Below, piece after piece: positions 1 to 64,000 of a DNA stretch of 64,000 nt. The translations under genes were made by a program, and so were the position numbers. Numbering within the stretch: the first letter of the stretch is position 1; every line of letters begins with the position of its first letter. Source of the stretch: Candidatus Latescibacterota bacterium. GTDB lineage: Bacteria > Latescibacterota > UBA2968 > UBA8231. The stretch is taken from positions 1,248,001-1,312,000 of the forward strand of contig CBDETK010000013.1 in assembly GCA_965242865.1 (NCBI GenBank), in the 5' to 3' direction. The notes beneath the pieces were generated by a model. It made no database searches. It was not told the origin of the DNA and saw only the letters and a list, made by a program, of their open reading frames with translations.

Positions 1-1
1 C

Positions 2-118
2 GACCAGCTCCGCGTCCGCGTCCAAGTGCAGGTGCGGAACCTGCAAGTCCTAGAACGAGATGCGGAAGGCCTGCCGGCGGAAGACGCGCAGGAAGAGACC
101 GCCCTCCGGGCGGCTTGA
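2..118 (+). CDS. 3' end of a CDS running in from the left edge, possibly SSB-like
   Basis: Open frame DQLRVRVQVQVRNLQVLERDAEGLPAEDAQEETALRAA* with an acidic tail, convergent with the thiolase. Product is a guess. Confidence 0.3.
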   Translation, partial: DQLRVRVQVQVRNLQVLERDAEGLPAEDAQEETALRAA

Positions 119-194
119 GCAAGGAGCAAGGAATGTGCGCGGGCCGGCGGGTGCAGTCGGCGGATGAACGAGACGCGCCGCGCCCAGCCCGCGC

Positions 195-1376
195 CTATTC
201 CACTCGCTCAAAGAGCGCGGCAATGCCCATGCCCCCGCCAATGCACAGCGCGGCGATTCCCAGTCGGACGCCGGGCTGCTGCAGCTGGTGCAAAAGCGTG
301 GTGGCAATGCGCGCCCCGCTGGCGCCGACGGCGTGGCCGATGGCAATGGCCCCGCCTTGGACGTTGACCTTATCCCAGTCCCAACCCAACGCCCGGCCCA
401 CAGCCAAGCTCTGGGCGGCAAAGGCTTCGTTGAGTTCGATTCGGTCGATGGCTTCGAGCCGGGTCTCGGTTTGGGCCAACAGCTTGCGGATCGCCGGGGC
501 TGGGCCGATGCCCATGATGCGGGGATCAACGCCCGCGCTGGCCGTTCCCCGCAGATAGGCCAGCGGCGTCAGCCCGCGTGCTTTGGCCCCCTCGGCGGTC
601 ATCAACAGCAGCGCGGCCGCCCCATCGTTGATGCCCGAGGCATTGCCCGCGGTCACGGTGCCCTCTTTGGCAAACGCTGGTTTGAGCTGACTTAGCTGCT
701 CGACAGTGGTCCCGGGGCGCGGATGCTCATCTATTGCAAAGAAGGCCTCCGCGCCTTTTTGCACGCTGGGTATGGGCACGATCTGGCTGGCAAACGCCTC
801 CTGCGCTTGGGCGCAGGCCCACCGCTGTTGGCTCCGCGCGGCGAATTGGTCCTGCTCGGCGCGGGTAATTCCATATTCTGCGGCCAAGTTCTCGGCCGTA
901 ATCCCCATGTGGCAGTCGTAAAAACAATCCCACAACCCGTCGAGCAGCAGCAGGTCTTCAACCGCGCCGTGCCCCAGCCGCTGCCCCCACCGCGCCCCGG
1001 GCAGGATATACGGTGCTTGGCTCATGTTTTCCATGCCCCCGGCCAGCACGACCTCGGCCTCGCCGGTCCGCAGGCTTTGGGCGGCCAGCCCGATGGCCTT
1101 CAGCCCCGACCCGCAGAGCTTGTTGACCGTCGTGGCTGGCACCTCGTATGGCAGCCCGGCCGCAATGGCCGCTTGGCGCGCCGGATTGGCCCCGGCTCCG
1201 CCCTGATACACCATGCCCATCAGCACTTCATCCACTTCGCGCCCTTCCACTTGGCACTCCGCCAAAGCCGCGGCGAGCACTTTGCCGCCGAGCTCGACCG
1301 CGGTCACGTCTTGCAATGCACCGCCAAAGCGGCCCGTGGCCGTGCGCCGAGCGCTGACTACCACTGGATCTGCCAT
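195..1376 (-). CDS. atoB: Acetyl-CoA C-acetyltransferase (thiolase)
   Basis: Thiolase motifs NKLCGSG (active Cys), NEAFA, GGAIAIGH and CIGGGMG; 393 aa. Confidence 0.93.
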   Translation of the reverse strand: MADPVVVSARRTATGRFGGALQDVTAVELGGKVLAAALAECQVEGREVDEVLMGMVYQGGAGANPARQAAIAAGLPYEVPATTVNKLCGSGLKAIGLAAQSLRTGEAEVVLAGGMENMSQAPYILPGARWGQRLGHGAVEDLLLLDGLWDCFYDCHMGITAENLAAEYGITRAEQDQFAARSQQRWACAQAQEAFASQIVPIPSVQKGAEAFFAIDEHPRPGTTVEQLSQLKPAFAKEGTVTAGNASGINDGAAALLLMTAEGAKARGLTPLAYLRGTASAGVDPRIMGIGPAPAIRKLLAQTETRLEAIDRIELNEAFAAQSLAVGRALGWDWDKVNVQGGAIAIGHAVGASGARIATTLLHQLQQPGVRLGIAALCIGGGMGIAALFERVE

Positions 1377-1405
1377 GTTCCACCTTTCGCTTATGCGCGA
1401 CCGCG

Positions 1406-1434
1406 TTGACGCGGTGCGGCCGCGAACTTAACTT
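1406..1434 (+). promoter_or_regulatory. sigma70-type promoter of tRNA-Ala
   Basis: TTGACG-17 bp-TAACTT, ending 16 nt upstream of the tRNA. Confidence 0.55.
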
Positions 1435-1450
1435 TTTGCTCAACTGGTAT

Positions 1451-1526
1451 GGGGCTGTAGCTCAGTTGGGAGAGCGCGGGCTTTGCAAGCCTGAGGTCGT
1501 CGGTTCGATCCCGATCAGCTCCACCA
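1451..1526 (+). tRNA. tRNA-Ala (anticodon TGC)
   Basis: GGGGCTG acceptor stem with G3-U70 pair, D loop AGTTGGGA, anticodon arm CGGGC-TT-TGC-AA-GCCTG, T loop GGTTCGATCC and encoded CCA; 76 nt. Confidence 0.97.
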
Positions 1527-1674
1527 AATTCTTCCCTCCCTCGCTCCATGCTCTTACCTCAAAAAATAAACCAAACCTCGCTCAACCTAAAGGCGAGAGC
1601 TTGCCCCGCTCCCCAAGACGCCATGTCGCCCCATCCAAGTGGTCGCTTTTCTAACCACGCGACCTATGATATAA

Positions 1675-3723
1675 ATGAAGTGCTCCGCATTTGATCGGAT
1701 CGCCCGGTTCGGCTTTATCCTGCTCATCGTCGTCCTCGCCGGGCTGGGCACCGCCCACATCCTCGTCCGCACGGCCACCTACGGCACCGCGTTCGGCACG
1801 GACTCCGCACTTTTCCTGTCCACGGCCCTGAACTTCCTCGCCGGCGAGGGCTGGCGGGATTTCGGAGGGGCCCCGCTGGTGGGCTGGCCGCCGTTGTTCC
1901 CCCTGCTGCTGGCGGCCTTCGGTTGGGTTGGCATCGAGCCGCTGGAGGCAGGGCGGTGGATCAACGCCGCGGCCTTTGGGCTGACCATCTTGGTAGCCGG
2001 CCTCTATCTGCGCTCCCAGCTCCGGTTGCAGGGGCTGGCGCTGGCCGCCAGCGTGGTCATCGCGGCCTCCGTTCCCCTGAGCTATTTCGCGGCAGGCTTC
2101 TTGACCGATCCCCTCTTCGTCTTGTTTACGCTCCTCGCCTTGATCCAGTTGGCGGCCTTCCTCCAGCGCGGTGGGTGGACGCCCCTGCTGTGGGGCGCGG
2201 TGTTTACCGCCTTAGCCGCGCTGACCCGCTATCCGGGCGTGGTGCTGATCAGCACCGGCGTCCTCCTGCTTGCTCCCCTCGCCCGGCTAAGGCACACCCT
2301 CGCCTTTGGCGCGTGCTCGTCCCTGCCCTTGTTGCCGGTATTGGCGCACAATTGGACGGTCTCCGGGTCCCTCGCAGGGGTGCGAAAAGGCTCGGCTCAA
2401 CCCCTATCCGAGGGGCTGAGCCAGACAGCCAATATATTCTGGAAATGGGCCATTCCCCCGCACAGGCCGGACGAACTAGTCGATTATCTCCTGTGGAGGG
2501 TGACCGGGCTGGGTGCGCCGGACTGGTTCGGTTCTCTCCTATGGACGACGACCGGGCTGGTTGTTGCGGCGGCGGTGGCGGTTGTCGTGCTATCTGGGCG
2601 CGGCTTAGGCATGGGCGAAAATCGGACCGCGCCGGCGTATTTCGGCCTAGCACCGGCTCTACTTTTCGGGGGGTTCGCCAGCGTTTACCTCGCATGCATG
2701 GTAGTAGTCTTTCCAATAATGCTCCCGGTGGCAATCTACGACCGCTACCTGCTGCCGGTGTATGTGCCGTTGCTGTTAGCGGCCGTGTTGCTGCTCGATC
2801 GGTTCCTGTCCATTGAGGTTGCGGGCCGGGTGGCCGTGGCTAAGTGGGGTCTGGCATCCCTCGTCTTGCTGGGGACCCTCGCCCACATCGGCTTCTCGGC
2901 GCAGAGAAATCTCCATCTTACCACCCAAGCGTATGTATCCGGGTTCCCAGAGGATGGGGCTTACAACGTCGCCTATTGGCGACATCACGCGACCCTGAAT
3001 TACGTTAAGGCCCACCTCCGCGATGGCAGGATTTACAGCAACAACCCATTCGTTGTCTATTTTGCCGCTCGGACCGCCGCCTTCGGCCAACCGCCGAATT
3101 TGCCGAGTGAGCTACGCAATTGGACGCAGGATGCGAGGTGGTGGGTCGAAGGCGGCGAAGACGAAGTGTATATCGTCTGGATCAAAGGCGACTATCGGGC
3201 TCAGTATCACGACTACAACCACTTTGACATTCGCTTCCTGCCCGGCGTAGAGGTGGTGGCCGACTTGTCCGACGGCGTGGTCTTCCGCGTAACGGCGGTC
3301 AAACCGTTCGATGAAGACAGGGTTCGCGCCGAGAAAAAACGCTACCAAGAACGCTACGTGGAGCAACTCCTCGCACAGGCCGGCGAGCGGGTGGTTCGCG
3401 CCGACTGGGACGTGTACCGCAAGGGACACAAGCTGACCTACTTCAAAAAGCCGTGTGCCCCGGCCGACGTGCAGGCCAAGTTCATTTTGCACATCTACCC
3501 CGCCGACCCGGGCGTCCTTTCCATCGCCCGCAGGCGGCACGGCTTTGACAACCTCGGCTTCCATTTCGACCAACTCAGCGCACTACACGCCATGCAGGTC
3601 GCCGACCAGTGTATCGCGATCGTCGAGCTGCCCGACTACGCCATCGACCGCATCCGGGTCGGCCAATGGATTGCCAACGAGAACCGCACCCGCTGGGATG
3701 CGGAGTTTCCGGCGAGCCGGTGA
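1675..3723 (+). CDS. GT-C fold (ArnT/PMT-like) membrane glycosyltransferase, paralog 1
   Basis: Many TM segments; DS motif after TM1, WPPLFP, TDPLF, TRYPG and DRYLLP; extracytoplasmic domain plus a C-terminal beta domain with two Cys. Confidence 0.8.
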   Translation: MKCSAFDRIARFGFILLIVVLAGLGTAHILVRTATYGTAFGTDSALFLSTALNFLAGEGWRDFGGAPLVGWPPLFPLLLAAFGWVGIEPLEAGRWINAAAFGLTILVAGLYLRSQLRLQGLALAASVVIAASVPLSYFAAGFLTDPLFVLFTLLALIQLAAFLQRGGWTPLLWGAVFTALAALTRYPGVVLISTGVLLLAPLARLRHTLAFGACSSLPLLPVLAHNWTVSGSLAGVRKGSAQPLSEGLSQTANIFWKWAIPPHRPDELVDYLLWRVTGLGAPDWFGSLLWTTTGLVVAAAVAVVVLSGRGLGMGENRTAPAYFGLAPALLFGGFASVYLACMVVVFPIMLPVAIYDRYLLPVYVPLLLAAVLLLDRFLSIEVAGRVAVAKWGLASLVLLGTLAHIGFSAQRNLHLTTQAYVSGFPEDGAYNVAYWRHHATLNYVKAHLRDGRIYSNNPFVVYFAARTAAFGQPPNLPSELRNWTQDARWWVEGGEDEVYIVWIKGDYRAQYHDYNHFDIRFLPGVEVVADLSDGVVFRVTAVKPFDEDRVRAEKKRYQERYVEQLLAQAGERVVRADWDVYRKGHKLTYFKKPCAPADVQAKFILHIYPADPGVLSIARRRHGFDNLGFHFDQLSALHAMQVADQCIAIVELPDYAIDRIRVGQWIANENRTRWDAEFPASR

Positions 3724-3826
3724 TACCGGACGCCGCGTCGCCCGGTGCATTCCGAGCCGCTGGATAACCGCATAGAGGGCAGAAGATCGCCCTAACTTGC
3801 GGGGCATCTATGAGGGAGAGAATTTG

Positions 3827-6148
3827 ATGAAGTGCTCTGCATTTGAGCGGCTCGCCCGGTTGGGGCGCGACCCCTTCGCGCTGCTCATCGCCATCCTCGC
3901 CGGGCTGGGCACCGTCCACATCCTCGTCCGCACCGCCACCTACGGCGCCGCGGTCACCTACGACTCCTCATTTCTTCTGTCCACGGCCATAAACTGCCTC
4001 GCCGGCGAGGGTTGGCGGAACTTCACGGGCTACCCGCTGGTAGGATGGGCGCCCTTGTTTCCCCTGCTGCTGGCGGCCTTGGGTTGGCTTGGCATTGAGC
4101 CGTTTGAGGCGGGTCGGCTGCTCAACGCCACCGCCTTCGGGCTGACCATCTTCGCCGCGGGCGACTATCTGCGCTCGCATCTCCGGTCGCGGGGGCTGGT
4201 GCTGGCCGCGACCGCGACCATCGCGGTTTCCCTGCCCTTGAGCGATCTCGCGTCCCACTTCTTGACCGATTCCCTCTTCGTCCTGTGGACGCTCCTCGCC
4301 TTGATCCAATTGGCGTCCTTCCTCCAGCGCGGCGAGCGGACGCCCCTGCTGTTAGGCGCGGTTTTCGCTACGCTGGCCGCGCTGACCCGCTACCCGGGCG
4401 TGGTCCTGATCGGCGCCGGCGTCTTGTTGCTGCTGGTGCGACGCCCCCTGCCGCTGGCCGCCCGGTTGAAAGACGCCATCGTATTTGGGGCCGTCTCATC
4501 CTTGCCCCTCGCCGGGGTGCTGACGCGCAACTGGGCGGTCTCTGGAACCCTGACCGGGTATAGGAAAGGGGCGGGGCGGTCCCTGTTCGATGGGCTGGGC
4601 CAAGTGGCCGAGGTGTTCCGGGCGTGGGTGATTCCCCCGAATGCGCCGGACGGGGTTGGTGCTCTCCTGTGGATAGCGGCCGGGCTGGTGGTGGCAGCGG
4701 GGGCGGTCGTCGTGGTATCCGGTCGCGGCTTCGGCCTGAGCAAGCAGGACCGCGGCGCGCTCTTGGGGTTCCCATTCGCGGTGTTCACCGTAGCCTACCT
4801 CCTGTTCATAGTCGCCATCGTGCCGCTGGTGATCCACTCTCAGATCCCCGCCCGCTACCTGCTGCCGGTGTATGTGCCGCTGCTGTTGGCCGCGGCGTTG
4901 CTGCTCGACCGGTTCCTGTCCATTGAGGCGGCGAGCTGGATGGCAGCCGCCAAGTGGGGGCTGGCGTCCCTCGTCCTGCTGGGCACCCTCGCCCACGTCG
5001 GCTTCTCGGCGCACAGGAACCTGACTATTACCGCCGAAGCACGAGTAGCCGGGTTTGAACGCTGGACGTTCAATGGCTCCTACTGGGCATCTTCCGAGAC
5101 CCTGCAGTACGTCAGAACCAACCTTCGCGCTGGGACGATTTACAGCAACGGCCCCACCTTGGTGTGGTTTTGGGATCGGACCGCGGCCCCGGGAAAGCAC
5201 CAAAAAATCCCGGACGGGCTTCACCATTTGACGTCGGCCCTACTGGCGTGGAGCACTGACGGCAGCCCATATATCGCATGGATTCGGAGTGAAGAGTCTT
5301 TTTACGCCTACGACGACTTCGACCTCCGCTGCCTGCCCGGGGTGGAACCCGTGGCCGAACTGGCCGACGGGGTTGTATTCCGCGTAACGGCGACCGAACC
5401 GTTCGATGCGGACCGGCATCTCGCCCGCAAACAACGCTACGTGCAGCAACTCATCGAACAGGCCGGCGAGCAGGTGGGCCGCTCCGACTGGGACGTGTAC
5501 CGCAAGGGACGCACGCTGACCTACCACAAAAAGCCGTGTGCCCCCGCCGATGTGCAGGCGTATTTCGTGTTGCAAATCATCCCCGACGACCCAGCCGACC
5601 TGCCAGCCGACCGCCAGCCATACGGATCGGACTGGCTCGCCTTCGATTTCCACAGACGCGGCGGCATCCGGCTCGACGACCAGTGTGTGGTGAGCACCCA
5701 ACTCCCCGACTACGCCACCCGCCACATCCAAGTCGGCCAGTGGCAGGCCAGCGACAACCGCATGCTCTGGCAAATGAAGGCCGAGGGCACGATGGAGCAA
5801 CTCATCGAGCAGGCCAGCGAGCGAGTGGTCCGCGCCGGCTGGAGCGTGTACCGCAGGGAACGCGAGCTGATTTACCGCAAGCAGCCGTGTACCGCGGCCG
5901 ATGTGCAGGCGAAGTTCGTTTTGCACATCGTCCCGGCCGACCCGGCCGACCTGCCAGCCCACCGCAAACAGTACGATTCTGAGAATCTCGACTTCTATTT
6001 CGACCAGTTCGGCCTCCGGCTCGACGACCAATGTACGGTGCTCGCCCCGCTCCCCTCCTACCCCATCCGCACCATCTATATCGGCCAGTGGATTGCCGCC
6101 GAGAACCGCACCCTCTGGGAAGCGGAGTTGTCCGGGGCCGGAGATTGA
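3827..6148 (+). CDS. GT-C glycosyltransferase paralog 2, with tandemly duplicated C-terminal domain
   Basis: ATG after GAGGGAG; same motifs as paralog 1; two copies of the WxVYR...PC...QAxF.L...C...GQW domain. Confidence 0.8.
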   Translation: MKCSAFERLARLGRDPFALLIAILAGLGTVHILVRTATYGAAVTYDSSFLLSTAINCLAGEGWRNFTGYPLVGWAPLFPLLLAALGWLGIEPFEAGRLLNATAFGLTIFAAGDYLRSHLRSRGLVLAATATIAVSLPLSDLASHFLTDSLFVLWTLLALIQLASFLQRGERTPLLLGAVFATLAALTRYPGVVLIGAGVLLLLVRRPLPLAARLKDAIVFGAVSSLPLAGVLTRNWAVSGTLTGYRKGAGRSLFDGLGQVAEVFRAWVIPPNAPDGVGALLWIAAGLVVAAGAVVVVSGRGFGLSKQDRGALLGFPFAVFTVAYLLFIVAIVPLVIHSQIPARYLLPVYVPLLLAAALLLDRFLSIEAASWMAAAKWGLASLVLLGTLAHVGFSAHRNLTITAEARVAGFERWTFNGSYWASSETLQYVRTNLRAGTIYSNGPTLVWFWDRTAAPGKHQKIPDGLHHLTSALLAWSTDGSPYIAWIRSEESFYAYDDFDLRCLPGVEPVAELADGVVFRVTATEPFDADRHLARKQRYVQQLIEQAGEQVGRSDWDVYRKGRTLTYHKKPCAPADVQAYFVLQIIPDDPADLPADRQPYGSDWLAFDFHRRGGIRLDDQCVVSTQLPDYATRHIQVGQWQASDNRMLWQMKAEGTMEQLIEQASERVVRAGWSVYRRERELIYRKQPCTAADVQAKFVLHIVPADPADLPAHRKQYDSENLDFYFDQFGLRLDDQCTVLAPLPSYPIRTIYIGQWIAAENRTLWEAELSGAGD

Positions 6149-8067
6149 AACGGCTCATCGCCATCCTCGCCGGGCTGGGCACCGTCCACATCCTCGCCCG
6201 CACCGCCACCTACGGTGCCGCGGTCAACGCAGACACCACACTTCACCTCTCTACGGCCCTGAATTTCCTCGCCGGAGAGGGCTGGCAGGATTTCACGGGC
6301 GTACAGGCGGTGGAGTGGCCGCCCGGGTTCACCCTGCTGCTGGCGTTTGGCGGGCTTTTGGGCATTGAGCCGTGGGCGGCGGGTCGGCTGCTTAACGCCG
6401 CGGCCTTCGGGCTGACCATCCACGCCGCGGGCAACTATCTGCACTCGAATCTCCGGTCGCGGGGGCTGGCACTGGCCGCGTCCATGGCCATCGCGGCGTC
6501 CCTGCCGCTCACCTATTTCGCGTCCTACTGCATCACCGAGCCGCTCTTCGTCCTGTTCGCGCTCCTCGCCTTGATCCAACTGGCGACTTTCCTCCAGCGC
6601 GGCGAGCGGAGGCCCCTGCTATGGGCGGCGGTTTTCACTGCGCTGACCGCGCTGACCCGCTACCCGGGCGTGGTCCTGATCGGCACCGGCGTCCTCCTGC
6701 TGGTGCGACGCCCCCTGCCGCTGGCCGCCCGGCTGAAAGACGCCGTTGTATTTGGGGCCATCTCATCCTTGCCCCTCGCCGGTGTGCTGACGCACAACTG
6801 GGCGGTCTCCGGGACCTTGACCGGACGAAGAGATGGCTCGGGTCAGTCCCTAGCCGAGGGGTTGAGCCAAGTGGCCGAGGCATTCCGCGAGTGGGTCGTC
6901 CCCCCGAACGCGCCGGATGGGTTGGCGTATCTGCTGTGGCTGGCGGTCGGGTTAGTCGGGCTAGCCGGCGCGGTGGTCGTCCTGCGCCCCACCCGAAAGG
7001 GAGCGCCGCCGCCATCCTTTAGGTTGGAGCCGGCGCTCCCTTTCGGAGCGTTCGCCTTGATGTACCTCGTATTCATAATCGCCATCGTGCCCTTCACGGT
7101 GGGGTATGGCATCGACAGCCGCTACCTGCTGCCGGTGTACATGCCGCTGCTGTTGGTCGCGGTGTTCCTGCTCGATCGGTTCCTGTCCATCGAGACTACG
7201 GGCTGGATGGCTGCCGCCAAGTGGGGGCTGGCGTCCCTCGTCCTGCTAGGAGGCCTCGTCCACATCGGCTACTCGGCGCACGGGAACCTGACCATCACCG
7301 ACCAAGCCCGAGTAGCCGGGTTCGAGAACTGGACGTACAACGGGTCCTACTGGGAATCCTCCGAGACCCTGAAGTACATCCGAGATACCCGCATGGATGG
7401 CCGGATGTACAGCAACAACGCGTATCTTGCTTGGTTTGCAGACCGGACCGCGGCCCCGGGCAAGCACCAGCATCTCCCGGACGAGATTCACCGTTTGACG
7501 GCGGCCATACTGGAATGGAGCGCTGACGACAGCCCGTATATCGCATGGCTCCGGCGTGAAAAGTCTTTTTACGCCTACGACGAATTCGACCTCCGCTGCC
7601 TGCCCGGGGTGGAACCCGTGGCCGAACTGGACGATGGCGTCGTCTTCCGCGTAACGGCCGCCGAACCGTTCGATGCGGCAAGGCACCGCGCCCGCAAACA
7701 ACGCTACGTGCAGCAACTCGTCGAACAAGCCAGCGAGCGAGTAGGCCGCGCTGGCTGGGACGTGTACCGCACGGGACGCAAGCTGATTTACCGCAAACAG
7801 CCGTGCGCTTCCGCCGACGTGCAGGCCAAGCTCGTTTTGCACGTCATCCCCGTCGATCCGGCCGACTTGCCGACCGACCGCAAGCAGTACGGTTACGACA
7901 GCCTCGGCTTCTATTTCGACCAGCGCGAGAGCTTCTGGCTCGGCGACCAGTGCGTCGCGATCACCCAACTCCCCGCCTACCCCATCGGCCTCATCCGGGT
8001 CGGCCAGTGGATTTCTGTCGAGAACCGCACCCTCTGGGCAGCGGAGTTGTCCGGGGCCGAAGATTGA
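6145..8067 (+). CDS. GT-C glycosyltransferase paralog 3
   Basis: TTG start overlaps the upstream TGA (TTGA); DT variant of the DS motif, TEPLF, TRYPG and SRYLLP. Confidence 0.78.
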   Translation: MKRLIAILAGLGTVHILARTATYGAAVNADTTLHLSTALNFLAGEGWQDFTGVQAVEWPPGFTLLLAFGGLLGIEPWAAGRLLNAAAFGLTIHAAGNYLHSNLRSRGLALAASMAIAASLPLTYFASYCITEPLFVLFALLALIQLATFLQRGERRPLLWAAVFTALTALTRYPGVVLIGTGVLLLVRRPLPLAARLKDAVVFGAISSLPLAGVLTHNWAVSGTLTGRRDGSGQSLAEGLSQVAEAFREWVVPPNAPDGLAYLLWLAVGLVGLAGAVVVLRPTRKGAPPPSFRLEPALPFGAFALMYLVFIIAIVPFTVGYGIDSRYLLPVYMPLLLVAVFLLDRFLSIETTGWMAAAKWGLASLVLLGGLVHIGYSAHGNLTITDQARVAGFENWTYNGSYWESSETLKYIRDTRMDGRMYSNNAYLAWFADRTAAPGKHQHLPDEIHRLTAAILEWSADDSPYIAWLRREKSFYAYDEFDLRCLPGVEPVAELDDGVVFRVTAAEPFDAARHRARKQRYVQQLVEQASERVGRAGWDVYRTGRKLIYRKQPCASADVQAKLVLHVIPVDPADLPTDRKQYGYDSLGFYFDQRESFWLGDQCVAITQLPAYPIGLIRVGQWISVENRTLWAAELSGAED

Positions 8068-10049
8068 AACGACTCGTCGCCATCCTCGCCGGGCTGGGCA
8101 CCGTCCACATCCTCGTCCGCACCGCCACCTACGGCCCGGCCGTCGGCACGGACTCCGTAATTCTCCTGTCTGCGGTCATGAGCTTCCTCGCCGGCGAGGG
8201 TTGGCGGGTTTTCACGGGCGGCGCGCTGGTGGGATGGCCGCCCTTGTTCCCCCTGCTGTTGGCGGCTGGGGGTTGGACCGGCCTCGATCTGCTGGCGGCC
8301 GGTCGGTGGATCAACGCCATCGCCTTCGGGCTGACCATCTTCGTCGCGGGGAACTATCTGCGCACCAATCTCCGGTCGCGGGGGTTGGTTCTCGTCGCCA
8401 CCGGGGCCATCGCGGCGTCCCTGCCCTTGAGCGATTTAGCGTCCAGCCTCCTGACCGAGCCGCTCTTCGTCCTGTTCGCACTCCTCGCCTTGATCCAGTT
8501 GGCGGCCTTCCTCCAGCGCGGCGGGCGGACGCCCCTGCTGTGGGGCGCGGTCTGCACCTCCTTAGCCGCGCTGACCCGCTGGCCGGGCGTGGTCCTGATC
8601 GGCACCGGCGTCCTGCTGCTGTTGCTGCGACGCACCCCACCGCTGGCCGCCCGCTTAAAACACGCCATCGTATATGGCACCGTCTCGTTCTTGCCCCTCG
8701 CGGTGGTGCTGACGCGCAACTTTATTCTCTACAATACCTGGACCGGGCGAGACGGCGGGGCGGGACAGTCCCTGTCCGAGGGGCTGAACCAAGTGGTGGC
8801 TGTATTCCGAGAGTGGGCGATTCCCCAAGACGCGCTGGACGGGTTTGACTATCTCCTGTGGAGGGCGACCGGGCTGAGCGCACCGGATGGGTTCGGTACT
8901 CTCCTGTGGGCGACGATTGGGTTGGTTGGGGTAGCGGCGGTTGGGGTGCTCGCTGTGGGCGGCGGGGAAAGGTCGTTGTCTTTCGGGTTGGGGCCGGTGC
9001 TCCCATTCGGGGGGTTCGCCCTAGCGTACCTCCTATTCATCGTCGCCATCGTACCCCTCACGGTTTATCAGCCGATCGACAGCCGCTACCTGCTGCCGGT
9101 GTACATGCCGCTGCTGTTGGGCGCGGTGTTCCTGCTCGATCGGTTCCTGTCCATTGAGGCGGCGGGATGGGTGGCCGTGGCCAAGTGGGGGCTGGCGTCC
9201 CTCGTCTTGCTGGGGGGCCTCGCCCACCTCGGCTTCTCGACGCAGAAGAATCTCCGTCTTACCGCCGAAGCCTATGGCTCTGGGTATCTGGACAGGACGT
9301 ACAACACCGCCTACTGGCAACATTCCGCGACCCTGCAGTACCTCAGGAATAACCGCATGGAGGGCAAAATTTATAGCAACAACTCGTCCCTCGTCTGGTT
9401 TGCGAATAGGACCATCGTCTATAAAAAGTATTGCAGGCTTCCCTATGAACTACGCGATGGCGATTGGACGCGGGAGCTGAGACAATGGTTCGAAGCGGGC
9501 GAAGACGTCCATATCGTCTGGATCAAAAACAGCTTTCGATCTGTTTATTTTGACTACGACGACCTCGACCTCCGCTTGCTGCCCGGCGTGGAGACGGTGG
9601 CCGAGTCGCCCGATGGCGTGGTCTTCCGCGCAACAGCGGCGATAACCGAGCCATTCAATGCGGACCAGCATCGCGCCCGCAAGCAACGCTACTTAAGGCA
9701 ACTCGTCGAACAGGCCGGCGAGCCGGTGGTGCGCGCCCGTTATGACGTGTACCGCAACGGACGCGAGCTGATTTACTTCAAACAGCCCTGTACCCCCGCG
9801 GACACGCAGGCCAAGTTCATTTTGCACGTCACCCCGGCCACCCCAAGCGTCCTGCCCAGCGCCCGCAAGCGGTATGGCTTTGACAACCTCGGCTTCCATT
9901 TCGACCGGCGCGGCGTGCAGGTCGGCGACCTGTGTATGGCGACCGCCCAACTCCCCGCCTATCCCATCGGCCGCATCCGGGTCGGCCAGTGGAGTTCCAG
10001 CGACAACCGCACCCTCTGGGACGCGGAGTTTTCCGGGATCGGGGATTGA
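8064..10049 (+). CDS. GT-C glycosyltransferase paralog 4
   Basis: TTGA overlap start; TDS, WPPLFP, TEPLF, TRWPG and SRYLLP. Confidence 0.78.
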   Translation: MKRLVAILAGLGTVHILVRTATYGPAVGTDSVILLSAVMSFLAGEGWRVFTGGALVGWPPLFPLLLAAGGWTGLDLLAAGRWINAIAFGLTIFVAGNYLRTNLRSRGLVLVATGAIAASLPLSDLASSLLTEPLFVLFALLALIQLAAFLQRGGRTPLLWGAVCTSLAALTRWPGVVLIGTGVLLLLLRRTPPLAARLKHAIVYGTVSFLPLAVVLTRNFILYNTWTGRDGGAGQSLSEGLNQVVAVFREWAIPQDALDGFDYLLWRATGLSAPDGFGTLLWATIGLVGVAAVGVLAVGGGERSLSFGLGPVLPFGGFALAYLLFIVAIVPLTVYQPIDSRYLLPVYMPLLLGAVFLLDRFLSIEAAGWVAVAKWGLASLVLLGGLAHLGFSTQKNLRLTAEAYGSGYLDRTYNTAYWQHSATLQYLRNNRMEGKIYSNNSSLVWFANRTIVYKKYCRLPYELRDGDWTRELRQWFEAGEDVHIVWIKNSFRSVYFDYDDLDLRLLPGVETVAESPDGVVFRATAAITEPFNADQHRARKQRYLRQLVEQAGEPVVRARYDVYRNGRELIYFKQPCTPADTQAKFILHVTPATPSVLPSARKRYGFDNLGFHFDRRGVQVGDLCMATAQLPAYPIGRIRVGQWSSSDNRTLWDAEFSGIGD

Positions 10050-10075
10050 ATGTGTTTGCCGCCAAAGAAGGTTTT

Positions 10076-11761
10076 ATGAAAAACGTGCTGGCTTCGCCAC
10101 GGCTGCCGCTCGCGCTGCTGCTGCTCGCGCTATCGACGATGTTCCTGTTCGGCAACGACCGGGGCCACTTCTACCGGCCTGGGGCCCACGATTGGAATTC
10201 GTCAAGGGGGCTGGCGATCGCCGAAAACCTATCCTTCAAACACAACCTCCTGCTGTTCGACTTTCAAACCGTCGATGCAGAAGGCACGCCGCTCTACGTG
10301 CCATACGCCCGCTATCCGCTGGGCAGCTACGCGCTCATCAAGCTGGCCATCCTGCCCTTCGGACAGGACCTGTCGGCAAAAATCTACGCCGGCCGGATCC
10401 TGATGCTGCTGTTGTTTGCCGCGATGGTCGTCTTGGCGTACCACGCGCTGGCCCGGCTCACGGCCAATCGGTGGATCGGCCTGACCGCTACGCTCTTGGC
10501 CTTCTCCTCGCACTACTTCCTGTACTACAGCGACAAAATTTCCAATGGGGTGACGATGGGCCTTTTGGGGATCATGCTGACCTTCCACGGGATGGTCTTC
10601 TTCGTCTTGGAGGGCCGCTTCCGGCCGCTGCTGCTCAAGACGGGCGCGGCCCTGCTGCTGGGCTGGCATGTCTTCGCGCTGCTGCTCGCTTTCATCGTTG
10701 GCGGCTTGGTGAAGGAGAGCGTCCGGGCGCGGTCCGCGTTCGGTTGGCTTAATAGCTTGATTCGCAGCCGGTACGTGCGGCTCGGCGGCGTCGCGCTGCT
10801 TTTTGGCCTAGCGGTTCTGAGCTTCAACCTCGCCAACGAATACTTCATGCTGGACGACGGAAGGGCCCTGACGGAGGTGCCGACGCTCCTATCGCTGCAG
10901 AGTCGCATCGGCGCAAACGACGAGCACGACCCTTATTACGACGACTATCTGGCGTGGAAGCCTTTTTTACAAGAACAGTTCCACCGCATCGGCGTAATGT
11001 CCCTGCCCGCCGCGCTGCCGGGCTATGTGATCAATGTGATGGGCAACAGCCCGAATGCGGCACTGGAAAAATTGCAGGGTACTGCCATTGGAATTTTTGC
11101 GACCGGCGCGTGTTTGGTTGGTCTGGCCTTCGGCCCCCATAAGACCTTACTGGCACCCCTAGCCCTGTTCGGCTTTTGCTGGGCACTGCCGCTGCGCTAC
11201 TCCGTCTATGCCCATAGCCACGAGGGCCTGTTCTACATCGGCATCCCCCTCGTCCTGTTCTCGCTGGTCCTGCTATACCTGCGCAAGCTGGCCAAGGACG
11301 ACCGGCTCATCGCCTGCTTTGCGGCCGCGGCCGTGGGCATATTCGTTCTGTCCAGCTTCCGCACCAGTCTAATCGGCCACGACGCCAAAGCCGCCCAATT
11401 CCACGCAACCATGATTGCCGACTTTGAGGCTATCCGCGAAATAACGCGCGGGAAGGTCGTTTTTGTTCCCGCATCCTCCTCCGACGAGATGCAGCGGTTT
11501 GTCGGAGCGCGGTCGGCGTTGGATTACTACCTCGCCGGGAGTTTCATCCTATATAACGAACACCCGGGCCACGCCGACTTCGTTCTCAGCCGCGAACGCA
11601 AGGAGGGGCCGACACTGCTCACCCCAAACAACCGGCTGATGTTCCTATACGACGGGCCGTTTGCGTTTACGACAGCGAGTAGCCCCGATACTACATCGCT
11701 TCGGAGGCCGAGCCGTTCGGCTCCACCTGCCGATAGAACTTCTTCGCGCCCTTCTCAATAG
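10076..11761 (+). CDS. Divergent GT-C-like multi-pass membrane protein (gene 5 of the cluster)
   Basis: ATG after GAAGG; HDW after TM1, YARYP loop and many TM helices; no DNA-level similarity to paralogs 1-4. The 3' end overlaps the convergent gene by 71 bp. Confidence 0.65.
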   Translation: MKNVLASPRLPLALLLLALSTMFLFGNDRGHFYRPGAHDWNSSRGLAIAENLSFKHNLLLFDFQTVDAEGTPLYVPYARYPLGSYALIKLAILPFGQDLSAKIYAGRILMLLLFAAMVVLAYHALARLTANRWIGLTATLLAFSSHYFLYYSDKISNGVTMGLLGIMLTFHGMVFFVLEGRFRPLLLKTGAALLLGWHVFALLLAFIVGGLVKESVRARSAFGWLNSLIRSRYVRLGGVALLFGLAVLSFNLANEYFMLDDGRALTEVPTLLSLQSRIGANDEHDPYYDDYLAWKPFLQEQFHRIGVMSLPAALPGYVINVMGNSPNAALEKLQGTAIGIFATGACLVGLAFGPHKTLLAPLALFGFCWALPLRYSVYAHSHEGLFYIGIPLVLFSLVLLYLRKLAKDDRLIACFAAAAVGIFVLSSFRTSLIGHDAKAAQFHATMIADFEAIREITRGKVVFVPASSSDEMQRFVGARSALDYYLAGSFILYNEHPGHADFVLSRERKEGPTLLTPNNRLMFLYDGPFAFTTASSPDTTSLRRPSRSAPPADRTSSRPSQ

Positions 11762-12854
11762 TCATAATGACCGCACTTTTGGTGGGATGGCGGTTTTCGT
11801 CGTAGCGAGCAATGCGCGTGGCCCCCGCGTACTGTTCCGTCGCGACCAACTGCCGCCGCACCGCGTCTGGGTCGAGGCGGCCCGCGCGTGCGGCCGCTTC
11901 CAAGAACAAGCGCACCGCATCGTAACTCACCGCATCGCCGCCGGTGGGCACTATTCCGTACCGGGCTTGATATGCGTCGATGAACGCCCGCGCACTCGGC
12001 TCGTCCGTGTCGGGCGAAAAGTGGCTGCTAAAAAAGCTACCCTCAACCGCGGCGGCTTCGTTGTCTAACAGCGTCGGATTGTCCCAAGCATCGGCTCCGA
12101 GAAAAATCGTGAGGTCCCCGGCCGCGGTTTGCAGCGGCCAAGCCCGCGCCTGCTCGGTCACCCGCGCGACTTCGGGCGGCAGCCCCGACAGGAAGATCGC
12201 CTCGGGAGCCGCGCCCGCGATGCGGCTCAATTGCTCGGCAAAATCCGTCGCTCCCCTCTCGTAGAACTCGTCGGCCACGATCGCTCCCCCCAAGCCGCTA
12301 AAATGGGCGGTAAAAAATTCAGCGATCCCCTCGCTATAGACCTCTCCGCGCTGGGTCAAAACAGCGGCCGCCTGCACCCCGAGCGTCTCTTTGGCAAACT
12401 GCGCCACGACGCGCCCCTGAAACTGGTCGGTGAAAGCGGCCATAAAGACAAAATCGCCGGCCGAGGTCACGGCTGGATTGGTCGCGGCCGTGGCAATCAT
12501 GGGCACGCCGTGGCGCTGGGCTACGGCCCCCACCGCAATGGCGTGCGAGGAGCGGTTGGGGCCGATGACGGCGACGACTTCGTCGGTGGAGATCATGGCC
12601 TCAGCGGCCTGCACGGCAACCTCGGCTTCCTGTAGGTCAAACTGGACGACCAATTCGACGGACCGGCCCAACAGCCCTCCGCGCTCGTTGACTTCGTCCA
12701 CCGCAATGTTCGCTCCATTCGGATAGGTGATGCGGTCGCCCGAGACGAGGAACCCAATTTTAACGGGGGCCGCAGCCGGGGAAGACACAGAATCCTTCTC
12801 CGCGCAAGCGGCCAACGCGAGGGCCGCAGCACCGGCGATGTACAACCATTTCAT
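11691..12854 (-). CDS. Branched-chain amino acid ABC transporter substrate-binding lipoprotein (LivJ/K family)
   Basis: Lipobox LAAC; NERGGLLGRSVEL, VIGPNRS and YDAVRL motifs; no permease genes nearby. Confidence 0.85.
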   Translation of the reverse strand: MKWLYIAGAAALALAACAEKDSVSSPAAAPVKIGFLVSGDRITYPNGANIAVDEVNERGGLLGRSVELVVQFDLQEAEVAVQAAEAMISTDEVVAVIGPNRSSHAIAVGAVAQRHGVPMIATAATNPAVTSAGDFVFMAAFTDQFQGRVVAQFAKETLGVQAAAVLTQRGEVYSEGIAEFFTAHFSGLGGAIVADEFYERGATDFAEQLSRIAGAAPEAIFLSGLPPEVARVTEQARAWPLQTAAGDLTIFLGADAWDNPTLLDNEAAAVEGSFFSSHFSPDTDEPSARAFIDAYQARYGIVPTGGDAVSYDAVRLFLEAAARAGRLDPDAVRRQLVATEQYAGATRIARYDENRHPTKSAVIMTIEKGAKKFYRQVEPNGSASEAM

Positions 12855-12998
12855 GGCATATTCTCTTCTAAGGAAGTGGATGGCTAAAGCCGGTATTCGC
12901 CGCGGGCATTCCTTGCGGCGCGGCGACCGACGACGAGGGCACTCGCAAAAACGACGCGAACGACCCGCTTGTCAATCGGACTTTGGCCCTTCTAACTA

Positions 12999-13029
12999 TG
13001 CAAATATAACATGTTGCGTTACATTTACA
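12999..13029. promoter_or_regulatory. Imperfect inverted repeat (putative operator) directly before the AAA ATPase start
   Basis: TGCAAATATAAC-7 nt-GTTACATTTACA, 10 of 12 arm positions match, 3 nt before the ATG. Confidence 0.45.
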
Positions 13030-13032
13030 CGG

Positions 13033-14199
13033 ATGATAGCCCGCACCATCAAGCCGACCCTAAACCATCTGCTGGATAGCAACCCGGCGGTGGTCTTGAT
13101 CGGGCCGCGCCAAGTCGGCAAGACGACGCTCGCCCGGGAAATCGCCGACGAGCGCGATGCCCTCTACCTAGACCTAGAACGCCCCAGCGATCGGGCCAAG
13201 ATCGCCGACATCGAGCAATACTGCGCTGAAAACGCCAACCACTTGCTCATTCTCGACGAGGTACATCGCGCACCCGGCTTGTTCGCTCCGTTGCGCGGCG
13301 TCATAGACGAACACCGGCGGGCCGGCCGGCGGACGGGGCTGTTCCTGCTGCTCGGGTCGGCCTCCATCGATCTGCTACAACAGTCGAGCGAGACGCTGGC
13401 GGGCCGCGTCGCTTACTGCGAGTTGCATCCGGTCAATGCGCGCGAGGTGCCTGTGAGCGCGTTGCGCCAACTTTGGTGTAGAGGCGGTTTCCCGGAGAGC
13501 TACCTCGCCCCAAGCGACGCGGCGAGCCTCGACTGGCGGCTCTCCTTCATCCGCACGTATCTCGAGCGCGACATCCCCCAACTCGGGCCGCGCATTCCCG
13601 CCGAGACCTTGCGCCGGTTCTGGACCATGCTCGCCCACAATCAGGGGCAGACCCACAACGCGGCCGCTCTCGCCCGAGGCCTCGATGTCAGCGGCGTCAC
13701 CATCGCCCGCTATCTGGATTTGCTGGCCGACCTCCTGCTGGTCCGCCGCCTGCCGCCTTGGACCAGCAACGTGGGCAGGCGACTCGTCAAGGCCCCCAAG
13801 GTATATGTCAGAGATAGTGGGATTTGTCACGCGCTGCTCGGCATTGAGACGCTCGACGACCTGCTCGGGCATCCGGTCATCGGCGGCAGTTGGGAAGGCT
13901 ACGTCATCGAGAACATCGCCGGTGCCCTGCCGAGACGGGCGTCCTGCGGCTACTACCGCACGGCCGGCGGCGCGGAAGTTGATCTAGTGGTCCATCTCGG
14001 CGCGGGCGCAATCTGGGCCATCGAGATCAAGCACAGCTCGGCCCCCAAGGTCTCCAAGGGGTTCCACAGTGCCTGCGAAGACCTACGGCCCGACCAGAAG
14101 TTCGTCGTTCACGCTGGCAGCGAAAGTTTCCCACTGGCCAAGGACATCCGCGCCGTGACGCTGCCGGCCATCGTCCAACTCCTGAAGCAATCGCGTTGA
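13033..14199 (+). CDS. AAA+ ATPase, AAA_14 + DUF4143 family
   Basis: Walker A GPRQVGKT, Walker B ILDEVH, LLGSAS, GGFPE, KAPKVYVRDSG and C-terminal EVD...IEIK. Confidence 0.88.
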   Translation: MIARTIKPTLNHLLDSNPAVVLIGPRQVGKTTLAREIADERDALYLDLERPSDRAKIADIEQYCAENANHLLILDEVHRAPGLFAPLRGVIDEHRRAGRRTGLFLLLGSASIDLLQQSSETLAGRVAYCELHPVNAREVPVSALRQLWCRGGFPESYLAPSDAASLDWRLSFIRTYLERDIPQLGPRIPAETLRRFWTMLAHNQGQTHNAAALARGLDVSGVTIARYLDLLADLLLVRRLPPWTSNVGRRLVKAPKVYVRDSGICHALLGIETLDDLLGHPVIGGSWEGYVIENIAGALPRRASCGYYRTAGGAEVDLVVHLGAGAIWAIEIKHSSAPKVSKGFHSACEDLRPDQKFVVHAGSESFPLAKDIRAVTLPAIVQLLKQSR

Positions 14200-14205
14200 C
14201 CCATG

Positions 14206-14472
14206 CTACTCGGCTTGGTCTAACAGGGGTCTAAAGGCTTCGAGGCTGGCCACCTGTATGGCCGCCCGATGCAACTGCTTGAGACGCTGCACATCGTCGA
14301 TGCCCCCAATGCGAGCGGCCAACGGATCCGACGCAGCCAGCCCAAAGCGAATCGCTAGTACCTCGAGCAGAGCTTCAATGGCGCGTTCTCGGCCGCCTCG
14401 CTCGATGCCCTGCTCGATGCCCTGCTCAATGCCCTTTTCCGTGAAATACTGCACTACCGACGACTCGTACAT
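14206..14472 (-). CDS. Putative internal in-frame small protein (RpnS-like antitoxin), 88 aa
   Basis: GCGGAGGAGACC-ATG: a strong SD inside the rpn frame just before MYESSVVQYFTEKGIEQG. Confidence 0.6.
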   Translation of the reverse strand: MYESSVVQYFTEKGIEQGIEQGIERGGRERAIEALLEVLAIRFGLAASDPLAARIGGIDDVQRLKQLHRAAIQVASLEAFRPLLDQAE

Positions 14473-15105
14473 GGTCTCCTCCGCGATGATGGTCGTAATC
14501 GTGTCTAAGTTATACACCAACCCGCTCAATATCGCAAGATTGGCCAAGTAATTGGCCCGGCGGGATTCGGCCAGCGGCACCTGCTGTGCCCGGTTGACAC
14601 ACTGGCGCAACCACCCTTCGGCATCCATCCCTGCGGGCGGCTGCATCAACGGCGCAAACGGCAGCAAGCCCGAAGGCCCCTCCTCAAGTATGCGTTGGCC
14701 ATCGAGCTCAATCAGCCGACTCACCTTGTATTGCACCAACACCCGGTAGCCGGGTTGCTCTTGGAGATAATACCCCGGATCGTGCCGGCCGGCGTCCGGC
14801 CGCAAGTAGATGACGTTGGAGTAGATCGGGCACTTGTGCTGCTCAATGCCGCGTCCGATATAGCCGACCATGCGGAGAGGCATGGGCGGTTTGCTGTCGG
14901 TGGTTTGGAACTCGTGATGGACCAACGCCTCCACGCCATCGACATGGACGCGAATGAGGCTATCGGTGCGATGGGTTTCGACGGTGGTTTGCTCGGTCTC
15001 GACGCCGCCGCGGACTTGGATGTCGTCTTGTTGGAGGGCGAATCGGGCGAAGTCCGTTGGGTAGGTGTGGATGAGGTGTTTGGCGATGGTATCGAATTCA
15101 GCCAT
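14206..15105 (-). CDS. Rpn/YhgA-like PD-(D/E)XK nuclease (long form)
   Basis: MAEFDTIAK...RTDSL...HHEFQ...MPLRM...VIYL and (GIEQ)n repeats in the C-terminus; ATG at 15105. Confidence 0.82.
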   Translation of the reverse strand: MAEFDTIAKHLIHTYPTDFARFALQQDDIQVRGGVETEQTTVETHRTDSLIRVHVDGVEALVHHEFQTTDSKPPMPLRMVGYIGRGIEQHKCPIYSNVIYLRPDAGRHDPGYYLQEQPGYRVLVQYKVSRLIELDGQRILEEGPSGLLPFAPLMQPPAGMDAEGWLRQCVNRAQQVPLAESRRANYLANLAILSGLVYNLDTITTIIAEETMYESSVVQYFTEKGIEQGIEQGIERGGRERAIEALLEVLAIRFGLAASDPLAARIGGIDDVQRLKQLHRAAIQVASLEAFRPLLDQAE

Positions 15106-15150
15106 GGGTTCTGCCTTGGTTGCGGGTGGGATGGGTGGTATCCGCAACTG

Positions 15151-15165
15151 GCAAAAATCGTGCCA
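15151..15165 (-). promoter_or_regulatory. sigma54 -24/-12 promoter upstream of rpn
   Basis: Minus-strand TGGCACGATTTTTGC, GG-N10-GC, 46 nt upstream of the ATG. Confidence 0.6.
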
Positions 15166-15434
15166 CGGCGTCGGCTCAGAGGGGCGGCTTGGGATCGGCG
15201 GCGTGGGTGTGTAGCGAAAAGGGTACAGGTGTGGGACGTTAGGGAAAAAGCGGCACACCGTCCGTTAGAAGCGGTCTGAAGACTCTGGTGGTCGTCCCCT
15301 GCGTCTAAACGCCAAACGATCCCGGCTGGATTCCCGCCCTGTGTCGGGGCACGGGGTGACGTTCTTTCGCGGGCAGGACGGAGACCGGCTCTACGGCTTG
15401 TTCAACACGATCCAAGGGGGGTTCAGATAGCTTT

Positions 15435-15740
15435 TTAAGCGACGTATTTCTGGATGCCGACGACGAGGGCGATGCTCAGGGCCGAGATCAGCGCGACCCC
15501 GACGAGCGTGACGAGCAGAATTTTGCCCGTGAGGTAAATCCCCAAACCCATGAGGCAGGCCACCACTCCCACCCAGAAAATCATCAGCCCCACCCACTAA
15601 GCCAACCCGTCCTTGTCGGCGACCCGGTCCGGGTTGAGGCCGGAGATTAGGCCGATGCGTTTTTTAACCCCGATCAGATAGGCGATGACATAGAGCGGCA
15701 GAGCGGAGAGTAGCATGACGAGGAAGATGAGGGTGTTCAT
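15435..15740 (-). pseudogene. Small 3-TM membrane protein (DUF3784-like) interrupted by TAG
   Basis: SD AGGA then MNTLIFLVMLL...GVKKRIGLISGLNPDRVADKDGLA*WVGLMIFW...IQKYVA*; in-frame TAG at 15597-15599 (codon 48 of 102). Confidence 0.6.
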
Positions 15741-15852
15741 TTGAGAATCCTCTTATATACGAGGTTAGAGAAGCTCACATGCCGTAGTCGTGGTTCGGTT
15801 CCTTATGAACCAAGCCGGTCCTGTTGGGCCAAACAAAAAACAGCGGACACGA

Positions 15853-16875
15853 CTAATTCCTAATGACGACCTGCCGATAGTAAATCGGGATACGGAACTC
15901 TTCGCGCAGGATATGAAGGTATTCTTCCGCGTCCCCATCAAGGGATGGTTCTCCGACAACAAAGAGTTTCGCAGGGCGCGGAGCACCGGGCCAAAAACCA
16001 TACTCTATAAGCTGACCGAGAGCTTGGCGGATACACGAACGTGCGGAACCGCCAAGCTTGATCTCATAGAATTCAAGATCGTCCCTACGCTGGGCAATCA
16101 AATCTACGCGACCGCCGACTCCGTCCGGGTGCTCCGATGCCACCTGATTTCCGACCTCGGAACGAAGCTCCTGCTCGAGAGCATCCTGTATCAGGCTATG
16201 TCGGAGGTTCACTTCGTTCTGGCCTGTTACTCGCGTTGCCTCTGTCCGGTATCGTCTTTTCGGTCTATCCGGTTGATATTTCGGTCTGAAGGTGAAGCCG
16301 GATTCGTCGTCGAGGATGGGAAAACTAGACGACTCGGACTCGACATATTTATAGAGGGGCAGTAACACGTCGAAATCGCGGAGGATAGTATCAGCGTCGA
16401 AGTTGTCAATCTGTTCGTATTTTCCGAGAAAGATAAAGACTCCCTCAGTATATAAACGCCGAGGAACGACTTCTGGAGAGCGATCATCGCTCCGGCTGTC
16501 TTCGTGCCAGTGCCACATCAGGAACTCACTCAGGTGGTCATCCCTATGTATTCGGATGAACTCGTTCAGATTGTCGATCTTGAGAGATAGTATCTCTACT
16601 GGGTTAGACATCGATCGACTCGCTTGCAATGAGATCGCAACACCCCAACGAAGGCTCTCCTCATCGCATTCAAAACCGACGTTGAACTGTAGTTCATCAC
16701 GCCCCCCGACATGATAGGCATAACCTCTATCGGGGAACGTAGCCTGCCGACCGAATGGCGTTCGACATGGCTTTCTCCGAAGCGAGCGGTGCTCTTTTCG
16801 GATATCTTGAAGCTTGCCAAATTCAAATCGGTCAGATTCATCGTTCAGTATCTGCACAATTTCTTCGATATCCAT
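15853..16875 (-). CDS. Restriction-endonuclease-like PD-(D/E)XK protein
   Basis: C-terminal RVDL...FYEIK...IRQALGQLIEY (D...ExK...QxxxY); AT-richer than flanks; ATG at 16875 after AGGGAG. Confidence 0.65.
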   Translation of the reverse strand: MDIEEIVQILNDESDRFEFGKLQDIRKEHRSLRRKPCRTPFGRQATFPDRGYAYHVGGRDELQFNVGFECDEESLRWGVAISLQASRSMSNPVEILSLKIDNLNEFIRIHRDDHLSEFLMWHWHEDSRSDDRSPEVVPRRLYTEGVFIFLGKYEQIDNFDADTILRDFDVLLPLYKYVESESSSFPILDDESGFTFRPKYQPDRPKRRYRTEATRVTGQNEVNLRHSLIQDALEQELRSEVGNQVASEHPDGVGGRVDLIAQRRDDLEFYEIKLGGSARSCIRQALGQLIEYGFWPGAPRPAKLFVVGEPSLDGDAEEYLHILREEFRIPIYYRQVVIRN

Positions 16876-16969
16876 TTTAAGAAACTCCCTTGGGTAAGAT
16901 GGTTTACTCGATGCCACCATGAGCGCGTAGATAAAGGACTACTTCTTTGTACTTTTCCCAGAACGTTTA

Positions 16970-17325
16970 ATGGCTTGACCAAAGGCGTCTGGTTACGCTT
17001 ATCACGGGCGTTTACGTAGGCTCCTTGTTCTACCAGAAAACGCACTACCTCTATATGACCTCCATCAGCCGCATAATGCAAAGCCGTAGTACCCCTATCA
17101 CGGGCGTTTATGTAGGCTCTCTGTTCTACCAGAAAGCGTACTATCTCTATACGGCCTAATTTAGCCACCTCATACAAAGCCGTTTCACCGCGTTTATTAT
17201 GGGTATTGGTATCAGCCCCTGTTCTACCAGAAAGCGTATTACCTCTAAACTGCCGCCCCCAGCCGCATCATGCAAAGCCGTGCTAAGGTATTTATCACGG
17301 GCATTGATATCAGCCCCTTGTCTTG
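16970..17325 (-). pseudogene. Ankyrin-repeat protein fragment
   Basis: About three ANK repeats (TALHDAAGGG, ETALYEVAKLG, TTALHYAADGGH, each followed by VRFLVEQGA-like sequence); 1-nt frameshift near 17218; no start. Confidence 0.7.
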
Positions 17326-17472
17326 CCTAAAGGCAGTTTCACAAAAAAAGGGGCACGGGAATCTCGGAATTTTGAAGTCTTACTCGCAGGCTCTGAAGAA
17401 GTACCGTTCCAAGACGCCGCCGAAAAACCTAAATCCCCTACGGCTGTGGTCGTCTAGCCAGACAGATAAGGA

Positions 17473-17667
17473 TCAAGCAGCGCGTAACTTTTCAGCCGGC
17501 AGTTCCAAGGCTCGCTCCCCGTCGCCCATTTTGACGACGATTCGGAATAGCTGACGTCCCCTACCCCGATTCGTCCTCTATCCTCAACGACCGTCCCCGT
17601 CACGATCCGATTGCCAAAGCTCAAGGCTCAAGCGGACCTTGTCTCCAATGCAGAATTTCGTAGCCAT
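17473..17667 (-). pseudogene. Small hypothetical (SH3-like) gene broken by frameshifts
   Basis: MATKFCIGDKVRLS / FGNRIVTGTVVEDRGRIGVG / RQLFRIVVKMGDGERALELPAEKLRAA* read across frames; a 7-bp TTGAGCC duplication and a short G run are the breaks. Confidence 0.35.
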
Positions 17668-17686
17668 GATTGTCCTGCCTAATGCG

Positions 17687-19663
17687 TCACGACGGAAACG
17701 GCACGGGAATCCCCTCTCCGTGCCACGGGAAAGCATAGCTCGGCGCGTTGCAAAAGCGGTCTAGCCCGGCGCCGATGCGAATCGCCGTGGACGGCGGCAG
17801 TTTCACCGAGAAATACTTCCCTTGTACAGCGGTCACCACCTCGCCATCCTTCCCTGCGGCGCGATACCTGAGCTGAGTAAAGCGGTGCTCGCCAAAGGCC
17901 CCGGCCTGCACGATGAGGCGGCGCGGCTCGTGCCGCGACGTGTTGACGATCTGGATGCCGACCACGGCCGGCCCCAGTTCATCCACCAAGGCGGCCACGT
18001 CTAACGGCAGCCCCGGACGCCGGCGGTCGGCGTCGAAGTAGCGCACGGTGGCGCGCAACAGGCCGCCGTTATAGACCGACTGCGGCGCCCCCAACGCCAC
18101 TTGGGTCAGCCCCTTGGTCAACACCGGCTGCGACGGGAGCCGATTGGTCGCAATGATCTCCAAAGGACTGCGCTCGTCGGCCCGCATGGTCTCGTAAGTC
18201 TCTAACGCCTGCTGGTACTCGGCTCGCAGAATCTGCTCGGGCCAACCCGGATTCTTGCCGTCGTAGTACTGGAAGCGGGCGAATTCGGTATTGCCCCAAT
18301 TCTTCTCGCCCAAAGCCGTGCCCACGTCGTTCCAGTCGCGCTCTACGTCGCCATCGCGCACCGCGGTAATCAACTCGTAGTCCTGCTGGGCCATCGAAGC
18401 GTGATACAGGTGCATGATGTCCTGACCCCGCAGCGGCGTAGGCTCCAGCCAGTAGCCGCGCATCTCAATGCCGTCGCTTACGTGCAGCCCCGGCGCTGGA
18501 TTCCAGTCCCAGCCATCCGGCCCATAGCGCACCGGCACGAGGAATTGCCCGTCCTCCCGCTTCCGGCCGTTATCGACTTGCAACTTGATTTGCGAGCGCA
18601 AAAAGTCGAGATAGCCGTGGTCGCCGGTGAGCAGTTGGGCGCATTCGACCGCGATGTTGATGCCGTGGAACAGGATGTTGTAGCCCTGATAGTGATTCCA
18701 GCCGTACTGGCCGCCCCACCACACGCCCTCGCGGCCCCCGCCGATGACGCCTTGGGCATCGACGTTGTCCGGGCAGATCCCGCCGTTTTGCTCGGTGCGC
18801 TCCATCCACGCCTCCGTGTAGTCGAGCACCCACTGTTTGTACTGGTTGTCGCCGGTGTACAGATAGGCGTTGGTCACCAGCGCGGTGGCTGCGAGGCTGT
18901 TGGGCGTGTCGCACTGCAAGACGAGCCGGTCGAACAGCTCGACAATTTGCCGGCGGCGCACGGGGTTTTCAAACCAGCGGGTCTCCAAGTTTTTGACGAT
19001 GGGATACAGGCTGGCGCGCACTCCGTAGTAGTTGGCTTGGCCGCCCAGCCCGCGGCCGGCCAGCAGCATGGTGTTGGCGTATTCCGCGTCCGCGTGGAGC
19101 TTGGGCCCCTGACTCGAATGGAAGGGCGAGCGCAGAATGCGGTAGTTGGGGTCCCAGTTGGGAGCGTGGGGATCTTCGCCGATGAACAGGGCCGCAAAGC
19201 TCCGCGCCCGCCGCACGTTTTCCGATACCGTGGGATCGGCCACCCCAAAGTCGTACAAGGCCATATTGCCCTCGCCCAAGTGGTGCCACTCCATGGCTTG
19301 GTCGAGGTTCCAAAACTCGTTGTGGATGGACGGCCGGAAGACCTTGGCGTGGTCGTTGTGGCGCGTGCGGTGCTCAAAGCGGTCGTCGCTGATGCGGGTG
19401 ACGGCGTTCCAGTTGCGGAAGTGGAGGTCGAGCAAATCGTCGGCCGCGCCCAGTGCGTAGAACAGGCCAAAGTTGTACATCTGCTCGTAGAGATCATCGA
19501 CATCCTCGGCCAGCAAGGTGCCGCCGCCGCGCTCGAAGTAGCGCCGGGCGAACAGACGCCCCGACTCCTCCATCAGCGCGATTAGATTCCGCTCCATCAA
19601 GGCCCACGCCGGCGGGGCCGCCACCTCGGTCGCTTCAATCCCAATCACATTGTTTGCTGTCAT
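17687..19663 (-). CDS. Conserved hypothetical protein, about 658 aa, possibly an alpha/alpha-barrel enzyme
   Basis: Long ORF with host-like codon use; SD AGGAGG before ATG at 19663; rich in W/Y/D/E (DDLYE, EWHHLGEG, WWGGQYGW). Confidence 0.7.
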   Translation of the reverse strand: MTANNVIGIEATEVAAPPAWALMERNLIALMEESGRLFARRYFERGGGTLLAEDVDDLYEQMYNFGLFYALGAADDLLDLHFRNWNAVTRISDDRFEHRTRHNDHAKVFRPSIHNEFWNLDQAMEWHHLGEGNMALYDFGVADPTVSENVRRARSFAALFIGEDPHAPNWDPNYRILRSPFHSSQGPKLHADAEYANTMLLAGRGLGGQANYYGVRASLYPIVKNLETRWFENPVRRRQIVELFDRLVLQCDTPNSLAATALVTNAYLYTGDNQYKQWVLDYTEAWMERTEQNGGICPDNVDAQGVIGGGREGVWWGGQYGWNHYQGYNILFHGINIAVECAQLLTGDHGYLDFLRSQIKLQVDNGRKREDGQFLVPVRYGPDGWDWNPAPGLHVSDGIEMRGYWLEPTPLRGQDIMHLYHASMAQQDYELITAVRDGDVERDWNDVGTALGEKNWGNTEFARFQYYDGKNPGWPEQILRAEYQQALETYETMRADERSPLEIIATNRLPSQPVLTKGLTQVALGAPQSVYNGGLLRATVRYFDADRRRPGLPLDVAALVDELGPAVVGIQIVNTSRHEPRRLIVQAGAFGEHRFTQLRYRAAGKDGEVVTAVQGKYFSVKLPPSTAIRIGAGLDRFCNAPSYAFPWHGEGIPVPFPS

Positions 19664-19812
19664 CGCTTGCACCTCCTGTGCGCGAGAAAGGGTCGGACGT
19701 AATTCTAGGCGGCGACCAGCAGGCGGGCAAGCGGCCTGCTTGCCGCTCCAGCCGCATCTCTTACCTTAATAAAGACGTGAACAGTAACCCACCCCACTCA
19801 GGAGGAACCATC

Positions 19813-20175
19813 ATGCAGCACCCCCCCGAAGTCAGCCCTGATCTCGCGCACGTAGAGTTGTCCAAGCGGTTAGACAGCATTGAGCGCCGCCTCGACCGCA
19901 TGGAGACCAATCAACGCGAGGACAACGCCCAACTGCGGCAGGATATGAACCAAGCCAACGTCCAACTGCGGCAAGACAATGTCCAACTGCGGCAGGACAT
20001 GCAGCAAGACAATGCCCAACTGCGGCAGGATATGAACCAAGCCAACGCTCAACTGCGGCAGGAAATAGCGGAGACCAACCGCCGCATTGACCGATTAACC
20101 CGCTGGGTTATCGGCATTCAGCTTACAACGCTGATTGCCTTAGGCACCCTGATCTTGACGCGCCTGCCGGGCTAA
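19813..20175 (+). CDS. DUF1640/CCDC90-like coiled-coil protein with C-terminal TM anchor, copy 1 (120 aa)
   Basis: SD AGGAGG; (DNxQLRQ) and (DMNQANxQLRQ) repeats followed by WVIGIQLTTLIALGTLIL. Confidence 0.75.
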   Translation: MQHPPEVSPDLAHVELSKRLDSIERRLDRMETNQREDNAQLRQDMNQANVQLRQDNVQLRQDMQQDNAQLRQDMNQANAQLRQEIAETNRRIDRLTRWVIGIQLTTLIALGTLILTRLPG

Positions 20176-20232
20176 TAAACCACCCTAGTCCACCGTGCTA
20201 ATAAAAAGCGGTTGGATGGCGTGGTGATCATT

Positions 20233-20328
20233 GAAGATTTGAATAAAAAAGCCGCGACGCCTCTTAAGTATCAACGAATAATAAATACATAAGTGATTGT
20301 TTTTAATAAATTTATGAAGTGGGGGGGG
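20233..20328 (+). promoter_or_regulatory. AT-rich upstream element with IHF-like sites and G8 tract, copy 1
   Basis: TATCAACGAATAA and TAAGTGATTGTTT (reverse AAACAATCACTTA) each differ from WATCAANNNNTTR at one position; ATG at 20314 then G8 at 20321-20328. Confidence 0.6.
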
Positions 20329-22981
20329 AATTGCCTTCCTCGCCATCTTGGGCACCGCCCACATCCTCGTCCGTACCGCCACCTACGGCGCGGTCATCGG
20401 CACGGACTCCATAGTTTTCCTGTCCACGGCCCTGAACTTCCTCGCCGGCGAAGGCTGGCGAGATTTCGGGGGCAAACTGATGGTGGGCTGGCCGCCCTTG
20501 TTCCCCCTGCTGCTGGCGGCTCTCGGTTGGGTAGGCATCGAGCCGCTGGAAGCAGGGCGACTGATCAACGCCGCGGCCTTCGGGCTGACCATCCTCGCCG
20601 CGGGATGCTGGCTGCGCTCGAATCTCCGGTCGCGGTGGCTGGCACTGGCCGCCACTGCGACCCTCGCGGCCTCCCTGCCCTTGAGCAATTGGGCGTCCCA
20701 CTTCATGACCGATCCCCTCTTCGTCTTGTTTACGCTCCTCGCCTTGAGCCAGTTGGCGGCCTTTCTCAACCGAAAGACGGACGCGCCCCTGTGGTGGGCG
20801 GCGGTGTTCACCGCCTTAGCCGCGCTGACCCGCTATCCGGGCGTGGTGCTCATCGGTGCCGGCGTTCTCATGCTGCTGCCCCTCGCCCGGCTAAGACACA
20901 CCCTCGTCTTTGCCGCGGTCTCGTCCCTGCCCTTGCTCGCGGTATTGGCACGCAATTGGACGGTCTCCGAGACCTTGACTGGGCGAGATACGAAGGGCTC
21001 GGGGCAGTCCCTATCCGAGGGGCTAAGCCAGACTGTCAAGGTATTCCGCGAGTGGGTCGTCCCCCCGAACGCGCCGGATGGGCTCGCATATCTGCTGTGG
21101 CTGGCGGTCGGGTTGGTGGGGTTGGCTGGCGCGGTGGTCGCCCTGCGCGGTCGCCAGCCCCAGAGGCCGGCGTATTTCCGCTTGGGGCCGGTGCTCCCTT
21201 TCGGGGTGTTCGCCCTAGCTTACCTCGTATTCAAAGTCACTGTCGTGCCCTTCACGGTTGCTCATGGCATCTCCGACCGTTACCTGCTGCCGGTGCATGT
21301 ACCGCTGCTGTTGGCGGCGGTGTTCCTGCTCGATCGGTTCCTGTCCATACAGGCGGCGGGCGGAATGGCCACGGCCCGTTACGGGCTGGCGGCCCTCGTC
21401 ATTGCTGGCGCCTTCGCCCACACCGGCTTCTCGGCGCGAGAAAACCTCCGTCTTACCGCCCAAGGACGGGTAGCCGGATACCATTATGAAAGCGTCCGTT
21501 ATCAGCATTCCGAGACCCTGAATTACATCAGGACCCATCTTAGCAATGGTAGGATTTACAGCAACCACCCCGTCCTTGCTTGGTTTTGGGATCGGACTGC
21601 GGTCCCGAGAAAGCACCAGTCTATCCCGGACGAGATTCACCATTTGACGTCGTCCATAATGTATTGGACCGATGGAGACGGTGCATATATCGTATGGCTA
21701 AAGCATCTTTCCGACTACGACTACGACTACGACTACGACTACGACGACTTTGACATCCGCTACCTGCCCGGGGTGGAACCCGTGGCCGAGCTAGCCGATG
21801 GCGTGGTATTCCGCGTAACGGCCGCCGAACCATTCGATGCGGAAAAGCATCGCGCCCGCAAACAACGCTACGTGCAGCAACTCATCGAACAGGCTGGCGA
21901 GCGAGTGGTCCACGCCGGCTGGGACGTATACCGCAACGGACGCACGCTGACCTACCACAAACAGCCGTGTGCCCCCGACGATGTGCAGGCGAATTTCGTG
22001 TTGCACGTCATCCCCGCCGACCCAGCCGACCTGCCAGCCGACCGCCAGCAGCACGGCTATGAAGGCTTCGGCTTCAACTTTCACACCCGCGGCGGCTTAC
22101 AGATCGACGATCAGTGTATGGCGACCACCCAACTCCCCGACTACCCCATCGGCCTCATCCGGGTCGGCCGGTGGATTGCCAAAGAGGACCGCACCGTGTT
22201 GGGAGCGGAGTTTTCGGGCACCGGGGATGGATCCTACGGGGAATTCTCCGAGATCCTGAAGTACATCCGAGACCACCGCATGGACGGCCCGATATACAGC
22301 AACCACCACCACCTTGCTTGGTTTTGGGATCGGACCGCGACCCCGGGAAAGCACCAGCCTCTCCCGGACGAGATTCACCATTTGCCGTCGGCCATAATGC
22401 AGTCCGGCGACAGCGTGCATATCGCATGGCTCCGAAAGAAAAAGACTTTGTACGACTACAACGACCTCTGCATCCGCTTGCTGCCCGGCGTGGAACCCGT
22501 GGCCGAGCTAGCCGATGGGGTGGTCTTCCGCGTAACGGCCGCCGAACCGTTCGATGCGGCAAGGCATCGCACCCGCAAACAACGCTATGTGCAGCAACTC
22601 ATCCAACAGGCCGGCGAGCGAGTGGTCCACGCCGACTCGACTTGGCCGGTCAGCACTTGGGGCGCAGAACCGGCTGGCGAGCAGGTGGTTCGCGCCGGCT
22701 GGGACGTGTACCGCAACGGACGCACCCTGACCTACCGCAAACAGCCGTGTGCCCCCGCCGACGTGCAGACCGATCTCCTTTTACAAGTCATCCCCGACGA
22801 CCCGGCCGACCTACAGGCCGACTTTGACAACCTCGACTTCAATTTCCACGCCCACGGCGGCGTGCGGCTCGACGACCAGTGTGTGGCAACCGCCCAACTC
22901 CCCGACTACCCCATCGGACGCACCTATATTGGCCGGTGGATTGCCGGCAACAGCCGCACCCTCTGGGACGTGGATTTTTAG
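20314..22981 (+). CDS. GT-C glycosyltransferase paralog 6, frameshifted at the G8 tract (OFF state) and fused to a second extracytoplasmic half
   Basis: ATG at 20314 reads MKWGGNC out of frame; G7 or G10 would give ...GIAFLAILG as in paralog 7. The main frame is open 20348-22981 (877 aa). Confidence 0.75.
21713..21742 (+). repeat. (GACTAC)5 in-frame hexamer repeat encoding DYDYDYDYDY
   Basis: Read directly from the sequence. Confidence 0.9.
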
Positions 22982-22985
22982 GAAT

Positions 22986-23019
22986 CCCGAGTATGCCGGA
23001 CGTCCTCGGCATACTCGGG
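22986..23019. terminator. 13-bp perfect hairpin between convergent genes (paralog 6 and higA)
   Basis: CCCGAGTATGCCG-gacgtcct-CGGCATACTCGGG; no U tract; a degenerate copy lies at about 24047-24080. Confidence 0.5.
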
Positions 23020-23078
23020 CTATGGGGTATTCGCTGGCTATGTAGGAGCAGCCGAAGGGCATTCGACCGCGACGGAGC

Positions 23079-23477
23079 CTAGACGAATACTGCGGGGGAA
23101 ACGCCGAACCGATTGGACAAAGCACGTATCTGCCGGACGTTCAGCACCCGCTTGCCGCCGAGGACCGCCGAAACAACCCCTTGCGAACCCACCTCTGGCA
23201 AGTCCGCCTCGGTCAGATCGTGCTCCTCCATGAGAAAACAAAGGGCCTCCACCCCCTCCAGCTCGGGCATGGGATGGTGTTGTTCCTCCCAAGCATGGAC
23301 AACCGCACCCAACGTATCGAGCAGAGAATACAGGGGATGCTGCTCATCCGTGCCCACTTCGTCGATCAGGCGGTTGAGACGCACCAGTGCCAAGTCATAT
23401 TCCTGCTCGTCCCGAATGCTGAGTAAGGCACTTACTTGCGTCCAAGATTGCTGAAGCGGCGGGGCGATGACACTCAT
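23079..23477 (-). CDS. higA: HigA-family HTH antitoxin
   Basis: IRDEQEYD...LLDTLG...WEEQH...LMEEHDL...GSQGVVS.VL.GKR.LNVRQIRALS.RFGVSPAVF; ATG overlaps the higB remnant stop. Confidence 0.8.
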   Translation of the reverse strand: MSVIAPPLQQSWTQVSALLSIRDEQEYDLALVRLNRLIDEVGTDEQHPLYSLLDTLGAVVHAWEEQHHPMPELEGVEALCFLMEEHDLTEADLPEVGSQGVVSAVLGGKRVLNVRQIRALSNRFGVSPAVFV

Positions 23478-23590
23478 GTCGTCCATTCTCCACGGTCGTA
23501 GGCTGGGTGCGTAAGGACATGGCGGATATATACTTTTCCCCGATTGAAGTGAATAGAGGCAATCAGGCGATACTTATTGCCGGCGATACG
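23474..23590 (-). pseudogene. higB: 5'-truncated HigB toxin remnant
   Basis: IAGNKYRLIASIHFNRGKVYIRHVLTHPAYDRGEWTT* is the typical HigB C-terminus; the N-terminal half is absent. Confidence 0.75.
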
Positions 23591-23659
23591 GTATCGCAAT
23601 CTGCGATATATTGCAATAAGCGGTCAGTCCGCCGCGATGCGGTTGAGAAACCTCGGCGG

Positions 23660-24042
23660 GCCGTAGACTCCATAACTTTTCTGTCCACGGCCACGAACTT
23701 CCTCGCGGGAGAGGGCTGGTGGGATGTCAGGGGCGACCCGCTGGTGGGATGGCCGCCGTTGTTCCCCCTGCTGCTGGCGGCCTCGGGTTGGGTCGGCCTT
23801 GATGCAGACCGGACCGCCGCCTCGGGAAAACACCAGCGTCTCCCGGACGAGCTTCACGATGTGATACCTCACATAATGGCGACATGGCGACCGGCGGCAC
23901 CGGCGCGCATATCGTTTGGTTCAGGAGGCAAAAGAATTTTTACGACGACGACGACATGAACCTCCGTCTCCTGCCCGGCGTGGAACCCGTGGCCAAACTG
24001 GCCGATGGCGTAGTATTCCGCGTCTGGGACGTGGACTTTTAG
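23660..24042 (+). pseudogene. Collapsed GT-C paralog remnant made of three spliced segments
   Basis: DSITFLSTATNFLAGEGW...GWVGLD | ADRTAASGKHQ...GVVFRV | WDVDF*; junctions near 23803 and 24023. Confidence 0.8.
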
Positions 24043-24171
24043 GGATCCCGTTGATGCCGGACGTCCTCGGCATACTCGGGCTATGGGGTGTTTGGGACTG
24101 GATGTTCGATGGCTAGGTAGGCGGGCAAGCGGCCTGCTTGCCGCTCCAGCCGCATCTCTTACCTTATAAAC

Positions 24172-24957
24172 GTGAACAGTAAAGACTATCTGCACGCCCT
24201 CTTCGCCTGCGAGGGCCGCCACGCTATTGTCACGGGGGCCTCCAGCGGCTTAGGCGCCGAAATGGCCCGCGTCCTCGTCTCAGCGGGCGCGGACGTCCTC
24301 GCGGTCGCCCGCCGCCAAGAGCGTCTCCAAGCATTGGCCGACCAAGTGCAAGACCGCGCCGGAACCATCCACGTACACGCGGCCGACCTCAGCGACACCG
24401 CCGCCATCGCCGCCCTGCCCGAGCAGGCGCAGGCGCGGCTCGGCGGCTGCGACATCTTGGTCGCCAATGCTGGCACCGCCACCCGCGTCCGCCTCGAAGA
24501 CATGGCCGAGCAGGACTTTGCCGTGGTCGTCGATCTCAACCTCAAGGCTCAGTGGCTACTCGCCAAAGCCTGCTTCCCCTTGCTTTGCCAATCGGGCACC
24601 GGCCGCATCGTCAACATCGCCTCGATTTACGGCTTGGGGGCCTCGGTGATCAACGGCCTGAGTGCGTACACCGCCAGCAAACACGGGCTCGTGGGGCTGA
24701 CGCGCTCGCAGGCGGTGGAGTGGAGCCGGCACGGCATCACCGCAAACGCCATCGCCCCGAGCTACTTTCCCACCGAATTGACCGAGACCGCGCTCGACAA
24801 CGAGAAGATGAGCACTCGCCTGCGTAGCTTTACGCCACAGGGCCGCTTTGGCCAGCCGGCCGAGCTGGCTACCACCCTACTCTTCTTGTGCTCAAAGGCC
24901 AGTGGCTACGTCAACGGGGCCGTCGTCCCCGTAGATGGCGGCTGGACGGCGTGGTGA
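24172..24957 (+). CDS. Short-chain dehydrogenase/reductase (FabG-like)
   Basis: TGASSGLG, NAG, YTASK and VDGGWTA. Confidence 0.9.
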   Translation: MNSKDYLHALFACEGRHAIVTGASSGLGAEMARVLVSAGADVLAVARRQERLQALADQVQDRAGTIHVHAADLSDTAAIAALPEQAQARLGGCDILVANAGTATRVRLEDMAEQDFAVVVDLNLKAQWLLAKACFPLLCQSGTGRIVNIASIYGLGASVINGLSAYTASKHGLVGLTRSQAVEWSRHGITANAIAPSYFPTELTETALDNEKMSTRLRSFTPQGRFGQPAELATTLLFLCSKASGYVNGAVVPVDGGWTAW

Positions 24958-25011
24958 TAATGGCCACTGGCCGGAAGCCCTGGAGACCCACCCTACTCAG
25001 GAGGAACCATC

Positions 25012-25308
25012 ATGCAGCATCCCCCCGAAGTCAGCCCTGATCTCGCGCACGTGGAGTTGTCCAAGCGGCTAGACAGCATTGAGCGCCGCCTCGACCGCAT
25101 GGAGACCAACCAACGCGAGGATAACGCCCAACTGCGGCAGGACAATGTCCAACTGCGGCAAGATATGAACCAAGCCAACGCCCAACTGCGGCAGGAAATA
25201 GCGGAGACCAACCGCCGCATTGACCGATTAACCCGCTGGATGATCGGCATTCAGCTTACAACGCTGATTGCATTGGGCACCCTGATCTTAACTCGTTTGC
25301 CGGGCTAA
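25012..25308 (+). CDS. DUF1640/CCDC90-like coiled-coil membrane protein, copy 2 (98 aa)
   Basis: Near identical to 19813-20175 with fewer repeats. Confidence 0.75.
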   Translation: MQHPPEVSPDLAHVELSKRLDSIERRLDRMETNQREDNAQLRQDNVQLRQDMNQANAQLRQEIAETNRRIDRLTRWMIGIQLTTLIALGTLILTRLPG

Positions 25309-25406
25309 TGAACCACCCCGTCCCCGTAGATGGCGGCTGGACGGCGTGGTGATAATGGCCACTGGCCGGAAGCCCTAGAGACTCACCCCACTCAGGAGGA
25401 ACCATC

Positions 25407-25682
25407 ATGCAGCATCCCCCCGAAGTCAGCCCTGATCTCGCGCACGTGGAGTTGTCCAAGCGGCTAGACAGCATTGAGCGCCGCCTCGACCGCATGGAGA
25501 CCAACCAACGCGAGGACAACGCCCAACTGCGACAAGATATGAACCAAGCTAACGCCCAACTGCGGCAGGAAATAGCGGAGACCAACCGCCGCATTGACCG
25601 ATTAACCCGCTGGATGATCGGCATTCAGCTTACAACGCTGATTGCATTGGGCACCCTGATCTTGACGCGCTTGCCGGGCTAA
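25407..25682 (+). CDS. DUF1640/CCDC90-like coiled-coil membrane protein, copy 3 (91 aa)
   Basis: Near identical to copy 2 minus one heptad. Confidence 0.75.
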   Translation: MQHPPEVSPDLAHVELSKRLDSIERRLDRMETNQREDNAQLRQDMNQANAQLRQEIAETNRRIDRLTRWMIGIQLTTLIALGTLILTRLPG

Positions 25683-25756
25683 TGAACCACCTAGTCCACC
25701 GTGCGGAGCGAAGATTGCCGAGCGAATAAAAAGCGGTTGGACGGCGTGGTGATCAT

Positions 25757-25861
25757 TGAAGATTTGAATAAAAAAGCCGCGACGCATCCTGAGTATCAAC
25801 GAATAATAAATACGTAAGTGATTGTTTTTAATAAACTTATGAAACGAGGGGGGGGGGGGGG
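25757..25861 (+). promoter_or_regulatory. AT-rich upstream element with G14 tract, copy 2
   Basis: Near identical to 20233-20328; ATG at 25839 and G14 at 25848-25861. Confidence 0.6.
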
Positions 25862-27803
25862 AATTGCCTTCCTCGCCATCTTGGGCACCGCCCACATCCT
25901 CGTCCGCACCGCCCCCTCCGGAGCACTGCGCGGTGCCGACTCCATGAAATTCCTATACACCGCCATGAACTTCCTCGCGGGAGAAGGCTGGCAGGATTTC
26001 ATGGGCCTCCCGCTGACAGGATGGCCGCCCTTGTTCCCTCTGCTGCTGGCGGCCAGTGCCTGGGTTGGCATTGAGCCGGTGGAGGCGGGTCGGTGGATCA
26101 ACGCCACCGCCTTCGGGCTGACCATCCTCGCCGCGGGATGCTGGCTGTGCACGAATCTCCGGTCGCGGTGGCTGGTGCTGGCCACCACCGCGGTCGCGGC
26201 CTCCCTGCCCTTGAGCTATGAAGCGTCACGCTTCATTACCGAGCCCCTCTTCGTCCTGTTTACGCTCCTCGCCTTGATGCACTTGGCGTCCTTCCTCCAC
26301 CGGCGGACGGACGCGCCCCTGTGGTGGGCGGCGGGTTTCACCGCGCTGGCCGCGCTGACCCGCTATCCGGGCGTGGTGCTAATCGGCACCGGCGTCCTGC
26401 TGCTGCTGCCCCGCGCCCGGCTCAAGCAGACCCTCGGCTTTGGCGCGATCTCGTCCCTGCCCTTGCTGGCGGTATTGGTGCATAATTGGGCGGTCTCCGA
26501 GACCCTGACCGGGAGACCTACGAAGACCTCGGGACAGTCCCTATCCGCTGGGCTGAGCCAGATCGTTGATGTATTCAGTGAGTGGGTCGTCCCTCCGAAC
26601 GCACCGGATGGGGTGGCGTATCTGCTGTGGCTGGCGGTCGGGTTGGTCGGGCTGGCCGGCGCGGCGGTCGTCCTGCACCGGTCGCCAGCCGGACCCAGGG
26701 CCGCGCCGGCGTATTTCCGCTTGGAGCCGGCTATCCCATTCGGGGTATTCGCCGTAGCCTACTCCGTATCTCTGGTCGCTGTCGTGCCCTTCACGGTAAC
26801 TCAGATCGTCGACAGCCGCTACCTGCTGCCGGTGTATGTGCCGCTGCTATTGACGGCGGTGTTGCTGTTGGACCGGTTCCTGTCCATCGAGATGTGGGTC
26901 GGAGGGGTTGCCATCCGGTACGGTCTGGCGTCCCTCGTCTTGCTGGCGTCCCTCGCCCACACCGGCTTCTCAGCGCGAAGAAACCTCCAAATTACCGCCA
27001 GAATATTGGAAGGCGGGTGGGTTCCTCGCACTCCCTCGCAGGCAACTCATGCCTCTTGGCCACATTCCGATTGGCAATATTCCGAGACCCTGATGTACTT
27101 TAGGACCAACCGCATGGATGGCAGGATTTACACCAACGACATCGGATTCCTCGCTTGGTCTGAGGATTGGCTCACCGCCCCAGGAGAGTACCGAAAGTAC
27201 CGACAAATCCCGCGCGGGAAGCCAAACAGGAAGGGATGGACCGAGATCGAGGCCGGAGCCTATATCGTTTGGTTTGACAGAGCCCATGATCCAGTTCATT
27301 ATCGCTACGATGCCCTTGATTACCGTCTCCTGCCTGGCGTGGAAACCGTGGCCGAACTGGCCGACGGCGTGGTCCTCCGCGTACTCCGCCAAACGACAGC
27401 CGAACCCTTCGAGACACAAAGGCATCGCGCCCGCAAACAACGCTACATCAACCAACTCATCCAACAGGCTAACGAGCGAGTAGAGCGCGCTGGCTGGACC
27501 GTGTACCGCACCGGACGCAAGCTGACCTACTTCAAAAAGCCGTGTACCCGCGCCGATGTGCAGGCCAAGTTCGTCTTGCACGTCACCCCCGCCGATTTGG
27601 CCGACCTGCTCGCCCACCGTCAGCGATACGGCTTTGACAATCTCGACTTCTATTTCGACCGGCACGACGTCCGGCTCTACAACGAGTGTGTGGAGGTCAT
27701 CCGCCTCCCCCCTTACCCCATCGACCGTATCCGGGTCGGCCAGTGGATTTCCGCCGAGAACCGCACCCTCTGGGACGCAGAATTTGCGGGGGCCGGGGAT
27801 TGA
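25839..27803 (+). CDS. GT-C glycosyltransferase paralog 7 (G14 tract in frame, ON)
   Basis: MKRGGGGGIAFLAILG...ADSMKFL...TEPLF...TRYPG...SRYLLP. Confidence 0.8.
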   Translation: MKRGGGGGIAFLAILGTAHILVRTAPSGALRGADSMKFLYTAMNFLAGEGWQDFMGLPLTGWPPLFPLLLAASAWVGIEPVEAGRWINATAFGLTILAAGCWLCTNLRSRWLVLATTAVAASLPLSYEASRFITEPLFVLFTLLALMHLASFLHRRTDAPLWWAAGFTALAALTRYPGVVLIGTGVLLLLPRARLKQTLGFGAISSLPLLAVLVHNWAVSETLTGRPTKTSGQSLSAGLSQIVDVFSEWVVPPNAPDGVAYLLWLAVGLVGLAGAAVVLHRSPAGPRAAPAYFRLEPAIPFGVFAVAYSVSLVAVVPFTVTQIVDSRYLLPVYVPLLLTAVLLLDRFLSIEMWVGGVAIRYGLASLVLLASLAHTGFSARRNLQITARILEGGWVPRTPSQATHASWPHSDWQYSETLMYFRTNRMDGRIYTNDIGFLAWSEDWLTAPGEYRKYRQIPRGKPNRKGWTEIEAGAYIVWFDRAHDPVHYRYDALDYRLLPGVETVAELADGVVLRVLRQTTAEPFETQRHRARKQRYINQLIQQANERVERAGWTVYRTGRKLTYFKKPCTRADVQAKFVLHVTPADLADLLAHRQRYGFDNLDFYFDRHDVRLYNECVEVIRLPPYPIDRIRVGQWISAENRTLWDAEFAGAGD

Positions 27804-27806
27804 ACG

Positions 27807-29819
27807 ATGAAGTCCTCCGCCATCGAGCGGCTCACCCGGTTCGGACGCGACCCCTTCATGCTGCTTACCGCCTTGATCGCCGGGCTGGGCACTGCCCACA
27901 TCCTCGTCCGCACCGCCACCTACGGAGCGAAGACCACCTACGACTCCGTATATTTCCTGTACACGGCCCTGAATTTCCTCACCGGAGAGGGCTGGCGGGA
28001 TCTCTCAGACACCCCGCTGGTCGTATGGCCGCCCTTGTTTCCCCTGCTGCTAGCGGCCGGTGGCTGGGTTCGCATCGATCCGGTGGAGGCGGGTCGGTTT
28101 ATCAACGCCACCGCCTTCGGGCTGACCATCCTCGCCGCCGGGTGCTGGCTGCGCTCAAATCTCCGGTTGCAGTGGCTGGCACTGGCCGCCACCGCGACCA
28201 TCGCGGCGTCCTTGCCTTTGAGCCATTTCGCGTCGTGGATCAAGACCGACTTCCTCTTCGTCCTGTTGACGCTCCTCGCCTTGGTCCAGTTGGCGGCCTT
28301 CCTGCATCGCGGCGGGCGGACGCTGCTGCTGCTGGGCGCGGTTTGCACCGCGCTGGCCGCGGTGACCCGCTATCCGGGCGTGGTCTTGATAGGCGTCGGC
28401 GTCCTCATACTGCTGGGGCGGCGCACCCCGCCGCTGGCCGCCCGGTTGAAAGACGCCGTCGCATTTGGGGCTGTCTCATCCTTGCCCCTCTCCGGAGTGC
28501 TGATGTACAACTGGACGGTCTCCGGCACCCTGACCGGGGGGAGAAGCGGGGCGGGGCAGTCCCTGTCCGCTGGGCTGAACCAAGTGGCGGATGTATTCAG
28601 GGAGTGGGTGATTCCCCCGAATGTGCCAGACGGGTTTGGCTATCTCCTGTGGACCGCGGCTGGGCTGGTTGTAGCAGCGGGGGTGGTCGTCGTGGTGGTC
28701 GGTCGCGGCTTAGGCCTGGGAGGAAAGAATCGGCCGGCGTCGCCGTTCTTAGGGTTGGGGCCGGCACTCCCATTCGGGGGGTTCGCCGTAGCTTACCTCG
28801 GATTCATGGTCGCCATCGTGCCCTTCACGGTTTATCAGGGCATCGACAGCCGCTACCTGCTGCCGGTCTATGTCCCGCTGCTGTTGACGGTCGTGTTCTT
28901 GCTGGATCGGTTCCTGTCCATCGAGGCGACAGGTCGGATAGCCGCGGTCCGGTCCGGTCTGGCGTCCCTCGTCCTGCTGGCCGCCCTCGCCCACACCGGC
29001 TTCTCGGCGCACAGAAACCTCCGCATTACCGCCGCAGCTTATGTAGCCGGGTTCGAAAGCTGGACGCTCAATGGCTCCTACTGGGAACCTTCCGAGACCC
29101 TGAAGTACATCAGAACCCGCCTTAGCGATGGCAGGATTTTCAGCAACAACCCCCACCTTGCTTGGTTTTGGGATCGGACCGCCGCCCTCGGAAAGCACCG
29201 GGGGCTCCCGGGCAGGCTTCACAAGGTGATACCGCGCATAATGCGGAGTACCGAGGGCGACGGCGCACATATCGTTTGGCTCCATAATGAAAAACCAGGC
29301 TCTCTTCACGACGACGACCGGCACTACTACGATGCTCTGGACATCCGCTGCCTGCCCGGCGTGGAACCCGTGGCCGAGCTATCCGACGGGGTGGTGTTCC
29401 GCGTAACGGCGGCGACCGAACCGTTCGATGCGGACCGGCATCGCGCCCGGAGACAACGCTACTTAGACCAACTCCTCGAACCGGCCGGCGAGCGGGTGGT
29501 CCGCGCCGACTGGGACGTGTACCGCAACGGACGCAAGCTGACCTATCTCAAAAAGCCATGTACACCAGCCGATGTGCAGGCCAAGTTCGTTTTGCGCGTC
29601 ATCCCGGCCGACCCAGCCGATCTGCCAGCCTCCCGCCAGCGGTACGGCTTTGACAACCTCGGCTTCTATTTCGACCGGCGCGGCTTCCGGCACGGCGACC
29701 AGTGTATGGCGACCGTTCATCTACCCACCTACGCCATCGGCCACATCCGGGTCGGTCAGTGGATTTCCGCCGAGAACCGCACCCTCTGGGAAGCGGAGTT
29801 TGCGGGGGCCGGGGATTGA
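27807..29819 (+). CDS. GT-C glycosyltransferase paralog 8
   Basis: ATG 3 nt after the previous stop; YDSVYFL, TRYPG and SRYLLP. Confidence 0.8.
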   Translation: MKSSAIERLTRFGRDPFMLLTALIAGLGTAHILVRTATYGAKTTYDSVYFLYTALNFLTGEGWRDLSDTPLVVWPPLFPLLLAAGGWVRIDPVEAGRFINATAFGLTILAAGCWLRSNLRLQWLALAATATIAASLPLSHFASWIKTDFLFVLLTLLALVQLAAFLHRGGRTLLLLGAVCTALAAVTRYPGVVLIGVGVLILLGRRTPPLAARLKDAVAFGAVSSLPLSGVLMYNWTVSGTLTGGRSGAGQSLSAGLNQVADVFREWVIPPNVPDGFGYLLWTAAGLVVAAGVVVVVVGRGLGLGGKNRPASPFLGLGPALPFGGFAVAYLGFMVAIVPFTVYQGIDSRYLLPVYVPLLLTVVFLLDRFLSIEATGRIAAVRSGLASLVLLAALAHTGFSAHRNLRITAAAYVAGFESWTLNGSYWEPSETLKYIRTRLSDGRIFSNNPHLAWFWDRTAALGKHRGLPGRLHKVIPRIMRSTEGDGAHIVWLHNEKPGSLHDDDRHYYDALDIRCLPGVEPVAELSDGVVFRVTAATEPFDADRHRARRQRYLDQLLEPAGERVVRADWDVYRNGRKLTYLKKPCTPADVQAKFVLRVIPADPADLPASRQRYGFDNLGFYFDRRGFRHGDQCMATVHLPTYAIGHIRVGQWISAENRTLWEAEFAGAGD

Positions 29820-29919
29820 CCCTCTTTTGGGGACACCCCTATCTTTAGACAGGGCGGCGAAAATAGGTTGTACCTCCGTAGCCCCGGCACGGGCAGGCTC
29901 GGATGCGGATGGCACTAGA

Positions 29920-30000
29920 CTAAGAATAATAACATAAGTGATTGTTTTTACTGAATTTATGATGGGGAGGGGGGGGGGAGATTTACCCTCTCCACGGTGA
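29920..30000 (+). promoter_or_regulatory. Partial AT-rich element (copy 3) with G10 tract inside a 13-codon leader ORF
   Basis: CATAAGTGATTGTTTTTA...TTTATGATG; G10 at 29969-29978; ATG at 29959 reads MMGRGGGDLPSPR* and its TGA (29998-30000) overlaps GTG at 29997. Confidence 0.55.
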
Positions 30001-32051
30001 AGTCCTCCGCATTCGAGCGGCTCGCCCGGTTCGGGCGCGACCCCTTCATGCTGCTCATCGTCGTCCTCGCCGGGCTAGGCACCGCCCACATCCTCGTCCG
30101 CACCGCCGCCTATGGTGGGGGAGGCCACTACGACTCCGTGCGCTTCCTGTCCACAGCCATGAACTTCCTCGCCGGCGAGGGCTGGCGGGATTTCAGGGGC
30201 GAACCGATGACGCAGTGGCCGCCTTTGTTCCCTCTGCTGCTGGCGGCTCTCGGTTGGGTGGGCATCGAGCCGCAGGCGGCGGGTCGGTTTATCAACGCCA
30301 CGGCCTTTGGGCTGACTATCCTCGCCGCGGGCTGCTGGCTACGCTCAAATCTCCGGTCGCAGTGGCTGGCAGTGGTCGCCACCGCGACCATCGCGGCTTC
30401 CCTGCCCTTGAGCAAACTCGCGTCCTACTTCTTTAACGACTCCCTCTTCGTCCTGTTTACGCTCCTCGCCTTGATGCACTTGGCGTCCTTCCTCCATCGG
30501 CGGACGACCGCGCCCCTGTGGTGGGCGGCGGGTTTCACCGCGCTGGCCGCGCTGACCCGCTATCCGGGCGTGGCCCTGATCGGCGTCGGCGTCCTGCTGC
30601 TGCTGCCCCGCGCCCGGCTCAAGCAGACCCTCGGCTTTGGCGCGATCTCGTCCCTGCCCTTGCTGGGAGTATTGGCGCACAACTGGGCGGTCACCGGGCA
30701 CCTGACCCGGGCAACAAGGAACACCCTATCGGCTGGGATGAGCCAGACCGTCAAGGTGTTCGGCGAGTGGATCGTCCGGGCAACAGGGAACAGAACAAAT
30801 GCTACCGGGCAGTCCCTATCCGAGGGACTAAGCCAGACTGTCAATGTGTTTCGCGAGTGGGTCGTCCCCGCGAACGCGCCGGATGGGGTGGCGTATCTGC
30901 TGTGGCTGGCGGTCGCCGCAGTCGGGCTGGCCGGTGCCGCGGTCGTCCTGCACACCACCCGAATGCGAAGCGACGACAGCGGGAGAGCCCACGCATCGTA
31001 TTTCCATTTAGGGCCGGTTATCCCTTTCGGGGTGTTCGCCCTAGCCTATCCCGTATTCATGGTCGCTGTCGTGCCCTTAACGATTGATCAAGGCATCGAC
31101 AGCCGCTACCTGCTGCCGGTGTATGTGCCCCCGCTATTGGCGGCGGTGTTCCTGCTGGACCGGTTCCTGTCCATTGAGGCGGCAGGCTGGAGGGTTGCCG
31201 TCCGGTACGGTCTGGCGTCCCTCATCCTGCTCGGTGCCCTCGCCCACACCGGCTTATCGGCGCACAGAAACCTCCGTATTACCGCCAGAGCATTGGAAGA
31301 CGGGTACTTAGGGTTCTGGGCGGACAATACCTTTTGGCAACCTTCCGAGACCCTGAATTACATTAGGACCAACCACATGGACGGCAGGATTTACAGCAAC
31401 GATCCCTTCCTCGCTTGGTCTGAGGAGAAGATCGCCGCCCCGGGCAAGTACCGAATGATCCCGCACGGGAAGTCAAAGCAGAAGGGATGGACCGAGATCG
31501 AGGCCGGAGCCTATATCGTTTGGTTTGACAGACTCCATAATCCAAGGGGGCTTCGCTACGACTCCTTTGACTTCCGTCTGCTGCCCGACGTGGAAACCGT
31601 GGCCGAACTGGCCGACGGCGTGGTACTCCGCGTACTCCGCCGAACAACAGTCGGATCCCTCGATATACAAAGGCACGCCCGCAAACAACGCTACGTGGAC
31701 CAACTCATCCAACAGGCCAGCCAGCGAGTCGAGCGCGCCGGCTGGACCGTGTGCCGCACCGGACGCAAGCTGACCTACTTCAAAAACCCGTGTACCCTCG
31801 CCGACGTGCAGGCCAAGTTCGTCTTGCACGTCACCCCCGCCGACTTGGCCGACCTGCCCGCCTACCGCCAGCGATACGGCTTTGACAATCTCGACTTCTA
31901 TTTTGACCGGAGCGATGTCCGACGCGATAACCCGTGTGTGGAGATCATCCGACTCCCCGCTTACCCCATCGGTCGCATCCGAGTCGGTCAGTGGATTTCC
32001 AGAGAGAACCGCACCCTCTGGGACGCAGAGTTTGCGGGGGCCGGGGATTGA
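29997..32051 (+). CDS. GT-C glycosyltransferase paralog 9
   Basis: GTG start; HYDSVRFL, TRYPG and SRYLLP; internal duplication RAT...LSxGxSQTVxVFxEW. Confidence 0.8.
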   Translation: MKSSAFERLARFGRDPFMLLIVVLAGLGTAHILVRTAAYGGGGHYDSVRFLSTAMNFLAGEGWRDFRGEPMTQWPPLFPLLLAALGWVGIEPQAAGRFINATAFGLTILAAGCWLRSNLRSQWLAVVATATIAASLPLSKLASYFFNDSLFVLFTLLALMHLASFLHRRTTAPLWWAAGFTALAALTRYPGVALIGVGVLLLLPRARLKQTLGFGAISSLPLLGVLAHNWAVTGHLTRATRNTLSAGMSQTVKVFGEWIVRATGNRTNATGQSLSEGLSQTVNVFREWVVPANAPDGVAYLLWLAVAAVGLAGAAVVLHTTRMRSDDSGRAHASYFHLGPVIPFGVFALAYPVFMVAVVPLTIDQGIDSRYLLPVYVPPLLAAVFLLDRFLSIEAAGWRVAVRYGLASLILLGALAHTGLSAHRNLRITARALEDGYLGFWADNTFWQPSETLNYIRTNHMDGRIYSNDPFLAWSEEKIAAPGKYRMIPHGKSKQKGWTEIEAGAYIVWFDRLHNPRGLRYDSFDFRLLPDVETVAELADGVVLRVLRRTTVGSLDIQRHARKQRYVDQLIQQASQRVERAGWTVCRTGRKLTYFKNPCTLADVQAKFVLHVTPADLADLPAYRQRYGFDNLDFYFDRSDVRRDNPCVEIIRLPAYPIGRIRVGQWISRENRTLWDAEFAGAGD

Positions 32052-34021
32052 TGAAGTCCTCCGCCTTCGAGCGGCTCGCCCGGTTCGGGCGCGACCCCTT
32101 CGCGCTGCTCATCGTCGTCCTCGCCGGGCTAGGCACCGCCCACATCCTCGTCCGCACCGCCACCTACGGCCCGGCGAGCATCTACGACTCCATACGTTTC
32201 CTGTCCACAGCCATGAACTTCCTCGCGGGAGAGGGCTGGCGGGATTTCAAGGGCCTCCCGCTGACAGGATGGCCGCCTTTGTTCCCTCTGCTGCTAGCGG
32301 CCTTCGGTTGGGTAGGCATCGAGCCGCAGGCGGCGGGTCGGTTTATCAACGCCACCGCCTTCGGGCTGACCATCCTCGCCGCGGGGTGCTGGCTGCGCTC
32401 AAATCTCCGGTCGCGGTGGCTGGTGCTGACCGCCATCGCGACCATTACGGCCTCCCTGCCCTTGAGCCATTGGATGGCACATTTCATTACCGAGCCCCTC
32501 TTCGTCCTGTTTACGCTCCTCGCTTTGATGCACTTGGCGTCCTTCCTCCACCGGCGGACGGACGCGCCCCTGTGGTGGGCGGCGGGTTTCACCGCGCTGG
32601 CCGCGCTGACCCGCTATCCGGGCGTGGCCCTGATCGGCGTCGGCGTCCTGCTGCTGCTGCCCCGCGCCCGGCTCAAGCAGACCCTCGGCTTTGGCGCGAT
32701 CTCGTCCCTGCCCTTGCTGGGAGTATTGGCGCACAACTGGGCGGTTACCGGGCACCTGACCGAAGCAACAAGTAAAAAACCCCTGTTCGCTGAGCAGTCC
32801 CTAGCGGCTGGACTGATCCAGATCGTCAAAGTGTTCGGCGAGTGGGTCGTCCCCCCGAACGCGCCGGAGGGGGGGGCGTATTTGCTGTGTCTGGCGGTCG
32901 GGTTGGTCGGGCTGGCCGGCGCCGCGGTCGTCCTGCACCGCCACCCCGAATGCACCACGCCGGCGTATTCCCGTTTGGAGCCAGCTATCCCATTCGGGGT
33001 GTTCGCCGTAGCCTACCCGGTATTCATGATCGCCGTCGTGCCCTTCACGGTTAAGCAGGGCATCGACAGCCGCTACCTGCTGCCGGTCTATGTGCCGCTG
33101 CTGTTGACGGTCGTGTTCTTGCTGGATCGGTTCCTCTCCATCGAGGAGGTGGGCTGGAGGGTTGCCATCCGGTACGGTCTGGCGTCTCTCGTCCTGCTGG
33201 CGTTCCTCTCCCACATCGGCTTATCGGCGCACGGGAACCTCCGTATTACCGCCAGAGCATTGGAAGATGGGCAGGAAATTAGCTGGCGGGAAAACCCCGC
33301 CTTTTGGCAGCATTCCGAGACCCTGAATTACATTAGGACCAATCGCATGGATGGCAGGATTTACAGCAATAACCCCTTCCTCGCTTGGTCTGAGGAGAGG
33401 ATCGCCGCCCCGGGAAAGTACCGACAAATCCCGCACGGGAGGTCACACGGGAAGGGATGGACCGAGATCGAGGCCGGGGCCTATATCGTTTGGTTTGACA
33501 GAGCCCATGATCCAACTCGTTTTCGCTACGATGCCCTCGACTACCGTCTGCTGCCCGACGTGGAAACCGTGGCCGAACTGGCCGACGGCGTGGTCCTCCG
33601 CGTACTCCGCCAAACGACAGCCGAACCCTTCGATACACAAAGGCATCGCGCCCGCAAACAACACTACATCAACCAACTCATCCAACAGGCTAACGAGCGA
33701 GTGGAGCGCGCTGGCTGGACCGTGTACCGCACCGGACGCAAGCTGACTTACTTCAAAAAGCCGTGTACCCTCGCCGACGTGCAGGCCAAGTTCGTCTTGC
33801 ACGTCACCCCCGCCGATTTGGCCGCCCTGCCCGCCCACCGCCAGCGATACGGCTTTGACAATCTCGACTTCTATTTCGACCTGATCGGCGTCCGGCTCTA
33901 CAACGAGTGTGTGGAGGTCATCCGACTCCCCGCTTACCCCATCGGCCGCATCCGGGTCGGCCAGTGGATTTCCAGCGAGAACCGCACCCTCTGGGACGCG
34001 GAGTTTGCGCCGGGCCGGTGA
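32051..34021 (+). CDS. GT-C glycosyltransferase paralog 10
   Basis: TGATG overlap start; IYDSIRFL, TEPLF and SRYLLP; internal G8 at 32869-32876. Confidence 0.8.
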   Translation: MKSSAFERLARFGRDPFALLIVVLAGLGTAHILVRTATYGPASIYDSIRFLSTAMNFLAGEGWRDFKGLPLTGWPPLFPLLLAAFGWVGIEPQAAGRFINATAFGLTILAAGCWLRSNLRSRWLVLTAIATITASLPLSHWMAHFITEPLFVLFTLLALMHLASFLHRRTDAPLWWAAGFTALAALTRYPGVALIGVGVLLLLPRARLKQTLGFGAISSLPLLGVLAHNWAVTGHLTEATSKKPLFAEQSLAAGLIQIVKVFGEWVVPPNAPEGGAYLLCLAVGLVGLAGAAVVLHRHPECTTPAYSRLEPAIPFGVFAVAYPVFMIAVVPFTVKQGIDSRYLLPVYVPLLLTVVFLLDRFLSIEEVGWRVAIRYGLASLVLLAFLSHIGLSAHGNLRITARALEDGQEISWRENPAFWQHSETLNYIRTNRMDGRIYSNNPFLAWSEERIAAPGKYRQIPHGRSHGKGWTEIEAGAYIVWFDRAHDPTRFRYDALDYRLLPDVETVAELADGVVLRVLRQTTAEPFDTQRHRARKQHYINQLIQQANERVERAGWTVYRTGRKLTYFKKPCTLADVQAKFVLHVTPADLAALPAHRQRYGFDNLDFYFDLIGVRLYNECVEVIRLPAYPIGRIRVGQWISSENRTLWDAEFAPGR

Positions 34022-34158
34022 TACCCTGATTCCATTCTCGTCCTCGCTGGCACGCTCGCTGCGCTCCAAGTTTGGGTTTTCCGCCGCCTTTTAGCCGGTT
34101 TGCCCCAATCGGGCCGATACGGTACTTTTTTGTCGTCTATTCTATAAGGAGTTAGGCC

Positions 34159-34629
34159 ATGAATAGCAGTCCTGCCTTTATTTCGTACGCCCACGACCCG
34201 GAAAGCCGCTCCGTCGCCCGCGCCCTTGCTGCGCGCCTCCGGCGGGATGGGGCTCCCGTGTGGCTCGACGAGTGGGAATTGCAACCCGGCGAGGAATGGC
34301 AGTCGAAAGTTGAGGCTGTTCTCAAGGAGTCCAAAACCATTTTGGCCATTATTTCTAAATCGTCGCTCGAGTCAGAATGGGTCCAAAGCGAACTCAAAGA
34401 AGCACTCGCACAAAATAAAGTTGTCATTCCGGTACTGAACGAGAAGGTTGGTTTCAATGATATTCCCGAATGCCTGAAGGCTCGCCAAGCCGTAGCCCCA
34501 TTGGACGACGACTATGCCTATCAACAGCTTCTAAAAGCACTGGGGGGGGCCGGTCCAGCCGACGACGACGATATCGACAATTTGCCCTTTTTGCAGCGCC
34601 TATTAAAATACGCCGCCAATGCTGCTTGA
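34159..34629 (+). CDS. TIR domain protein (TIR_2-like)
   Basis: AFISYAHD, VWLDEWELQPGE, SEWVQSEL (catalytic Glu position) and VIPV; SD AAGGAG. Confidence 0.85.
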   Translation: MNSSPAFISYAHDPESRSVARALAARLRRDGAPVWLDEWELQPGEEWQSKVEAVLKESKTILAIISKSSLESEWVQSELKEALAQNKVVIPVLNEKVGFNDIPECLKARQAVAPLDDDYAYQQLLKALGGAGPADDDDIDNLPFLQRLLKYAANAA

Positions 34630-34906
34630 GCCTCTCTTCAATTTGTTCACTCTAAATTTCGGTTGCGGCCTCTTTGGCAGTAGTATCATCGAAGCGATCG
34701 TGATTCTTCGCTATTATCAACGATCAGGTAGGCTGCCTCGCTACTACCGAAAGGTTGGCTTTTGGGTTGTACGCGCCGCAATCGCCCTTGCTGCTGGGAT
34801 TCTTGCCGTGTTGTACAATCCAGAAAATCCCCTACTTGCAGTACACATTGGGGCATCTACTCCTCTTATCGTCTCCACCATGGCAGGAACAACCCCCGAG
34901 AAATAA
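34619..34906 (+). CDS. Small membrane protein with about 3 TM segments, coupled to the TIR gene
   Basis: 11-nt overlap with the TIR gene; hydrophobic segments and an AVHIGASTPLI motif; AT-richer than flanks. Confidence 0.65.
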   Translation: MLLEPLFNLFTLNFGCGLFGSSIIEAIVILRYYQRSGRLPRYYRKVGFWVVRAAIALAAGILAVLYNPENPLLAVHIGASTPLIVSTMAGTTPEK

Positions 34907-34920
34907 CCTCCCTCCAACTC

Positions 34921-36036
34921 ATGCGCCACATCCTAGTCACAGGGGGAGCGGGCTTTATCGGCTCGCACACCGTAGATCGGCTCGTTGCCGCGGGCTACCA
35001 AGTTCGCATCCTCGACGCCCTACAAGAGCGAGTCCACCCCGCCGGCTGGCCCGCCTATCTGCCCGCGGGCGTGGAAAAGGTGCGCGGCGATGTGCGCCAA
35101 CGCGCCGATTGGCTCGCCGCTCTCGACGGCATCGACGGCGTCATTCATCTAGCGGCCTACCAAGACTACATGCCCGATTTTTCCACCTTCCACCACGTCA
35201 ACACGGTCGGCGCGACCCTGCTCTACGAGCTGATCGTCGCGCACAAGTTGCCCGTGCAAAAGGTGGTCTTGGCCTCGTCGCAAGCCATCTATGGCGAGGG
35301 CCAGTACCGCTGCGGCGCACACGGCATCGTCTATCCCAACGCCCGTGCGGACGCCCAACTCGCCCGCGCCGACTGGGAGGTCCGCTGCCCGCACTGCGCC
35401 GCCGCCCTCGACCACCAGCCGATCACCGAAGACACCGCCAACCCCCACACCCCCTACGGCATCTCCAAATATGCCGCCGAGCTGACCTCCTTCAGCCTCG
35501 GCCGCAAATACGACATTCCCACCGTCAATATGCGCTACTCCATCGTCCAAGGGCCGCGCAACTCCTTTTTTAACGCCTATTCGGGCATTGGCCGAATTTT
35601 TGCCCTCCGCGTCTTGCACGGCCAACCCCCGGTCTGCTACGAGGACGGCCAATCGCTGCGCGATTACGTCTATGTCGGCGACGTGGCCCGCGCCAACATC
35701 CTCTGTCTCGAAGACGAGCGCGCTGATTTCCGCTCCTTCAATGTGGCCGGACGCTGCGGCACCACCGTCCTCGAATACGCCCAGATCGTAACGCGCCTGG
35801 CCGGGCGGGCCATCGAACCGCTCGTAAGCGGCGAATACCGCTTTGGCGACACCCGCCACACGGTTTCCTCGGGCGCGGCCCTGCAAGCTCTCGGCTGGCA
35901 GCCCCAAGTCCCGCTCGAACAAACCATTGGCGAATACATCGAGTGGGTCCAAAGGCAGCCGGACCTCGCCGACTTCTACGCGGCCGCCCAAGCGAACATG
36001 CGGGCCGCCAACGTCCTCCGCCGGGCCAGCGCGTGA
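34921..36036 (+). CDS. NAD-dependent nucleotide-sugar epimerase/dehydratase
   Basis: VTGGAGFIGSH, HLAA, YGISK and RDYVYVGDVA. Confidence 0.9.
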   Translation: MRHILVTGGAGFIGSHTVDRLVAAGYQVRILDALQERVHPAGWPAYLPAGVEKVRGDVRQRADWLAALDGIDGVIHLAAYQDYMPDFSTFHHVNTVGATLLYELIVAHKLPVQKVVLASSQAIYGEGQYRCGAHGIVYPNARADAQLARADWEVRCPHCAAALDHQPITEDTANPHTPYGISKYAAELTSFSLGRKYDIPTVNMRYSIVQGPRNSFFNAYSGIGRIFALRVLHGQPPVCYEDGQSLRDYVYVGDVARANILCLEDERADFRSFNVAGRCGTTVLEYAQIVTRLAGRAIEPLVSGEYRFGDTRHTVSSGAALQALGWQPQVPLEQTIGEYIEWVQRQPDLADFYAAAQANMRAANVLRRASA

Positions 36037-36752
36037 AGGCACTGGTCCTAGCCGCCGGGCGGGGCACGCGCCTGCGTCCACTCACCGACGCGATCCCCAA
36101 GCCCATGGTCCCCTTTGCCGGCAAACCCCTGCTCGAATATGTCGTGCGCCTGTTGGCTCGGCACGGGTTCGACGACCTCGTCATCAACCTCCATCACTTG
36201 CCCCACGTCATCGCCGATCACTTCGGCACTGGCCGAGCTTGGGGGGTGTCGATCGCCTATTCGCACGAGGACGACCTGCTCGGCACGGCTGGGGCCGCCC
36301 GGCAAGTGGCCGCCTTCTTCGACCGGCCTTTTTTGGTGTACTACGGAGACAACCTGACCAATTTCGACCTAAGCGACTTGTGGCAAACCCACCAGCGCAC
36401 GGGTGCGCTCGCCACCATCGGGCTGGTGCGGCTGGACGACCCGACCACGCGGGGGATCGTCGGCCTCGACGCGCACCACCGCATCGACCGCTTCATCGAA
36501 AAACCCCGGCCCGACCAAGTATTCGACAACTATTGGGTCAACGCTGGAATCTACGCCCTCCAACCCGAAATCCTCGACCGCATCCCACCCGACACCCCCT
36601 GCGACTTCAGCGCGGTCTTTGCCGACTTGCTCGCGGCCGGCCGCCCCCTGCGCGGGCATCCCCTGCGCGGGCAGATCCTTTCAACCGATACGCCAGCGCG
36701 CTACCGCCACGCCCGCGAGTGCGTGGACTCAGCGGCTTTTACCCTTCCCTGA
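36033..36752 (+). CDS. Sugar-1-phosphate nucleotidyltransferase (HddC/mannose-1-P guanylyltransferase-like)
   Basis: LAAGRGTRLRPLT...PKPM, LGTAGA, YGD and FIEKP; GTGA overlap start. Confidence 0.88.
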   Translation: MKALVLAAGRGTRLRPLTDAIPKPMVPFAGKPLLEYVVRLLARHGFDDLVINLHHLPHVIADHFGTGRAWGVSIAYSHEDDLLGTAGAARQVAAFFDRPFLVYYGDNLTNFDLSDLWQTHQRTGALATIGLVRLDDPTTRGIVGLDAHHRIDRFIEKPRPDQVFDNYWVNAGIYALQPEILDRIPPDTPCDFSAVFADLLAAGRPLRGHPLRGQILSTDTPARYRHARECVDSAAFTLP

Positions 36753-36764
36753 AACGAGGCTAGC

Positions 36765-37754
36765 TTGATCCTCACCAGAGCGCCGTTGCGCATCCCGCTC
36801 GGCGGCGGCGGCACGGACCTAGCGTCCTATTACGCCCACTACGGAGGCTTTGTCCTCAGTGCGGGCATCGACAAATACGTCTATATCCAGCTCAACGACC
36901 TCAAGGTGGAAGACTTCATTCGCGTCAAGTACTCGCGGACCGAAACGGTCGACGCGCCCGGCCAAATTCAACACGCCCTGCTGCGCGAAGCCCTGCTGGA
37001 CGCCCAAATTGAGGGCGGGCTCGAAATAAGCGCGATGTCCGACGTGCCGGGCCGCACCGGCCTCGGCTCTTCGGGCGCGTTCACCGTGGCGCTGCTAGCC
37101 GCGCTCCACGCCTACAAGCGCGACCAACCCGCACGCCAAGCACTCGCGGAGGAAGCTCACTACATCGAATCGGTGCGGGCCGCCCAGCCAGCGGGCAAAC
37201 ACGACCACTACTTGGGCGTCTTCGGCGGCCTGACTTGCCTCGACATCGACACCAGCGGGCGCGTCGCAGTCGCGCCCTTGGCGATTTCCGCGCCCACCGC
37301 AGAGGCCCTAGCGGCCAACATGCAGGTCTTTTTCACCGGCATCCGGCGCGAGAGTTCGGACATCCTTGCACAGCAAAACCAAGACACCCAACAGGGCGAC
37401 GACCGCGTCCTAGACAGCCTGCATCAGACCAAGCAGATCGGCTACCAGATCAAGGAGGCCCTCGAACGGGACGCGCTCGACCGCTTCGGCGAATTGCTCC
37501 ACGAGCATTGGCTGGCCAAAAAGCAGCGGGCGCAGCAGATATCCAATGCGGACATCGACCGCTGGTATGCGGCCGGCCGCGCGGCCGGTGCCCTCGGCGG
37601 CAAGCTGCTAGGAGCCGGCGGCGGTGGCTTCCTCATGTTCTATTGCCCGGCCGAATACCGCGCCAAGCTGGGCGCCGCCATGGGGCAAGAAGGCCTGCGC
37701 GCCATGCCTTTCCGCTTCGACGCCGAAGGCGCCCAAGTCCTCGCCGCTCTCTGA
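36765..37754 (+). CDS. hddA: GHMP sugar kinase, D-glycero-alpha-D-manno-heptose-7-phosphate kinase-like
   Basis: RAPLRIPLGGGGTD, GLGSSG, GKHD and GKLLGAGGGGF. Confidence 0.75.
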   Translation: MILTRAPLRIPLGGGGTDLASYYAHYGGFVLSAGIDKYVYIQLNDLKVEDFIRVKYSRTETVDAPGQIQHALLREALLDAQIEGGLEISAMSDVPGRTGLGSSGAFTVALLAALHAYKRDQPARQALAEEAHYIESVRAAQPAGKHDHYLGVFGGLTCLDIDTSGRVAVAPLAISAPTAEALAANMQVFFTGIRRESSDILAQQNQDTQQGDDRVLDSLHQTKQIGYQIKEALERDALDRFGELLHEHWLAKKQRAQQISNADIDRWYAAGRAAGALGGKLLGAGGGGFLMFYCPAEYRAKLGAAMGQEGLRAMPFRFDAEGAQVLAAL

Positions 37755-38599
37755 TGCGTCGTTTATGGCTCGGCGAGGCCGAGGCCGTCCACCTGCCCGG
37801 CGGCACCTTTCGCCTCGACGGGGGGACCATGTTTGGCGTGGTGCCCAAGGCCCTGTGGCAACGCGCGTGTCCCCCGGATGAGCACAACCGCATCCGCTTG
37901 GCCTGCAACTGCTTGCTGATCAACACCGCGAGCGACCGCATCCTCCTCGATACCGGGTTCGGCACCCGCCACTCAGCGCGGGAGCGCGCGATCTATGGCA
38001 TGGGGCTGGACAGCGATGCAACCCTGTCCAGCTCGCTGGCCGCGGCCGGCGTGCAGCCCACCGACATCACCCTAGTCGCGCTCACCCACCTGCATTTTGA
38101 CCACTTCGCTGGCTGCCTCATCGAGCAGGGCGGCGCGTGGGCACCGCTGTTTCCCAACGCGGTCCACGCGGTCCAGCGCGGCGAGTGGGACGATGCCTTA
38201 GCCGGCCGCAGCACCATGCGAAGCAGCTACCGGCCCGAGGAGCTGCACGCCCTCGCCCGCCAAGTCGAGCTGCGCTTCCTCACCGGCGATGGCGAATTGG
38301 CCCCCGGGCTGGCGGCCTTTGTCACCGGCGGCCACACCCGCGCCCATCAGGGCTTTCGCTTTGCGGCCGGCGGCCGCACCCTCGTCTATCCCGGCGAGCT
38401 AATTCCCACGCGCCTCCACCTCCGGCCCTATTGGAACATGGCCTACGACGTGTTCCCCTACCAAACCTTGACCCGCAAACAGCGCTTTGTCGCGGAGGCC
38501 GCGGCCCAAGGGTGGATCGTGGCTTGGGACCACGATCCCGACGCGCCGTGGAGCCGCATCGCCCTAGCGGGCGAACACTTTGTCGCCGTAGCAGACTAG
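37754..38599 (+). CDS. Metallo-beta-lactamase fold hydrolase (YtnP-like)
   Basis: LDGGTMFGVVPK, THLHFDH, GGHT and WDHDP; TGATG overlap. Confidence 0.85.
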   Translation: MRRLWLGEAEAVHLPGGTFRLDGGTMFGVVPKALWQRACPPDEHNRIRLACNCLLINTASDRILLDTGFGTRHSARERAIYGMGLDSDATLSSSLAAAGVQPTDITLVALTHLHFDHFAGCLIEQGGAWAPLFPNAVHAVQRGEWDDALAGRSTMRSSYRPEELHALARQVELRFLTGDGELAPGLAAFVTGGHTRAHQGFRFAAGGRTLVYPGELIPTRLHLRPYWNMAYDVFPYQTLTRKQRFVAEAAAQGWIVAWDHDPDAPWSRIALAGEHFVAVAD

Positions 38600-38644
38600 G
38601 CGAGCATTGCCCCCGGTCGGGGCCTGGGTTATTCTTTGCACACT

Positions 38645-38890
38645 ATGTCCTTGGAAGTCATTGAAATTCCCGCGGAGCACCGCGACCTGCTCAACCGCCT
38701 GTCCGAGCTGATTCCCGACCTCGAACCCGACTCGCCGCAGAGCTTGCAGCGAATTTTCGGCTTGGGCCTCATCGCCCTCACCATGCAGATCACCCACAAG
38801 GCCCGCGCCCAAGACCAAGGCGACCTCGTGGCCGAGTTGGGCGACCTCGCTAAGTCCATGGTCGAGGCCGAAGGCTGGTCCCCGCCGTGA
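38645..38890 (+). CDS. Hypothetical protein, 81 aa
   Basis: Host-like codon use; TTGCCC-17-TATTCT promoter-like sequence upstream; GTGA overlap with the next ORF. Confidence 0.55.
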   Translation: MSLEVIEIPAEHRDLLNRLSELIPDLEPDSPQSLQRIFGLGLIALTMQITHKARAQDQGDLVAELGDLAKSMVEAEGWSPP

Positions 38891-39165
38891 TTCTCCCGCC
38901 CTCCTCGCTCGACCTCTTCAGCCTCAAGAGGCGCACGGCTTTGGTGACCGGCGGCAGCAAGGGCCTTGGGGCCGCCATGGCCGGGGTGCTGTCCGGGGCC
39001 GGGGCCGACGTGGCTCTCACCAGCCGCAACTTAGAAGAAGCTCGCACGGCGGCCGCGCAAATCAGCGCCCATACCAGCGGCCGCGTGCTCGCGTTCCCAG
39101 CCGACGCGGCCGACCGCGCCCAAGTGGAAGCCTCGGTCGCCCACACCAAGTACACCGCTCAGTGA
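38887..39165 (+). pseudogene. Truncated SDR (N-terminal Rossmann part only)
   Basis: TGGSKGLG is present, but the ORF ends at 92 aa before NNAG and YxxxK. Confidence 0.7.
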
Positions 39166-39169
39166 CGCG

Positions 39170-39952
39170 CTAGAGCCTGCGGCAGACCCTCTTAAAAGCC
39201 AATCGCGTCAAGCGGGGCAGGTGCTGGCGCAGCTTGATCAGCAAATACGCGGCCGCGTCCGGGACGCTCTTGCGCTTGTCCGCGGCGACCGCGTCTGCGA
39301 TGGCTGCGCCCACCTCCTCGGCCGACTTGGCGAACTTTTGCTGCACCGGCAAGTGCTGAGTGCCGGCCCGTGCGGCAAACTCCGTATGCACCAAGCCCGG
39401 CTCCACCAGGTGGACGCCAATGCCTCGGGGCGCCAGTTCGTAGTCGAGGCTTTCGGCCAAGCCGCTCACCGCGAATTTTGTCGCGCTGTACACGGCGTGC
39501 TTGGGCACGGGGAATTCGCCGGCAACACTCGAGATAAAGACCAATCGCCCCCGCCCGCGCGCCAGCATGCCCGGCAGAAAGGCGCGGGTGCAGTAGAGGA
39601 CGCCAAGCAGGTTCGTTTGTACTACGGCCGCGCATTCGCGTATCTCCGCGTCGGCAAAGGACTTGTAATAGCCCCGACCCGCATTGTTGATCAGCACGTC
39701 GGCCCCGCCCCATCGCGCCTCCACCTCGGCCTGCAACGCACCGACTTGGGCCAGATCGCCGACATCGCACGGCACCACGAGCGGCGGGCGACCGCCCTTT
39801 TTTTGGATGGCCGCCCCCACCACCGCGAGGGCCTCGGCGCGGCGCGCCACCAAGGCCACGTGCGCCCCGCGCTCGGCCAGCACCAGGGCCAAGGCGCGGC
39901 CGATGCCGCTGCTGGCCCCGGTGAGCACGACCCGCTGGTCATCCCAGTTCAT
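39170..39952 (-). CDS. Short-chain dehydrogenase/reductase
   Basis: TGASSGIG, NNAG and YSATK. Confidence 0.9.
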   Translation of the reverse strand: MNWDDQRVVLTGASSGIGRALALVLAERGAHVALVARRAEALAVVGAAIQKKGGRPPLVVPCDVGDLAQVGALQAEVEARWGGADVLINNAGRGYYKSFADAEIRECAAVVQTNLLGVLYCTRAFLPGMLARGRGRLVFISSVAGEFPVPKHAVYSATKFAVSGLAESLDYELAPRGIGVHLVEPGLVHTEFAARAGTQHLPVQQKFAKSAEEVGAAIADAVAADKRKSVPDAAAYLLIKLRQHLPRLTRLAFKRVCRRL

Positions 39953-40163
39953 TGTCCCTCACTCATTTTCATAATGAGAAGCAACCCTTCTTATTGTCGT
40001 TTAGAGAAAATTCCGCAATAAATTATTTTTAATGCACTTATCTATTTTTTGTCCCGCTTTTTCTATATATATTATCAAGATGGGAAAATTTCCGTTTGCG
40101 GCGCGGCCGTGCGAATCGTCGTAAGTTCTTTATAAACAAACCGCTAGCAAAAATCTCGCCCTT

Positions 40164-40180
40164 TGGCACGAACTTTGCAT
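40164..40180 (+). promoter_or_regulatory. sigma54 -24/-12 promoter of groESL
   Basis: TGGCACGAACTTTGCAT, a consensus match with GG-N10-GC, preceded by an AT-rich tract. Confidence 0.75.
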
Positions 40181-40184
40181 ATAG

Positions 40185-42164
<1,980 letters not shown>

Positions 42165-42185
42165 GGGACGCTTGACACACGTGCA

Positions 42186-42222
42186 AAAGCGGGCGGGGTG
42201 TTTCATCCCGCCCGCTTTCTTT
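42186..42222 (+). terminator. Rho-independent terminator after groEL
   Basis: AAAGCGGGCGGG...CCCGCCCGCTTT stem followed by CTTT. Confidence 0.8.
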
Positions 42223-42254
42223 GCTTTACTATCTCAACGAGGAGCCCAGCCGCC

Positions 42255-42560
42255 ATGACCGAAGACAAAACCACCCTCAGTGCCGCCGAAGTAGATGCCG
42301 AATTGCAAACGCTCGCCGGATGGCGCCGCGACGGCATCATCATCGCGCGCGACTTCGTCTTTGCCAACTTCAAGGACATCACCTCGTTCCTCAACCACCT
42401 GACCCGCACCATCACCGAGCAGAACCACCATCCCGACTTCTCCTTGGACACCGGCAAGCGCACCATTGCCGTCGCAATAACAACCCACAGCGAAGGGGCC
42501 GTCACCCGCTCGGATATCCTCTTCGCCCGCACGCTCAATGAGTGGCAACCGGGGCACTGA
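42255..42560 (+). CDS. Pterin-4-alpha-carbinolamine dehydratase
   Basis: LAGW, FxFANF, NHHPD and TTHS.G.VT..D motifs. Confidence 0.85.
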   Translation: MTEDKTTLSAAEVDAELQTLAGWRRDGIIIARDFVFANFKDITSFLNHLTRTITEQNHHPDFSLDTGKRTIAVAITTHSEGAVTRSDILFARTLNEWQPGH

Positions 42561-42728
42561 GCCCTGATTCGCCCGCAGTCCCTGCGTTGCCGCAAAGAAA
42601 CAGCGTCGTTTCCACATAGACACACCGCCACACCGCTGTTAGCAGTGAGAACAGGTGGACGACCCGGCATGGCCTGCCTTTTGCTAGTAGGAGGCGAGTG
42701 CTTACCTTTAGCCAAGGAGGACCTTCTC

Positions 42729-42992
42729 ATGGCCGAGCAGCAACCCCACCCCGTCCAGCCTACGGAATCCATGCTCGCTCTCAGCTTTCTGCGCGAGGAT
42801 ATTCAGGATGTGCGTCAAGATGTGCGCCAAACCAATGAGCGCATCGACGAGGCGCGTGCCGAAATGAACACGCGCATCGACGACTTAGCCAAACAACTCG
42901 ATTCGCGCTACGCACGGCTGATGGCCATGCTCATCGCCTGCACCAGCATCCTCGTCACCGCAATGGGCGCGGCCGTAGCTGTGCTCAAGTAA
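42729..42992 (+). CDS. Coiled-coil protein with C-terminal TM anchor (DUF1640-like)
   Basis: SD AAGGAGG; heptads LREDIQDVRQDVRQTNERID and a hydrophobic tail. Confidence 0.65.
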   Translation: MAEQQPHPVQPTESMLALSFLREDIQDVRQDVRQTNERIDEARAEMNTRIDDLAKQLDSRYARLMAMLIACTSILVTAMGAAVAVLK

Positions 42993-43024
42993 TTCCGCAC
43001 AGACCCAAAGCGGTATGACTTAGC

Positions 43025-45325
43025 TCAGAAGAAGACCTTGTGCAGCAGGCGCAGGTTGCGGCCCGGCTCGGGCAGGATTTCCTTGACCCGGTTGAGGTGG
43101 TTGCGGTACACCGCGTTAGTGGCGTTTTCCAAGGTCAGGGCCAAGGTGTGCAGACGCTTTCCCCACTGCGCGTAGTACTGACTCGAAAAATCCAAGACCG
43201 CGTACCCCTCCGTAGGCTGTTCAAACTCGCCGACTCGGTTCTGCGCGGCCGCGAGGCGCAGCGCAAGGGTCGCACTCAGTGCCTCGCTGGGTTCGCAGGT
43301 CAGGCTCAGATGCCCTTGCAGGGGCGGCAGCCGCGGCAGGGGTTCGCGGTTGCGGTCCACGAGGTGACCGCGCACATAGCTGAGGCTACCACCCCCCTTC
43401 CACCGGGCCGCCAAACGCCAATCGAAATTGGCTTCGACGCCGTGCATGAGGACGCGCTCCCCCACAGTCCGGTAGAGAAACAGATCGGCGCGCCGCAGGC
43501 TGCGCTCGCCGCTGTTCTTGGGGAAAATGTACCCGTCAATGGCGTTGCGGAAGACCGCCAAGTGCAAATGGCCCTCTTCGCGGTGGTAGTCGGCGAACAG
43601 CTCCAGTCCCAAGCCGCGTTCGCTGTCGAGGGCCCCATTGCCCACCTCGTACGAATAGGCGGCCAAATGCGGCCCCTCGGCGAACAGCTCTTCAATGCCC
43701 GGGGCGCGAAAGGTGCGCATCACGGTCGCGCCCAGCGTCACGGTCGGGCTGGGGCGATAGTGGTTGGACAAGCCGGCGGACATACCGGCAAAGTCGCGCG
43801 TCTCAATGCGGCCGACTCTGCGCGAGTCGCGCTCCGCACGCGGCTCGACGCGGCGGGCATCAATTCGCAGAGCCCCATTGACCTCCCACGGGGATCTCGC
43901 CCACTCCTGATACACAAACAAAGCACCGGCGTATTCTTCGGCCGGCGGCGTGTAGGTCAAACCGGCCTCGGCATAGTTGCGGTACTCGTACCACAGACCG
44001 ACCTCGCCGTTTGCAAAAGGCCCCATGCGCTCTAGGTGGGCCAGTGCACCGCTGTTGTGCGTGAGCACGCCGTACTCTAAGCCCAAGTCGCCACTCTCCT
44101 CGAATTCGCCGTGCTGGTAACGGGAAAACGAGTGGTGCAGCACTAGGCGCTGGAGCCAAGCCGGCCCGGCAAAAATTTCGCCGCGACCAACGAGATGCTG
44201 GCGCTGGAGATCGATGGCTACGCCGTCTGGGTGGGCACCCTCCGGGTCGGGGGGAATGCCGTAATCGGAGATGTACAGACTGCCGGACGCGCCCATATAC
44301 CCCCAAGGCTGGACCAGACTTAGGCCGGCCGAAGTATTGCCCGTGCGGAGGTCCGTATTGGCGAGCACTCCGCGTGGAGTGGCAATATCGTCGGCATTGC
44401 GCAGACTGCTGTCCAAGCGCAGGGCCAGTGGACCGAGCACCTGTTCGAGGGTCAGGCCGCCAGACAACCCTCGGTTGACGCTCTCCCCTTGATAGGTCAC
44501 CGAGCCTCCTAAGCCAGCGGGCTGCTCGGAGGGCACGTACCCTCGCACCACGTTGACGACTCCGCCCAAAGCGTTGGAACCGTAGAGCAAGGTGCGGGGG
44601 CCGCGCACGATCTCGATGCGCTCAGTAGTCATCGGCTCGATGGCCACCGCGTGGTCCGAGGAAGTACCGGACAAATCGCCGGTGCGCTCGCTGTCTTCGA
44701 GTATTAGCAAGCGATCGCCGCCTAGCCCGCGCAGCACCGGACGTGCGGGCGCGGGCCCCATCGTGCGTTGGGCAATGCCCGGCTCGCCGGCGATGGTCTC
44801 GGCGATGGTGTAGCTCAAATTCTGGCGCAGTTTGCTGCCGCTGAAGACGACTTCCGGCTCCCGTAGCGGCAGCAGCACCGCCGCGGCCTCGCCTTCGACC
44901 ACGATGGCCTCTAGATGCAGAGCCTCGTGGCCGAGGGCGAGTTCGACCTGCGTGGTATCGCCGGCGACGACCTCGACCTTAAAGCGCGCCTCGCGGTAGC
45001 CGACGTGGAGGCTTTGCAGGACGTGCGTACCGGGCGGTACGTTGGCGAAGAAAAAGGACCCCTCAGCGTCGCTAATCCGCGCTCGGTCGAGCCCCTCGAT
45101 AACGACGGTAGCCCAACCAACGGGCTGGCCGCTTTCGGCGTTGATTGTGCGGCCAGCGAGCGAGCCAGTCTGGGCGCCAGAGGCGGGGCCTATCGCCAAG
45201 CTCGAGAGGAAAAGTGCTACGAGGCAACGGACGCAGCGACAAGCTCCGCACCGCGACGAATGCGCGATTTGACAGTTAGCGTACCGAGATGAGCAGGGCG
45301 TTGAGACGCATGGCCTACTCGTCAT
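43025..45325 (-). CDS. TonB-dependent receptor (ZnuD-like metal uptake); start uncertain
   Basis: N-terminal carboxypeptidase-regulatory-like domain; plug RPVLRGL...SSDHAV...RIEIVRGPRTLLYGSNALGGVVN; C-terminal Phe. Confidence 0.85.
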   Translation of the reverse strand: MTSRPCVSTPCSSRYANCQIAHSSRCGACRCVRCLVALFLSSLAIGPASGAQTGSLAGRTINAESGQPVGWATVVIEGLDRARISDAEGSFFFANVPPGTHVLQSLHVGYREARFKVEVVAGDTTQVELALGHEALHLEAIVVEGEAAAVLLPLREPEVVFSGSKLRQNLSYTIAETIAGEPGIAQRTMGPAPARPVLRGLGGDRLLILEDSERTGDLSGTSSDHAVAIEPMTTERIEIVRGPRTLLYGSNALGGVVNVVRGYVPSEQPAGLGGSVTYQGESVNRGLSGGLTLEQVLGPLALRLDSSLRNADDIATPRGVLANTDLRTGNTSAGLSLVQPWGYMGASGSLYISDYGIPPDPEGAHPDGVAIDLQRQHLVGRGEIFAGPAWLQRLVLHHSFSRYQHGEFEESGDLGLEYGVLTHNSGALAHLERMGPFANGEVGLWYEYRNYAEAGLTYTPPAEEYAGALFVYQEWARSPWEVNGALRIDARRVEPRAERDSRRVGRIETRDFAGMSAGLSNHYRPSPTVTLGATVMRTFRAPGIEELFAEGPHLAAYSYEVGNGALDSERGLGLELFADYHREEGHLHLAVFRNAIDGYIFPKNSGERSLRRADLFLYRTVGERVLMHGVEANFDWRLAARWKGGGSLSYVRGHLVDRNREPLPRLPPLQGHLSLTCEPSEALSATLALRLAAAQNRVGEFEQPTEGYAVLDFSSQYYAQWGKRLHTLALTLENATNAVYRNHLNRVKEILPEPGRNLRLLHKVFF

Positions 45326-45845
45326 CGTGGTCATCGTCATGCTCATCGTCGTGGTCATCGTCATGCGAGGCTTCAGACCCCGGCCCGCCTTCTTCGACGT
45401 GGATTTCGATTTCCTTAGAGACGAAATCGGCGTGGTCCCCGTGGTTGATTTTGATGACGATGGTCGTCTGGCCCTCTTCCAAGCCGACGATGTGAAAAGC
45501 CCAAGCACCGTCTTCGGCGTGATGCTCGACTTCGGCGATGCTCTCGTCGGCAATTTCCCAGCCAAGGGCGAAGCCTTCGGCCGGGTCTGGGGTGAAGAGG
45601 TCGCCATCTTCGGCGATAAAGCGCACGGACAGCAGGGCCGTTTCCAAGCCGTGGCCCACTTCGATTTCGCCTTCGACCTCGCCGTTCTCGTAGCGGACGA
45701 TCTCCTCGCCGCTGTTGCGAATGATCAGGCCGACAGCTTCGGCGTGTTCTTCTAGGTTGGCATCAACGGGATTGTCGTCGTCGCCGCAGCCCGCAATAAA
45801 GAGCGCAAGGGCAAAGATGCCCACTGCAAATATGTTTTTAAGCAT
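45315..45845 (-). CDS. His/Asp-rich lipoprotein, putative metal-binding
   Basis: Lipobox FIAGC; EEHAE, HGDHADF and tail HDDDHDDEHDDDHDDE. Confidence 0.75.
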   Translation of the reverse strand: MLKNIFAVGIFALALFIAGCGDDDNPVDANLEEHAEAVGLIIRNSGEEIVRYENGEVEGEIEVGHGLETALLSVRFIAEDGDLFTPDPAEGFALGWEIADESIAEVEHHAEDGAWAFHIVGLEEGQTTIVIKINHGDHADFVSKEIEIHVEEGGPGSEASHDDDHDDEHDDDHDDE

Positions 45846-45957
45846 GGTGCTAGTCTCCAATGGTTTAACCCGGACTGCGCGTTGGACGCAGAACGGGGAT
45901 TTAATGGATATGGATATGGATATGGAGAGGGGCACCCACGCACTGCGCGTGGATGCA

Positions 45958-46272
45958 CTAGCACCGGGGCGGGCCTCGGTTGAAATGGGTAAAGCGCGGG
46001 TTAAAAAGGGGCAGGGGTACGGTGCGCGGAGTAGCCGGGCCTAGCGCAACGGCGTTTGAGGCCACGAGCACGAGCGGCAGGCTTAAAAAAAGAAGCGATA
46101 AGCTGCTCTGCAGCAGGCAGGTCGGACAGTGCTCAGACTCGCCGAGGCTCTCGTGGAAAAGCTGGTGACCGAAGGGCAAGCCGCCGATGACCGCGGCAAA
46201 GAGCACGGTCAGCACCAGCAGGCCCAGCGAGTGCGCCGAGCGCGTCGAGTTGTCTGTTTTGCGCGTTAACAT
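45958..46272 (-). CDS. DUF2946/CruR-like leader protein
   Basis: N-terminal TM, HxxxH, HCPTC, Pro-rich linker and C-terminal RGPP. Confidence 0.7.
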   Translation of the reverse strand: MLTRKTDNSTRSAHSLGLLVLTVLFAAVIGGLPFGHQLFHESLGESEHCPTCLLQSSLSLLFLSLPLVLVASNAVALGPATPRTVPLPLFNPRFTHFNRGPPRC

Positions 46273-46434
46273 GACCTTGTATTGAGTATAGTGGTCAACA
46301 ACAAAAAAGTAAACCCGCGCCTTTCTCCATCGAGTCTTGCTCTTTACTCGGCAATGCCTACTTTCTTAATCATACAGCATACAGCAGTTCAGATTTGCCG
46401 AACCTCCCGATCCCAATGCTTAGGAGGCTGTGGA

Positions 46435-47685
46435 GTGCCCTTTGATTTTTTGGGGATATTAGCCCGTTTTTTTGATTTCCTCTGGTCGTCCTTCCTGTTG
46501 TTAGCACCCATGCTGTTGCTGGGGCTGTTCCTTTCCGGCCTGATCCACGTATTCATCTCCCGCCGAGCCATACTCCGCTGGCTCCGCGACGATAGCCTAA
46601 AGTCCGTAGCCACGAGCTCGGCTATTGGCGTGCCGGTGCCGCTGTGCAGTTGTTCGGTCGTGCCCGTAGTCGCCGAGATGCACAACAAGGGGGCGTCCCG
46701 TTCGTCCTGCATGTCTTTCCTGATAACCGCGCCTGAAACGGGTGTAGACTCGATTTTGGTCACCAACGCCTTTTTCGGCTTCGTCGTCGCCCTAGTCCGC
46801 CCCATCATTAGCTTTATCACCGCGGTCGTCGCCGGGCTTTTCTGCATTGGCCTCATAAAAGACGACCGCGACGCAACCAAGACGAGCGATTGCGACCCCT
46901 ACCACGACTGCAATCACGCCCATGGCTCGCACCAATCACTCATGCCCGACCGGGATGATTGCTACGTCAGCCCCGCTCAACTCAAGGTATTGCTGGTCAA
47001 CTGGCTCAAGGAGTTGGCCCTAGCAGCCGGCCGGTGGCGGTCCGGCTTGGGGGCAAAACCGGGCGTCGTCCCCACAGACGATTCGGGGCTCGACTTCAAG
47101 AAGCTGGTCAAGCACGTCTTTCGCTATGGCTTTGTCGAAATAGCAGACGATATCCTCTTCGCGTTGCTCGTGGGGGTCGCGCTGGGCGGGGTGCTCTTTC
47201 TGGCACTTCCGAGCGATTTGATGGCCAACGAGTACGCCCGCTATCTGTCCTATCCCGTCATGGTGCTGATCGGCGTTCCCCTCTATATCTGCGCATCCGC
47301 CAGCACCCCGATCGCCGCGGCACTCGTTGCCAAGGGGATCAGCCCGGGCGCGGCCCTGATTTTTCTCATGACCGGACCGGCCACCAACACCGGCACGATC
47401 GCGATTATCGTCAGCCGGTTCGGCACCCGCTTTGCCTCCATCTACGTCGCCGTGGTCATCGCGGTGACGGTCGTCCTCGGCATCGCGATCGACGCGCTAC
47501 TTTTGGCCGCTGGTCTGGCGATTTCCGTCAACCTCGACGCCTCCCATTCGCCGGCCATTCAGTTCCTGCAATGGGGCAGCGCTGTTCTCCTCATCGCCCT
47601 GATCATCTGGCGATTCCGGGCCGGTGCCCTGCGAAGCGGCTACGAGCACATGCTGCTCAACATCCGCAGCTCAAGCGACCCTTGA
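46435..47685 (+). CDS. Permease of the DUF318/ArsP family (Cu/Zn transporter-like)
   Basis: PLCSCSVVP, APETGVDS, His/Cys-rich loop and YICASASTP; GTG after AGGAGG. Confidence 0.82.
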   Translation: MPFDFLGILARFFDFLWSSFLLLAPMLLLGLFLSGLIHVFISRRAILRWLRDDSLKSVATSSAIGVPVPLCSCSVVPVVAEMHNKGASRSSCMSFLITAPETGVDSILVTNAFFGFVVALVRPIISFITAVVAGLFCIGLIKDDRDATKTSDCDPYHDCNHAHGSHQSLMPDRDDCYVSPAQLKVLLVNWLKELALAAGRWRSGLGAKPGVVPTDDSGLDFKKLVKHVFRYGFVEIADDILFALLVGVALGGVLFLALPSDLMANEYARYLSYPVMVLIGVPLYICASASTPIAAALVAKGISPGAALIFLMTGPATNTGTIAIIVSRFGTRFASIYVAVVIAVTVVLGIAIDALLLAAGLAISVNLDASHSPAIQFLQWGSAVLLIALIIWRFRAGALRSGYEHMLLNIRSSSDP

Positions 47686-47738
47686 CCCGCCATCGGCTCT
47701 CCCCGGGCGTCAGCAGCTAGTTTTCAGTCATAGCCATC

Positions 47739-48533
47739 GTGGAATCAAATTCTCTACTAATTTTGTCGGCGTACTCAGCCGCCCTCTTTGCCGCTTCCTT
47801 GCTCGGCGGGAAACTGGCGACCGTGGGCACCATGACGCATACGCGCACCCAGATCGTGATGAGTCTGGTGGCCGGCTTCATCCTCGGCATCGCCATGTAT
47901 CACCTGCTCCCCCACAGCGTTGAGCACATTTCCGGGCCTGAGAAAACAAAAAAAGCCATGGGCTGGATGGTGTTCGGCATGGTGCTGATGATTTTTTTGC
48001 TACATATCTTTCACTTTCATCAGCACGACTTCAGCGCTGAGGCGAGCGATTTATACGATCAACGCGGCCACGGTGGGGTACATTCGCGGAGTTTATTGGG
48101 CATTGCCCTCGGCCTGGGGGGGCATACCGCGATCGAAGGGAGCGCCCTCGGCACTAGTATGCATAACGACAGCACCGGCACCTTGGCCGGGCTGGGGGTA
48201 TTCCTCGCCATTTTGCTGCACAAGCCGCTCGAGGCGTACTCCATTATCGGCATGATGCAGTCCGCCGGTCGCAGTCCGCGCACCTGCACGGCCGCCAATG
48301 TTGGGTTTGCCCTGCTGTGCCCTGTGGTGGCACTGGCGAGTTTCTGGGGGGTGGGATTGCTCGGCCCGCAAGCAGGGGCTATCGTCGGCTACATGCTGGC
48401 CTTTGCGGCCGGCGCGTTCCTGTGCATTGCCTTGAGCGACCTGCTGCCGGAGATCCATTTCCACAGCCACGATCGCGGCAAGCTCATCGCAGCACTCCTC
48501 GTGGGCATCGGTCTGGCCTACGCGCTGTGTTGA
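47739..48533 (+). CDS. ZIP family metal transporter
   Basis: HLLPH, HFHQH loop, HTAIEG, LHKPLE and DLLPE. Confidence 0.88.
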   Translation: MESNSLLILSAYSAALFAASLLGGKLATVGTMTHTRTQIVMSLVAGFILGIAMYHLLPHSVEHISGPEKTKKAMGWMVFGMVLMIFLLHIFHFHQHDFSAEASDLYDQRGHGGVHSRSLLGIALGLGGHTAIEGSALGTSMHNDSTGTLAGLGVFLAILLHKPLEAYSIIGMMQSAGRSPRTCTAANVGFALLCPVVALASFWGVGLLGPQAGAIVGYMLAFAAGAFLCIALSDLLPEIHFHSHDRGKLIAALLVGIGLAYALC

Positions 48534-48577
48534 ATCCAGCACCCTCCATGGGCTACTAGCCCGGCCGCGATCCAACG

Positions 48578-49588
48578 CTAGATCGCCACCTTCTGCCCCT
48601 TCTCGACCGCTTCGATCTCCTTCAGGCACAACAGCAGGGAGTTGCGCGCGCTCTGACCGCTCAGCTCCTGCGAGGCCCGGCCGTGGGCGATTGCATCCAC
48701 CGCTTCCTGCAGTTCGCCGACGAAGCCATCCTCGCCCGGCAGGGGCGGCGTGCAGACCTCGCCGTCCTTGGTCAACAGGTGCGGCGGCTGGCCCCAAGAC
48801 GAGTTGTACTTGAGCGTGGCCTCCTCAAAGTACACGTCATAACCGTGCTCAAAGGGACAGCCCGATTGCGCCAACCAGCCGCCTTCGGCGCTGATCGCCA
48901 TGGGGCTGTCGTACTGGTAGTGCGTGTTGATGTACTCAACCGTGCCGCCGCGGCCGACGTACCCTTGCGCGCTGACTGCGGCGGGCATCCCAAACAAAAA
49001 CTGCACGAAGTCCGCGTCGTGGATGTGTAGGTCGATCGCGGGGCCGCCGGTCCGCTGCAAGTCGGCGGGTGCCCACCACGCCGGGCGTGCGATGATCCGC
49101 TTGAAGTGGGCGGCGAGCACCGGGCCGTGCTCTGCGCTGGCGACGAGCTGTTTGATCAGCCGGAACTCTGGAAAATACCGCAGGACGTGGGCCACCATAA
49201 ACTGCCGCTGGTGTTGTTGGGCCGCGGCCACGATTCGGTCGGCGTCGTCCAAGGCTACGGCAATGGGTTTTTCCAATAGCACGTGCTTGCCCGCGGCCAA
49301 GGCGCGGATGCTGGTCTCGACGTGCATCGTCGTCGGCAGGCAGATATCTACCAAGTCGATTTCTCCATCGGCGAGCAGCTCGTCCAGCGTTTCGTAGCAC
49401 CGCACTCCCGACAAGTCCTGCACCCCGCCGCTGTCGCCAAAATTGCCCTGAATATCGCGCCAATCCCCGGCGCGCTTTTTGGGATCGCGCGAGACCAGGG
49501 CCGCGACTTGGCCCCCTTTAACTTGGGCCATCGCCTTGTAGTGAGTCATGCCCATAAAGCCGATGCCAACAATGCCGATGTGGACCAT
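48578..49588 (-). CDS. Gfo/Idh/MocA family oxidoreductase
   Basis: GIVGIGFMG, GKHVLLEKP and DLHIHD. Confidence 0.9.
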   Translation of the reverse strand: MVHIGIVGIGFMGMTHYKAMAQVKGGQVAALVSRDPKKRAGDWRDIQGNFGDSGGVQDLSGVRCYETLDELLADGEIDLVDICLPTTMHVETSIRALAAGKHVLLEKPIAVALDDADRIVAAAQQHQRQFMVAHVLRYFPEFRLIKQLVASAEHGPVLAAHFKRIIARPAWWAPADLQRTGGPAIDLHIHDADFVQFLFGMPAAVSAQGYVGRGGTVEYINTHYQYDSPMAISAEGGWLAQSGCPFEHGYDVYFEEATLKYNSSWGQPPHLLTKDGEVCTPPLPGEDGFVGELQEAVDAIAHGRASQELSGQSARNSLLLCLKEIEAVEKGQKVAI

Positions 49589-49618
49589 TATTTCCTCCTT
49601 GTGTGGAACTGGGAACCG

Positions 49619-49967
49619 CTAGAATAGGCGCGGAGGACGACTGCTGTCAAGGTGCTGGTCCGGTAGAAAACGCTCATCCAAGGGCATTCGCTGGGGTTCA
49701 ATCGCCAGCGGTTGAACCAAGTTCGTCGTCGTCGCAAGATACCACTGGTCTTTGCCTGCCTCGGCCATCAGCGGCTTCAATTCAAGGGCACCGGCGCGGA
49801 ATTGGCGCAGACGCTCAGGAGCAACCTGCACGACCAGATAGCGATCTTGCCCGTCCTCGCTTTCTATCAGCAGGGCCAGATATTGCCCGTCCTCGGCGTC
49901 GCGGGCTTCAAATAGCTGCGGGCCCGTCGTATTCAAACAGCGTGTTCGTGTGGCGAATCGTCGTCAT
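49619..49967 (-). pseudogene. Frameshifted DUF6575-like gene, last in the defence operon
   Basis: ATG overlaps the uvrD stop (ATGA); MTTIRHTNTLFEYDG, then an extra C near 49921, then PQLFEARD...YLALL. Confidence 0.55.
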
Positions 49968-51895
49968 CTGGTTTCCACCGTGCATTGTGTCAGTATATTG
50001 GTGCAGGCTGTCTGCGTTGGTAATCCCATCTCCCCCAGAAACCGCGAAGGCTTCTTAGACCAACCAGCATAAGACTCGGCCCAAGTCAGCGTCAGACTTG
50101 CCTGAGTGCGCGTAATGGCCACAAAGCAGTTGCGTCGTTCTTCCTCAATGTCGCCACTCCGTACCGCATAATACGAGGGCAGTTGATCTTCGGCCAACCC
50201 GACCAGATAGACGTGCTGAAATTCTCTGCCTTTGGCCAGAGGAATCGTCAAACATTGGACGTCATCACTTGCCGGAAATGATGCTTTGGGACTCAGATCG
50301 AGCTCCTGAAGGAATTGATTCAGCGTCGGATTACCGCCGAGGCTTTGTTGGATACTTCTCTGCAACCCCTTCCACACCTGTTTTTCTTTTATTTCTTCGT
50401 TGAAATCCGCATCGGGACCTTTGGTAGGACCAGCCCTTCGATCGCTCCATTCAAAGACATCGTTCACGAAATCTCGATACTCGAGCCGTTCCAAGAGAGG
50501 ATCGCGAAGAGCAGTTAACAAAGGGGCGGCTGCTTCTCCCACCGACCGCGACGCGCTAGCGACAACTCCCCTCAGCAGAGAGCCACCATTCAGGCTGCTT
50601 TCCGCGTCGGCGTCTTCAGGCTGTACATCCACTGCGGAAAGATCCCGCAATGCTCGACACAAAACGGCCAATTGCTCGCCATCCCTTGGCGCATTTGCCA
50701 AACGCAACGCAGAGTGAATGAAGCGCAGCAGGGGAGACTCGAATTCGTTCTTTCGCTTCACGAGATATGGCGACAATCCTGCCTCCGTCAGTGCATCGGA
50801 CGCATATTCCAAAAGTTTCTTGTTGCGAGCGAGAATCGTGCATTGACCGGGATCAAGTGGTCTCTTCTCTATATCGCTGGCAATCCACTTCATTTCTTGC
50901 TCGTGATCGGCGAATTGCCTGAGTCGGACTACATCGGGCTTAGGCGAACCGACAACCGATACGAGCGGCTTCCTGTCCGCCGCCCGGTCCGAGTTGTGCC
51001 GAATCAGGTTGTTCGCTAGTTCAATCACGTCGGGAGGACACCGGAAACTCTCTGGGAGTTGGACAACCTTCATATTGTAGTCGGCTTGGAGTTTTCGGAT
51101 GCGCTCGGGATTGGCACCATTCCATTGGTAAATCGTCTGGTCATCGTCTGCGACTACAAAAAGATTGGCACTAGAATCAGGGTAAAGAGTACGCAACAGG
51201 AGGTCCTGAGCCATGTTTGTATCCTGATACTCGTCCACGCAGGCAAATGGATAGACCGTGCGGTAGTGCTGGGCAATTCTCGGCCGTTCGCGGAAGAGGC
51301 GCAGGCAGCAGACTAGTAGCATCCCAAAGTCGAGATAGTTTTCACCGATCAGCAGCCGCATATAGGAGTTGTAGATCGGTCGGATCCACTCTATATCAGA
51401 CCCTTGGAACGGCAGCGGCGCATCTTTTTCGTCATGGCCTTCCCTAAGTAAGCGGTCGACCATCTGTACGATGCTGTCCCCCGTCACCGCATCCGGCAAA
51501 CCTGCGACCTCAGCGTCCTCAATAGCTTCGTCTAACAACTGAAGTCGGTCCGCGTCTTGAGTAAGTATCTTGAAGTCCGGGCGTAAGCCTAAATGGCTGC
51601 CGTGTTGGCCCAGCACTTCCATTGCAAAGGAGTGAAATGTCGTAAGGTGAGCCCGATGCGCTTTGAGACCGAGCCTTTGAGATACCCGATTTCTCATCTC
51701 ATCGGCCGCCTTCGTAGCGAATGTCAGCCCGAGAACCTTGAATCGGCTCTCAGGAGATTCCAGAATCAGCCGTGCGACGCGCATAGCCAAAACCAACGTC
51801 TTTCCCGACCCTGGGCCAGCAAGGACCAACATGGGACCGTCATTCCACTCCGCTGCTTCCCGCTGATTGGTGTTCAGACACTCCATTTCGAGCAT
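49964..51895 (-). CDS. UvrD/Rep superfamily 1 helicase (GajB-like context)
   Basis: AGPGSGKT, TFHSF, VDEYQDTN, AKGREF and EERR...VAITR. Confidence 0.88.
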   Translation of the reverse strand: MLEMECLNTNQREAAEWNDGPMLVLAGPGSGKTLVLAMRVARLILESPESRFKVLGLTFATKAADEMRNRVSQRLGLKAHRAHLTTFHSFAMEVLGQHGSHLGLRPDFKILTQDADRLQLLDEAIEDAEVAGLPDAVTGDSIVQMVDRLLREGHDEKDAPLPFQGSDIEWIRPIYNSYMRLLIGENYLDFGMLLVCCLRLFRERPRIAQHYRTVYPFACVDEYQDTNMAQDLLLRTLYPDSSANLFVVADDDQTIYQWNGANPERIRKLQADYNMKVVQLPESFRCPPDVIELANNLIRHNSDRAADRKPLVSVVGSPKPDVVRLRQFADHEQEMKWIASDIEKRPLDPGQCTILARNKKLLEYASDALTEAGLSPYLVKRKNEFESPLLRFIHSALRLANAPRDGEQLAVLCRALRDLSAVDVQPEDADAESSLNGGSLLRGVVASASRSVGEAAAPLLTALRDPLLERLEYRDFVNDVFEWSDRRAGPTKGPDADFNEEIKEKQVWKGLQRSIQQSLGGNPTLNQFLQELDLSPKASFPASDDVQCLTIPLAKGREFQHVYLVGLAEDQLPSYYAVRSGDIEEERRNCFVAITRTQASLTLTWAESYAGWSKKPSRFLGEMGLPTQTACTNILTQCTVETR

Positions 51896-51897
51896 AG

Positions 51898-52764
51898 TTA
51901 TTCCCCAGCACCAGCGAGTTTGATGACCTTATTGAGAATTTCCGACAACGGCTTGGGAACAGGTAAATCGTTCTCCGGTGCTGTCATTCTCGGCAGGTCG
52001 CGCACAAGGCCCATCAGCGAGCGGATGGCGGACGGATGCAAATGGGCCTCCGGTTCCTCAAGGGCCGTAATCGGCTCGGCCACGGGATCGAGATCAGAGA
52101 GCTGGCGGACCTCCAATAAGGGTTTATGCGCCTCAATTAGCCGACGGTTCAAAACGGCGAGTTCCTCTTCGAGTTCCTTCTTTTTATCTGCGGGAACGCC
52201 AAGCTCGGCGAGGAAGGTGCGCCAGAAGCGACCATTGGCGACAAAATGCCTCGAAGCATCCCGCAAAGCGGAGAGGTAGAACGCCGGCACCATGCGCTGA
52301 AAGGTCATGAGTTCAGTTACCGTCTTTGCTCGTCCTAGCAAGGGGTTCCCGTTCGCATCGAGAAAATCCCAGTCCGTTACGGGTTCGGTGCCGTTGTGGT
52401 CAAAGGACGACGTTACCCACAGGGTCACCTGACGGCGATCCTCATCGTCAAAGGTGACGAGCTCGTTAAGTGCTTGCGCGACCTCATCCAGCCATGGTGC
52501 GGAGTCCGTCTCGGCAAATGACAGTTTTATCTGGATTGGATCGGCTTCTGCGGGTGTTGACCCTTCGTCGGAAAGGTGATAATCGTATTCGTTGAACGGC
52601 CCGCGACCCCGGCCGCGCAACCGTTCCAAGCAGATGCGAATAGCCTCCAAAAACGCAGTTTTACCCGAGTTGTTCTCGCCAATCAGGACCGTCGTTTCGT
52701 CGAGATTGACGCTGAGTTCCTTGATGCAACGGAAGTTGCGAATCTCAACGGTGGTCAGCCTCAT
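51898..52764 (-). pseudogene. OLD-family ABC ATPase/nuclease (GajA-like) with internal in-frame deletions
   Basis: NFRCI, GENNSGKT and Walker B LEEPEAHLHP; no signature motif, H-loop or TOPRIM domain; only 288 aa. Confidence 0.7.
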
Positions 52765-52923
52765 TCAGGATACTCTCCCGTTTCAGATTTTGATTGACCG
52801 CTAGGCGTTGAGTTCGAGGAGCCGCGCCCGCCAGCGGTAGCGGTAGGGCTTCTTGCGGTTGCCCCGCTCCCCTTCATCAATCTCGTAGTCGAGCAGAAAT
52901 TCGCAAGTGGGGGTGAGGTCGTC

Positions 52924-55900
52924 CTAGCCGTAGGCATCGAGGATGGCGCGGTCTATGGCGGCATGGAGGTCGCGGAGTTCGGCGATCTGCGGGTCAGTTT
53001 CGTGGGGGTCGTGGAAGCGGTTGTAGGTCTTAGTCATGCCCTCGTCGTTTTGGACCATCAGCGCAGCGCGGAAGTCGTAGTATGCCTTGCCGGCGGCTTC
53101 GAGATCGGGGCGGGTTTCCCAGTTGTCGGGGAAGGGGAAGGTCTCAAAGCAGTCGGACGGGGTGTAGCGGAGTCGGTCTTCCAAGGACGAGCCGAAGAAG
53201 CGCGTCCAGACTTCGTGGGGGCGGGATTGGAGGGCGCAGAAGGCGGCGTGGGTCGTTACTGGAAAGACGATCGTCGAATCTGCGTAAACCATTTCATTGG
53301 GTAGGACTGTGAATGCCGCGTATTGGCCGACACGGGAGATCATCAACACTTGATCCAGATTTGCAATCGTGGCATGCAATCCTTGACGATAGGCCAAAAA
53401 ACGCCACCAATACTTAGCCGCATCACGGTTGATACTGTTCTTTTGCGGCAAGGCGTCCCGTTGAGGCTTCACCCTCTCCTCGACAATCGCCAGCAACTCC
53501 GGCCAGTCCGCCGCCACCGGCTCCGGGTAGTCATGCGGCACGACCGGCTGCCGTCGTAGTTCCCGGCGTCGATCAACGTCCGCGTCCGCCCATGACTCCC
53601 CGACATCCTCCCGCCGCAACGGCCAGTCTCGGAAGTTGATGACGTAGCGATGGTGCGCGTGGGTCGGGCTCGTATTCACTTCCTCGCCGCCGATGTAGGG
53701 GAAGATCGCGTCCTGATTGCGCGGGTTCGTCTCAATGAGCCGCCGCATCTCGGCGAGCGGCGAGGCGACTCCTTTCTTGTCCGTATCGTCAAAGGTGAAG
53801 CCCATGCCGAGGACGTAGCTTCCCACGAAGCTCTTCCTCGCGTTCGACTTGAGCCGCGCCGGATCGTCATGGCCGCCCCGGTGAAAGAGGAACGCGGTGA
53901 TCGTCTCGACCTCATCGTCGTCAATGTATTTCACGCCGGGAAAATGTCCCTTGGCGACGTGAAGTACGCTCACCACCACTGCCGCGGCTCCGGGCCACTT
54001 AACCCGCCGCCGCGCCTGATAGATTTCACCGCCGTGCTCGCAAATCCACCGCAACCCGGTCGAGCGCGTGTCGCCTTGGGCGATGGTGTTAGTGGCAATC
54101 AAACCAAAGGCTCCGTCCTCGCGGATGAGGTCAAACCCTCGCCGAAAAAAGTGCGCCACCAGATCGGCGTTGCCGTGGCTCTCCTCGTGCGCCTGTTTGA
54201 GCCAGTCCGGGTAACGGGCGACATTGGCCGCCGCCACCGTATTCTTTCCCGCAAACGGCGGATTCCCCACCACCGCATCAAACCCCGGATTCTCCCGATC
54301 AAACACCTCCGGAAACTCAAGCTCCCAGTGAAACGGCACCAGCGGCGGGTCTTCCTCGCGCCGCTCGGCCAGCCAACCCCGATAGCAGCCGGCGTTGCCG
54401 CTTGCGACCGCGTCGGCAAACTCAGCGCGTTTGGCTTCCCGCTGCTTGGGTTTAGCCCCCTCAAAGAACGCCGCCAGCACCAAGTCGCCAAATAGCGTTA
54501 CTTGGTCCAATTCGTCGCTGGCATCCTTCCACAATAGCTGCAATTCCCGGTCGGCGACCTCCTCCCCAGCCTCGCGGATGCAGCGGCGCAAAGCCGCCAC
54601 TTTCTCCATTTGTTGATGCACCCGCATCGTCTCAAAGCCGGCGCGAAAGCGCAACGCATCTTCCTTCCAGTGAAACGCTTCAATCTGCTTGCGCGAGAGG
54701 CCGACTAAGGAATCGCCATGGCGCAACTCGTGGTCGAGGAACGTGAGGGGATGATCCTTGGCGAGCGTAACGAGCCACAGAGACAACTTGGCCAAATCCA
54801 CCGCAATCCGATTGCGATCTACGCCATAAATACAACGCTGGGCCACGAGGCGGCGGGCGTAGATCGTTTCGTTTTCGTCGGGCGGAATGGCGGGCGGGCC
54901 GCCGTGAGCATGCCAAGCCCGGATCAAAGCCTCGGCGAGCTGGCGGCACGTCTCGACCAAGAACGCCCCAGACCCCATGGCCAAATCGCAGACCTTGAGA
55001 TCGAGAATTTGCTCGGGACGCGGTGCTTGGCCATCCACACCGCGCAGACGCTCTAAGATGGGTTTGAGGGTGGTGCGAACAATCGGCTCGGTGAGCACAC
55101 GCGGCGTGTAGTGCGAGCCGGAGCGACGCCGCGCTTCGCTGGGCTGGAGCACCATCGCCCTCGGCGGAATGAGATCGGGCGTGGCGATCTTGTCGAGCAG
55201 TGGATCGAGGGCCAAATGCAGGTCGTCGAGCGTAGCCGCAGCCTTGACCCCCTTCTTGGCCCTGTCCGGCAGCTTGCGGTCCGTGCGGTCGCGGAGCCAT
55301 TTCTCGCGCTGGGACGGCGTTTCGCCGAGCAGCTCCTTGAGATTGATAGTCGTCGGTGCCCCGTGCTTCTTCGGAGCCTTGATCGCCGCCGAGTGGCCAA
55401 GCGCGATCTCCAAGCGGAACCCCATCATCGTCTCGTACACCGAGCCGATTTGCTCCACGTCCAGCGCGCGATAGGAAATGCGCTCGCCAGCGAGCACAAA
55501 GAGCTTTTCGAGGGCGCGGTAAATCGTGCCATCGGGAACGAGCGGCGGTTCAATCCGCTCGTGAATTTGGCGTCCCCCGCTTCCCGCACGGCCTTCGAGG
55601 AACTTGAAGCGATCGGGATCAAACAGGGCACCATGGCGCTGCGGCAAATGCAACCCATCGGCCTCGGCCCCATCGTGAATCATGCGGAACAGCACCAACA
55701 ACTGCGCCCAAGCCCCATAGCGCTGGTCCATGGTGTCGGGGTAAAGGGCCGCGTCGTCGCGCAGCCGCTCATAGAGCGCGGCAATGGAGTAGTGGCGCAC
55801 AAAGGTCTCGTCCTCGGGCAGCATGTCGCGTTCCTCGGCGTAGAGCAGAAAAACCAATCGCAGAATCACGGTCAGCAACGCCTGATACACGTCGTCGGGA

Positions 55901-56745
55901 TCCTCGCGCAACGGCTCTTGCAGAAGCTCGCCGCGCGAGGCGTCGTGCGCCGCTTGGAAGCCGCGTAGCAGTTCGTAAAGGGCGTGCAAGACCTGCTCGG
56001 ACAAACGCTCGCTGACTTCGTTTTGGTACTTGCGGCTTTCTTCAAGCAGGTGCGCGAGGCGTTGGTGCGATGGCAGCGTGAGCAGGCGCGACTGGCTCAA
56101 GAGCAGGCGCAAGGCAGCGCAGATGGGCCGCCCGGCGGTCGCGAGCATGTCGGCGACCTCAAAGTCCAGCCAGCCCGAGCTTTCGCCGTGCGGTGCCGAG
56201 ATGAGACGCAGCGCGCGGCCGTTGAAGAGCAGCCCGGCCGGAACGGTCGTGGCGCGTAGCAACCGCTCCATGCGGCCATGGGGCGACGCTTCCAGCCCGC
56301 CCCGCACGGGATCGACGCGGTCGAAGCCTTGACCGGGGTCGAGCACCTGCACGAGGAGCTGCCAAGGCGATTGGCCCTCGCCGGGATTCAGCTCGCGGAC
56401 GGCATACGTTGGGCGCAAGGTCTCGGCATAGTCCGGGAGAGCGACTTCGAGCTTGGAAGGAATCGGGTTTTCGTCCGTCCCGGCGTAGCCCTTGGGCGAG
56501 AAGTTCCAGCCGAGTACCAAACGGGCAAAGGCCCGAAAGTCCGGCAAGTAGGGCTGAGGCGCTGGGCCGGGCTCAAACGCGCGCTCTTGGACGCAGGCCC
56601 TCAGCCGGTCCTGTCCTTCGGCGTCGTGGCGGTTCAAGATCGCGTCCGCCTTGGCCAAGGTCGCCGCAGAGACGACCAAGCCCGTGGGCCGGACAAAGCC
56701 CAGCCATTCGAGGTGCGCGGCGATATTCGGGTCGATTTTGGCCAT
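52924..56745 (-). CDS. Large adenine DNA methyltransferase (DISARM DrmMI / Eco57I-type), probably truncated by a premature TAG
   Basis: RLVFLLYAEER, GSHYTP, DLAMGSGAFL, GNPPF and RLRYTPSDCFETFPFP; directly follows the drmD-like gene. Confidence 0.85.
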   Translation of the reverse strand: MAKIDPNIAAHLEWLGFVRPTGLVVSAATLAKADAILNRHDAEGQDRLRACVQERAFEPGPAPQPYLPDFRAFARLVLGWNFSPKGYAGTDENPIPSKLEVALPDYAETLRPTYAVRELNPGEGQSPWQLLVQVLDPGQGFDRVDPVRGGLEASPHGRMERLLRATTVPAGLLFNGRALRLISAPHGESSGWLDFEVADMLATAGRPICAALRLLLSQSRLLTLPSHQRLAHLLEESRKYQNEVSERLSEQVLHALYELLRGFQAAHDASRGELLQEPLREDPDDVYQALLTVILRLVFLLYAEERDMLPEDETFVRHYSIAALYERLRDDAALYPDTMDQRYGAWAQLLVLFRMIHDGAEADGLHLPQRHGALFDPDRFKFLEGRAGSGGRQIHERIEPPLVPDGTIYRALEKLFVLAGERISYRALDVEQIGSVYETMMGFRLEIALGHSAAIKAPKKHGAPTTINLKELLGETPSQREKWLRDRTDRKLPDRAKKGVKAAATLDDLHLALDPLLDKIATPDLIPPRAMVLQPSEARRRSGSHYTPRVLTEPIVRTTLKPILERLRGVDGQAPRPEQILDLKVCDLAMGSGAFLVETCRQLAEALIRAWHAHGGPPAIPPDENETIYARRLVAQRCIYGVDRNRIAVDLAKLSLWLVTLAKDHPLTFLDHELRHGDSLVGLSRKQIEAFHWKEDALRFRAGFETMRVHQQMEKVAALRRCIREAGEEVADRELQLLWKDASDELDQVTLFGDLVLAAFFEGAKPKQREAKRAEFADAVASGNAGCYRGWLAERREEDPPLVPFHWELEFPEVFDRENPGFDAVVGNPPFAGKNTVAAANVARYPDWLKQAHEESHGNADLVAHFFRRGFDLIREDGAFGLIATNTIAQGDTRSTGLRWICEHGGEIYQARRRVKWPGAAAVVVSVLHVAKGHFPGVKYIDDDEVETITAFLFHRGGHDDPARLKSNARKSFVGSYVLGMGFTFDDTDKKGVASPLAEMRRLIETNPRNQDAIFPYIGGEEVNTSPTHAHHRYVINFRDWPLRREDVGESWADADVDRRRELRRQPVVPHDYPEPVAADWPELLAIVEERVKPQRDALPQKNSINRDAAKYWWRFLAYRQGLHATIANLDQVLMISRVGQYAAFTVLPNEMVYADSTIVFPVTTHAAFCALQSRPHEVWTRFFGSSLEDRLRYTPSDCFETFPFPDNWETRPDLEAAGKAYYDFRAALMVQNDEGMTKTYNRFHDPHETDPQIAELRDLHAAIDRAILDAYG

Positions 56746-56750
56746 GGCGG

Positions 56751-59348
56751 TCAGTTCGTCTCCGGCCAGAGATAGATCAAGCCCACCGGCTCGACGCGCT
56801 GGGCGCGGACCTCGTAAAAGGCGCGGATGCGCTTAGGCTCTCGCTCCAAGTCGCTGTCGAATTGCTCGAGGCGGCGACGCCAAGCGGTCATGTTGGCTTG
56901 CAGTTGTCGCTTTTCTTCGGCGTCGAAGCCCAAAGTCAGTTGAGCGGGTTGGCGTTCGTGTCTGTCCAGTTCTGCGCGGATGTGGTCGCGCTGGTGTTCC
57001 AAGGTGGCGCGGAGATTGGCCGCCTCTTCTTGGCCCCGGCAGCGGAGTTTATTCATAGCGGCCATGGCCAATTTCGCGGCCTGCGGCCGGAGTTGCGGCA
57101 GGAGTTCGTCAATGTCGCGGGGTGCCGCGTTGTCGAGGGACGGAAAGGCCCAGACCGGCCGGCCCTTTTCGTCCTCGCCCCGTTCAAGCGGCGCGGCCCC
57201 GAGCAATTCAAGCGAGCACGAGAGCGCATCGCGGAAGGACGCCGCTTCAAATTTCACCCAATCGCGGGAGGCTTCGAGCACCTCTTGACATTTGGCGATC
57301 TGCGCTTTCAAGTCCTCTTGCCGGTCCCGAGCGGCTTCGAGTTCGTCTTCAACCATGCGCTTGCGCTCCGCATCGAGATCGGCTCGGCCAATTTTTTGTG
57401 CGATCTGGTCGGCCTCCCCGTGCGGGATTCCCCCTTTAAGGTGTCGTTCAATATCGTCGTTGATCACCTTGGCGAGGCTACCGAGTTCCCGCTTGATGGT
57501 CTCGGTCTTGCGGACCAAGACTTCGAGGACGTGGTCTTCGGCGCGTTGGGACAGGACGAAGTAGTGGCAGCGGACCTCGTGGGCCGGTTGGAGCTTGCGG
57601 TCAATGCGGCCATTGCGTTGCTCAATGCGGCCGGGATTCCAAGGCAGGTCAAAGTGGAACAGGTCCGTGCAGTGGGCCTGAAAGTTGAGGCCCTCGCGGG
57701 CGGCGTCGGTGGCCAGCAGGATGCGCAACGGGTCTTTCTTGGGGTCGGCATTGAAGCGACGCTGGACCTCTTTGCGCCGAGCGCCGCTAGTGTGCCCGTC
57801 AATGACCGCGATGCGCTCGTCAGCGCGATCCGTTCTCTCAATCGCCCCATCGAGCATTTCCCGCAAATAGCGCTTGGTCCCCTCGCGGTTTTCCGTAAAG
57901 ATCAGCACTCGGCGGTCATTCCATTGGGCGGGTGCCCCTGCGGACGCTTGGCCGAGGGGCGGCAGAGCGGGACACAAGTTGTCCCGGATCCAGTCAATGA
58001 GCCGCAATACCTTGGCTTCGGGCTGTCCCCGCGCTGCCTCGGCGATCGCCTGCATCCGGTTGAGAAGCGCTTGCTCCCGGTTCCAGAGGGCTTGGGTCAC
58101 TGCATTGCGTTGGGTTTCCGCTTCGGCAAGGGCCGTGCTCGCCTCAATTAGTCTGTTCTCCTCGGCCTCCAGTTCCTCGGGCGTCCACTCGCTGCGCTCG
58201 TCTTCGGCATCCGGCGAGCTCGTGAAGGGACCGGGATCTCTTCGGTCGCCGCCAGAGGATTCATTCGCTCGTTTCCACTGGCGTTCGACGGTCTTGCGGT
58301 GAACCTCAAGGCTGCGTGCGAAAGCCTCGACCGAGGAGAGGAGCCGTTGCTGCAAGCCGATTACGAGAAGGCCCGCTGCCGTTTGGGCCTTTGCCGAGGA
58401 ACTCTGGTGGCGTTGTTTGCGGACCGCGCGGTATTCGTCGAGGAGTTGGGACAAGACGAGTTCTGGAGCGTCTGCGGGAAGGCCGGCGATTTCGATGCGC
58501 TCAACAATGCGCTTGGGGAAGCCGCCCTGAATTTCGCGGAGGTCTTCCTTGAGCCGACGCACCATCACGTCGTCGAGCCCCTGCTTGCCCCGCACCTTGA
58601 CGCCGCGGGTGAAGCGGTAGGGATCGAGCAATTCGAGCAGGGTGGAAAAGCTGTTTGAATGGCCGTTGTGCGGCGTGGCGGACAGGAAGAGCCGGTGCTC
58701 AAAGCGCCCCCCCAAATCGCGCACGGCCCGGGTGAACTTCGTTTCAATGCCGTAGCGTCCGCCGCTCCATGGGGCCGCGTGGTGGGCTTCGTCCAAGATC
58801 AGCAAGCTGCCGGGCCGCATTTCCCCGAGCCATTCTCGCATTGGGTCCGCGTAGGCCGGGTCAATTAGGAGCTTGTGGGAGACTAGGAAGCGGCTGTGGG
58901 TGCGCCAAGGATTGACGCCAAAGCCGCGCTCGCGGCGCATCCGGGTCCAGTAGGCCCGATCGAGAATCTCGAACACGAGGCCGAAGCGCTCCTCCATCTC
59001 GGCTTTCCACTGCTCTAGCACGGAGGGTGGAGCCGCGACTACGAGCGTTTTGGCTTTCTTGCGGAGCAGCAGTTCGCCTGCGATCAGGCCGGCCTCAATG
59101 GTCTTGCCGAGGCCCGTGTCGTCGGCGATGAAGAGGTTGACGCGGGGCAGCCTAAGTGCCTTGTGCAGCGGCTCCATCTGGTAGGCATCGATCTTGATGC
59201 CAGCGCGGAATGGCGCCTGAAAGATGTCCGCGACGGTAGCCGTAACGCAGTTCCAGCGCAGCGTGTGGAGGAACGCCGCGAACTGCCGCGGATCGTCAAA
59301 GCCCTTAGCGGCGAGGTTTTCCCAGCTCTCCTGCTGGAGAATGCCCAA
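56751..59348 (-). CDS. drmD: SNF2-family helicase, DISARM DrmD-like, likely 5'-truncated
   Basis: IADDTGLGKT, DEAHH, SATPHNG, NPGRIEQRNGRIDR and C-terminal EPVGLIYLWP. Confidence 0.78.
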   Translation of the reverse strand: MGILQQESWENLAAKGFDDPRQFAAFLHTLRWNCVTATVADIFQAPFRAGIKIDAYQMEPLHKALRLPRVNLFIADDTGLGKTIEAGLIAGELLLRKKAKTLVVAAPPSVLEQWKAEMEERFGLVFEILDRAYWTRMRRERGFGVNPWRTHSRFLVSHKLLIDPAYADPMREWLGEMRPGSLLILDEAHHAAPWSGGRYGIETKFTRAVRDLGGRFEHRLFLSATPHNGHSNSFSTLLELLDPYRFTRGVKVRGKQGLDDVMVRRLKEDLREIQGGFPKRIVERIEIAGLPADAPELVLSQLLDEYRAVRKQRHQSSSAKAQTAAGLLVIGLQQRLLSSVEAFARSLEVHRKTVERQWKRANESSGGDRRDPGPFTSSPDAEDERSEWTPEELEAEENRLIEASTALAEAETQRNAVTQALWNREQALLNRMQAIAEAARGQPEAKVLRLIDWIRDNLCPALPPLGQASAGAPAQWNDRRVLIFTENREGTKRYLREMLDGAIERTDRADERIAVIDGHTSGARRKEVQRRFNADPKKDPLRILLATDAAREGLNFQAHCTDLFHFDLPWNPGRIEQRNGRIDRKLQPAHEVRCHYFVLSQRAEDHVLEVLVRKTETIKRELGSLAKVINDDIERHLKGGIPHGEADQIAQKIGRADLDAERKRMVEDELEAARDRQEDLKAQIAKCQEVLEASRDWVKFEAASFRDALSCSLELLGAAPLERGEDEKGRPVWAFPSLDNAAPRDIDELLPQLRPQAAKLAMAAMNKLRCRGQEEAANLRATLEHQRDHIRAELDRHERQPAQLTLGFDAEEKRQLQANMTAWRRRLEQFDSDLEREPKRIRAFYEVRAQRVEPVGLIYLWPETN

Positions 59349-59354
59349 GCCGCT

Positions 59355-59470
59355 CTTTTGGCGATCTCCCGCCGAGCCATTATACTATGTCCGACTGCAT
59401 TACCACCCCGAGCTTTTGGCGATCTCCCGCCGAGCCATTATACTATGTCCGACTGCATTACCACCCCGAG
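59355..59470. repeat. Perfect 58-bp tandem duplication containing a -10 box (TATACT)
   Basis: CTTTTGGCGATCTCCCGCCGAGCCATTATACTATGTCCGACTGCATTACCACCCCGAG at 59355-59412 and 59413-59470. Confidence 0.95.
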
Positions 59471-59495
59471 GCCCCAAGGGCCAACGAGGAAAATC

Positions 59496-60632
59496 ATGTC
59501 CGCTGAGACGTACGGCATTCTGCTGGTCAGCTTTAGCAAACACAGCCACCAGCAGCACTTCGTCCCCCTGTATCAGGCCCATCCCCGCCTGCGCATCATC
59601 AGCGTCGCCGACTATCCCGACATCGACCCGGACTTGCGCCGCTACAACCAGCAATGGGCGAGCCAACTCGGCGTACCGTACTCCGAGCGACTCGACAGGT
59701 CCATCGACAACTCGGCCGTCGATATAGTCAGCGTCGGCTGCGAGATCGAGCGGCGGTCTGACCTCATCACCCGCGCGGCCGGAGCCGGCAAGCACCTGTG
59801 GATCGACAAGTTTCCCGGGGCCACCCTGGCCGAGGCCGAGGCGTCCGCCGCCGTAGTCGAGCACACCCGCGTCCGGGCGATCGTCCCCGGCTACGCCTAC
59901 GGCACCCTCGCCCAGCACACCCGCCAAGTCCTCGCTCGCCGCGACTTGGGCTTCCTGCTCGGCGTCCACGTCGATGTGATGTTCGGCAAGGGCTGGCCGC
60001 GCCCCATACCCCAACGCCGCGCCTTTGTCGCCCCCAACGGCCGGTGGAAATACCCAGATATTAAAAGAGAGCTGCTAACGGTGGGAGCGTATGCCGTCGG
60101 CCTGATCCAAGAATGCCTCAGCCCGATCAGCCACGTCGTCGGCCACGCCGGAGCCTTCTTCTTCCCGGAACACGCCGCCCACGGCTGCGACGACTTTGGC
60201 ACCCTGACTATGATCGATGTGGCCGGCCGCGCGGCCACCTTGTGCGGCGGGCGCATTGGCGCGGCCTCCCATCCCCAAGGCGGACCGGCGCGGGCGTACC
60301 TCATCGGCACCCGCCATAGCGCCATCATCGACGGCAAAAGGCCGGCACTGGACGCCTACTTGCGCGCCCATAGCACCGACTACGACTATCGGCCCAATCC
60401 CCAAGATCCCATGCAGTGGCACGGCGGGCCGCCCGTGCCAACGGCTGCCCTATCCGAGGACGCCGCGGGCCTAGCGGCCGCGCTCGACGATTTGGTCGCC
60501 GCGATCGACGACGACCGACCGCCGCGCTACGATGTGCGCCAAGCGCGGGATTTGATGGAAATTATCCTCGCTGGCTACCGCGCCATCGAGAGCAACGCGG
60601 CCATTAGCTTGCCGCTGGAGCCAGAGCTATGA
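59496..60632 (+). CDS. Gfo/Idh/MocA family oxidoreductase (divergent)
   Basis: SD GAGGA; VDIVSV...AGAGKHLWIDK and C-terminal ILAGYRA. Confidence 0.75.
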   Translation: MSAETYGILLVSFSKHSHQQHFVPLYQAHPRLRIISVADYPDIDPDLRRYNQQWASQLGVPYSERLDRSIDNSAVDIVSVGCEIERRSDLITRAAGAGKHLWIDKFPGATLAEAEASAAVVEHTRVRAIVPGYAYGTLAQHTRQVLARRDLGFLLGVHVDVMFGKGWPRPIPQRRAFVAPNGRWKYPDIKRELLTVGAYAVGLIQECLSPISHVVGHAGAFFFPEHAAHGCDDFGTLTMIDVAGRAATLCGGRIGAASHPQGGPARAYLIGTRHSAIIDGKRPALDAYLRAHSTDYDYRPNPQDPMQWHGGPPVPTAALSEDAAGLAAALDDLVAAIDDDRPPRYDVRQARDLMEIILAGYRAIESNAAISLPLEPEL

Positions 60633-61468
60633 CCATCGCCCTCAGCGCCCATCCCGCCCTCGACCCCCTCGTCGGCCAACTCGCCGCCATCCTGCCGATC
60701 AAGGGCCTGTACTATCCAACTCGTCGGCAAATCCACCCCGACCTGCCTTTTTTTAGCAGCGACTTGCCGACCCTGCTCCAAGCGACTAACCCCCGCGTCT
60801 GCGCGTTCCTCTCGCCTTATGCAGCCCTCCACGACGACGTCCGCACCTGCCTCCAAGCCGGCAGCGCCGTCCTCTGCGCCGGGCCAGTGCCCAAGGCCGA
60901 CCGGCCCATTGCCAGCGGCGGCATCCATCGCGGGTCGCCCCTGTTTGCCAAGGCACAGCAGCAGTGCCGCGATCCGTCGTTTGCCGAGCCGGTCTATTTG
61001 CGCCTCGTGGCCGGCGTCCGCGAGCCGGGATTGCTGCCGGCTTGGTGGGCCGCTTGTCGCCAACTCGCCTTTGCCAGCGACCTGCTCAGCGCACCTCCGA
61101 CCCAAGTACATCTTTGTGCCAACCGCCATGGCCGCGCCTACCAAGTCGTGCTGACCGGCACCACGCCCAGCGGCGCGGCCATCCAGCTAGTCGTCGCGCC
61201 GCAGCCCGCGCTCGCCGAACTGACCTTGCTGGGCCAAGGCGGCGTACTCTCAGCCAGTGCCGCGCACAGCGGGATTACCCTAGCCAGCCCCAAGGGAACC
61301 CACGTCGTGCCCGACGCAACAGCCCCGCCGCCCGAACTGGCGTGGTTGCGCGATTTTTGGCAGGAAAAGAATTCGCCGTGCGAGCATGCAGACGATGGCG
61401 GCCAAGCCCTGCTCGTCGGTCTGCGGCGGGCACTGAGGACGAGCCAGCCGGTTTTGATCGACCTCTGA
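60629..61468 (+). CDS. Hypothetical protein, possibly a degenerate Gfo/Idh/MocA-like partner
   Basis: ATGA coupling to the upstream gene; CLQAGSAVLCAGP resembles the ALxAGKHVLxEKP region. Confidence 0.55.
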   Translation: MTIALSAHPALDPLVGQLAAILPIKGLYYPTRRQIHPDLPFFSSDLPTLLQATNPRVCAFLSPYAALHDDVRTCLQAGSAVLCAGPVPKADRPIASGGIHRGSPLFAKAQQQCRDPSFAEPVYLRLVAGVREPGLLPAWWAACRQLAFASDLLSAPPTQVHLCANRHGRAYQVVLTGTTPSGAAIQLVVAPQPALAELTLLGQGGVLSASAAHSGITLASPKGTHVVPDATAPPPELAWLRDFWQEKNSPCEHADDGGQALLVGLRRALRTSQPVLIDL

Positions 61469-61606
61469 GCAGCCAGTCAACAAGCGCTCGGCCGGCTTTT
61501 TACCTGCTCGTACCCGCGCGGCTCTTGACAAGATCTTGCATCCCTGCGAATCTCAGAATCTAGGGAATTGCGACTCCCCCTCAACTGATTTGGAGCTAAA
61601 AAAGGC

Positions 61607-62350
61607 GTGAACGCGATGAAAACCTTTAGCGATGAAGAGCTGATTGATCTGTTCAATCGGCAACTACCCGACCTGCTGGACCGCCGCCCCGATCTCGAGC
61701 CGCTGATTTACCAAGGCTTCTTGGGGGCGTTTGCTCGCCGCGAAGAGGTCGCCATGGTGCTGAAGGAGCTACAGGCGTTGCGGGCCGAGATGGACCAACG
61801 CTTTGAGCAAGTAGATCGACGTATCGATGCGTTTCGCGAGGAGGTGAACCAGCGGTTCAAGGAGGTGAACCAGCGGTTCGAGGGAATGGAGCAGCGGTTC
61901 GAGGGAATGGAGCAGCGGTTCGAGGGGATGGAGCAGCGGTTCGAGGGGATGGAGCAGCGGTTCGAGGGGATGGAGCAGCGGTTCGACGAAGTCTTTCGCG
62001 CCATTGATCGGCTGGGGGCGCGCTGGGGCATCCGCAACGAAAGCGTGTTCCGGCGCACCATGGCGGCCTTGTTGGAGGAATCCTTTGGATCCTCGGTCGA
62101 GGAGCGCGTACTGGAGGGCGAACAATTTGACGTGGTCATCGTCGACCAGCAGCATATCCTCGTCGAAATCGCCGCCAGCGTGGGGGCCACGATCCAAGAG
62201 CGTCTGGAGCGCAAGCGTCGGCTGTACACCGAGGCGACCGGGATAGCCCCGGCGCGGATCATTCTCGCCACGGCGAACATCTATAGCTATCGGGCGCAAG
62301 CCTTGCGTCAGTCGGGCATTGAGGTAATCGAACCCGAAGAAGGCACCTAA
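61607..62350 (+). CDS. Coiled-coil plus PD-(D/E)XK-like protein (DUF3782-like)
   Basis: Heptad repeats, then LGARWG, E..FR and EQFDVV...ILVEI. Confidence 0.7.
   Translation: MNAMKTFSDEELIDLFNRQLPDLLDRRPDLEPLIYQGFLGAFARREEVAMVLKELQALRAEMDQRFEQVDRRIDAFREEVNQRFKEVNQRFEGMEQRFEGMEQRFEGMEQRFEGMEQRFEGMEQRFDEVFRAIDRLGARWGIRNESVFRRTMAALLEESFGSSVEERVLEGEQFDVVIVDQQHILVEIAASVGATIQERLERKRRLYTEATGIAPARIILATANIYSYRAQALRQSGIEVIEPEEGT
61841..61986 (+). repeat. 21-bp tandem repeat, 7 units encoding (E/N)QRFEGM heptads
   Basis: CAGCGGTTC recurs at 61850, 61871, 61892, 61913, 61934, 61955 and 61976. Confidence 0.92.
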
Positions 62351-64000
62351 GCGCGTCGGGCGCGAAACGTTGTCAACAAGCGCTCGGCTCGCTGCTTGGC
62401 TTGGGCGGCCGACGCCTCTTTTACCTGCTCGTACCCGCGAATGCCGTCCGGCAATTCGGCGATTTCCACGGCCAGCCCATAGCCTTCTTCGGCCAATGCC
62501 GGTAAGACCTCTTCAATCAACCCGCAGTACCATCCCACCAAGGCGCGTTCCAAGCGGCGAGCCGCCGTGTGCCCGAACGGGTCCCAGCGCGTACCGCGCA
62601 ACCCCTTGAGCCGGCTCAGCAGCACCAGCACCGGACGCAGGCCCTGGCCAAAGCCGATCTTGCCCTTGAGCAAACGCCGCAGCGTGGGCGGATGCAGTTG
62701 CCGGACAATTTCCACCTCCCCATCGAACAAGGCGCGCATCCGCTCTTCGCTGCCGGTGCCCGTTGCCAAGCGCGCGACCTCGTATTCGTCCTTGTACGCC
62801 ATGAGCTTGTACAGGCCGCGCACCACGGCCCGCGTCAGCTGCAAGCCGTGTGCCAAGCCCCGATCGACTTCCCACACTTGGTGCACAAACCGCAAGTAGC
62901 GCTGGGCATACGCGACATCCTGATACGCGCACAGCTCGGCCAGCCGCACCCCCAGCTCCTTCTGCCCCTCCGCATTCAAGCCCGCCAACGCCGCGACTCC
63001 CTCGTCGAGCAGCACCCGAGCCGCCGCATCACCCGCTAGCCGCTCCCGCACTTCGGCCAATTTTTGCGCCGCAGACTCTTGCTGAGTGCCCAACGCCCGC
63101 TCCACGCGCGCCGGGTCGGCCACGGCCAAACGCCCCCAGCGAAAAGCCTGCACGTTGTTTTCCACGGCCTGCGCGTTTAGGGCGATGGCCCGCTCAATGG
63201 AGGCCGCTTGGAGGGGCAGCCCCCCGGCCTGATACGCAGCCCCCAACAGGAGCATGTTGGCGAAAATGGTATCCGAGAAAAGCCGCTCGGCCAGCCAGTA
63301 GGTATCGAGGTAGAGGTTGTCCTTGCTCATGCAGCGGTCAATTAGGGCGCGCAGTTGGGCCGCGTCGGGAAAGGGCTGGGTGCGCGGGTTGCGATTCATG
63401 GCCGCATTGGCGATTTCAGCGGTGCTGACCAAGGCGCGGGTGCGTCGGGGCGCGGCGTATTTGAGGTTTTCTGGCTCGGCCGCCCGCAGCAAGTCAAACC
63501 CCAAGTACAGATCGACCTCCCCGGGGAAGAGGCGGTTGAACACCGGCTGCTCAGCCGCACTTATCACAATCGGCGCTTCGACCGGCCCGCCCTTTTGCGC
63601 CAAGCCCGTATTGTTGGACAAATACACGTACTTGCCCTCCATCATGGCCGCGTACGCAATGAGATGAGAAATCGTCACTACACCCGTTCCGCCGCGCCCC
63701 ATGGCAAAGATCGCGTACGGCCGGTCCAGCGGGCACGCCGGCGGCTCTGGCAACTCGCTCAAAGGCTCCGGCCGGCGGCGGCGCAAGCGCGTGCCTTGGG
63801 CCGGCTTGACCACGGCAAAGGACGGGCACTCGCCGTCGATGCACAGCCCGTCTTGGGCACACTGAGCCTGCCGCACTTGGGTCTTGTCGCCAAACTCGGT
63901 CGCCACGCTGTAGAGCGCGGCGCACCCTTCGGACTGGGCATAACAATCGCCGCAGCCCTCGCAAATGGCCTCGTCGATGAGCACGTATTCCTCGGGCGTC
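62347..64000 (-). CDS. Indolepyruvate ferredoxin oxidoreductase, fused type; 3' part only
   Basis: CEGCGDC ferredoxin motif, CxxGECPSF, GRGGTGVVT, GLAQKGG and AYKDEYEVARL; the frame continues past the window edge. Confidence 0.88.
   Translation of the reverse strand, partial: TPEEYVLIDEAICEGCGDCYAQSEGCAALYSVATEFGDKTQVRQAQCAQDGLCIDGECPSFAVVKPAQGTRLRRRRPEPLSELPEPPACPLDRPYAIFAMGRGGTGVVTISHLIAYAAMMEGKYVYLSNNTGLAQKGGPVEAPIVISAAEQPVFNRLFPGEVDLYLGFDLLRAAEPENLKYAAPRRTRALVSTAEIANAAMNRNPRTQPFPDAAQLRALIDRCMSKDNLYLDTYWLAERLFSDTIFANMLLLGAAYQAGGLPLQAASIERAIALNAQAVENNVQAFRWGRLAVADPARVERALGTQQESAAQKLAEVRERLAGDAAARVLLDEGVAALAGLNAEGQKELGVRLAELCAYQDVAYAQRYLRFVHQVWEVDRGLAHGLQLTRAVVRGLYKLMAYKDEYEVARLATGTGSEERMRALFDGEVEIVRQLHPPTLRRLLKGKIGFGQGLRPVLVLLSRLKGLRGTRWDPFGHTAARRLERALVGWYCGLIEEVLPALAEEGYGLAVEIAELPDGIRGYEQVKEASAAQAKQRAERLLTTFRARRA

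What the first reader, a model, noticed from the sequence alone, without database searches (positions are those of the whole stretch)
1675..34021. Array of nine GT-C glycosyltransferase paralogs: candidate diversifying, phase-variable surface-glycosylation system
Seen: nine full paralogs in two blocks (1675-10049 and 20314-34021), all on the + strand, mostly coupled by short overlaps or gaps. They share long near-identical DNA stretches interrupted by sharply variable segments. A distant GT-C and a remnant are also present. Known: GT-C enzymes (ArnT, PMT, OST) move sugars from lipid-phosphate donors to lipids, glycans or proteins outside the membrane and are usually low copy. Inference: an expanding, recombining repertoire that varies a surface glycan, for example under host or phage pressure. 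I do not recognise a described system with this layout.
Basis: partly seen in the sequence, partly recalled or inferred. Interest (0 to 1): 0.88.

Follow-up and report, generated by a model that had tools for sequence, protein, structure and literature searches.

The report
Poly-G-switched array of membrane glycosyltransferase paralogs
A sponge-associated bacterium carries about 34 copies of a new membrane sugar-transferase gene, nine of them in this window, and several gene groups begin with a run of G's that probably switches them on and off at random, letting cells vary their surface sugars.

Summary
The nine paralogs are real, at the stated coordinates: 52-78% amino-acid identity, in two + strand blocks, mostly translationally coupled. 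An AlphaFold model (pLDDT 90.5) matches only GT-C enzymes, with ArnT best at E 8e-8, yet Pfam PMT_2 stays below its cut-off. This is therefore an undescribed GT-C family.

The array is one of several. The genome holds 34 full-length copies, and a named Latescibacterota relative holds at least 35, with different copy number and order.

The main new point is the head structure. Heads of sub-arrays carry a conserved 27-nt AT-rich motif ending in ATG, followed by a poly-G tract: G8 (F), G14 (G) and G10 (I) in the window, and 8-19 nt genome-wide.
- 4 of 10 tract-bearing heads are in frame and 6 are out of frame, all with intact downstream ORFs.
- 4 of 4 heads without a tract are in frame.
- All 28 G/C runs of 13 nt or more in the genome lie at this motif family.

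This fits slipped-strand phase variation, as in the Neisseria lgt genes. Tract-length heterogeneity could not be tested, because only Logan contigs were served. The claim of long near-identical DNA stretches holds only for G/I/J. The glycan target is unknown.

The parts
1675..3723 (+). Paralog A (682 aa). It heads block 1 with an ordinary ATG start, no head motif and no poly-G.
3827..6148 (+). Paralog B (773 aa from ATG 3827). It carries one extra copy of the ~120-aa C-terminal beta-sandwich domain.
6145..8067 (+). Paralog C. Its TTG start overlaps the stop of B by 4 nt. It has the short N-terminal type (MKR-LIAILAGLG).
8064..10049 (+). Paralog D. Its TTG start overlaps the stop of C by 4 nt.
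10076..11761 (+). E: a 561-aa multipass membrane protein 27 nt after D. It is a candidate distant GT-C. It is single copy, and a 75% identical ortholog follows the syntenic array in the Latescibacterota relative (L020).
20290..20316 (+). Head motif of F (TAAGTGATTGTTTTTAATAAATTTATG). The ATG is at 20314-20316.
20321..20328 (+). Poly-G tract, G8. ATG 20314 is out of frame with the F reading frame (consensus state OFF). G7 or G10 would restore the frame.
20348..22981 (+). Paralog F open frame (877 aa from TTG 20348). It carries a duplicated ~250-aa C-terminal module and is followed by a 13-bp-stem inverted repeat at about 22985-23022.
23633..24092 (+). Remnant of a paralog. It keeps pieces matching H residues 35-91 and 461-533, plus a copy of the 3' end of F.
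25815..25841 (+). Head motif of G. The ATG is at 25839-25841.
25848..25861 (+). Poly-G tract, G14. It is in frame (ON) and encodes MKR-GGGGG before TM1.
25839..27803 (+). Paralog G (654 aa).
27807..29819 (+). Paralog H (670 aa), 3 nt after G. This is the modelled protein: GT-C fold, 11 predicted TM helices and a periplasmic C-terminal domain.
29935..29961 (+). Head motif of I. The ATG is at 29959-29961.
29969..29978 (+). Poly-G tract, G4-A-G10. From ATG 29959 the frame closes after 13 codons at TGA 29998-30000, which overlaps GTG 29997. G11 would fuse the head to the I frame, as in tract-less heads elsewhere in the genome.
29997..32051 (+). Paralog I open frame (684 aa from GTG).
32051..34021 (+). 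Paralog J (656 aa). Its ATG overlaps the stop of I by 1 nt.

Best explanation
The window holds nine intact members, one decayed remnant and one distant relative (E) of an undescribed family of GT-C-fold inner-membrane glycosyltransferases. The family has 34 full-length copies in this genome. The genome is an uncultured bacterium whose closest named relative is a Candidatus Latescibacterota MAG, and its DNA is held by runs labelled sponge metagenome.

Each protein has a conserved N-terminal transmembrane module with an invariant Asp46 in the first periplasmic loop. The later loops are more variable, and a periplasmic C-terminal module combines an alpha/beta part with an Ig-like beta-sandwich that has two invariant Cys. 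I infer that the enzymes transfer a sugar from a polyprenyl-phosphate donor to different periplasmic acceptors: LPS/O-antigen, another surface polysaccharide, or a protein.

The genes form translationally coupled units. Block 1 (A-B-C-D-E) has an ordinary start and is probably always expressed. The units F, G-H and I-J each begin with a conserved 27-nt leader motif ending in ATG, followed within 2-3 codons by a poly-G tract. Slipped-strand mispairing at replication should change the tract length and so put the unit in or out of frame (inferred). In the consensus sequence F is off, G-H is on and I-J is off. Ten such tracts across the genome would allow about a thousand combinations of expressed transferases in a clonal population. 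That would vary the surface glycan, most plausibly against phage adsorption or host recognition.

Shown: the paralogy, the fold, the motif and tracts, and the frame states. Inferred: the switching itself, the donor, the acceptor and the selective agent.
For: - **Fold.** The AF2 model of H has pLDDT 90.5 and pTM 0.90. Foldseek against the PDB gave 30 matches at E <= 0.001, and every listed one is a GT-C enzyme: ArnT 5f15 (E 7.8e-8, TM 0.60 on target), AftD, Pmt4, STT3/OST, ALG12/ALG9, PglB, EmbA/B/C, DPY19 and AftA/B.
- **Conserved residues.** D46 is invariant in 46 of 46 aligned family members that are down to 30% identical. R349, P227, C585 and C633 are also invariant.
- **Family size.** There are 34 tblastn HSPs of 600 aa or more in the genome, in arrays of 6, 9, 2, 4-5 and 3 copies plus singletons.
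- **Motif.** TAAGTGATTGTTTTTAMTRAAYTTATG (up to 2 mismatches) occurs 14 times in the genome, with 0 hits for the reversed control. All 14 are at 5' ends of paralogs.
- **Frame states.** Of 10 heads with an uninterrupted tract of 8 nt or more, 4 are in frame (G14, G19, G13, G9). Six are out of frame (G8, G8, G10, G10, G13, G16), and each of those is followed by an open frame of at least 650 aa. All 4 heads with no tract or an interrupted one are in frame.
- **Census.** 28 G/C runs are 13 nt or longer, against about 1.5 expected under an iid model, while runs of 7-10 nt are 3-5 fold depleted. All 28 lie at the shared core motif: 5 at GT-C heads and 23 in the second class.
- **Codon argument.** GGG makes up only 32% of Gly codons in the nine genes (162 of 513), so pure G runs are not what selection for poly-Gly would give.
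- **Divergence pattern.** Whole-gene dN/dS is 0.48-0.73 with unsaturated dS of 0.21-0.60. The conserved part is TM1-7 (0.70-0.79 mean pairwise identity across 33 paralogs). The variable parts are EL4, TM8, IL4 and the C-domain (0.32-0.58).
- **Turnover.** The named relative OZ242005.1 has at least 35 copies in the fetched loci. The tree shows species-specific bursts and only 3 cross-species sister pairs.
- **Precedent.** The Neisseria lgtA, lgtC and lgtD genes carry poly-G tracts of 17, 10 and 11 bp (PMC2191774, abstract).
- **Context.** Anti-phage genes lie between and beside the blocks: PDC-S01, TIR, GajA/GajB and DrmMI.
Against: - No read-level evidence of tract-length heterogeneity. The four runs laid are Logan contigs, which are fragmented here, and no listed piece spans a tract.
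- No alternative contigs of these loci exist in the assembly.
- The sequencing platform is unknown. Homopolymer lengths of 10 nt or more in the consensus may be wrong by 1 or more, so the ON/OFF calls for long tracts are uncertain. The G8 and G9 calls are more robust.
- The motif plus tract is rare among relatives: 2 of 31 genomes of the genus have the motif. The relative with at least 35 copies has few tracts.
- Paralog I has a GTG at the position where H and J start, so it might be made without the head.
- No promoter was identified. The sigma-70 scan was no better than shuffles, 6 sites against 3.2 +/- 1.7.
- No gtrA/gtrB-like donor genes lie next to the array. The single PF04138 hit is elsewhere in the genome.
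- Pfam PMT_2 scores are below the curated cut-off for all nine paralogs, and 4 of 9 have no hit at all.
Confidence: 0.6

Rival explanations
1. Static paralog expansion. The GT-C copies are all ordinary, constitutively or conventionally regulated genes. The G runs are just short poly-Gly linkers before TM1, or homopolymer errors of the assembly, and nothing switches.
For: Tract lengths in a consensus of unknown platform are uncertain. No heterogeneity was seen. In-frame tracts do encode Gly runs in a cytoplasmic tail, where length may not matter.
Against: Two G8 tracts, a length that is normally called reliably, are out of frame. Pure GGG runs are unexpected when GGG is 32% of Gly codons. All 28 long runs in the genome sit at one motif family, while short runs are depleted. 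Heads without tracts are 4 of 4 in frame, against 4 of 10 with tracts.
Confidence: 0.15
2. RNA-level slippage. The G tracts make RNA polymerase or the ribosome slip, so every unit yields a fixed fraction of in-frame product whatever the DNA length. This would be a rheostat rather than a heritable switch.
For: Tracts reach 13-19 nt and sit in the first codons. Out-of-frame genes stay intact, as they would if they were still expressed. That transcriptional slippage rescues frameshifts at long homopolymers in insect endosymbionts is recalled from the literature and was not checked here.
Against: The documented cases I recall involve A/T tracts. It does not explain why tract-less heads are always in frame. 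It is not exclusive of DNA slippage.
Confidence: 0.1
3. Decay. The out-of-frame heads mark young pseudogenes in a family undergoing birth and death, and are not reversible switches.
For: The family does lose members. The window holds one remnant, and the genome holds at least 4 other fragments. The tree shows turnover.
Against: All 6 out-of-frame heads are followed by uninterrupted frames of at least 650 aa, and the only lesion is at the tract. Frameshifts elsewhere in the 2-kb genes were not seen in the 34 full-length copies.
Confidence: 0.08
4. Assembly artefact. The array is a chimeric collapse or concatenation of strain alleles.
For: Short-read contigs of the holders are highly fragmented here and give many false joints between copies.
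Against: The copies differ by 22-48% in protein sequence, far beyond strain alleles. Junctions are clean translational couplings. Similar or larger arrays occur at four other places in the same 5.6-Mb contig and in an independent chromosome-level MAG. Pieces from three runs (X8, X9, X10) match with 0 differences (table 8).
Confidence: 0.03

Closest known systems
Neisseria lgtABCDE lipooligosaccharide locus, and similar poly-G glycosyltransferase contingency genes of Campylobacter and Helicobacter (the latter two recalled)
   Same: Both have tandem paralogous glycosyltransferase genes in one locus. Both have poly-G tracts (17, 10 and 11 bp in lgtA, C and D) inside the coding region, so that frame changes switch enzymes on and off and vary a surface glycan (PMC2191774, abstract read; PMC5953494, listing and start of abstract only).
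   Different: Those enzymes are soluble or peripheral cytoplasmic GT-A/GT-B transferases that use nucleotide sugars, with a handful per genome, in cultured animal pathogens. Here the enzymes are GT-C integral-membrane proteins acting on the periplasmic side. There are 34 copies, the tract follows a conserved leader motif at the very start of the gene, one tract heads a coupled unit of 1-2 genes, and the host is an uncultured sponge-associated bacterium.
Salmonella/phage gtrABC O-antigen glucosylation operons
   Same: A family-specific GT-C-type transferase (GtrC) modifies a surface glycan in the periplasm. Several gtr operons occur per genome, and expression is phase variable (PMC2909390 and PMC3688519, listings and starts of abstracts). 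The GT-C fold of GtrC is recalled, not checked here.
   Different: gtr switching is epigenetic (Dam methylation-dependent per the PMC2909390 title; OxyR involvement is recalled), not by sequence repeats. Each gtr operon carries its own gtrA and gtrB, whereas no such genes lie in or next to this array. gtr operons are few and phage-borne.
ArnT / PMT_2 (GT83/GT39) and mycobacterial Emb/Aft arabinosyltransferases
   Same: These are the best structural matches (ArnT E 7.8e-8; AftD, EmbA/B/C, AftA/B). They share the N-terminal transmembrane catalytic module plus a C-terminal periplasmic domain. The Emb enzymes are also adjacent paralogs (recalled).
   Different: Sequence identity is 9-19% in the listed matches. 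Pfam PMT_2 is below its cut-off. The C-terminal module has no significant structural match, best E 0.023. Copy number is an order of magnitude higher, and the heads carry poly-G tracts.

Membership tests
GT-C fold glycosyltransferases | Multi-pass membrane fold shared by ArnT, PMT, STT3/PglB, ALG and Emb/Aft | tested here: met
   The model has pLDDT 90.5. There are 30 Foldseek PDB matches at E <= 0.001, all listed ones are GT-C enzymes, and the best is ArnT at 7.8e-8.
GT-C fold glycosyltransferases | Conserved acidic residue in the first extracytoplasmic loop after TM1 | tested here: met
   D46 is invariant in 46 of 46 sequences and lies in loop 36-76 after helix 16-35 of the model. Its equivalence to the catalytic Asp of ArnT or PglB was not checked residue by residue.
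GT-C fold glycosyltransferases | Use of a polyprenyl-phosphate-linked sugar donor | not testable with these tools
   Inferred from the fold only.
Pfam PMT_2 (PF13231) / PMT (PF02366) | Score at or above the curated gathering cut-off | tested here: not met
   The best score is 21.7 bits against a 26.1 cut-off. Five of 9 paralogs have sub-threshold hits and 4 of 9 have none. NCBIfam also gives only sub-threshold hits.
Simple-sequence-repeat contingency (phase-variable) loci | Long homopolymer in the 5' coding region or promoter, over-represented against expectation | tested here: met
   G8-G19 tracts sit 2-3 codons after the ATG at 10 heads. There are 28 runs of 13 nt or more against about 1.5 expected, all at one motif family.
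Simple-sequence-repeat contingency (phase-variable) loci | Both in-frame and out-of-frame states, with otherwise intact genes | tested here: met
   Four heads are in frame and 6 are out of frame, all with open frames of at least 650 aa. Tract-less heads are 4 of 4 in frame. Caveat: consensus homopolymer lengths may be inexact.
Simple-sequence-repeat contingency (phase-variable) loci | Tract-length polymorphism within a population or between isolates | tested here: inconclusive
   Only Logan contigs were served, and no listed piece spans a tract. There are no haplotigs. No same-species contigs were found in the other collections.
gtrABC-type glycan modification operon | GT-C gene adjacent to gtrA (flippase) and gtrB (polyprenyl-P glycosyltransferase) | tested here: not met
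   No such genes are in the window. The single PF04138 match in the genome is at C13:3570290, far from any array.

The most novel reading that the evidence does not exclude
Sponge symbionts run a genome-wide poly-G contingency system. In this genome one shared core motif (TAAsT-N2-TTGTTTTT...) with G tracts is attached to two large families of envelope and host-interaction genes: the 34-copy GT-C transferases, and about 30 LRR + YWTD eukaryote-like lipoproteins. Homologous GT-C genes with long G tracts also occur in MAGs of other phyla (Dehalococcoidia, Caldilineaceae, Longimicrobiales). Stochastic surface variation would then be a convergent or horizontally shared strategy for persisting inside a phagocytic, phage-rich animal host.
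Probability: 0.3. Interest if true: 0.9.

Novelty: new variant of a known kind. Interest (0 to 1): 0.74.

Why it matters
Phase variation by repeat slippage is textbook biology for a few cultured animal pathogens. It is essentially unexplored in uncultured environmental symbionts.

This locus would extend it in three ways:
- To GT-C membrane glycosyltransferases.
- To a family size of about 34 copies, unusual for this enzyme class.
- To a candidate phylum known only from metagenomes.

It gives a concrete, cheaply testable prediction: tract-length mixtures in long-read sponge metagenomes. The question it addresses is how symbionts avoid being eaten by sponge cells or lysed by phages. It also defines a large unannotated GT-C family, with 869 cluster representatives at E <= 1e-30, and a widespread C-terminal domain that has no Pfam model.

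Tried and rejected
- **Reads on the tracts.** All four runs laid are Logan contigs. They are fragmented in the array and give many joints that are cross-mappings between paralogs. No listed piece spans a tract, so there is no information on tract length or on array order.
- **Motif scan of JGI metagenome contigs.** The one hit, L048, is an unrelated AT-rich sequence. Rejected.
- **First genome-contig scan with H alone.** No relatives were found.
- **Sequence searches of H and of the A2 profile against the PDB.** Nothing significant. The RNase H hits at E 0.017 are taken as noise.
- **hhalign of the paralog profile against E and against ORF 17687-19672(-).** No relation. The 661-aa minus-strand ORF has no TM segments and is not a GT-C.
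- **C-terminal module.**
  - Atlas look-alikes were all below 0.9.
  - Pfam found nothing even at E 10.
  - Foldseek's best match was E 0.023, with generic Ig-like hits.
  - Calling it a carbohydrate-binding module is therefore not supported.
- **Sigma-70 promoter and terminator scan.** Not above shuffles, so no promoter is assigned.
- **Small contigs C1-C12 as alternative haplotypes of tract loci.** None found.
- **Right-hand neighbours of class-1 tracts.** They are heterogeneous, so the repeated unit belongs with the lipoprotein gene on the left. The 18-aa ORF may be incidental.
- **Literature.** These searches found no description of this family, or of poly-G switching, in sponge symbionts:
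  - 'sponge symbiont' + 'phase variation' + glycosyltransferase (0 papers).
  - sponge/symbiont/homopolymeric/phase-variable.
  - Latescibacter + sponge + glycosyltransferase (passages of PMC12993501 read, nothing relevant).
  - sponge/symbiont/mannosyltransferase/enriched.
  - poly-G/phase variation/metagenome-assembled/glycosyltransferase.
  - Supplements were not consulted.

Full report
**1. What is there**

The window (GC about 63%) is bases 1248001-1312000 of a 5.6-Mb contig in a 6.0-Mb, 13-contig genome. All-against-all BLASTP of the long + strand ORFs shows nine full-length paralogs at 52-78% identity.
- Block 1 holds A, B, C and D (1675-10049).
- Block 2 holds F, G, H, I and J (20314-34021).
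- B carries one extra copy of the last ~120 aa. F carries an extra ~250 aa.
- The junction sequences show tight coupling: B/C and C/D overlap in TTGA, I/J overlap in TGATG, and G/H are 3 nt apart.
- A decayed copy lies at 23633-24092.
- E (10076-11761) follows D by 27 nt. It is a 561-aa multipass membrane protein.
  - Its only link to GT-C enzymes is a set of language-model look-alikes annotated PMT_2/RgtA-like, at scores of 0.98-0.99.
  - Pfam, the PDB sequence search and hhalign are silent on it.

The other 33 pairs are 70-79% identical, with runs of 59 nt or less.

**2. What the proteins are**

Pfam gives only sub-threshold PMT_2 or PMT hits for 5 of 9 paralogs (best 21.7 bits, cut-off 26.1) and nothing for the other 4. 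NCBIfam is also sub-threshold.

I modelled H with a 46-sequence alignment that goes down to 30% identity. The model has pLDDT 90.5 and pTM 0.90. Foldseek against the PDB returns 30 matches at E <= 0.001, and every listed one is a GT-C glycosyltransferase. ArnT is best (5f15, E 7.8e-8), followed by AftD, Pmt4, STT3, ALG12, PglB, Emb, DPY19 and AftB.

My reading of the model is as follows. Topology is inferred from helix parity and the positive-inside rule.
- There are 11 TM helices, with the N-terminus in the cytoplasm.
- Asp46 is invariant (46 of 46) and lies in the first periplasmic loop.
- Arg349 is invariant and lies at the periplasmic face.
- The periplasmic C-terminal module (415-670) consists of an alpha/beta part and an Ig-like beta-sandwich with two invariant Cys.

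Modelled alone (pLDDT 86.5), the C-terminal module has no significant structural match (best E 0.023) and no Pfam hit. Its last ~110 aa recur as tandem repeats, up to 10 per protein, in many other proteins.

Across 33 paralogs of this genome, TM1-7 is the conserved part (0.70-0.79 mean pairwise identity). EL4, TM8, IL4 and the C-module are the variable part (0.32-0.58). This matches the general GT-C plan of a conserved donor/catalytic module joined to a variable acceptor module. That generalisation is recalled, not tested here.

**3. The family in the genome and beyond**

tblastn finds 34 full-length copies, one of them divergent at 40% identity, plus several fragments. They form arrays of 6, 9 (this window), 2, 4-5 and 3 copies, with singletons as well.
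- The exhaustive representative search gives 869 clusters at E <= 1e-30.
- The word-based search shows almost only unnamed metagenome proteins.
- Among 41 related genomes, 8 have matches. Only 3 of 24 in the genus besides this genome do.
- The genome-contig scan names the closest relative as 'MAG: Candidatus Latescibacterota bacterium' (OZ242005.1), with matches at 56-64% identity.
- More distant homologs (28-46%) lie in MAGs titled Caldilineaceae, Dehalococcoidia, Vicinamibacterales, Candidatus Binatia and Longimicrobiales.

The fetched loci of OZ242005.1 alone hold at least 35 copies, including runs of 5, 6 and 8 adjacent genes between 1.455 and 1.500 Mb.

A maximum-likelihood tree of 69 copies (quick mode, SH-aLRT support) shows the following:
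- The expansions are species-specific.
- There are three cross-species sister pairs: A with OZ_1999369, C with OZ_2019733, and G0_4680058 with OZ_2034069.
- The nine window copies need 7 label changes, so they are not one local burst. Only G/I/J form a clade (support 100).

E has a 75% identical ortholog directly after the syntenic array in the relative (L020). Block 1 plus E is therefore the older, shared part, but with a different copy number and order.

Whole-gene dN/dS is 0.48-0.73 with dS of 0.21-0.60. Within G/I/J, windows where pN is at least pS (residues 121-150, 287-312, 373-402) alternate with windows that are nearly identical at synonymous sites (residues 151-240). That pattern suggests loop diversification plus some gene conversion. 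It is not a formal test.

Sequencing runs labelled sponge metagenome hold the stretch. X1, which I laid, has 133 contigs at 99% identity or better. Three coded runs match with 0 differences in the listed pieces, and the best holders may be the source sample.

**4. The poly-G heads**

Reading the 5' ends showed that F, G and I are each preceded by the same AT-rich sequence ending in ATG, with a G run following within 2-3 codons:
- F: ...TTTATGAAGT-G8-AATTGCC
- G: ...TTATGAAACGA-G14-AATTGCC
- I: ...TTTATGATGGGGA-G10-AGATTTACC

The 27-nt motif occurs 14 times in the genome (up to 2 mismatches, reversed control 0). Every occurrence is at the head of a paralog or sub-array. In 31 genomes of the genus it occurs only here and in G046, which has 4.

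Frame analysis gives these states:
- Ten heads have uninterrupted tracts of 8-19 nt.
  - In 4 of them the ATG is in frame with the full-length protein: G14 (window G), G19, G13 and G9.
  - In the other 6 it is not: G8 (window F), G10 (window I), G10, G13, G16 and G8. Every downstream frame of those six is open for at least 650 aa.
- The 4 heads whose tract is absent or interrupted are all in frame.

In I, the head frame stops after 13 codons at a TGA that overlaps GTG 29997. In tract-less homologous heads that codon is internal, for example ACG-ATA-AAG at C13:2346125. The upstream ATG is therefore the likely true start, although GTG-initiated expression cannot be excluded.

Genome-wide, G/C runs of 7-10 nt are 3-5 fold rarer than iid expectation. 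Runs of 13 nt or more number 28 against about 1.5 expected. All 28 lie next to the shared core TAAnT..TTGTTTTT: 5 at GT-C heads and 23 in a second class. GGG is 32% of Gly codons in the nine genes, so the pure G runs look selected at the DNA level rather than for poly-Gly.

This is the anatomy of repeat-mediated contingency genes. The nearest precedent is the gonococcal lgt locus (PMC2191774, abstract).

**5. What could not be shown**

No raw reads were served. The Logan contigs break around the tracts. No haplotigs exist, and no same-species contigs turned up elsewhere. Length heterogeneity, the defining property of phase variation, is therefore untested. Consensus lengths of long homopolymers may also be off, although the G8 and G9 states are the more trustworthy ones. 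The donor, the acceptor and the promoter are unknown.

**6. Context**

The TonB-dependent receptor at 43025-45607 indicates a diderm envelope. Between the blocks lies a PDC-S01-type ATPase. To the right lie a TIR protein, an epimerase/dehydratase-like SDR, an HddA-like kinase (below cut-off), Gabija GajA/GajB and a DISARM-like DrmMI with an SNF2 helicase. The array thus sits in a variable, defence-rich region. That fits a role in phage-receptor variation but does not prove one.

**7. Verdict**

The GT-C assignment is right at fold level. The family is new to the curated libraries. The phase-variation idea is now backed by specific sequence features, though not by population data.

I put 0.6 on the full mechanism: poly-G slippage switching coupled GT-C units to vary a periplasmic or surface glycan. 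The paralog array and GT-C fold I put at about 0.95. The finding is a new variant of a known kind.

Noticed in passing
G000:C13, e.g. 4049312-4051392 (locus L049); 32 tracts genome-wide, none in the window: There is a second class of poly-G tracts (G9-G22; 32 of the 68 runs of 9 nt or more), of the form ...GGAGAATTTTC-Gn-TAAGTCGTTGTTTTTCAAGGACTTA. It shares its core with the GT-C heads, but here the tract is upstream of the core. It lies about 360 nt upstream of, and pointing away from, the start of a ~30-copy family of lipoproteins with LRR_4 and LDL-receptor class B (YWTD) repeats, which are eukaryote-like proteins. The repeated unit is the gene plus this upstream region. The mechanism (promoter spacer?) is not resolved.
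   Followed up: partly
L043:7165-7181, L038:7163-7172, L027:11348-11359 and 13210-13225, L034:10423-10444, L042:5772-5799 and 12798-12812, L045:9335-9347 and 13460-13474, L047:4427-4457: Loci around distant homologs in MAGs titled Dehalococcoidia, Caldilineaceae and Longimicrobiales also carry long G/C tracts (10-31 nt), mostly followed by TA(A). In L043 a G17 sits inside the GT-C homolog. The TM part (to 7092) is in frame 1 and the C-terminal beta-sandwich (from 7367) is in frame 2, so the tract separates two frames of one gene. In L027 two identical 80-nt leaders, with G12 and G16, precede ORFs that carry the beta-sandwich domain.
   Followed up: partly
class-level relatives (handles G004, G025, G060, G068 and others): Runs of 12 or more G are patchy among 101 genomes of the class. 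61 genomes have at least one, and a few have 18-31 (G000 31, G060 30, G004 22, G025 19). In G093, G101 and G104 the runs cluster within a few hundred bases on small contigs and may be artefacts.
   Followed up: no
window 12727-14199, 34159-34629, 49964-52764, 52924-59348: The array has a defence-gene neighbourhood: a PDC-S01-type AAA_14/DUF4143 ATPase between the two blocks; a TIR-domain protein directly after J; GajB plus a short GajA (288 aa, matching only the first ~220 positions of 569-aa profiles); and a DISARM-like DrmMI methylase with an SNF2-type helicase.
   Followed up: partly
window 29480-29816 (H residues 559-670) and its equivalents in all paralogs: The C-terminal ~110-aa beta-sandwich with two invariant Cys has no Pfam model. 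It is a widespread repeat, with up to 10 matched stretches in one protein, in proteins of related genomes and of metagenomes.
   Followed up: partly
window 19721-19976, 24119-24182, 24924-25702: Non-coding repeats lie upstream of heads F and G. 24924-25327 and 25319-25702 form a 92% tandem duplication. 19787-19976 matches 25381-25570 at 95%, and 19721-19787 matches 24119-24182 at 96%. The region upstream of F looks like the region upstream of G with the SDR gene (24172-24957) missing.
   Followed up: no
window 14206-19672: A low-GC stretch (52.7% at 16-18 kb) holds three ORFs with no family hits: 14206-15258(-), 15853-16920(-), and a 661-aa soluble protein at 17687-19672(-). It may be an insertion between the two blocks.
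   Followed up: no
window 37235-38599: A metallo-beta-lactamase-fold protein is most similar to YtnP-type quorum-quenching lactonases (E 4.5e-54, 183.5 bits, below the 425-bit cut-off).
   Followed up: no

Follow-up and report, generated by a model that had tools for sequence, protein, structure and literature searches.

The stretch of DNA analysed here (the window, 64,000 nucleotides) carries nine plus-strand genes which, judging from a structural model, encode paralogous membrane glycosyltransferases of an uncharacterised GT-C family, and in each of them a short loop with an aspartate at its core lies between the anchors HILxRTA and GEGW. The g1 gene (1675..3723, 682 aa) has the loop TAFGTDSALFL at 1786-1818 with the Asp codon at 1801-1803, and g2 (3824..6148, 774 aa), which contains an additional copy of a C-terminal domain of about 110 residues, has AAVTYDSSFLL at 3947-3979 (Asp codon 3962-3964). 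The product of g3 (6145..8067) has a short N-terminus, the gene starting from a TTG that overlaps the TGA stop of g2 (TTGA), and its loop is AAVNADTTLHL (6217-6249; Asp codon 6232-6234, within an Asp-Thr pair); g4 (8064..10049; loop PAVGTDSVILL at 8136-8168, Asp codon 8151-8153) similarly has a TTG start overlapping the g3 stop. Next, g5 (20348..22981, 877 aa; loop AVIGTDSIVFL at 20390-20422, Asp codon 20405-20407) is truncated at the N-terminus inside TM1 and has its C-terminal domain partly repeated twice, and it is followed by g6 (25818..27803; ALRGADSMKFL at 25923-25955, Asp codon 25938-25940) and by g7 (27807..29819, 670 aa; AKTTYDSVYFL at 27927-27959), which serves as the reference for all residue numbers and in which the aspartate is Asp46 (27942-27944). 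The last two are g8 (29997..32051; GGGHYDSVRFL at 30117-30149, Asp codon 30132-30134) and g9 (32048..34021; PASIYDSIRFL at 32171-32203, Asp codon 32186-32188), the ATG of g9 coming directly after the g8 stop (TGATG). Immediately downstream of the array, genes for an NAD-dependent sugar epimerase/dehydratase (PF01370, E 6.7e-41) and a sugar-phosphate nucleotidyltransferase (PF00483, E 1.7e-39) occupy 34762..36752 on the plus strand, a context of sugar-nucleotide supply, and the window also contains a defence island.

The nine genes are part of a family of 34 full-length paralogs and five fragments in the same genome, where the copies are 56-77% identical and arranged in tandem arrays. A second genome, labelled Latescibacterota, has at least 46 copies, while among 18 genomes of the same genus 16 give no match and two give a single match each. 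Stretches identical to the window are also present in contigs from runs labelled sponge metagenome. No description of the family was found in the literature searched, including a term search of one sponge Latescibacterota paper, which is no proof of absence.

Variation in the loop around the invariant aspartate

The first-pass annotation had read the nine loops as strings of constant length, and on checking the sequence all nine proved letter-exact and of one length, with small insertions confined to three of the 34 full-length copies of the genome. The aspartate is present in all nine window copies and in 33 of the 34; that it is the only invariant residue is a slight overstatement, since the residue after it is Ser in eight of the nine and Thr in the other, and the closing Leu is invariant as well. 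The near-identity of the flanking DNA is evident from 528 pairs of 33 copies, in which the 90 flank bases differ by 11.9% on average compared with 57% for the four hypervariable codons (12 bases; in g7, codons 44-45 at 27936-27941 and 48-49 at 27948-27953), and there are pairs with only two of the 90 flank bases different yet six to seven of the 12 hypervariable ones. The four-site signature is unique in each of the 34 copies, a six-site signature is unique in all 80 copies of both genomes pooled, and identity at the hypervariable sites is 0.14-0.16, independent of backbone identity. The other variable spots noted earlier are likewise real, and correspond in g7 to residues 69 (28011-28013) and 73 (28023-28025) after GEGW(R/Q)D, residue 140 (28224-28226) before the T-D/E motif and residues 245-247 (28539-28547) after TLTG; codons 343 (28833-28835) and 466 (29202-29204) are also hypervariable.

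At codons 48 and 49 it is the first and second positions that vary while the third positions are kept, with nucleotide diversities for positions 1/2/3 of 0.66/0.51/0.32 and 0.74/0.59/0.28, respectively. Such NNC, NNT, NNG and NNA codons in a conserved scaffold superficially resemble the targets of diversity-generating retroelements (DGRs) and could suggest targeted hypermutation of the loop by a DGR or a similar templated mutator. That origin is, however, very improbable. The only RVT_1 match in the 6.0-Mb genome (C13:5488215-5488628) is Drt4 (PADLOC, E 1.8e-152), a defence-type reverse transcriptase about 4.2 Mb distant from the window, so that no DGR reverse transcriptase was found there. 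A blastn search with 141 bases around the loop gave 35 genomic matches, all of them within paralog ORFs or fragments, hence there is no free-standing template repeat in the genome. Next to the variable codons the adenines are conserved (ACC, TAC and GAC are examples, as is the AAC of Asn56, which is invariant), and this argues against variation confined to template adenines; nor do the variable sites form a single tract, being spread across some 1.4 kb. Moreover, the variation is among fixed paralogs, unlike that of DGR targets, which occurs inside one gene. On these grounds DGR-type mutagenesis was rejected.

Predicted fold and active site

The AlphaFold2 model of g7 (pLDDT 91.9, pTM 0.92) has ArnT (5f15) as its best Foldseek match with an E-value of 2.7e-8, and in VIA-align comparisons it resembles Pmt4 (Z 24.0, 359 residues aligned, rmsd 3.9), Pmt1-Pmt2 (23.9), ALG12 (23.2), ArnT (23.0, 435 aligned) and STT3 (23.0), the aligned range across the GT-C_A matches being 359-461 residues. 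Eleven membrane helices are predicted per protein, together with a C-terminal domain in the periplasm, and the fold match, with Z of 23-24, indicates the seven-helix N-terminal module of the GT-C_A class. PMC13503287 and PMC12041299 describe the first loop of this class, periplasmic or luminal, as containing two helices, JM1 and JM2, with the catalytic Asp of all GT-C_A enzymes at the tip of JM1. In the g7 model two helices, residues 45-58 and 77-87, are indeed found between TM1 (16-35) and TM2 (92-118), and Asp46 is the second residue of the former, the first helix past TM1. The residue is at least 90% conserved across 78 diverse relatives, and an Asp occupies position 46 in 33 of the 34 paralogs of the window's genome and in 39 of 46 in the second genome. 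By position and conservation Asp46 is thus the predicted catalytic residue at the JM1 tip, and the earlier statement that the acidic residue of loop 1 is catalytic in GT-C enzymes agrees with what PMC12041299 and PMC13503287 report and fits the g7 fold. Two arginines at periplasmic helix ends are also conserved, Arg349 without exception (80 of 80 copies) and Arg188 nearly so (78 of 80).

The likeness to PMT (GT39) and ArnT (GT83), both GT-C_A enzymes, thus extends to the fold, the two juxtamembrane helices, the Asp on the JM1 tip and the periplasmic C-terminal domain. For PMT there are in addition weak profile matches, although these stay below the Pfam gathering thresholds, with best scores of 21.7 against 26.1 bits for PMT_2 (PF13231) and 20.7 against 22.7 bits for PMT (PF02366); g1 has a PMT_2 match of E 2.6e-4, below the cut-off, and four of the nine window paralogs give no match to either model at E <=0.01. 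On profile scores the family therefore appears related to PMT at the clan level while lying outside the PMT_2 and PMT models, and a search of the PDB with the family sequence profile gave no GT-C chain at E <0.1. In contrast to PMT and ArnT, the family motif is Asp-Ser and not Asp-Glu, the C-terminus consists of an α/β part and a β-sandwich of about 110 residues that is repeated in some members, and the family is 9-14% identical in sequence to the solved structures. PMT and ArnT are furthermore generally present in one or few copies per genome, whereas the family here has 34-46.

Selection at the hypervariable codons

Selection was estimated at 622 sites in the window's genome with a home-made FEL/FUBAR-like procedure using GY94-F3x4. 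The whole-gene M0 omega is 0.43, and at FEL p<0.05 purifying selection is found at 228 of the 622 sites and beta > alpha at 34. No other codon has a signal as strong as those of 48 and 49, the two residues past Asp-Ser (p 5e-9 and 7e-13), with alpha of at most 0.2, beta of 7-10 and a summed pairwise pN/pS of 2.5. Synonymous sites are unsaturated, as seen from the median pairwise dS of 0.455. The diversifying selection suspected earlier on residues bracketing the Asp is therefore supported at 48 and 49, where dN greatly exceeds dS, whereas for the equally variable residues 44 and 45 dN/dS is about 1 and not significant when alpha is free, because the synonymous rate is also raised there (alpha 3, beta 3 at residue 44; alpha 25, beta 3-5 at residue 45, which on a local tree is nominally beta < alpha, p 0.005). 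Sites called positive are enriched in A/T-ending codons (mean AT3 0.67 vs 0.18), and in the F3x4 model such codons depress the estimated alpha; a test with alpha fixed at the gene mean (=1) was therefore run as a guard, one that does not separate fast neutral sites from selected ones. Here 20 of the 622 sites pass Bonferroni correction, namely 44, 45, 48, 49, 69, 73, 140, 245-247, 299, 314, 332, 343, 450, 466, 494, 495, 504 and 505; residues 44 and 45 pass only under this setting, and four of the 20 fall within six consecutive codons, a clustering beyond chance (simulated P = 0.0045).

With alpha fixed, 23 of 636 sites pass Bonferroni correction among the 46 copies of the second genome, and include 44, 45, 48, 49, 69, 73, 247, 299, 343, 466, 494, 504 and 505. 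Codon 49, the +3 residue, reaches a FEL p of 9e-18 there, while codons 48 (p 0.25) and 69 (p 0.41) are not significant in that genome with alpha free. A periplasmic surface under relaxed constraint, drifting fast with no adaptive meaning and leaving specificity unchanged, would be consistent with pN/pS values of 0.98 over the full 10-codon loop and 1.03 over the five codons preceding the Asp, with the behaviour of residues 44 and 45 when alpha is free and with the fairly high whole-gene omega. It is nevertheless unlikely, since neutral drift caps dN/dS at 1, well below what codons 48 and 49 show, these codons are found again in the second genome, and purifying selection acts strongly on the adjoining Asp46, Ser47, Phe50 and Leu51.

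Recombination among the copies is evident, as the local and whole-gene trees differ, and it was handled via the local tree, without formal partitioning. Short conversion tracts could in principle even out the scaffold and reassort pieces of the loop, and the resulting homoplasy on a single tree would inflate the rates. Besides the discordant trees, this would account for a left-flank pS of 0.14 against 0.34 gene-wide, for synonymous rates elevated across codons 39-46, for hypervariable-site identity being equally low at any backbone identity, and for the g3 loop, which reappears letter for letter in one copy of the second genome. Homoplasy, however, lifts synonymous and non-synonymous counts alike, while codons 48 and 49 vary at positions 1 and 2 only and have the lowest alpha in the region; on the local-segment tree, built without the loop, their p values are 8e-9 and 2e-13. 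The uniqueness of all 34 signatures argues that segments are not merely copied around, and if the flanks undergo conversion yet codons 48 and 49 stay diverse, this itself implies selection, so an artefact of this kind appears improbable.

By the topology of the g7 model, periplasmic loops contain 10 of the 14 selected sites of the membrane domain, against a share of 27% of the tested sites in that domain (binomial p 7e-4). Sites 140, 299, 314 and 332 lie elsewhere, 299 and 314 on the cytoplasmic side. Diversifying selection on exposed loops could also be read as an arms race, in which a phage or host factor binds the periplasmic face and residues change to escape binding and not to alter the substrate, and both the window-identical stretches in sponge-labelled runs and the defence island would suit such a scenario. 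The sites are, however, periplasmic ones on an inner-membrane enzyme, adjoining the predicted catalytic Asp and not at the cell surface, and escape would not require 34-46 copies to be kept together in a genome while purifying selection acts on them overall; we consider this explanation quite improbable.

Proposed diversification of substrate specificity

The reading we favour, at a probability of roughly two in three, is that ordinary mutation and diversifying selection on substrate specificity have shaped a large GT-C_A paralog family. By analogy with PMT, ArnT and the ALG enzymes, the copies would each draw their sugar from a polyprenyl-phosphate donor on the periplasmic side of the membrane; Asp46, on the JM1 tip, would be the catalytic base, and the conserved Arg188 and Arg349 would hold the phosphate of the donor. 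Paralogs that arose by duplication and changed by ordinary point mutation would then have come under diversifying selection at a few periplasmic residues: those at -2, -1, +2 and +3 around Asp46, two between the juxtamembrane helices, and further ones in the second, fourth and fifth periplasmic loops and the periplasmic domain. Each copy would thereby acquire its own active-site signature while the scaffold is conserved, probably helped by gene conversion, and the copies would then probably differ from one another in acceptor, linkage or donor sugar. The interpretation in the first-pass annotation is thus partly supported: diversifying selection is found at codons 48 and 49, a role in substrate specificity is what we infer from it, and the proposed phage- or host-exposed surface is the weaker half, because the loops of this inner-membrane enzyme are on its periplasmic side.

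GT-C enzymes take part in building or decorating the cell envelope, with lipid A, O-antigen, arabinan and protein glycans as examples. The 34 copies, compared with no match in 16 of 18 sampled congeners, point to an organism that invests unusually heavily in diverse envelope glycans. A bolder idea, possible but doubtful, is that of a standing "specificity library", in which 34-46 GT-C enzymes per genome with unique active-site signatures, their diversity held by selection, write a large and possibly switchable glycan or glycoprotein repertoire. If so, an uncultured and apparently sponge-associated bacterium would use the library to modify its periplasmic or surface glycans or glycoproteins, a glycan counterpart of antigen-variation gene families with the catalytic loop of a membrane-bound glycosyltransferase as its basis.

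In GtrC-type systems different GT-C enzymes share a common donor pool and have different acceptors. No GtrA/GtrB pair is found beside the arrays, the single GtrA-like gene of the genome being at C13:3.57 Mb, and unlike in those systems, where the GT-C families are unrelated, the copies here are close mutual paralogs. The proposed activity, decoration of an existing glycan by a GT-C enzyme with a polyprenyl-phosphate sugar, would nonetheless resemble that of the serotype-converting enzymes and of other three-component periplasmic glycosylation systems (PMC11127046). The family may also serve as a natural experiment on GT-C acceptor specificity, offering dozens of close paralogs on one scaffold with changes concentrated around the predicted catalytic Asp; the candidate specificity determinants are positions -2, -1, +2 and +3, the stretch that links JM1 to JM2, and spots in periplasmic loops 2, 4 and 5. 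A comparable case is provided by the mycobacterial GT-C enzymes Emb, Aft and PimE, which according to PMC12041299 comprise several paralogs per genome with a common catalytic Asp and differing acceptor and linkage. They are among the fold matches, with Z of 15-20, but while the mycobacterial sets are old and deeply diverged with known products, the copies of the present family differ chiefly at a few selected sites.

Gene arrangement and predicted fold

Nine intact genes (g1-g9, 640-877 codons) of a putative GT-C membrane glycosyltransferase family lie on the + strand between positions 1675 and 34021 of the window, arranged as the tandem arrays g1-g4 and g6-g9, with g5 standing alone. g3 and g4 begin at TTG codons that share bases with the TGA of the gene before, and the ATG of g9 directly follows the stop of g8. 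The window proteins are 56-63% identical to g1, and the nine loop sequences between HILxRTA and GEGW, re-read from the window, agree in every letter with those listed in the first-pass annotation. Genes for a sugar epimerase/dehydratase and a sugar-phosphate nucleotidyltransferase are found downstream of the second array, and the only GtrA-like gene of the genome is distant from the window (contig C13, 3.57 Mb). Directly after g4, a single-copy gene (10076-11761, + strand) encodes a 561-aa multi-pass membrane protein that has no Pfam or NCBIfam match and no paralog in the genome and may be another envelope enzyme. A 162-aa ORF at 23471-23956 (+ strand), in which the equivalent of residues 36-91 of g7 (periplasmic loop 1) is fused to that of residues 456-481 (periplasmic domain), looks like a family remnant.

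The paralogs give PMT_2/PMT matches in Pfam, all of them sub-threshold, and far-sub-threshold NCBIfam matches only, to Agl23 (20.5 bits) and the LA_3751/LA_3752 family (22.3 bits); a family profile search of PDB sequences returned no GT-C match at E <0.1. With 78 aligned sequences as input, AlphaFold2 gave a confident model of g7 (670 aa, used here for residue numbering; pLDDT 91.9, pTM 0.92), whose best Foldseek matches are ArnT (E 2.7e-8), AftD, STT3, Pmt4, ALG12 and PglB. The modelled fold is GT-C_A, as judged from VIA-align Z-scores of 24.0 to Pmt4, 23.9 to Pmt1-Pmt2, 23.2 to ALG12 and 23.0 to both ArnT and STT3, which are tied within one unit. A weak profile match of residues 428-498 (window 29088-29300), in the α/β part of the periplasmic domain, to the Bacillus halodurans RNase H (E 0.004) is probably due to chance.

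From the modelled helices and the positive-inside rule, the protein is predicted to have 11 membrane helices and an N-in topology. Lys or Arg is found at 9 of 46 positions of the proposed cytoplasmic segments versus 7 of 105 positions of the periplasmic segments, and the C-terminal domain (residues 415-670) is placed in the periplasm. Folded alone from a 7-sequence alignment, this domain gives a poor model (pLDDT 59.7), and the likeness of its last ~110 residues to FN3/Ig-like β-sandwiches is weak (best Z 7.2); therefore, no function is drawn from the resemblance. The ~110-aa domain has two conserved cysteines. It occurs in 2-10 copies in many of the public relatives, with up to 10 matched stretches in a protein, and g2 (3824-6148) carries one extra C-terminal copy and g5 (20348-22981) two partial extras. 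The start of g5 falls within TM1, and the gene may be truncated.

In the model, the invariant loop aspartate, Asp46, occupies the second position of helix 45-58, which is the first to follow TM1; a published account places the catalytic base in the first of the two loop-1 helices (PMC13503287). Asp46 is conserved in at least 90% of the 78-sequence alignment. Across the paralogs of the window's genome and of a second, expanded genome (G031, from a record titled Latescibacterota), Arg35, Arg349 and Asp367 are invariant (80/80), and Asp/Glu148 (79/80), Arg188 (78/80) and Glu61 (76/80) are nearly so. The predicted catalytic Asp is absent from seven of the 46 G031 copies (three Gly, two Ala, one Asn and one Glu); their ORFs are intact, for example at C1:1466757, 1473460, 1481434, 2004757 and 668207, and the encoded proteins may be inactive or re-purposed.

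Selection around the predicted catalytic aspartate

The first-pass annotation had proposed diversifying selection on the residues bracketing the Asp, to be examined by site-wise dN/dS; the observation is real, and the core of that inference survives the test. Selection at the positions +2 and +3 from Asp46 (codons 48 and 49), the two strongest sites of the whole protein, is solid, and selection may also act at the positions -2 and -1 (codons 44 and 45). The codon alignment comprised 34 copies and 622 columns with an occupancy of at least 90%, and a divergent copy (p31, 42% identical) was excluded from all tests. Synonymous sites are unsaturated, since the median pairwise dS is 0.455, and a one-ratio GY94-F3x4 fit gave an omega of 0.43 and a kappa of 2.8. 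On a home-made FUBAR/FEL-like grid of 20 x 20 values of the synonymous (alpha) and non-synonymous (beta) rates, the posterior P(beta>alpha) reached 0.9 or more at 29 of the 622 sites, and likelihood-ratio tests (p<0.05) gave beta>alpha at 34 sites and beta<alpha at 228. Codon 48 has an alpha of 0.2 and a beta of 7 (p 5e-9) and codon 49 an alpha of 0.02 and a beta of 10 (p 7e-13), and a local tree that covers the first 130 codons except the loop gives p values of 8e-9 and 2e-13, respectively. Summed over pairs, pN/pS reaches 2.5 at codons 48 and 49, compared with 0.98 in the 10-codon loop, 0.37 and 0.20 in its flanks and 0.66 in the gene. The third position is kept in both codons (NNA at 48, NNT at 49), and positions 1 and 2 vary. 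Residue-type diversity is greatest at 44 and 45, with 13 and 14 types in 33-34 copies; beta>alpha was not shown there because alpha is high there too, at 3 for codon 44 and at 25, the top of the grid, for codon 45, which on the local tree is nominally beta<alpha (p 0.005).

Codons ending in A or T, which pull alpha down under F3x4, are enriched at the sites called positive (0.67 versus 0.18), and for this reason the test was repeated with alpha fixed at the gene mean. In this form, which does not distinguish fast neutral change from selection, beta exceeded 1 at 45 sites (p<0.05), and 20 passed Bonferroni correction, including 44, 45, 48 and 49. In the g7 model, these 20 are placed in periplasmic loop 1 (44, 45, 48, 49, 69 and 73), at the periplasmic end of TM3 before the T-D/E motif (140), in periplasmic loop 4 after TLTG (245, 246 and 247), in TM8 (299), cytoplasmic loop 4 (314) and TM9 (332), in periplasmic loop 5 six residues before the invariant Arg349 (343), and in the periplasmic domain (450, 466, 494, 495, 504 and 505). 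Of the 14 selected sites in the membrane domain, 10 fall in periplasmic loops, to which only 27% of the tested membrane-domain positions belong (binomial p 7e-4; over all location classes, Fisher p 5e-4), and four sites within six codons are unlikely by chance (P = 0.0045). The substrate cavity of GT-C enzymes is described as walled by loops 1 and 4 together with the luminal domain (PMC13503287), and the clustering on the modelled topology fits this picture.

The same analysis of 46 copies and 636 sites in G031 gave an omega of 0.44 and 23 Bonferroni sites, and 13 sites are common to both genomes (44, 45, 48, 49, 69, 73, 247, 299, 343, 466, 494, 504 and 505). With alpha free, codons 49 (p 9e-18), 73, 343, 466, 504 and 505 are still significant in G031, and codons 48 (p 0.25) and 69 (p 0.41) are not.

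Origin of the variation

The near identity of the flanking DNA noted in the first pass is borne out: 90 flank bases differ by 11.9% on average versus 57% in the four hypervariable codons, and pairs with 2/90 flank differences show 6-7 differences in the 12 hypervariable bases. Pairs whose N-terminal halves are otherwise 50-70% identical and pairs at 80-90% alike have an identity of 0.14-0.16 at the six loop-1 sites. The four-site signature is unique in each of the 34 copies, as is the six-site signature in all 80 copies of both genomes; the g3 loop is matched letter for letter in one G031 copy. Reciprocal-best pairs between the genomes number only seven for the whole core or six for the N-terminal part, with hypervariable-site identities of 0.26 and 0.19, respectively, over a background of 0.14. 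Among public runs, none of which is recorded as RNA, one contig of run X3 spans 27896-28117, including the g7 loop, with no other letters, and no loop position is among the 41 contig differences listed out of these and a further 223; the data are short assembled Logan contigs with cross-mapping among paralogs, in which rare variants are invisible.

Targeted mutagenesis by a diversity-generating retroelement (DGR) was considered and rejected. The window's genome has a single reverse transcriptase match, ~4.2 Mb from the window, and it is a Drt4 defence enzyme, not a DGR-type one; no template repeat exists, since all 35 copies of the loop DNA in the genome fall within family ORFs; and the selected sites are scattered over ~1.4 kb. 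The adenines adjoining the variable codons are conserved, which argues against the adenine bias that the first-pass annotation had suggested looking for. At C13:5486715-5490128, the Drt4-type gene (E 1.8e-152) adjoins one for a 335-aa protein with weak matches to pAgo-associated domains.

The mechanism is most likely an ordinary one, in which a GT-C glycosyltransferase gene would have been duplicated and then changed by point mutation, the scaffold would have undergone some gene conversion, and diversifying selection would act on the residues around the predicted catalytic Asp, yielding many enzymes of differing specificities. Synonymous diversity is 0.14 in the 13 codons preceding the loop (the TM1 codons, window 1756-1800 and equivalents) versus 0.34 gene-wide, and synonymous rates are raised at codons 39-46; together, these may reflect gene conversion or a local hot spot. 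A nucleotide-level constraint at the 5′ end is another possible cause.

Family expansion and genomic surroundings

A phmmer scan over all stop-to-stop ORFs of the window's assembly (13 contigs, 6.0 Mb) identified 39 family ORFs, 34 of them full length and many in tandem arrays. G031 gave 81 matches, about two dozen of which form a run of genes at 1.454-1.502 Mb, and at least 46 full-length copies were recovered from 11 of its regions. Public proteins include 6301 representative clusters at E <=1e-3 and 869 at E <=1e-30; among named records the closest come from G031, a MAG titled Candidatus Latescibacterota, and MAGs titled Caldilineaceae, Dehalococcoidia, Vicinamibacterales, Binatia and Longimicrobiales hold single copies that are more distant. 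Of 30 sampled relatives of the window's genome, some of them incomplete, only four have a family match at E <=1e-30, and among 18 sampled genomes of the same genus, likewise partly incomplete, two have one match each and none was found in the rest searched. Unusual features are the size of the expansion, at 34 and 46 copies, its patchy distribution and the concentration of selection on the catalytic loop of the conserved module.

Elsewhere in the window, a stretch of low GC (0.53) extends over 15800-18000; the - strand ORFs at 15853-16920 and 14206-15258 have no Pfam match, and a 661-aa ORF at 17687-19672 has no matches. The - strand genes at 49964-59348, encoding a UvrD-type helicase, a 1273-aa MmeI/Eco57I-like methyltransferase with a target-recognition domain and a SNF2/ResIII helicase, resemble a defence island, and the GC content falls to 0.54 at 50-52 kb.

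Follow-up and report, generated by a model that had tools for sequence, protein, structure and literature searches.

Phase-variable glycosyltransferase genes of Neisseria include pgtA/pglA and the lgt genes. The gtrABC operons of Salmonella and Shigella phages serve O-antigen glucosylation: the phase-variable membrane transferase GtrC, with a lipid-linked sugar, gives O-antigen heterogeneity, and the switch is epigenetic, Dam methylation acting with OxyR at the promoter. In multigene surface families such as vlp of Mycoplasma, tpr of Treponema pallidum and fim of Bordetella, a homopolymer in the promoter alters transcription. The systems closest to the loci analysed here are the contingency genes of Neisseria and Campylobacter jejuni, among which poly-G phase-variable glycosyltransferase genes are described in three papers (PMC2193922, PMC8355987, PMC3068675).

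We analysed a 64,000-nt stretch (the window, to which all coordinates refer) of the genome of a sponge-associated Candidatus Latescibacterota bacterium. As in Neisseria and C. jejuni, the 5′ coding region holds a G/C homopolymer and the reading frame depends on its length, the targets appear to be glycan-modifying, and many loci per genome display a mixture of ON and OFF states. The enzymes of those bacteria are mostly soluble GT-A or GT-B proteins, whereas here they are predicted GT-C membrane proteins; in those bacteria tracts arise separately in each gene and no cassette is common to them, whereas here the tract belongs to a reusable AT-rich start cassette. Moreover, Neisseria and C. jejuni are vertebrate pathogens in which switching has been measured, whereas the present organism is an uncultured sponge symbiont in which switching is predicted. 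The likeness to gtrABC lies in the putative phase-variable expression of a membrane-embedded, glycan-modifying transferase, and the difference in the position of the switch, which is an epigenetic one at the promoter there and a repeat in the coding region here. With vlp, tpr and fim the loci share one conserved upstream homopolymer module common to many paralogs, each of which would switch independently; however, the tract of those systems is in the promoter, whereas here it lies past the ATG with no flanking sigma-70-like hexamers, and the cassette also occurs on unrelated gene families.

The proposed mechanism belongs to a known kind. New are its host, the fold of the enzymes concerned and a cassette that is used repeatedly. 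A literature search found no paper tying phase variation to sponge symbionts, and the words 'phase' and 'homopolymer' are absent from a 2023 paper on sponge Latescibacterota.

Start cassettes and tracts of paralogs 6 to 10

Three cassette-associated G tracts were found in the window (Table 1). The cassette of paralog 6 contains an ATG (20314-20316) and, in frame with it, a GTG at 20293. The ATG is followed by AAG, a T and the G8 tract, which begins 4 nt past the ATG, and then by AATTGCCTTCCTCGCCATCTTGGGC. The long frame has an ATT codon at 20330, and since this lies 16 nt from the ATG at 20314, the two are not in the same frame. The loss of one G or the gain of two would bring the ATG into frame. 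In paralog 7 the order is ATG (25839-25841), AAA, CGA, the G14 tract beginning 6 nt past the ATG, and then the same downstream 25-mer as in paralog 6. Here the ATT is at 25863, 24 nt from the ATG, which is therefore in frame. Judged by tract length, paralog 6 is OFF and paralog 7 is ON in this assembly. The initial annotation had read both states in this way, naming G7 and G10 as the lengths that would restore paralog 6 and placing the G14 of paralog 7 in frame after ATG AAA CGA; the frames agree with it. Its further statement that the two genes have common sequences on both sides of the tract also held: the upstream 100 nt are 94% identical, the 28-nt motif TAAGTGATTGTTTTTAATAAAYTTATGA is present in both, and the downstream 25-mers are identical.

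Table 1. Features of the glycosyltransferase paralog region (window coordinates)
Feature	Position	Strand	Remarks
Gene for small coiled-coil protein with C-terminal membrane anchor	19813..20175	+	translation MQHPPEVSPDLAHVEL...LTRLPG; directly 5′ of paralog 6 cassette
Paralog 6 start cassette	20290..20317	+	28 nt, AT-rich, TAAGTGATTGTTTTTAATAAATTTATGA; 0 mismatches; corresponds to G000:C13:1268290-1268317
Paralog 6 G8 tract	20321..20328	+	ATG 20314 out of frame with long ORF; read as OFF in this assembly
Paralog 6 coding frame	20330..22981	+	intact; from first listed start, TTG 20348: 20348..22981, 877 aa
Paralog 7 start cassette	25815..25842	+	28 nt; ATG 25839-25841, in-frame GTG 25818
Paralog 7 G14 tract	25848..25861	+	with adjoining A, five glycine codons; read as ON in this assembly
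Paralog 7, predicted GT-C-fold membrane glycosyltransferase	25839..27803	+	654 aa, begins MKRGGGGGIAFLAILG...
Paralog 8	27807..29819	+	670 aa; no cassette; 3 nt past paralog 7 stop
Paralog 9 start cassette	29935..29962	+	1 mismatch; ATG at 29959
Paralog 9 G10 tract	29969..29978	+	third cassette tract of the window
Paralog 9	29997..32051	+	684 aa from GTG

The out-of-frame paralog 6 is 65% identical to paralog 7 over residues 5-654 with no stop codon, and its periplasmic C-terminal module is present twice. The coiled-coil gene upstream of its cassette has an SD-like aggagg and a C7 run at 19821-19827. Copies of this gene (25012-25308 and 25407-25682) also lie 5′ of paralog 7; a Pfam scan of the 25407-25682 copy gave no match. 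A paralog fragment with a deletion was observed at 23507-23959.

Paralog 8 starts so close to the paralog 7 stop, and without a cassette of its own, that it is probably on the paralog 7 transcript and, being coupled to it, probably likewise ON. With the G10 tract of paralog 9, the cassette ATG opens a frame of only 13 codons, whose TGA (29998-30000) overlaps the GTG at 29997 that starts the long ORF. Because of this overlap, and because paralogs 8 and 10 have N-termini that match the resulting MKSSAFERL..., coupled re-initiation at paralog 9 is plausible. The ATG of paralog 10 (32051) overlaps the paralog 9 stop by 1 nt, and the gene ends at 34021. The initial annotation had spoken of GT-C sub-operons; the term suits the pairs 7-8 (3-nt gap) and 9-10 (1-nt overlap), but not paralog 6, which stands alone and is joined to no other paralog.

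A search for a sigma-70-like site on the + strand at the cassette found none. A promoter-spacer homopolymer switch of the fim/opc/porA type does not fit, the tract being 3′ of the ATG and no sigma-70-like pair flanking it on the + strand.

Translation might also begin at internal starts irrespective of the tract, at TTG 20348 in paralog 6 and GTG 29997 in paralog 9, in which case the ATG and the tract would form only a leader. A gene caller did choose TTG 20348 for paralog 6 (P0006), and coupled re-initiation at GTG 29997 is plausible, as noted above. However, the TTG 20348 product would lack most of transmembrane helix 1: this helix spans residues 6-24 in the paralog 7 model, so that only about 10 of its residues would be kept. 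Nor is there a ribosome-binding site at a usable distance, since the nearest G-rich stretch ends 19 nt before the TTG, which is too far, and many homologues are called from the cassette start. We consider this tract-independent reading extremely improbable.

Fold and family of the encoded enzymes

The AF2 model of paralog 7 (pLDDT 89.7, pTM 0.90) is that of a GT-C fold glycosyltransferase, as the initial annotation had proposed for these proteins. Foldseek comparison of the model with the PDB gave 35 matches at E<=1e-3, and all 50 of the matches listed were GT-C enzymes; the best was ArnT (5f15; E 1.2e-7, target-normalised TM 0.55). Like ArnT (PDB 5f15 / 5ezm), STT3, AglB, PglB, AftA, Pmt and ALG9/12, the modelled protein has a GT-C multi-helix membrane domain followed by a periplasmic domain, and its first external loop contains a conserved acidic residue (D34, E49). 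It differs from them in sequence (10-15% identity) and in its distinct periplasmic domain. The approximately 100-aa C-terminal module of this domain recurs in many MAGs of several phyla.

Asp34 has a frequency of at least 90% in both A1 and A2; Glu49 is invariant in A1. In the model both lie between helix 1 and the helix 65-75, in the first extracytoplasmic loop, and they may have a catalytic role. The cassette ATG and the glycine run form the beginning of helix 1.

Pfam scans of paralog 7 at E<=0.001 and E<=0.01 gave no match, and a PDB sequence-profile search found no GT-C chain. Among 40 close homologues scanned at E<=0.01, ten matched PMT (PF02366) and four PMT_2 (PF13231), with a best E of 1.7e-5. 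Fourteen of 62 more distant homologues scored above a gathering score and 27 matched a GT-C family of one sort or another, the only kind of family among the matches. ESM Atlas neighbours belonged to PMT_2 / PMT clusters at 0.99.

Tract lengths across the genome

The cassette is a genome-wide system, not peculiar to two genes. The GT-C family, with about 30 paralogs, has 15 cassettes, and in ten of these a run of G8 or longer starts no more than 7 nt from the ATG. These ten tracts span G8-G19; four are in frame and six out of frame, and each of the six out-of-frame genes has an uninterrupted frame of 650-880 codons in the right phase. In the other five the tract is absent or interrupted by A, and all five are in frame, the pattern expected if a switch decays to locked ON. 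Related cassettes, about 38 in number, precede other secreted-protein genes, and the genome holds about fifty copies in all. The tracts are concentrated on genes that encode GT-C enzymes, LRR/YWTD lipoproteins or signal-peptide proteins (for the last, four in frame and five out). Across 27 copies of the related cassettes the longest G run varies between 6 and 20, with 100-nt flanks that are 88-92% identical.

The tracts exceed chance. Run counts at lengths 5 to 9 are 8302, 1623, 401, 116 and 24, about a 4-5 fold drop per added base, yet the 6 Mb contain 31 G/C runs of at least 12, and 29-30 of these are cassette-linked. The five cassettes of a sister species (G110) carry G10, G11-A-G9, G4AGG, G5 and G26, the G26 being out of frame; in that species the cassette also precedes the gene of an AlgX/SGNH-like protein. 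Database homologues start with MIVFNKFMRGG..., MRGGII... or MGGGEK..., which is the translated cassette.

Long homopolymers are a weak point of long-read consensus. A long-read assembly, if one was used, as the single-contig relatives may suggest, could miscount them by one, which makes ON/OFF calls at single loci uncertain. If the lengths were miscounted throughout, all the genes could be in frame and constitutive, with the glycine run a tolerated linker. This would require six of the ten family tracts to be wrong, two G8 and two G10 tracts among them, and lengths of 8 to 26 among copies and species are too wide for counting noise. As an assembly control we asked how often a run lies within a frame that stays open for 60 codons or more to either side, a lenient measure since the genome is 60% GC. 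Such frames spanned 94 of the 118 G/C runs of length 8 or greater outside cassettes, 305 of 400 G5/C5 runs and 317 of 400 random sites. Ordinary G8-G10 runs thus break frames no oftener than control sites, and we regard assembly error as very unlikely. In four runs (X7, X8, X10, X1), represented by short fragmented Logan contigs whose bridging of the tracts is unconfirmed, no insertion or deletion was listed at 20321-28, 25848-61 or 29969-78; the differences in tract length come from the comparison of paralogs and species only.

The tracts might be real but static, the out-of-frame copies being young pseudogenes of a fast-duplicating family, with slippage in the past and no useful switching rate now. 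The family is indeed very large and redundant, it includes the deleted fragment at 23507-23959, and mismatch repair is present: MutS and MutL are both encoded, so slippage would proceed without the boost given by mismatch-repair loss. On the other hand, the open phase is retained in every out-of-frame family gene, uninterrupted long tracts (G13-G26) are still found even though interruption evidently can occur, and the same design is found on unrelated secreted-protein genes. We therefore hold static tracts to be unlikely.

Finally, RNA polymerase slippage or ribosomal frameshifting on the G run could yield some in-frame product at any length, tuning expression with no switch-off. In some endosymbionts and insertion sequences, frameshifted genes are rescued when transcription slips on long homopolymers, but slippage is best documented for A/T runs, and G8 is short for it. 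Predicted RNA structure at the tracts was no stronger than in shuffles (z +0.58, -1.58, -0.67), and such tuning leaves the in-frame state of all decayed tracts unexplained. Its probability appears very low.

Proposed switch and its significance

Taken together, the tract lengths and frames are best read as slipped-strand phase variation in this sponge-associated member of the Latescibacterota, and we think this reading probably correct. The G runs, which lie one to three codons past the start codon of a conserved AT-rich cassette, would be slipped-strand contingency switches. The cassette contributes the 5′ leader and the ATG, and its glycine codons form the start of GT-C transmembrane helix 1. 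Gains and losses of G during replication would shift the ATG into and out of frame with the gene of about 650-880 codons, and the population would consist of cells expressing different subsets of the approximately 30 paralogs. Tract length presumably changes at a high rate in vivo, and OFF presumably means no functional protein. The enzymes of the family may modify surface glycans, and the outcome may be combinatorial glycoforms.

More tentatively, the genome could hold about 48 phase-variable switches, the tracts of paralogs 6 and 7 among them, all derived from one portable near-palindromic AT-rich cassette plus a G/C homopolymer that has spread by copying to envelope genes of at least three unrelated kinds. 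As parts of this joint reading, these kinds would be GT-C glycosyltransferases, secreted fn3-GSDH-cytochrome c and other signal-peptide proteins, and 26-27 LRR/YWTD 'eukaryote-like' lipoproteins. In the LRR/YWTD genes the tract would act as a coupling or polarity switch by gating a leader frame of about 110-190 codons that stops about 10 nt beyond the main start.

If this wider reading is true, neither a mutualistic sponge symbiont nor the candidate phylum Latescibacterota would have had a contingency-locus system described before, and the switches would provide stochastic surface diversity against host phagocytosis or phage. For annotators, a gene of such a MAG that looks 'frameshifted' may not be dead but switched off, and tract lengths, which can be counted in reads from single sponges, offer a testable handle. 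The putative switches belong to genes of a greatly expanded GT-C family and of eukaryote-like repeat proteins, the latter believed to serve in host recognition. Phase variation driven by repeats generally counts as a hallmark of pathogens adapted to a host; dozens of such switches in an uncultured sponge symbiont suggest surface bet-hedging in mutualists of early-branching animals too, the threat perhaps being phage or phagocytosis by sponge cells.

Poly-G tracts and reading frames at paralogs 6, 7 and 9

The initial annotation had placed poly-G switches at the starts of two of the membrane glycosyltransferase paralogs, paralog 6 (G8, OFF) and paralog 7 (G14, ON), and re-reading of the sequence gave the same positions and frames. 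Both start codons lie in the motif TAAGTGATTGTTTTTAATAAAYTTATGA. The upstream element and downstream sequence that the two genes were said to have in common were found as 94% identity across the 100 nt upstream and an identical 25-mer downstream. In paralog 6 the long frame's ATT codon starts 16 nt downstream of the ATG, which is therefore out of frame; one G less or two G more would restore the frame, in agreement with the claim that G7 or G10 would do so. The ATG of paralog 7 is in frame, because the ATT lies 24 nt downstream. In a third copy of the motif, 5′ of paralog 9, the cassette ATG at G10 opens a 13-codon frame, the TGA of which overlaps GTG 29997.

Features of the switch cassettes and their surroundings (plain numbers, window positions; G000, source bin with chromosome contig C13 and small contig C7; G110, same-genus sister species; L042 to L050, locus handles)
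Feature	Position	Strand	Remarks
AAA_14 + DUF4143 ATPase gene	12727-14199		between paralogs 1-5 and 6-10
Small coiled-coil proteins	19813-20175, 25012-25308, 25407-25682; L043:2392-2763		C-terminal membrane anchor; directly 5′ of switch cassettes
Paralog 6 start, ATG	20314-20316	+	then AAG, T, G8 at 20321-20328, then AATTGCCTTCCTCGCCATCTTGGGC
Paralog 6 long frame	20348..22981	+	877 aa counted from TTG; ATT codon at 20330
Family-paralog fragment	23507-23959		between paralogs 6 and 7
Paralog 7 start, ATG	25839-25841	+	then AAA, CGA, G14 at 25848-25861, then the 25-mer of paralog 6
Paralog 7 product			654 aa; N-terminus MKRGGGGGIAFLAILG
Paralog 7 C-terminal module	~27470-27790		residues ~544-650
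Third motif copy, G10 tract	29969-29978	+	5′ of paralog 9
Stand-alone TIR-domain protein	34159-34629		TIR_2, E 2.2e-25; just past the paralog array
Secreted-protein poly-C sites (9)	G000:C13:319743, 1636418, 2391609, 2707756, 3302172, 3887772, 3892157, 4675744; C7:3165		
LRR/YWTD 5′ module	G000:C13, 26-27 sites, e.g. 4051366, 29160, 1110887; L042:2100-2800		highly repeated, poly-C
G110 G10 cassette	L046 (G110:C1:575417-578444)		
G110 G26 cassette	L050 (G110:C1:1248214-1251241)		

Initiation at TTG 20348 would bypass the tract of paralog 6. No ribosome-binding site is suitably spaced from this codon, and a start there would remove most of helix 1, which in the predicted structure corresponds to residues 6-24 of paralog 7 (the glycine run and IAFLAILGTAHILV). 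Paralog 6 in the G8 state is therefore most likely non-functional. In paralog 9 the overlap between the TGA and GTG 29997 means that coupled re-initiation might still give a product at G10. The stop of paralog 7 and the start of paralog 8 are 3 nt apart, and between paralogs 9 and 10 the stop codon and the next ATG share a single base; given these tight joins, one switch may govern both genes in each of the pairs 7-8 and 9-10. No sigma-70 promoter was detected by a scan of the + strand at the cassettes, and predicted RNA structure around the tracts was not beyond that of shuffled sequences.

Downstream of paralog 6 come an opposite-strand ORF, a paralog fragment, a short-chain dehydrogenase gene and a pair of small coiled-coil genes. 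The fragment, a deleted family paralog in which the N-terminal loop and C-terminal pieces are fused, is evidence of recombination and decay within the array. The coiled-coil genes form a tandem duplicate 5′ of paralog 7. The first copy of the window, at 19813-20175, has a C7 run at codons 3-5, and the copy at 25407-25682 has no Pfam match. A low-GC stretch (~50-57%, 15000-18000) lies, like the ATPase gene, between paralogs 1-5 and 6-10.

Fold of the glycosyltransferases

A Pfam search with paralog 7 gave no match at E<=0.001 or E<=0.01; sub-threshold PMT and PMT_2 matches were found in two other paralogs of the window. Among 62 more distant homologues 14 scored above the gathering threshold for PMT or PMT_2, 27 matched some GT-C family, and their Pfam matches included no family of a non-GT-C kind. 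The GT-C assignment made in the initial annotation was upheld by a confident AF2 model built from 76 diverse sequences (pLDDT 89.7, pTM 0.90): Foldseek found 35 PDB chains at E<=1e-3, and all 50 matches listed were GT-C enzymes, the top ones being ArnT (5f15, the best at E 1.2e-7), STT3, AglB, AftA, ALG12, DPY19 and Pmt4. This model superseded a first one from 40 close sequences (pLDDT 59.7), with which the GT-C matches of Foldseek reached just E 3.7e-3 to 0.1. Sequence-profile searches of the PDB gave no GT-C chain; their RNase H rows (residues 422-491, E 0.0085) were weak and were taken as chance. D34 and E49 are conserved in the loop after helix 1.

The periplasmic C-terminal module of ~100 aa, present in paralog 7, occurs twice in paralog 6 (SETLNYIR...VFRVTAAEPFDA... 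then EILKYIR...VFRVTAAEPFDA...). Across several phyla it is also found, alone or arrayed, in numerous MAG proteins of Dehalococcoidia, Caldilineaceae, Binatia, Gammaproteobacteria, Spirochaetia and Nitrospirales, with up to 10 matched stretches in a single database protein.

Cassettes across the genome and in relatives

The source bin comprises 6.0 Mb at 60.6% GC, with a contamination estimate of 6.8%; the window corresponds to G000:C13:1248001-1312000. In this genome the number of G/C runs drops from 8302 at length 5 to 24 at length 9, yet there are 31 runs of >=12, and the cassette core TTGTTTTT / AAAAACAA adjoins 29-30 of these 31. One 154-kb contig in the bin has C9 and G12 runs 77 nt apart (G000:C8:93509-93606).

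The gene family has ~30 paralogs in the source genome (37 match segments), 15 of which start with the cassette. Ten of the 15 cassettes carry G8-G19. Four of these tracts are in frame (G14 of paralog 7, G9, G13 and G19) and six are out of frame (G8 of paralog 6, G10, G10, G13, G16 and G8), and in all six out-of-frame genes the proper phase still runs for 650-880 codons without a stop. In the remaining five cassettes the tract is absent or interrupted by A, and all five are in frame. Contingency loci have just this signature: tracts that are pure and randomly phased, genes left intact, and a locked-ON state where the tract has decayed.

Beyond the 10 family tracts, ~38 tracts lie in a related near-palindromic cassette (39 matches, 1 false). 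In nine copies with long ORFs a poly-C tract (9-19) stands between the TTG/ATG of near-palindromic TAAGTCGTTGAAAAACAA..TTA and a signal peptide; four of the nine are in frame and five out, and the proteins include the domain combination fn3, glucose/sorbosone dehydrogenase (GSDH) and cytochrome c. In 26-27 copies the tract precedes the SD-led ATG of LRR plus LDL-receptor-class-B (YWTD) lipoprotein genes by 260-480 nt. Here the leader frame after the tract is open for >=100 codons in 21/26 copies and ends ~10 nt downstream of the main ATG, most copies have stops in the remaining two frames after 4 and 8 codons, and a TTG 18 nt 5′ of the tract is in frame in 4/26. The longest G run varies from 6 to 20 among 27 copies, whereas flank identity is 88-92%. 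A possible function of the LRR/YWTD tract is phase-variable switching of leader-ORF coupling or of polarity. That this larger cassette family represents the end of an IS200/IS605-type element was rejected, since the repeated sequence forms the 5′ region of the LRR/YWTD lipoprotein genes.

The 28-nt motif was absent at <=2 mismatches from all 40 first-drawn relatives, and at <=3 mismatches a class-wide search found it in 2 of 131 other genomes. No tract was present where the gene starts in thirteen homologue loci from five genomes (G005, G007, G019, G025 and G032); the family is expanded in the last three of these genomes, yet the loci checked lack tracts. Comparison of orthologous tracts is therefore limited to G110 and to G079, a member of another family of the same class, which has a single copy with G11. 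The five cassettes of G110 carry G10, G11-A-G9, G4AGG, G5 and, out of frame, G26. The G10 cassette starts an unrelated AlgX/SGNH-like (polysaccharide acetyltransferase-like) membrane protein. The translated cassette was also recognized at the N-termini of database homologues (MIVFNKFMRGG..., MRGGII..., MGGGEK...). A public contig of 12.7 kb with the orthologous locus codes for P0002, P0005 and P0065; over the first 60 residues a single position distinguishes P0005 from paralog 9, and likewise P0002 from paralog 10.

Assembly accuracy and the phase-variation reading

Among non-cassette chromosomal G/C runs of >=8, 94/118 lay within a reading frame that continues for >=60 codons to either side without a stop, a criterion that is lenient in GC-rich DNA. 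The shares were similar at G5/C5 runs (305/400) and random sites (317/400), and thus there is no excess of homopolymer frameshifts. A one-base miscount is possible at any single long tract, so the ON/OFF call at a single locus is provisional; unlike these calls, the existence of the cassette-tract system is not.

Public sequencing data with the locus comprised 11 runs from four studies, all available as contigs and labelled sponge metagenome, metagenome or with a coded organism name. Contigs of four runs (X7, X8, X10 and X1), aligned across 19000-34200, gave no indel rows at the tracts; these contigs are too fragmented to show either sameness or difference. A metagenome scan with a pattern across both loci and a variable gap gave 0 matches, and with the cassette pattern the sole match was one unrelated AT-rich contig. 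The possibility that the small contigs C1-C12 are allelic to the chromosome was rejected: a shared segment, of 1.3 kb, was present in C7 alone and does not extend over the C7 tract. MutS and MutL are encoded in the source genome.

The interpretation of the tracts as phase-variable switches thus stood as far as the architecture is concerned (tracts, frames, cassette and intact OFF genes); the dynamics are not yet supported. The mechanism itself, slipped-strand phase variation, is known; literature searches for phase variation in sponge symbionts yielded no paper. New are GT-C enzymes as targets, a reusable start cassette that is found also on unrelated envelope genes, the scale of ~48 tracts, and the host, an uncultured Latescibacterota from sponge metagenomes.
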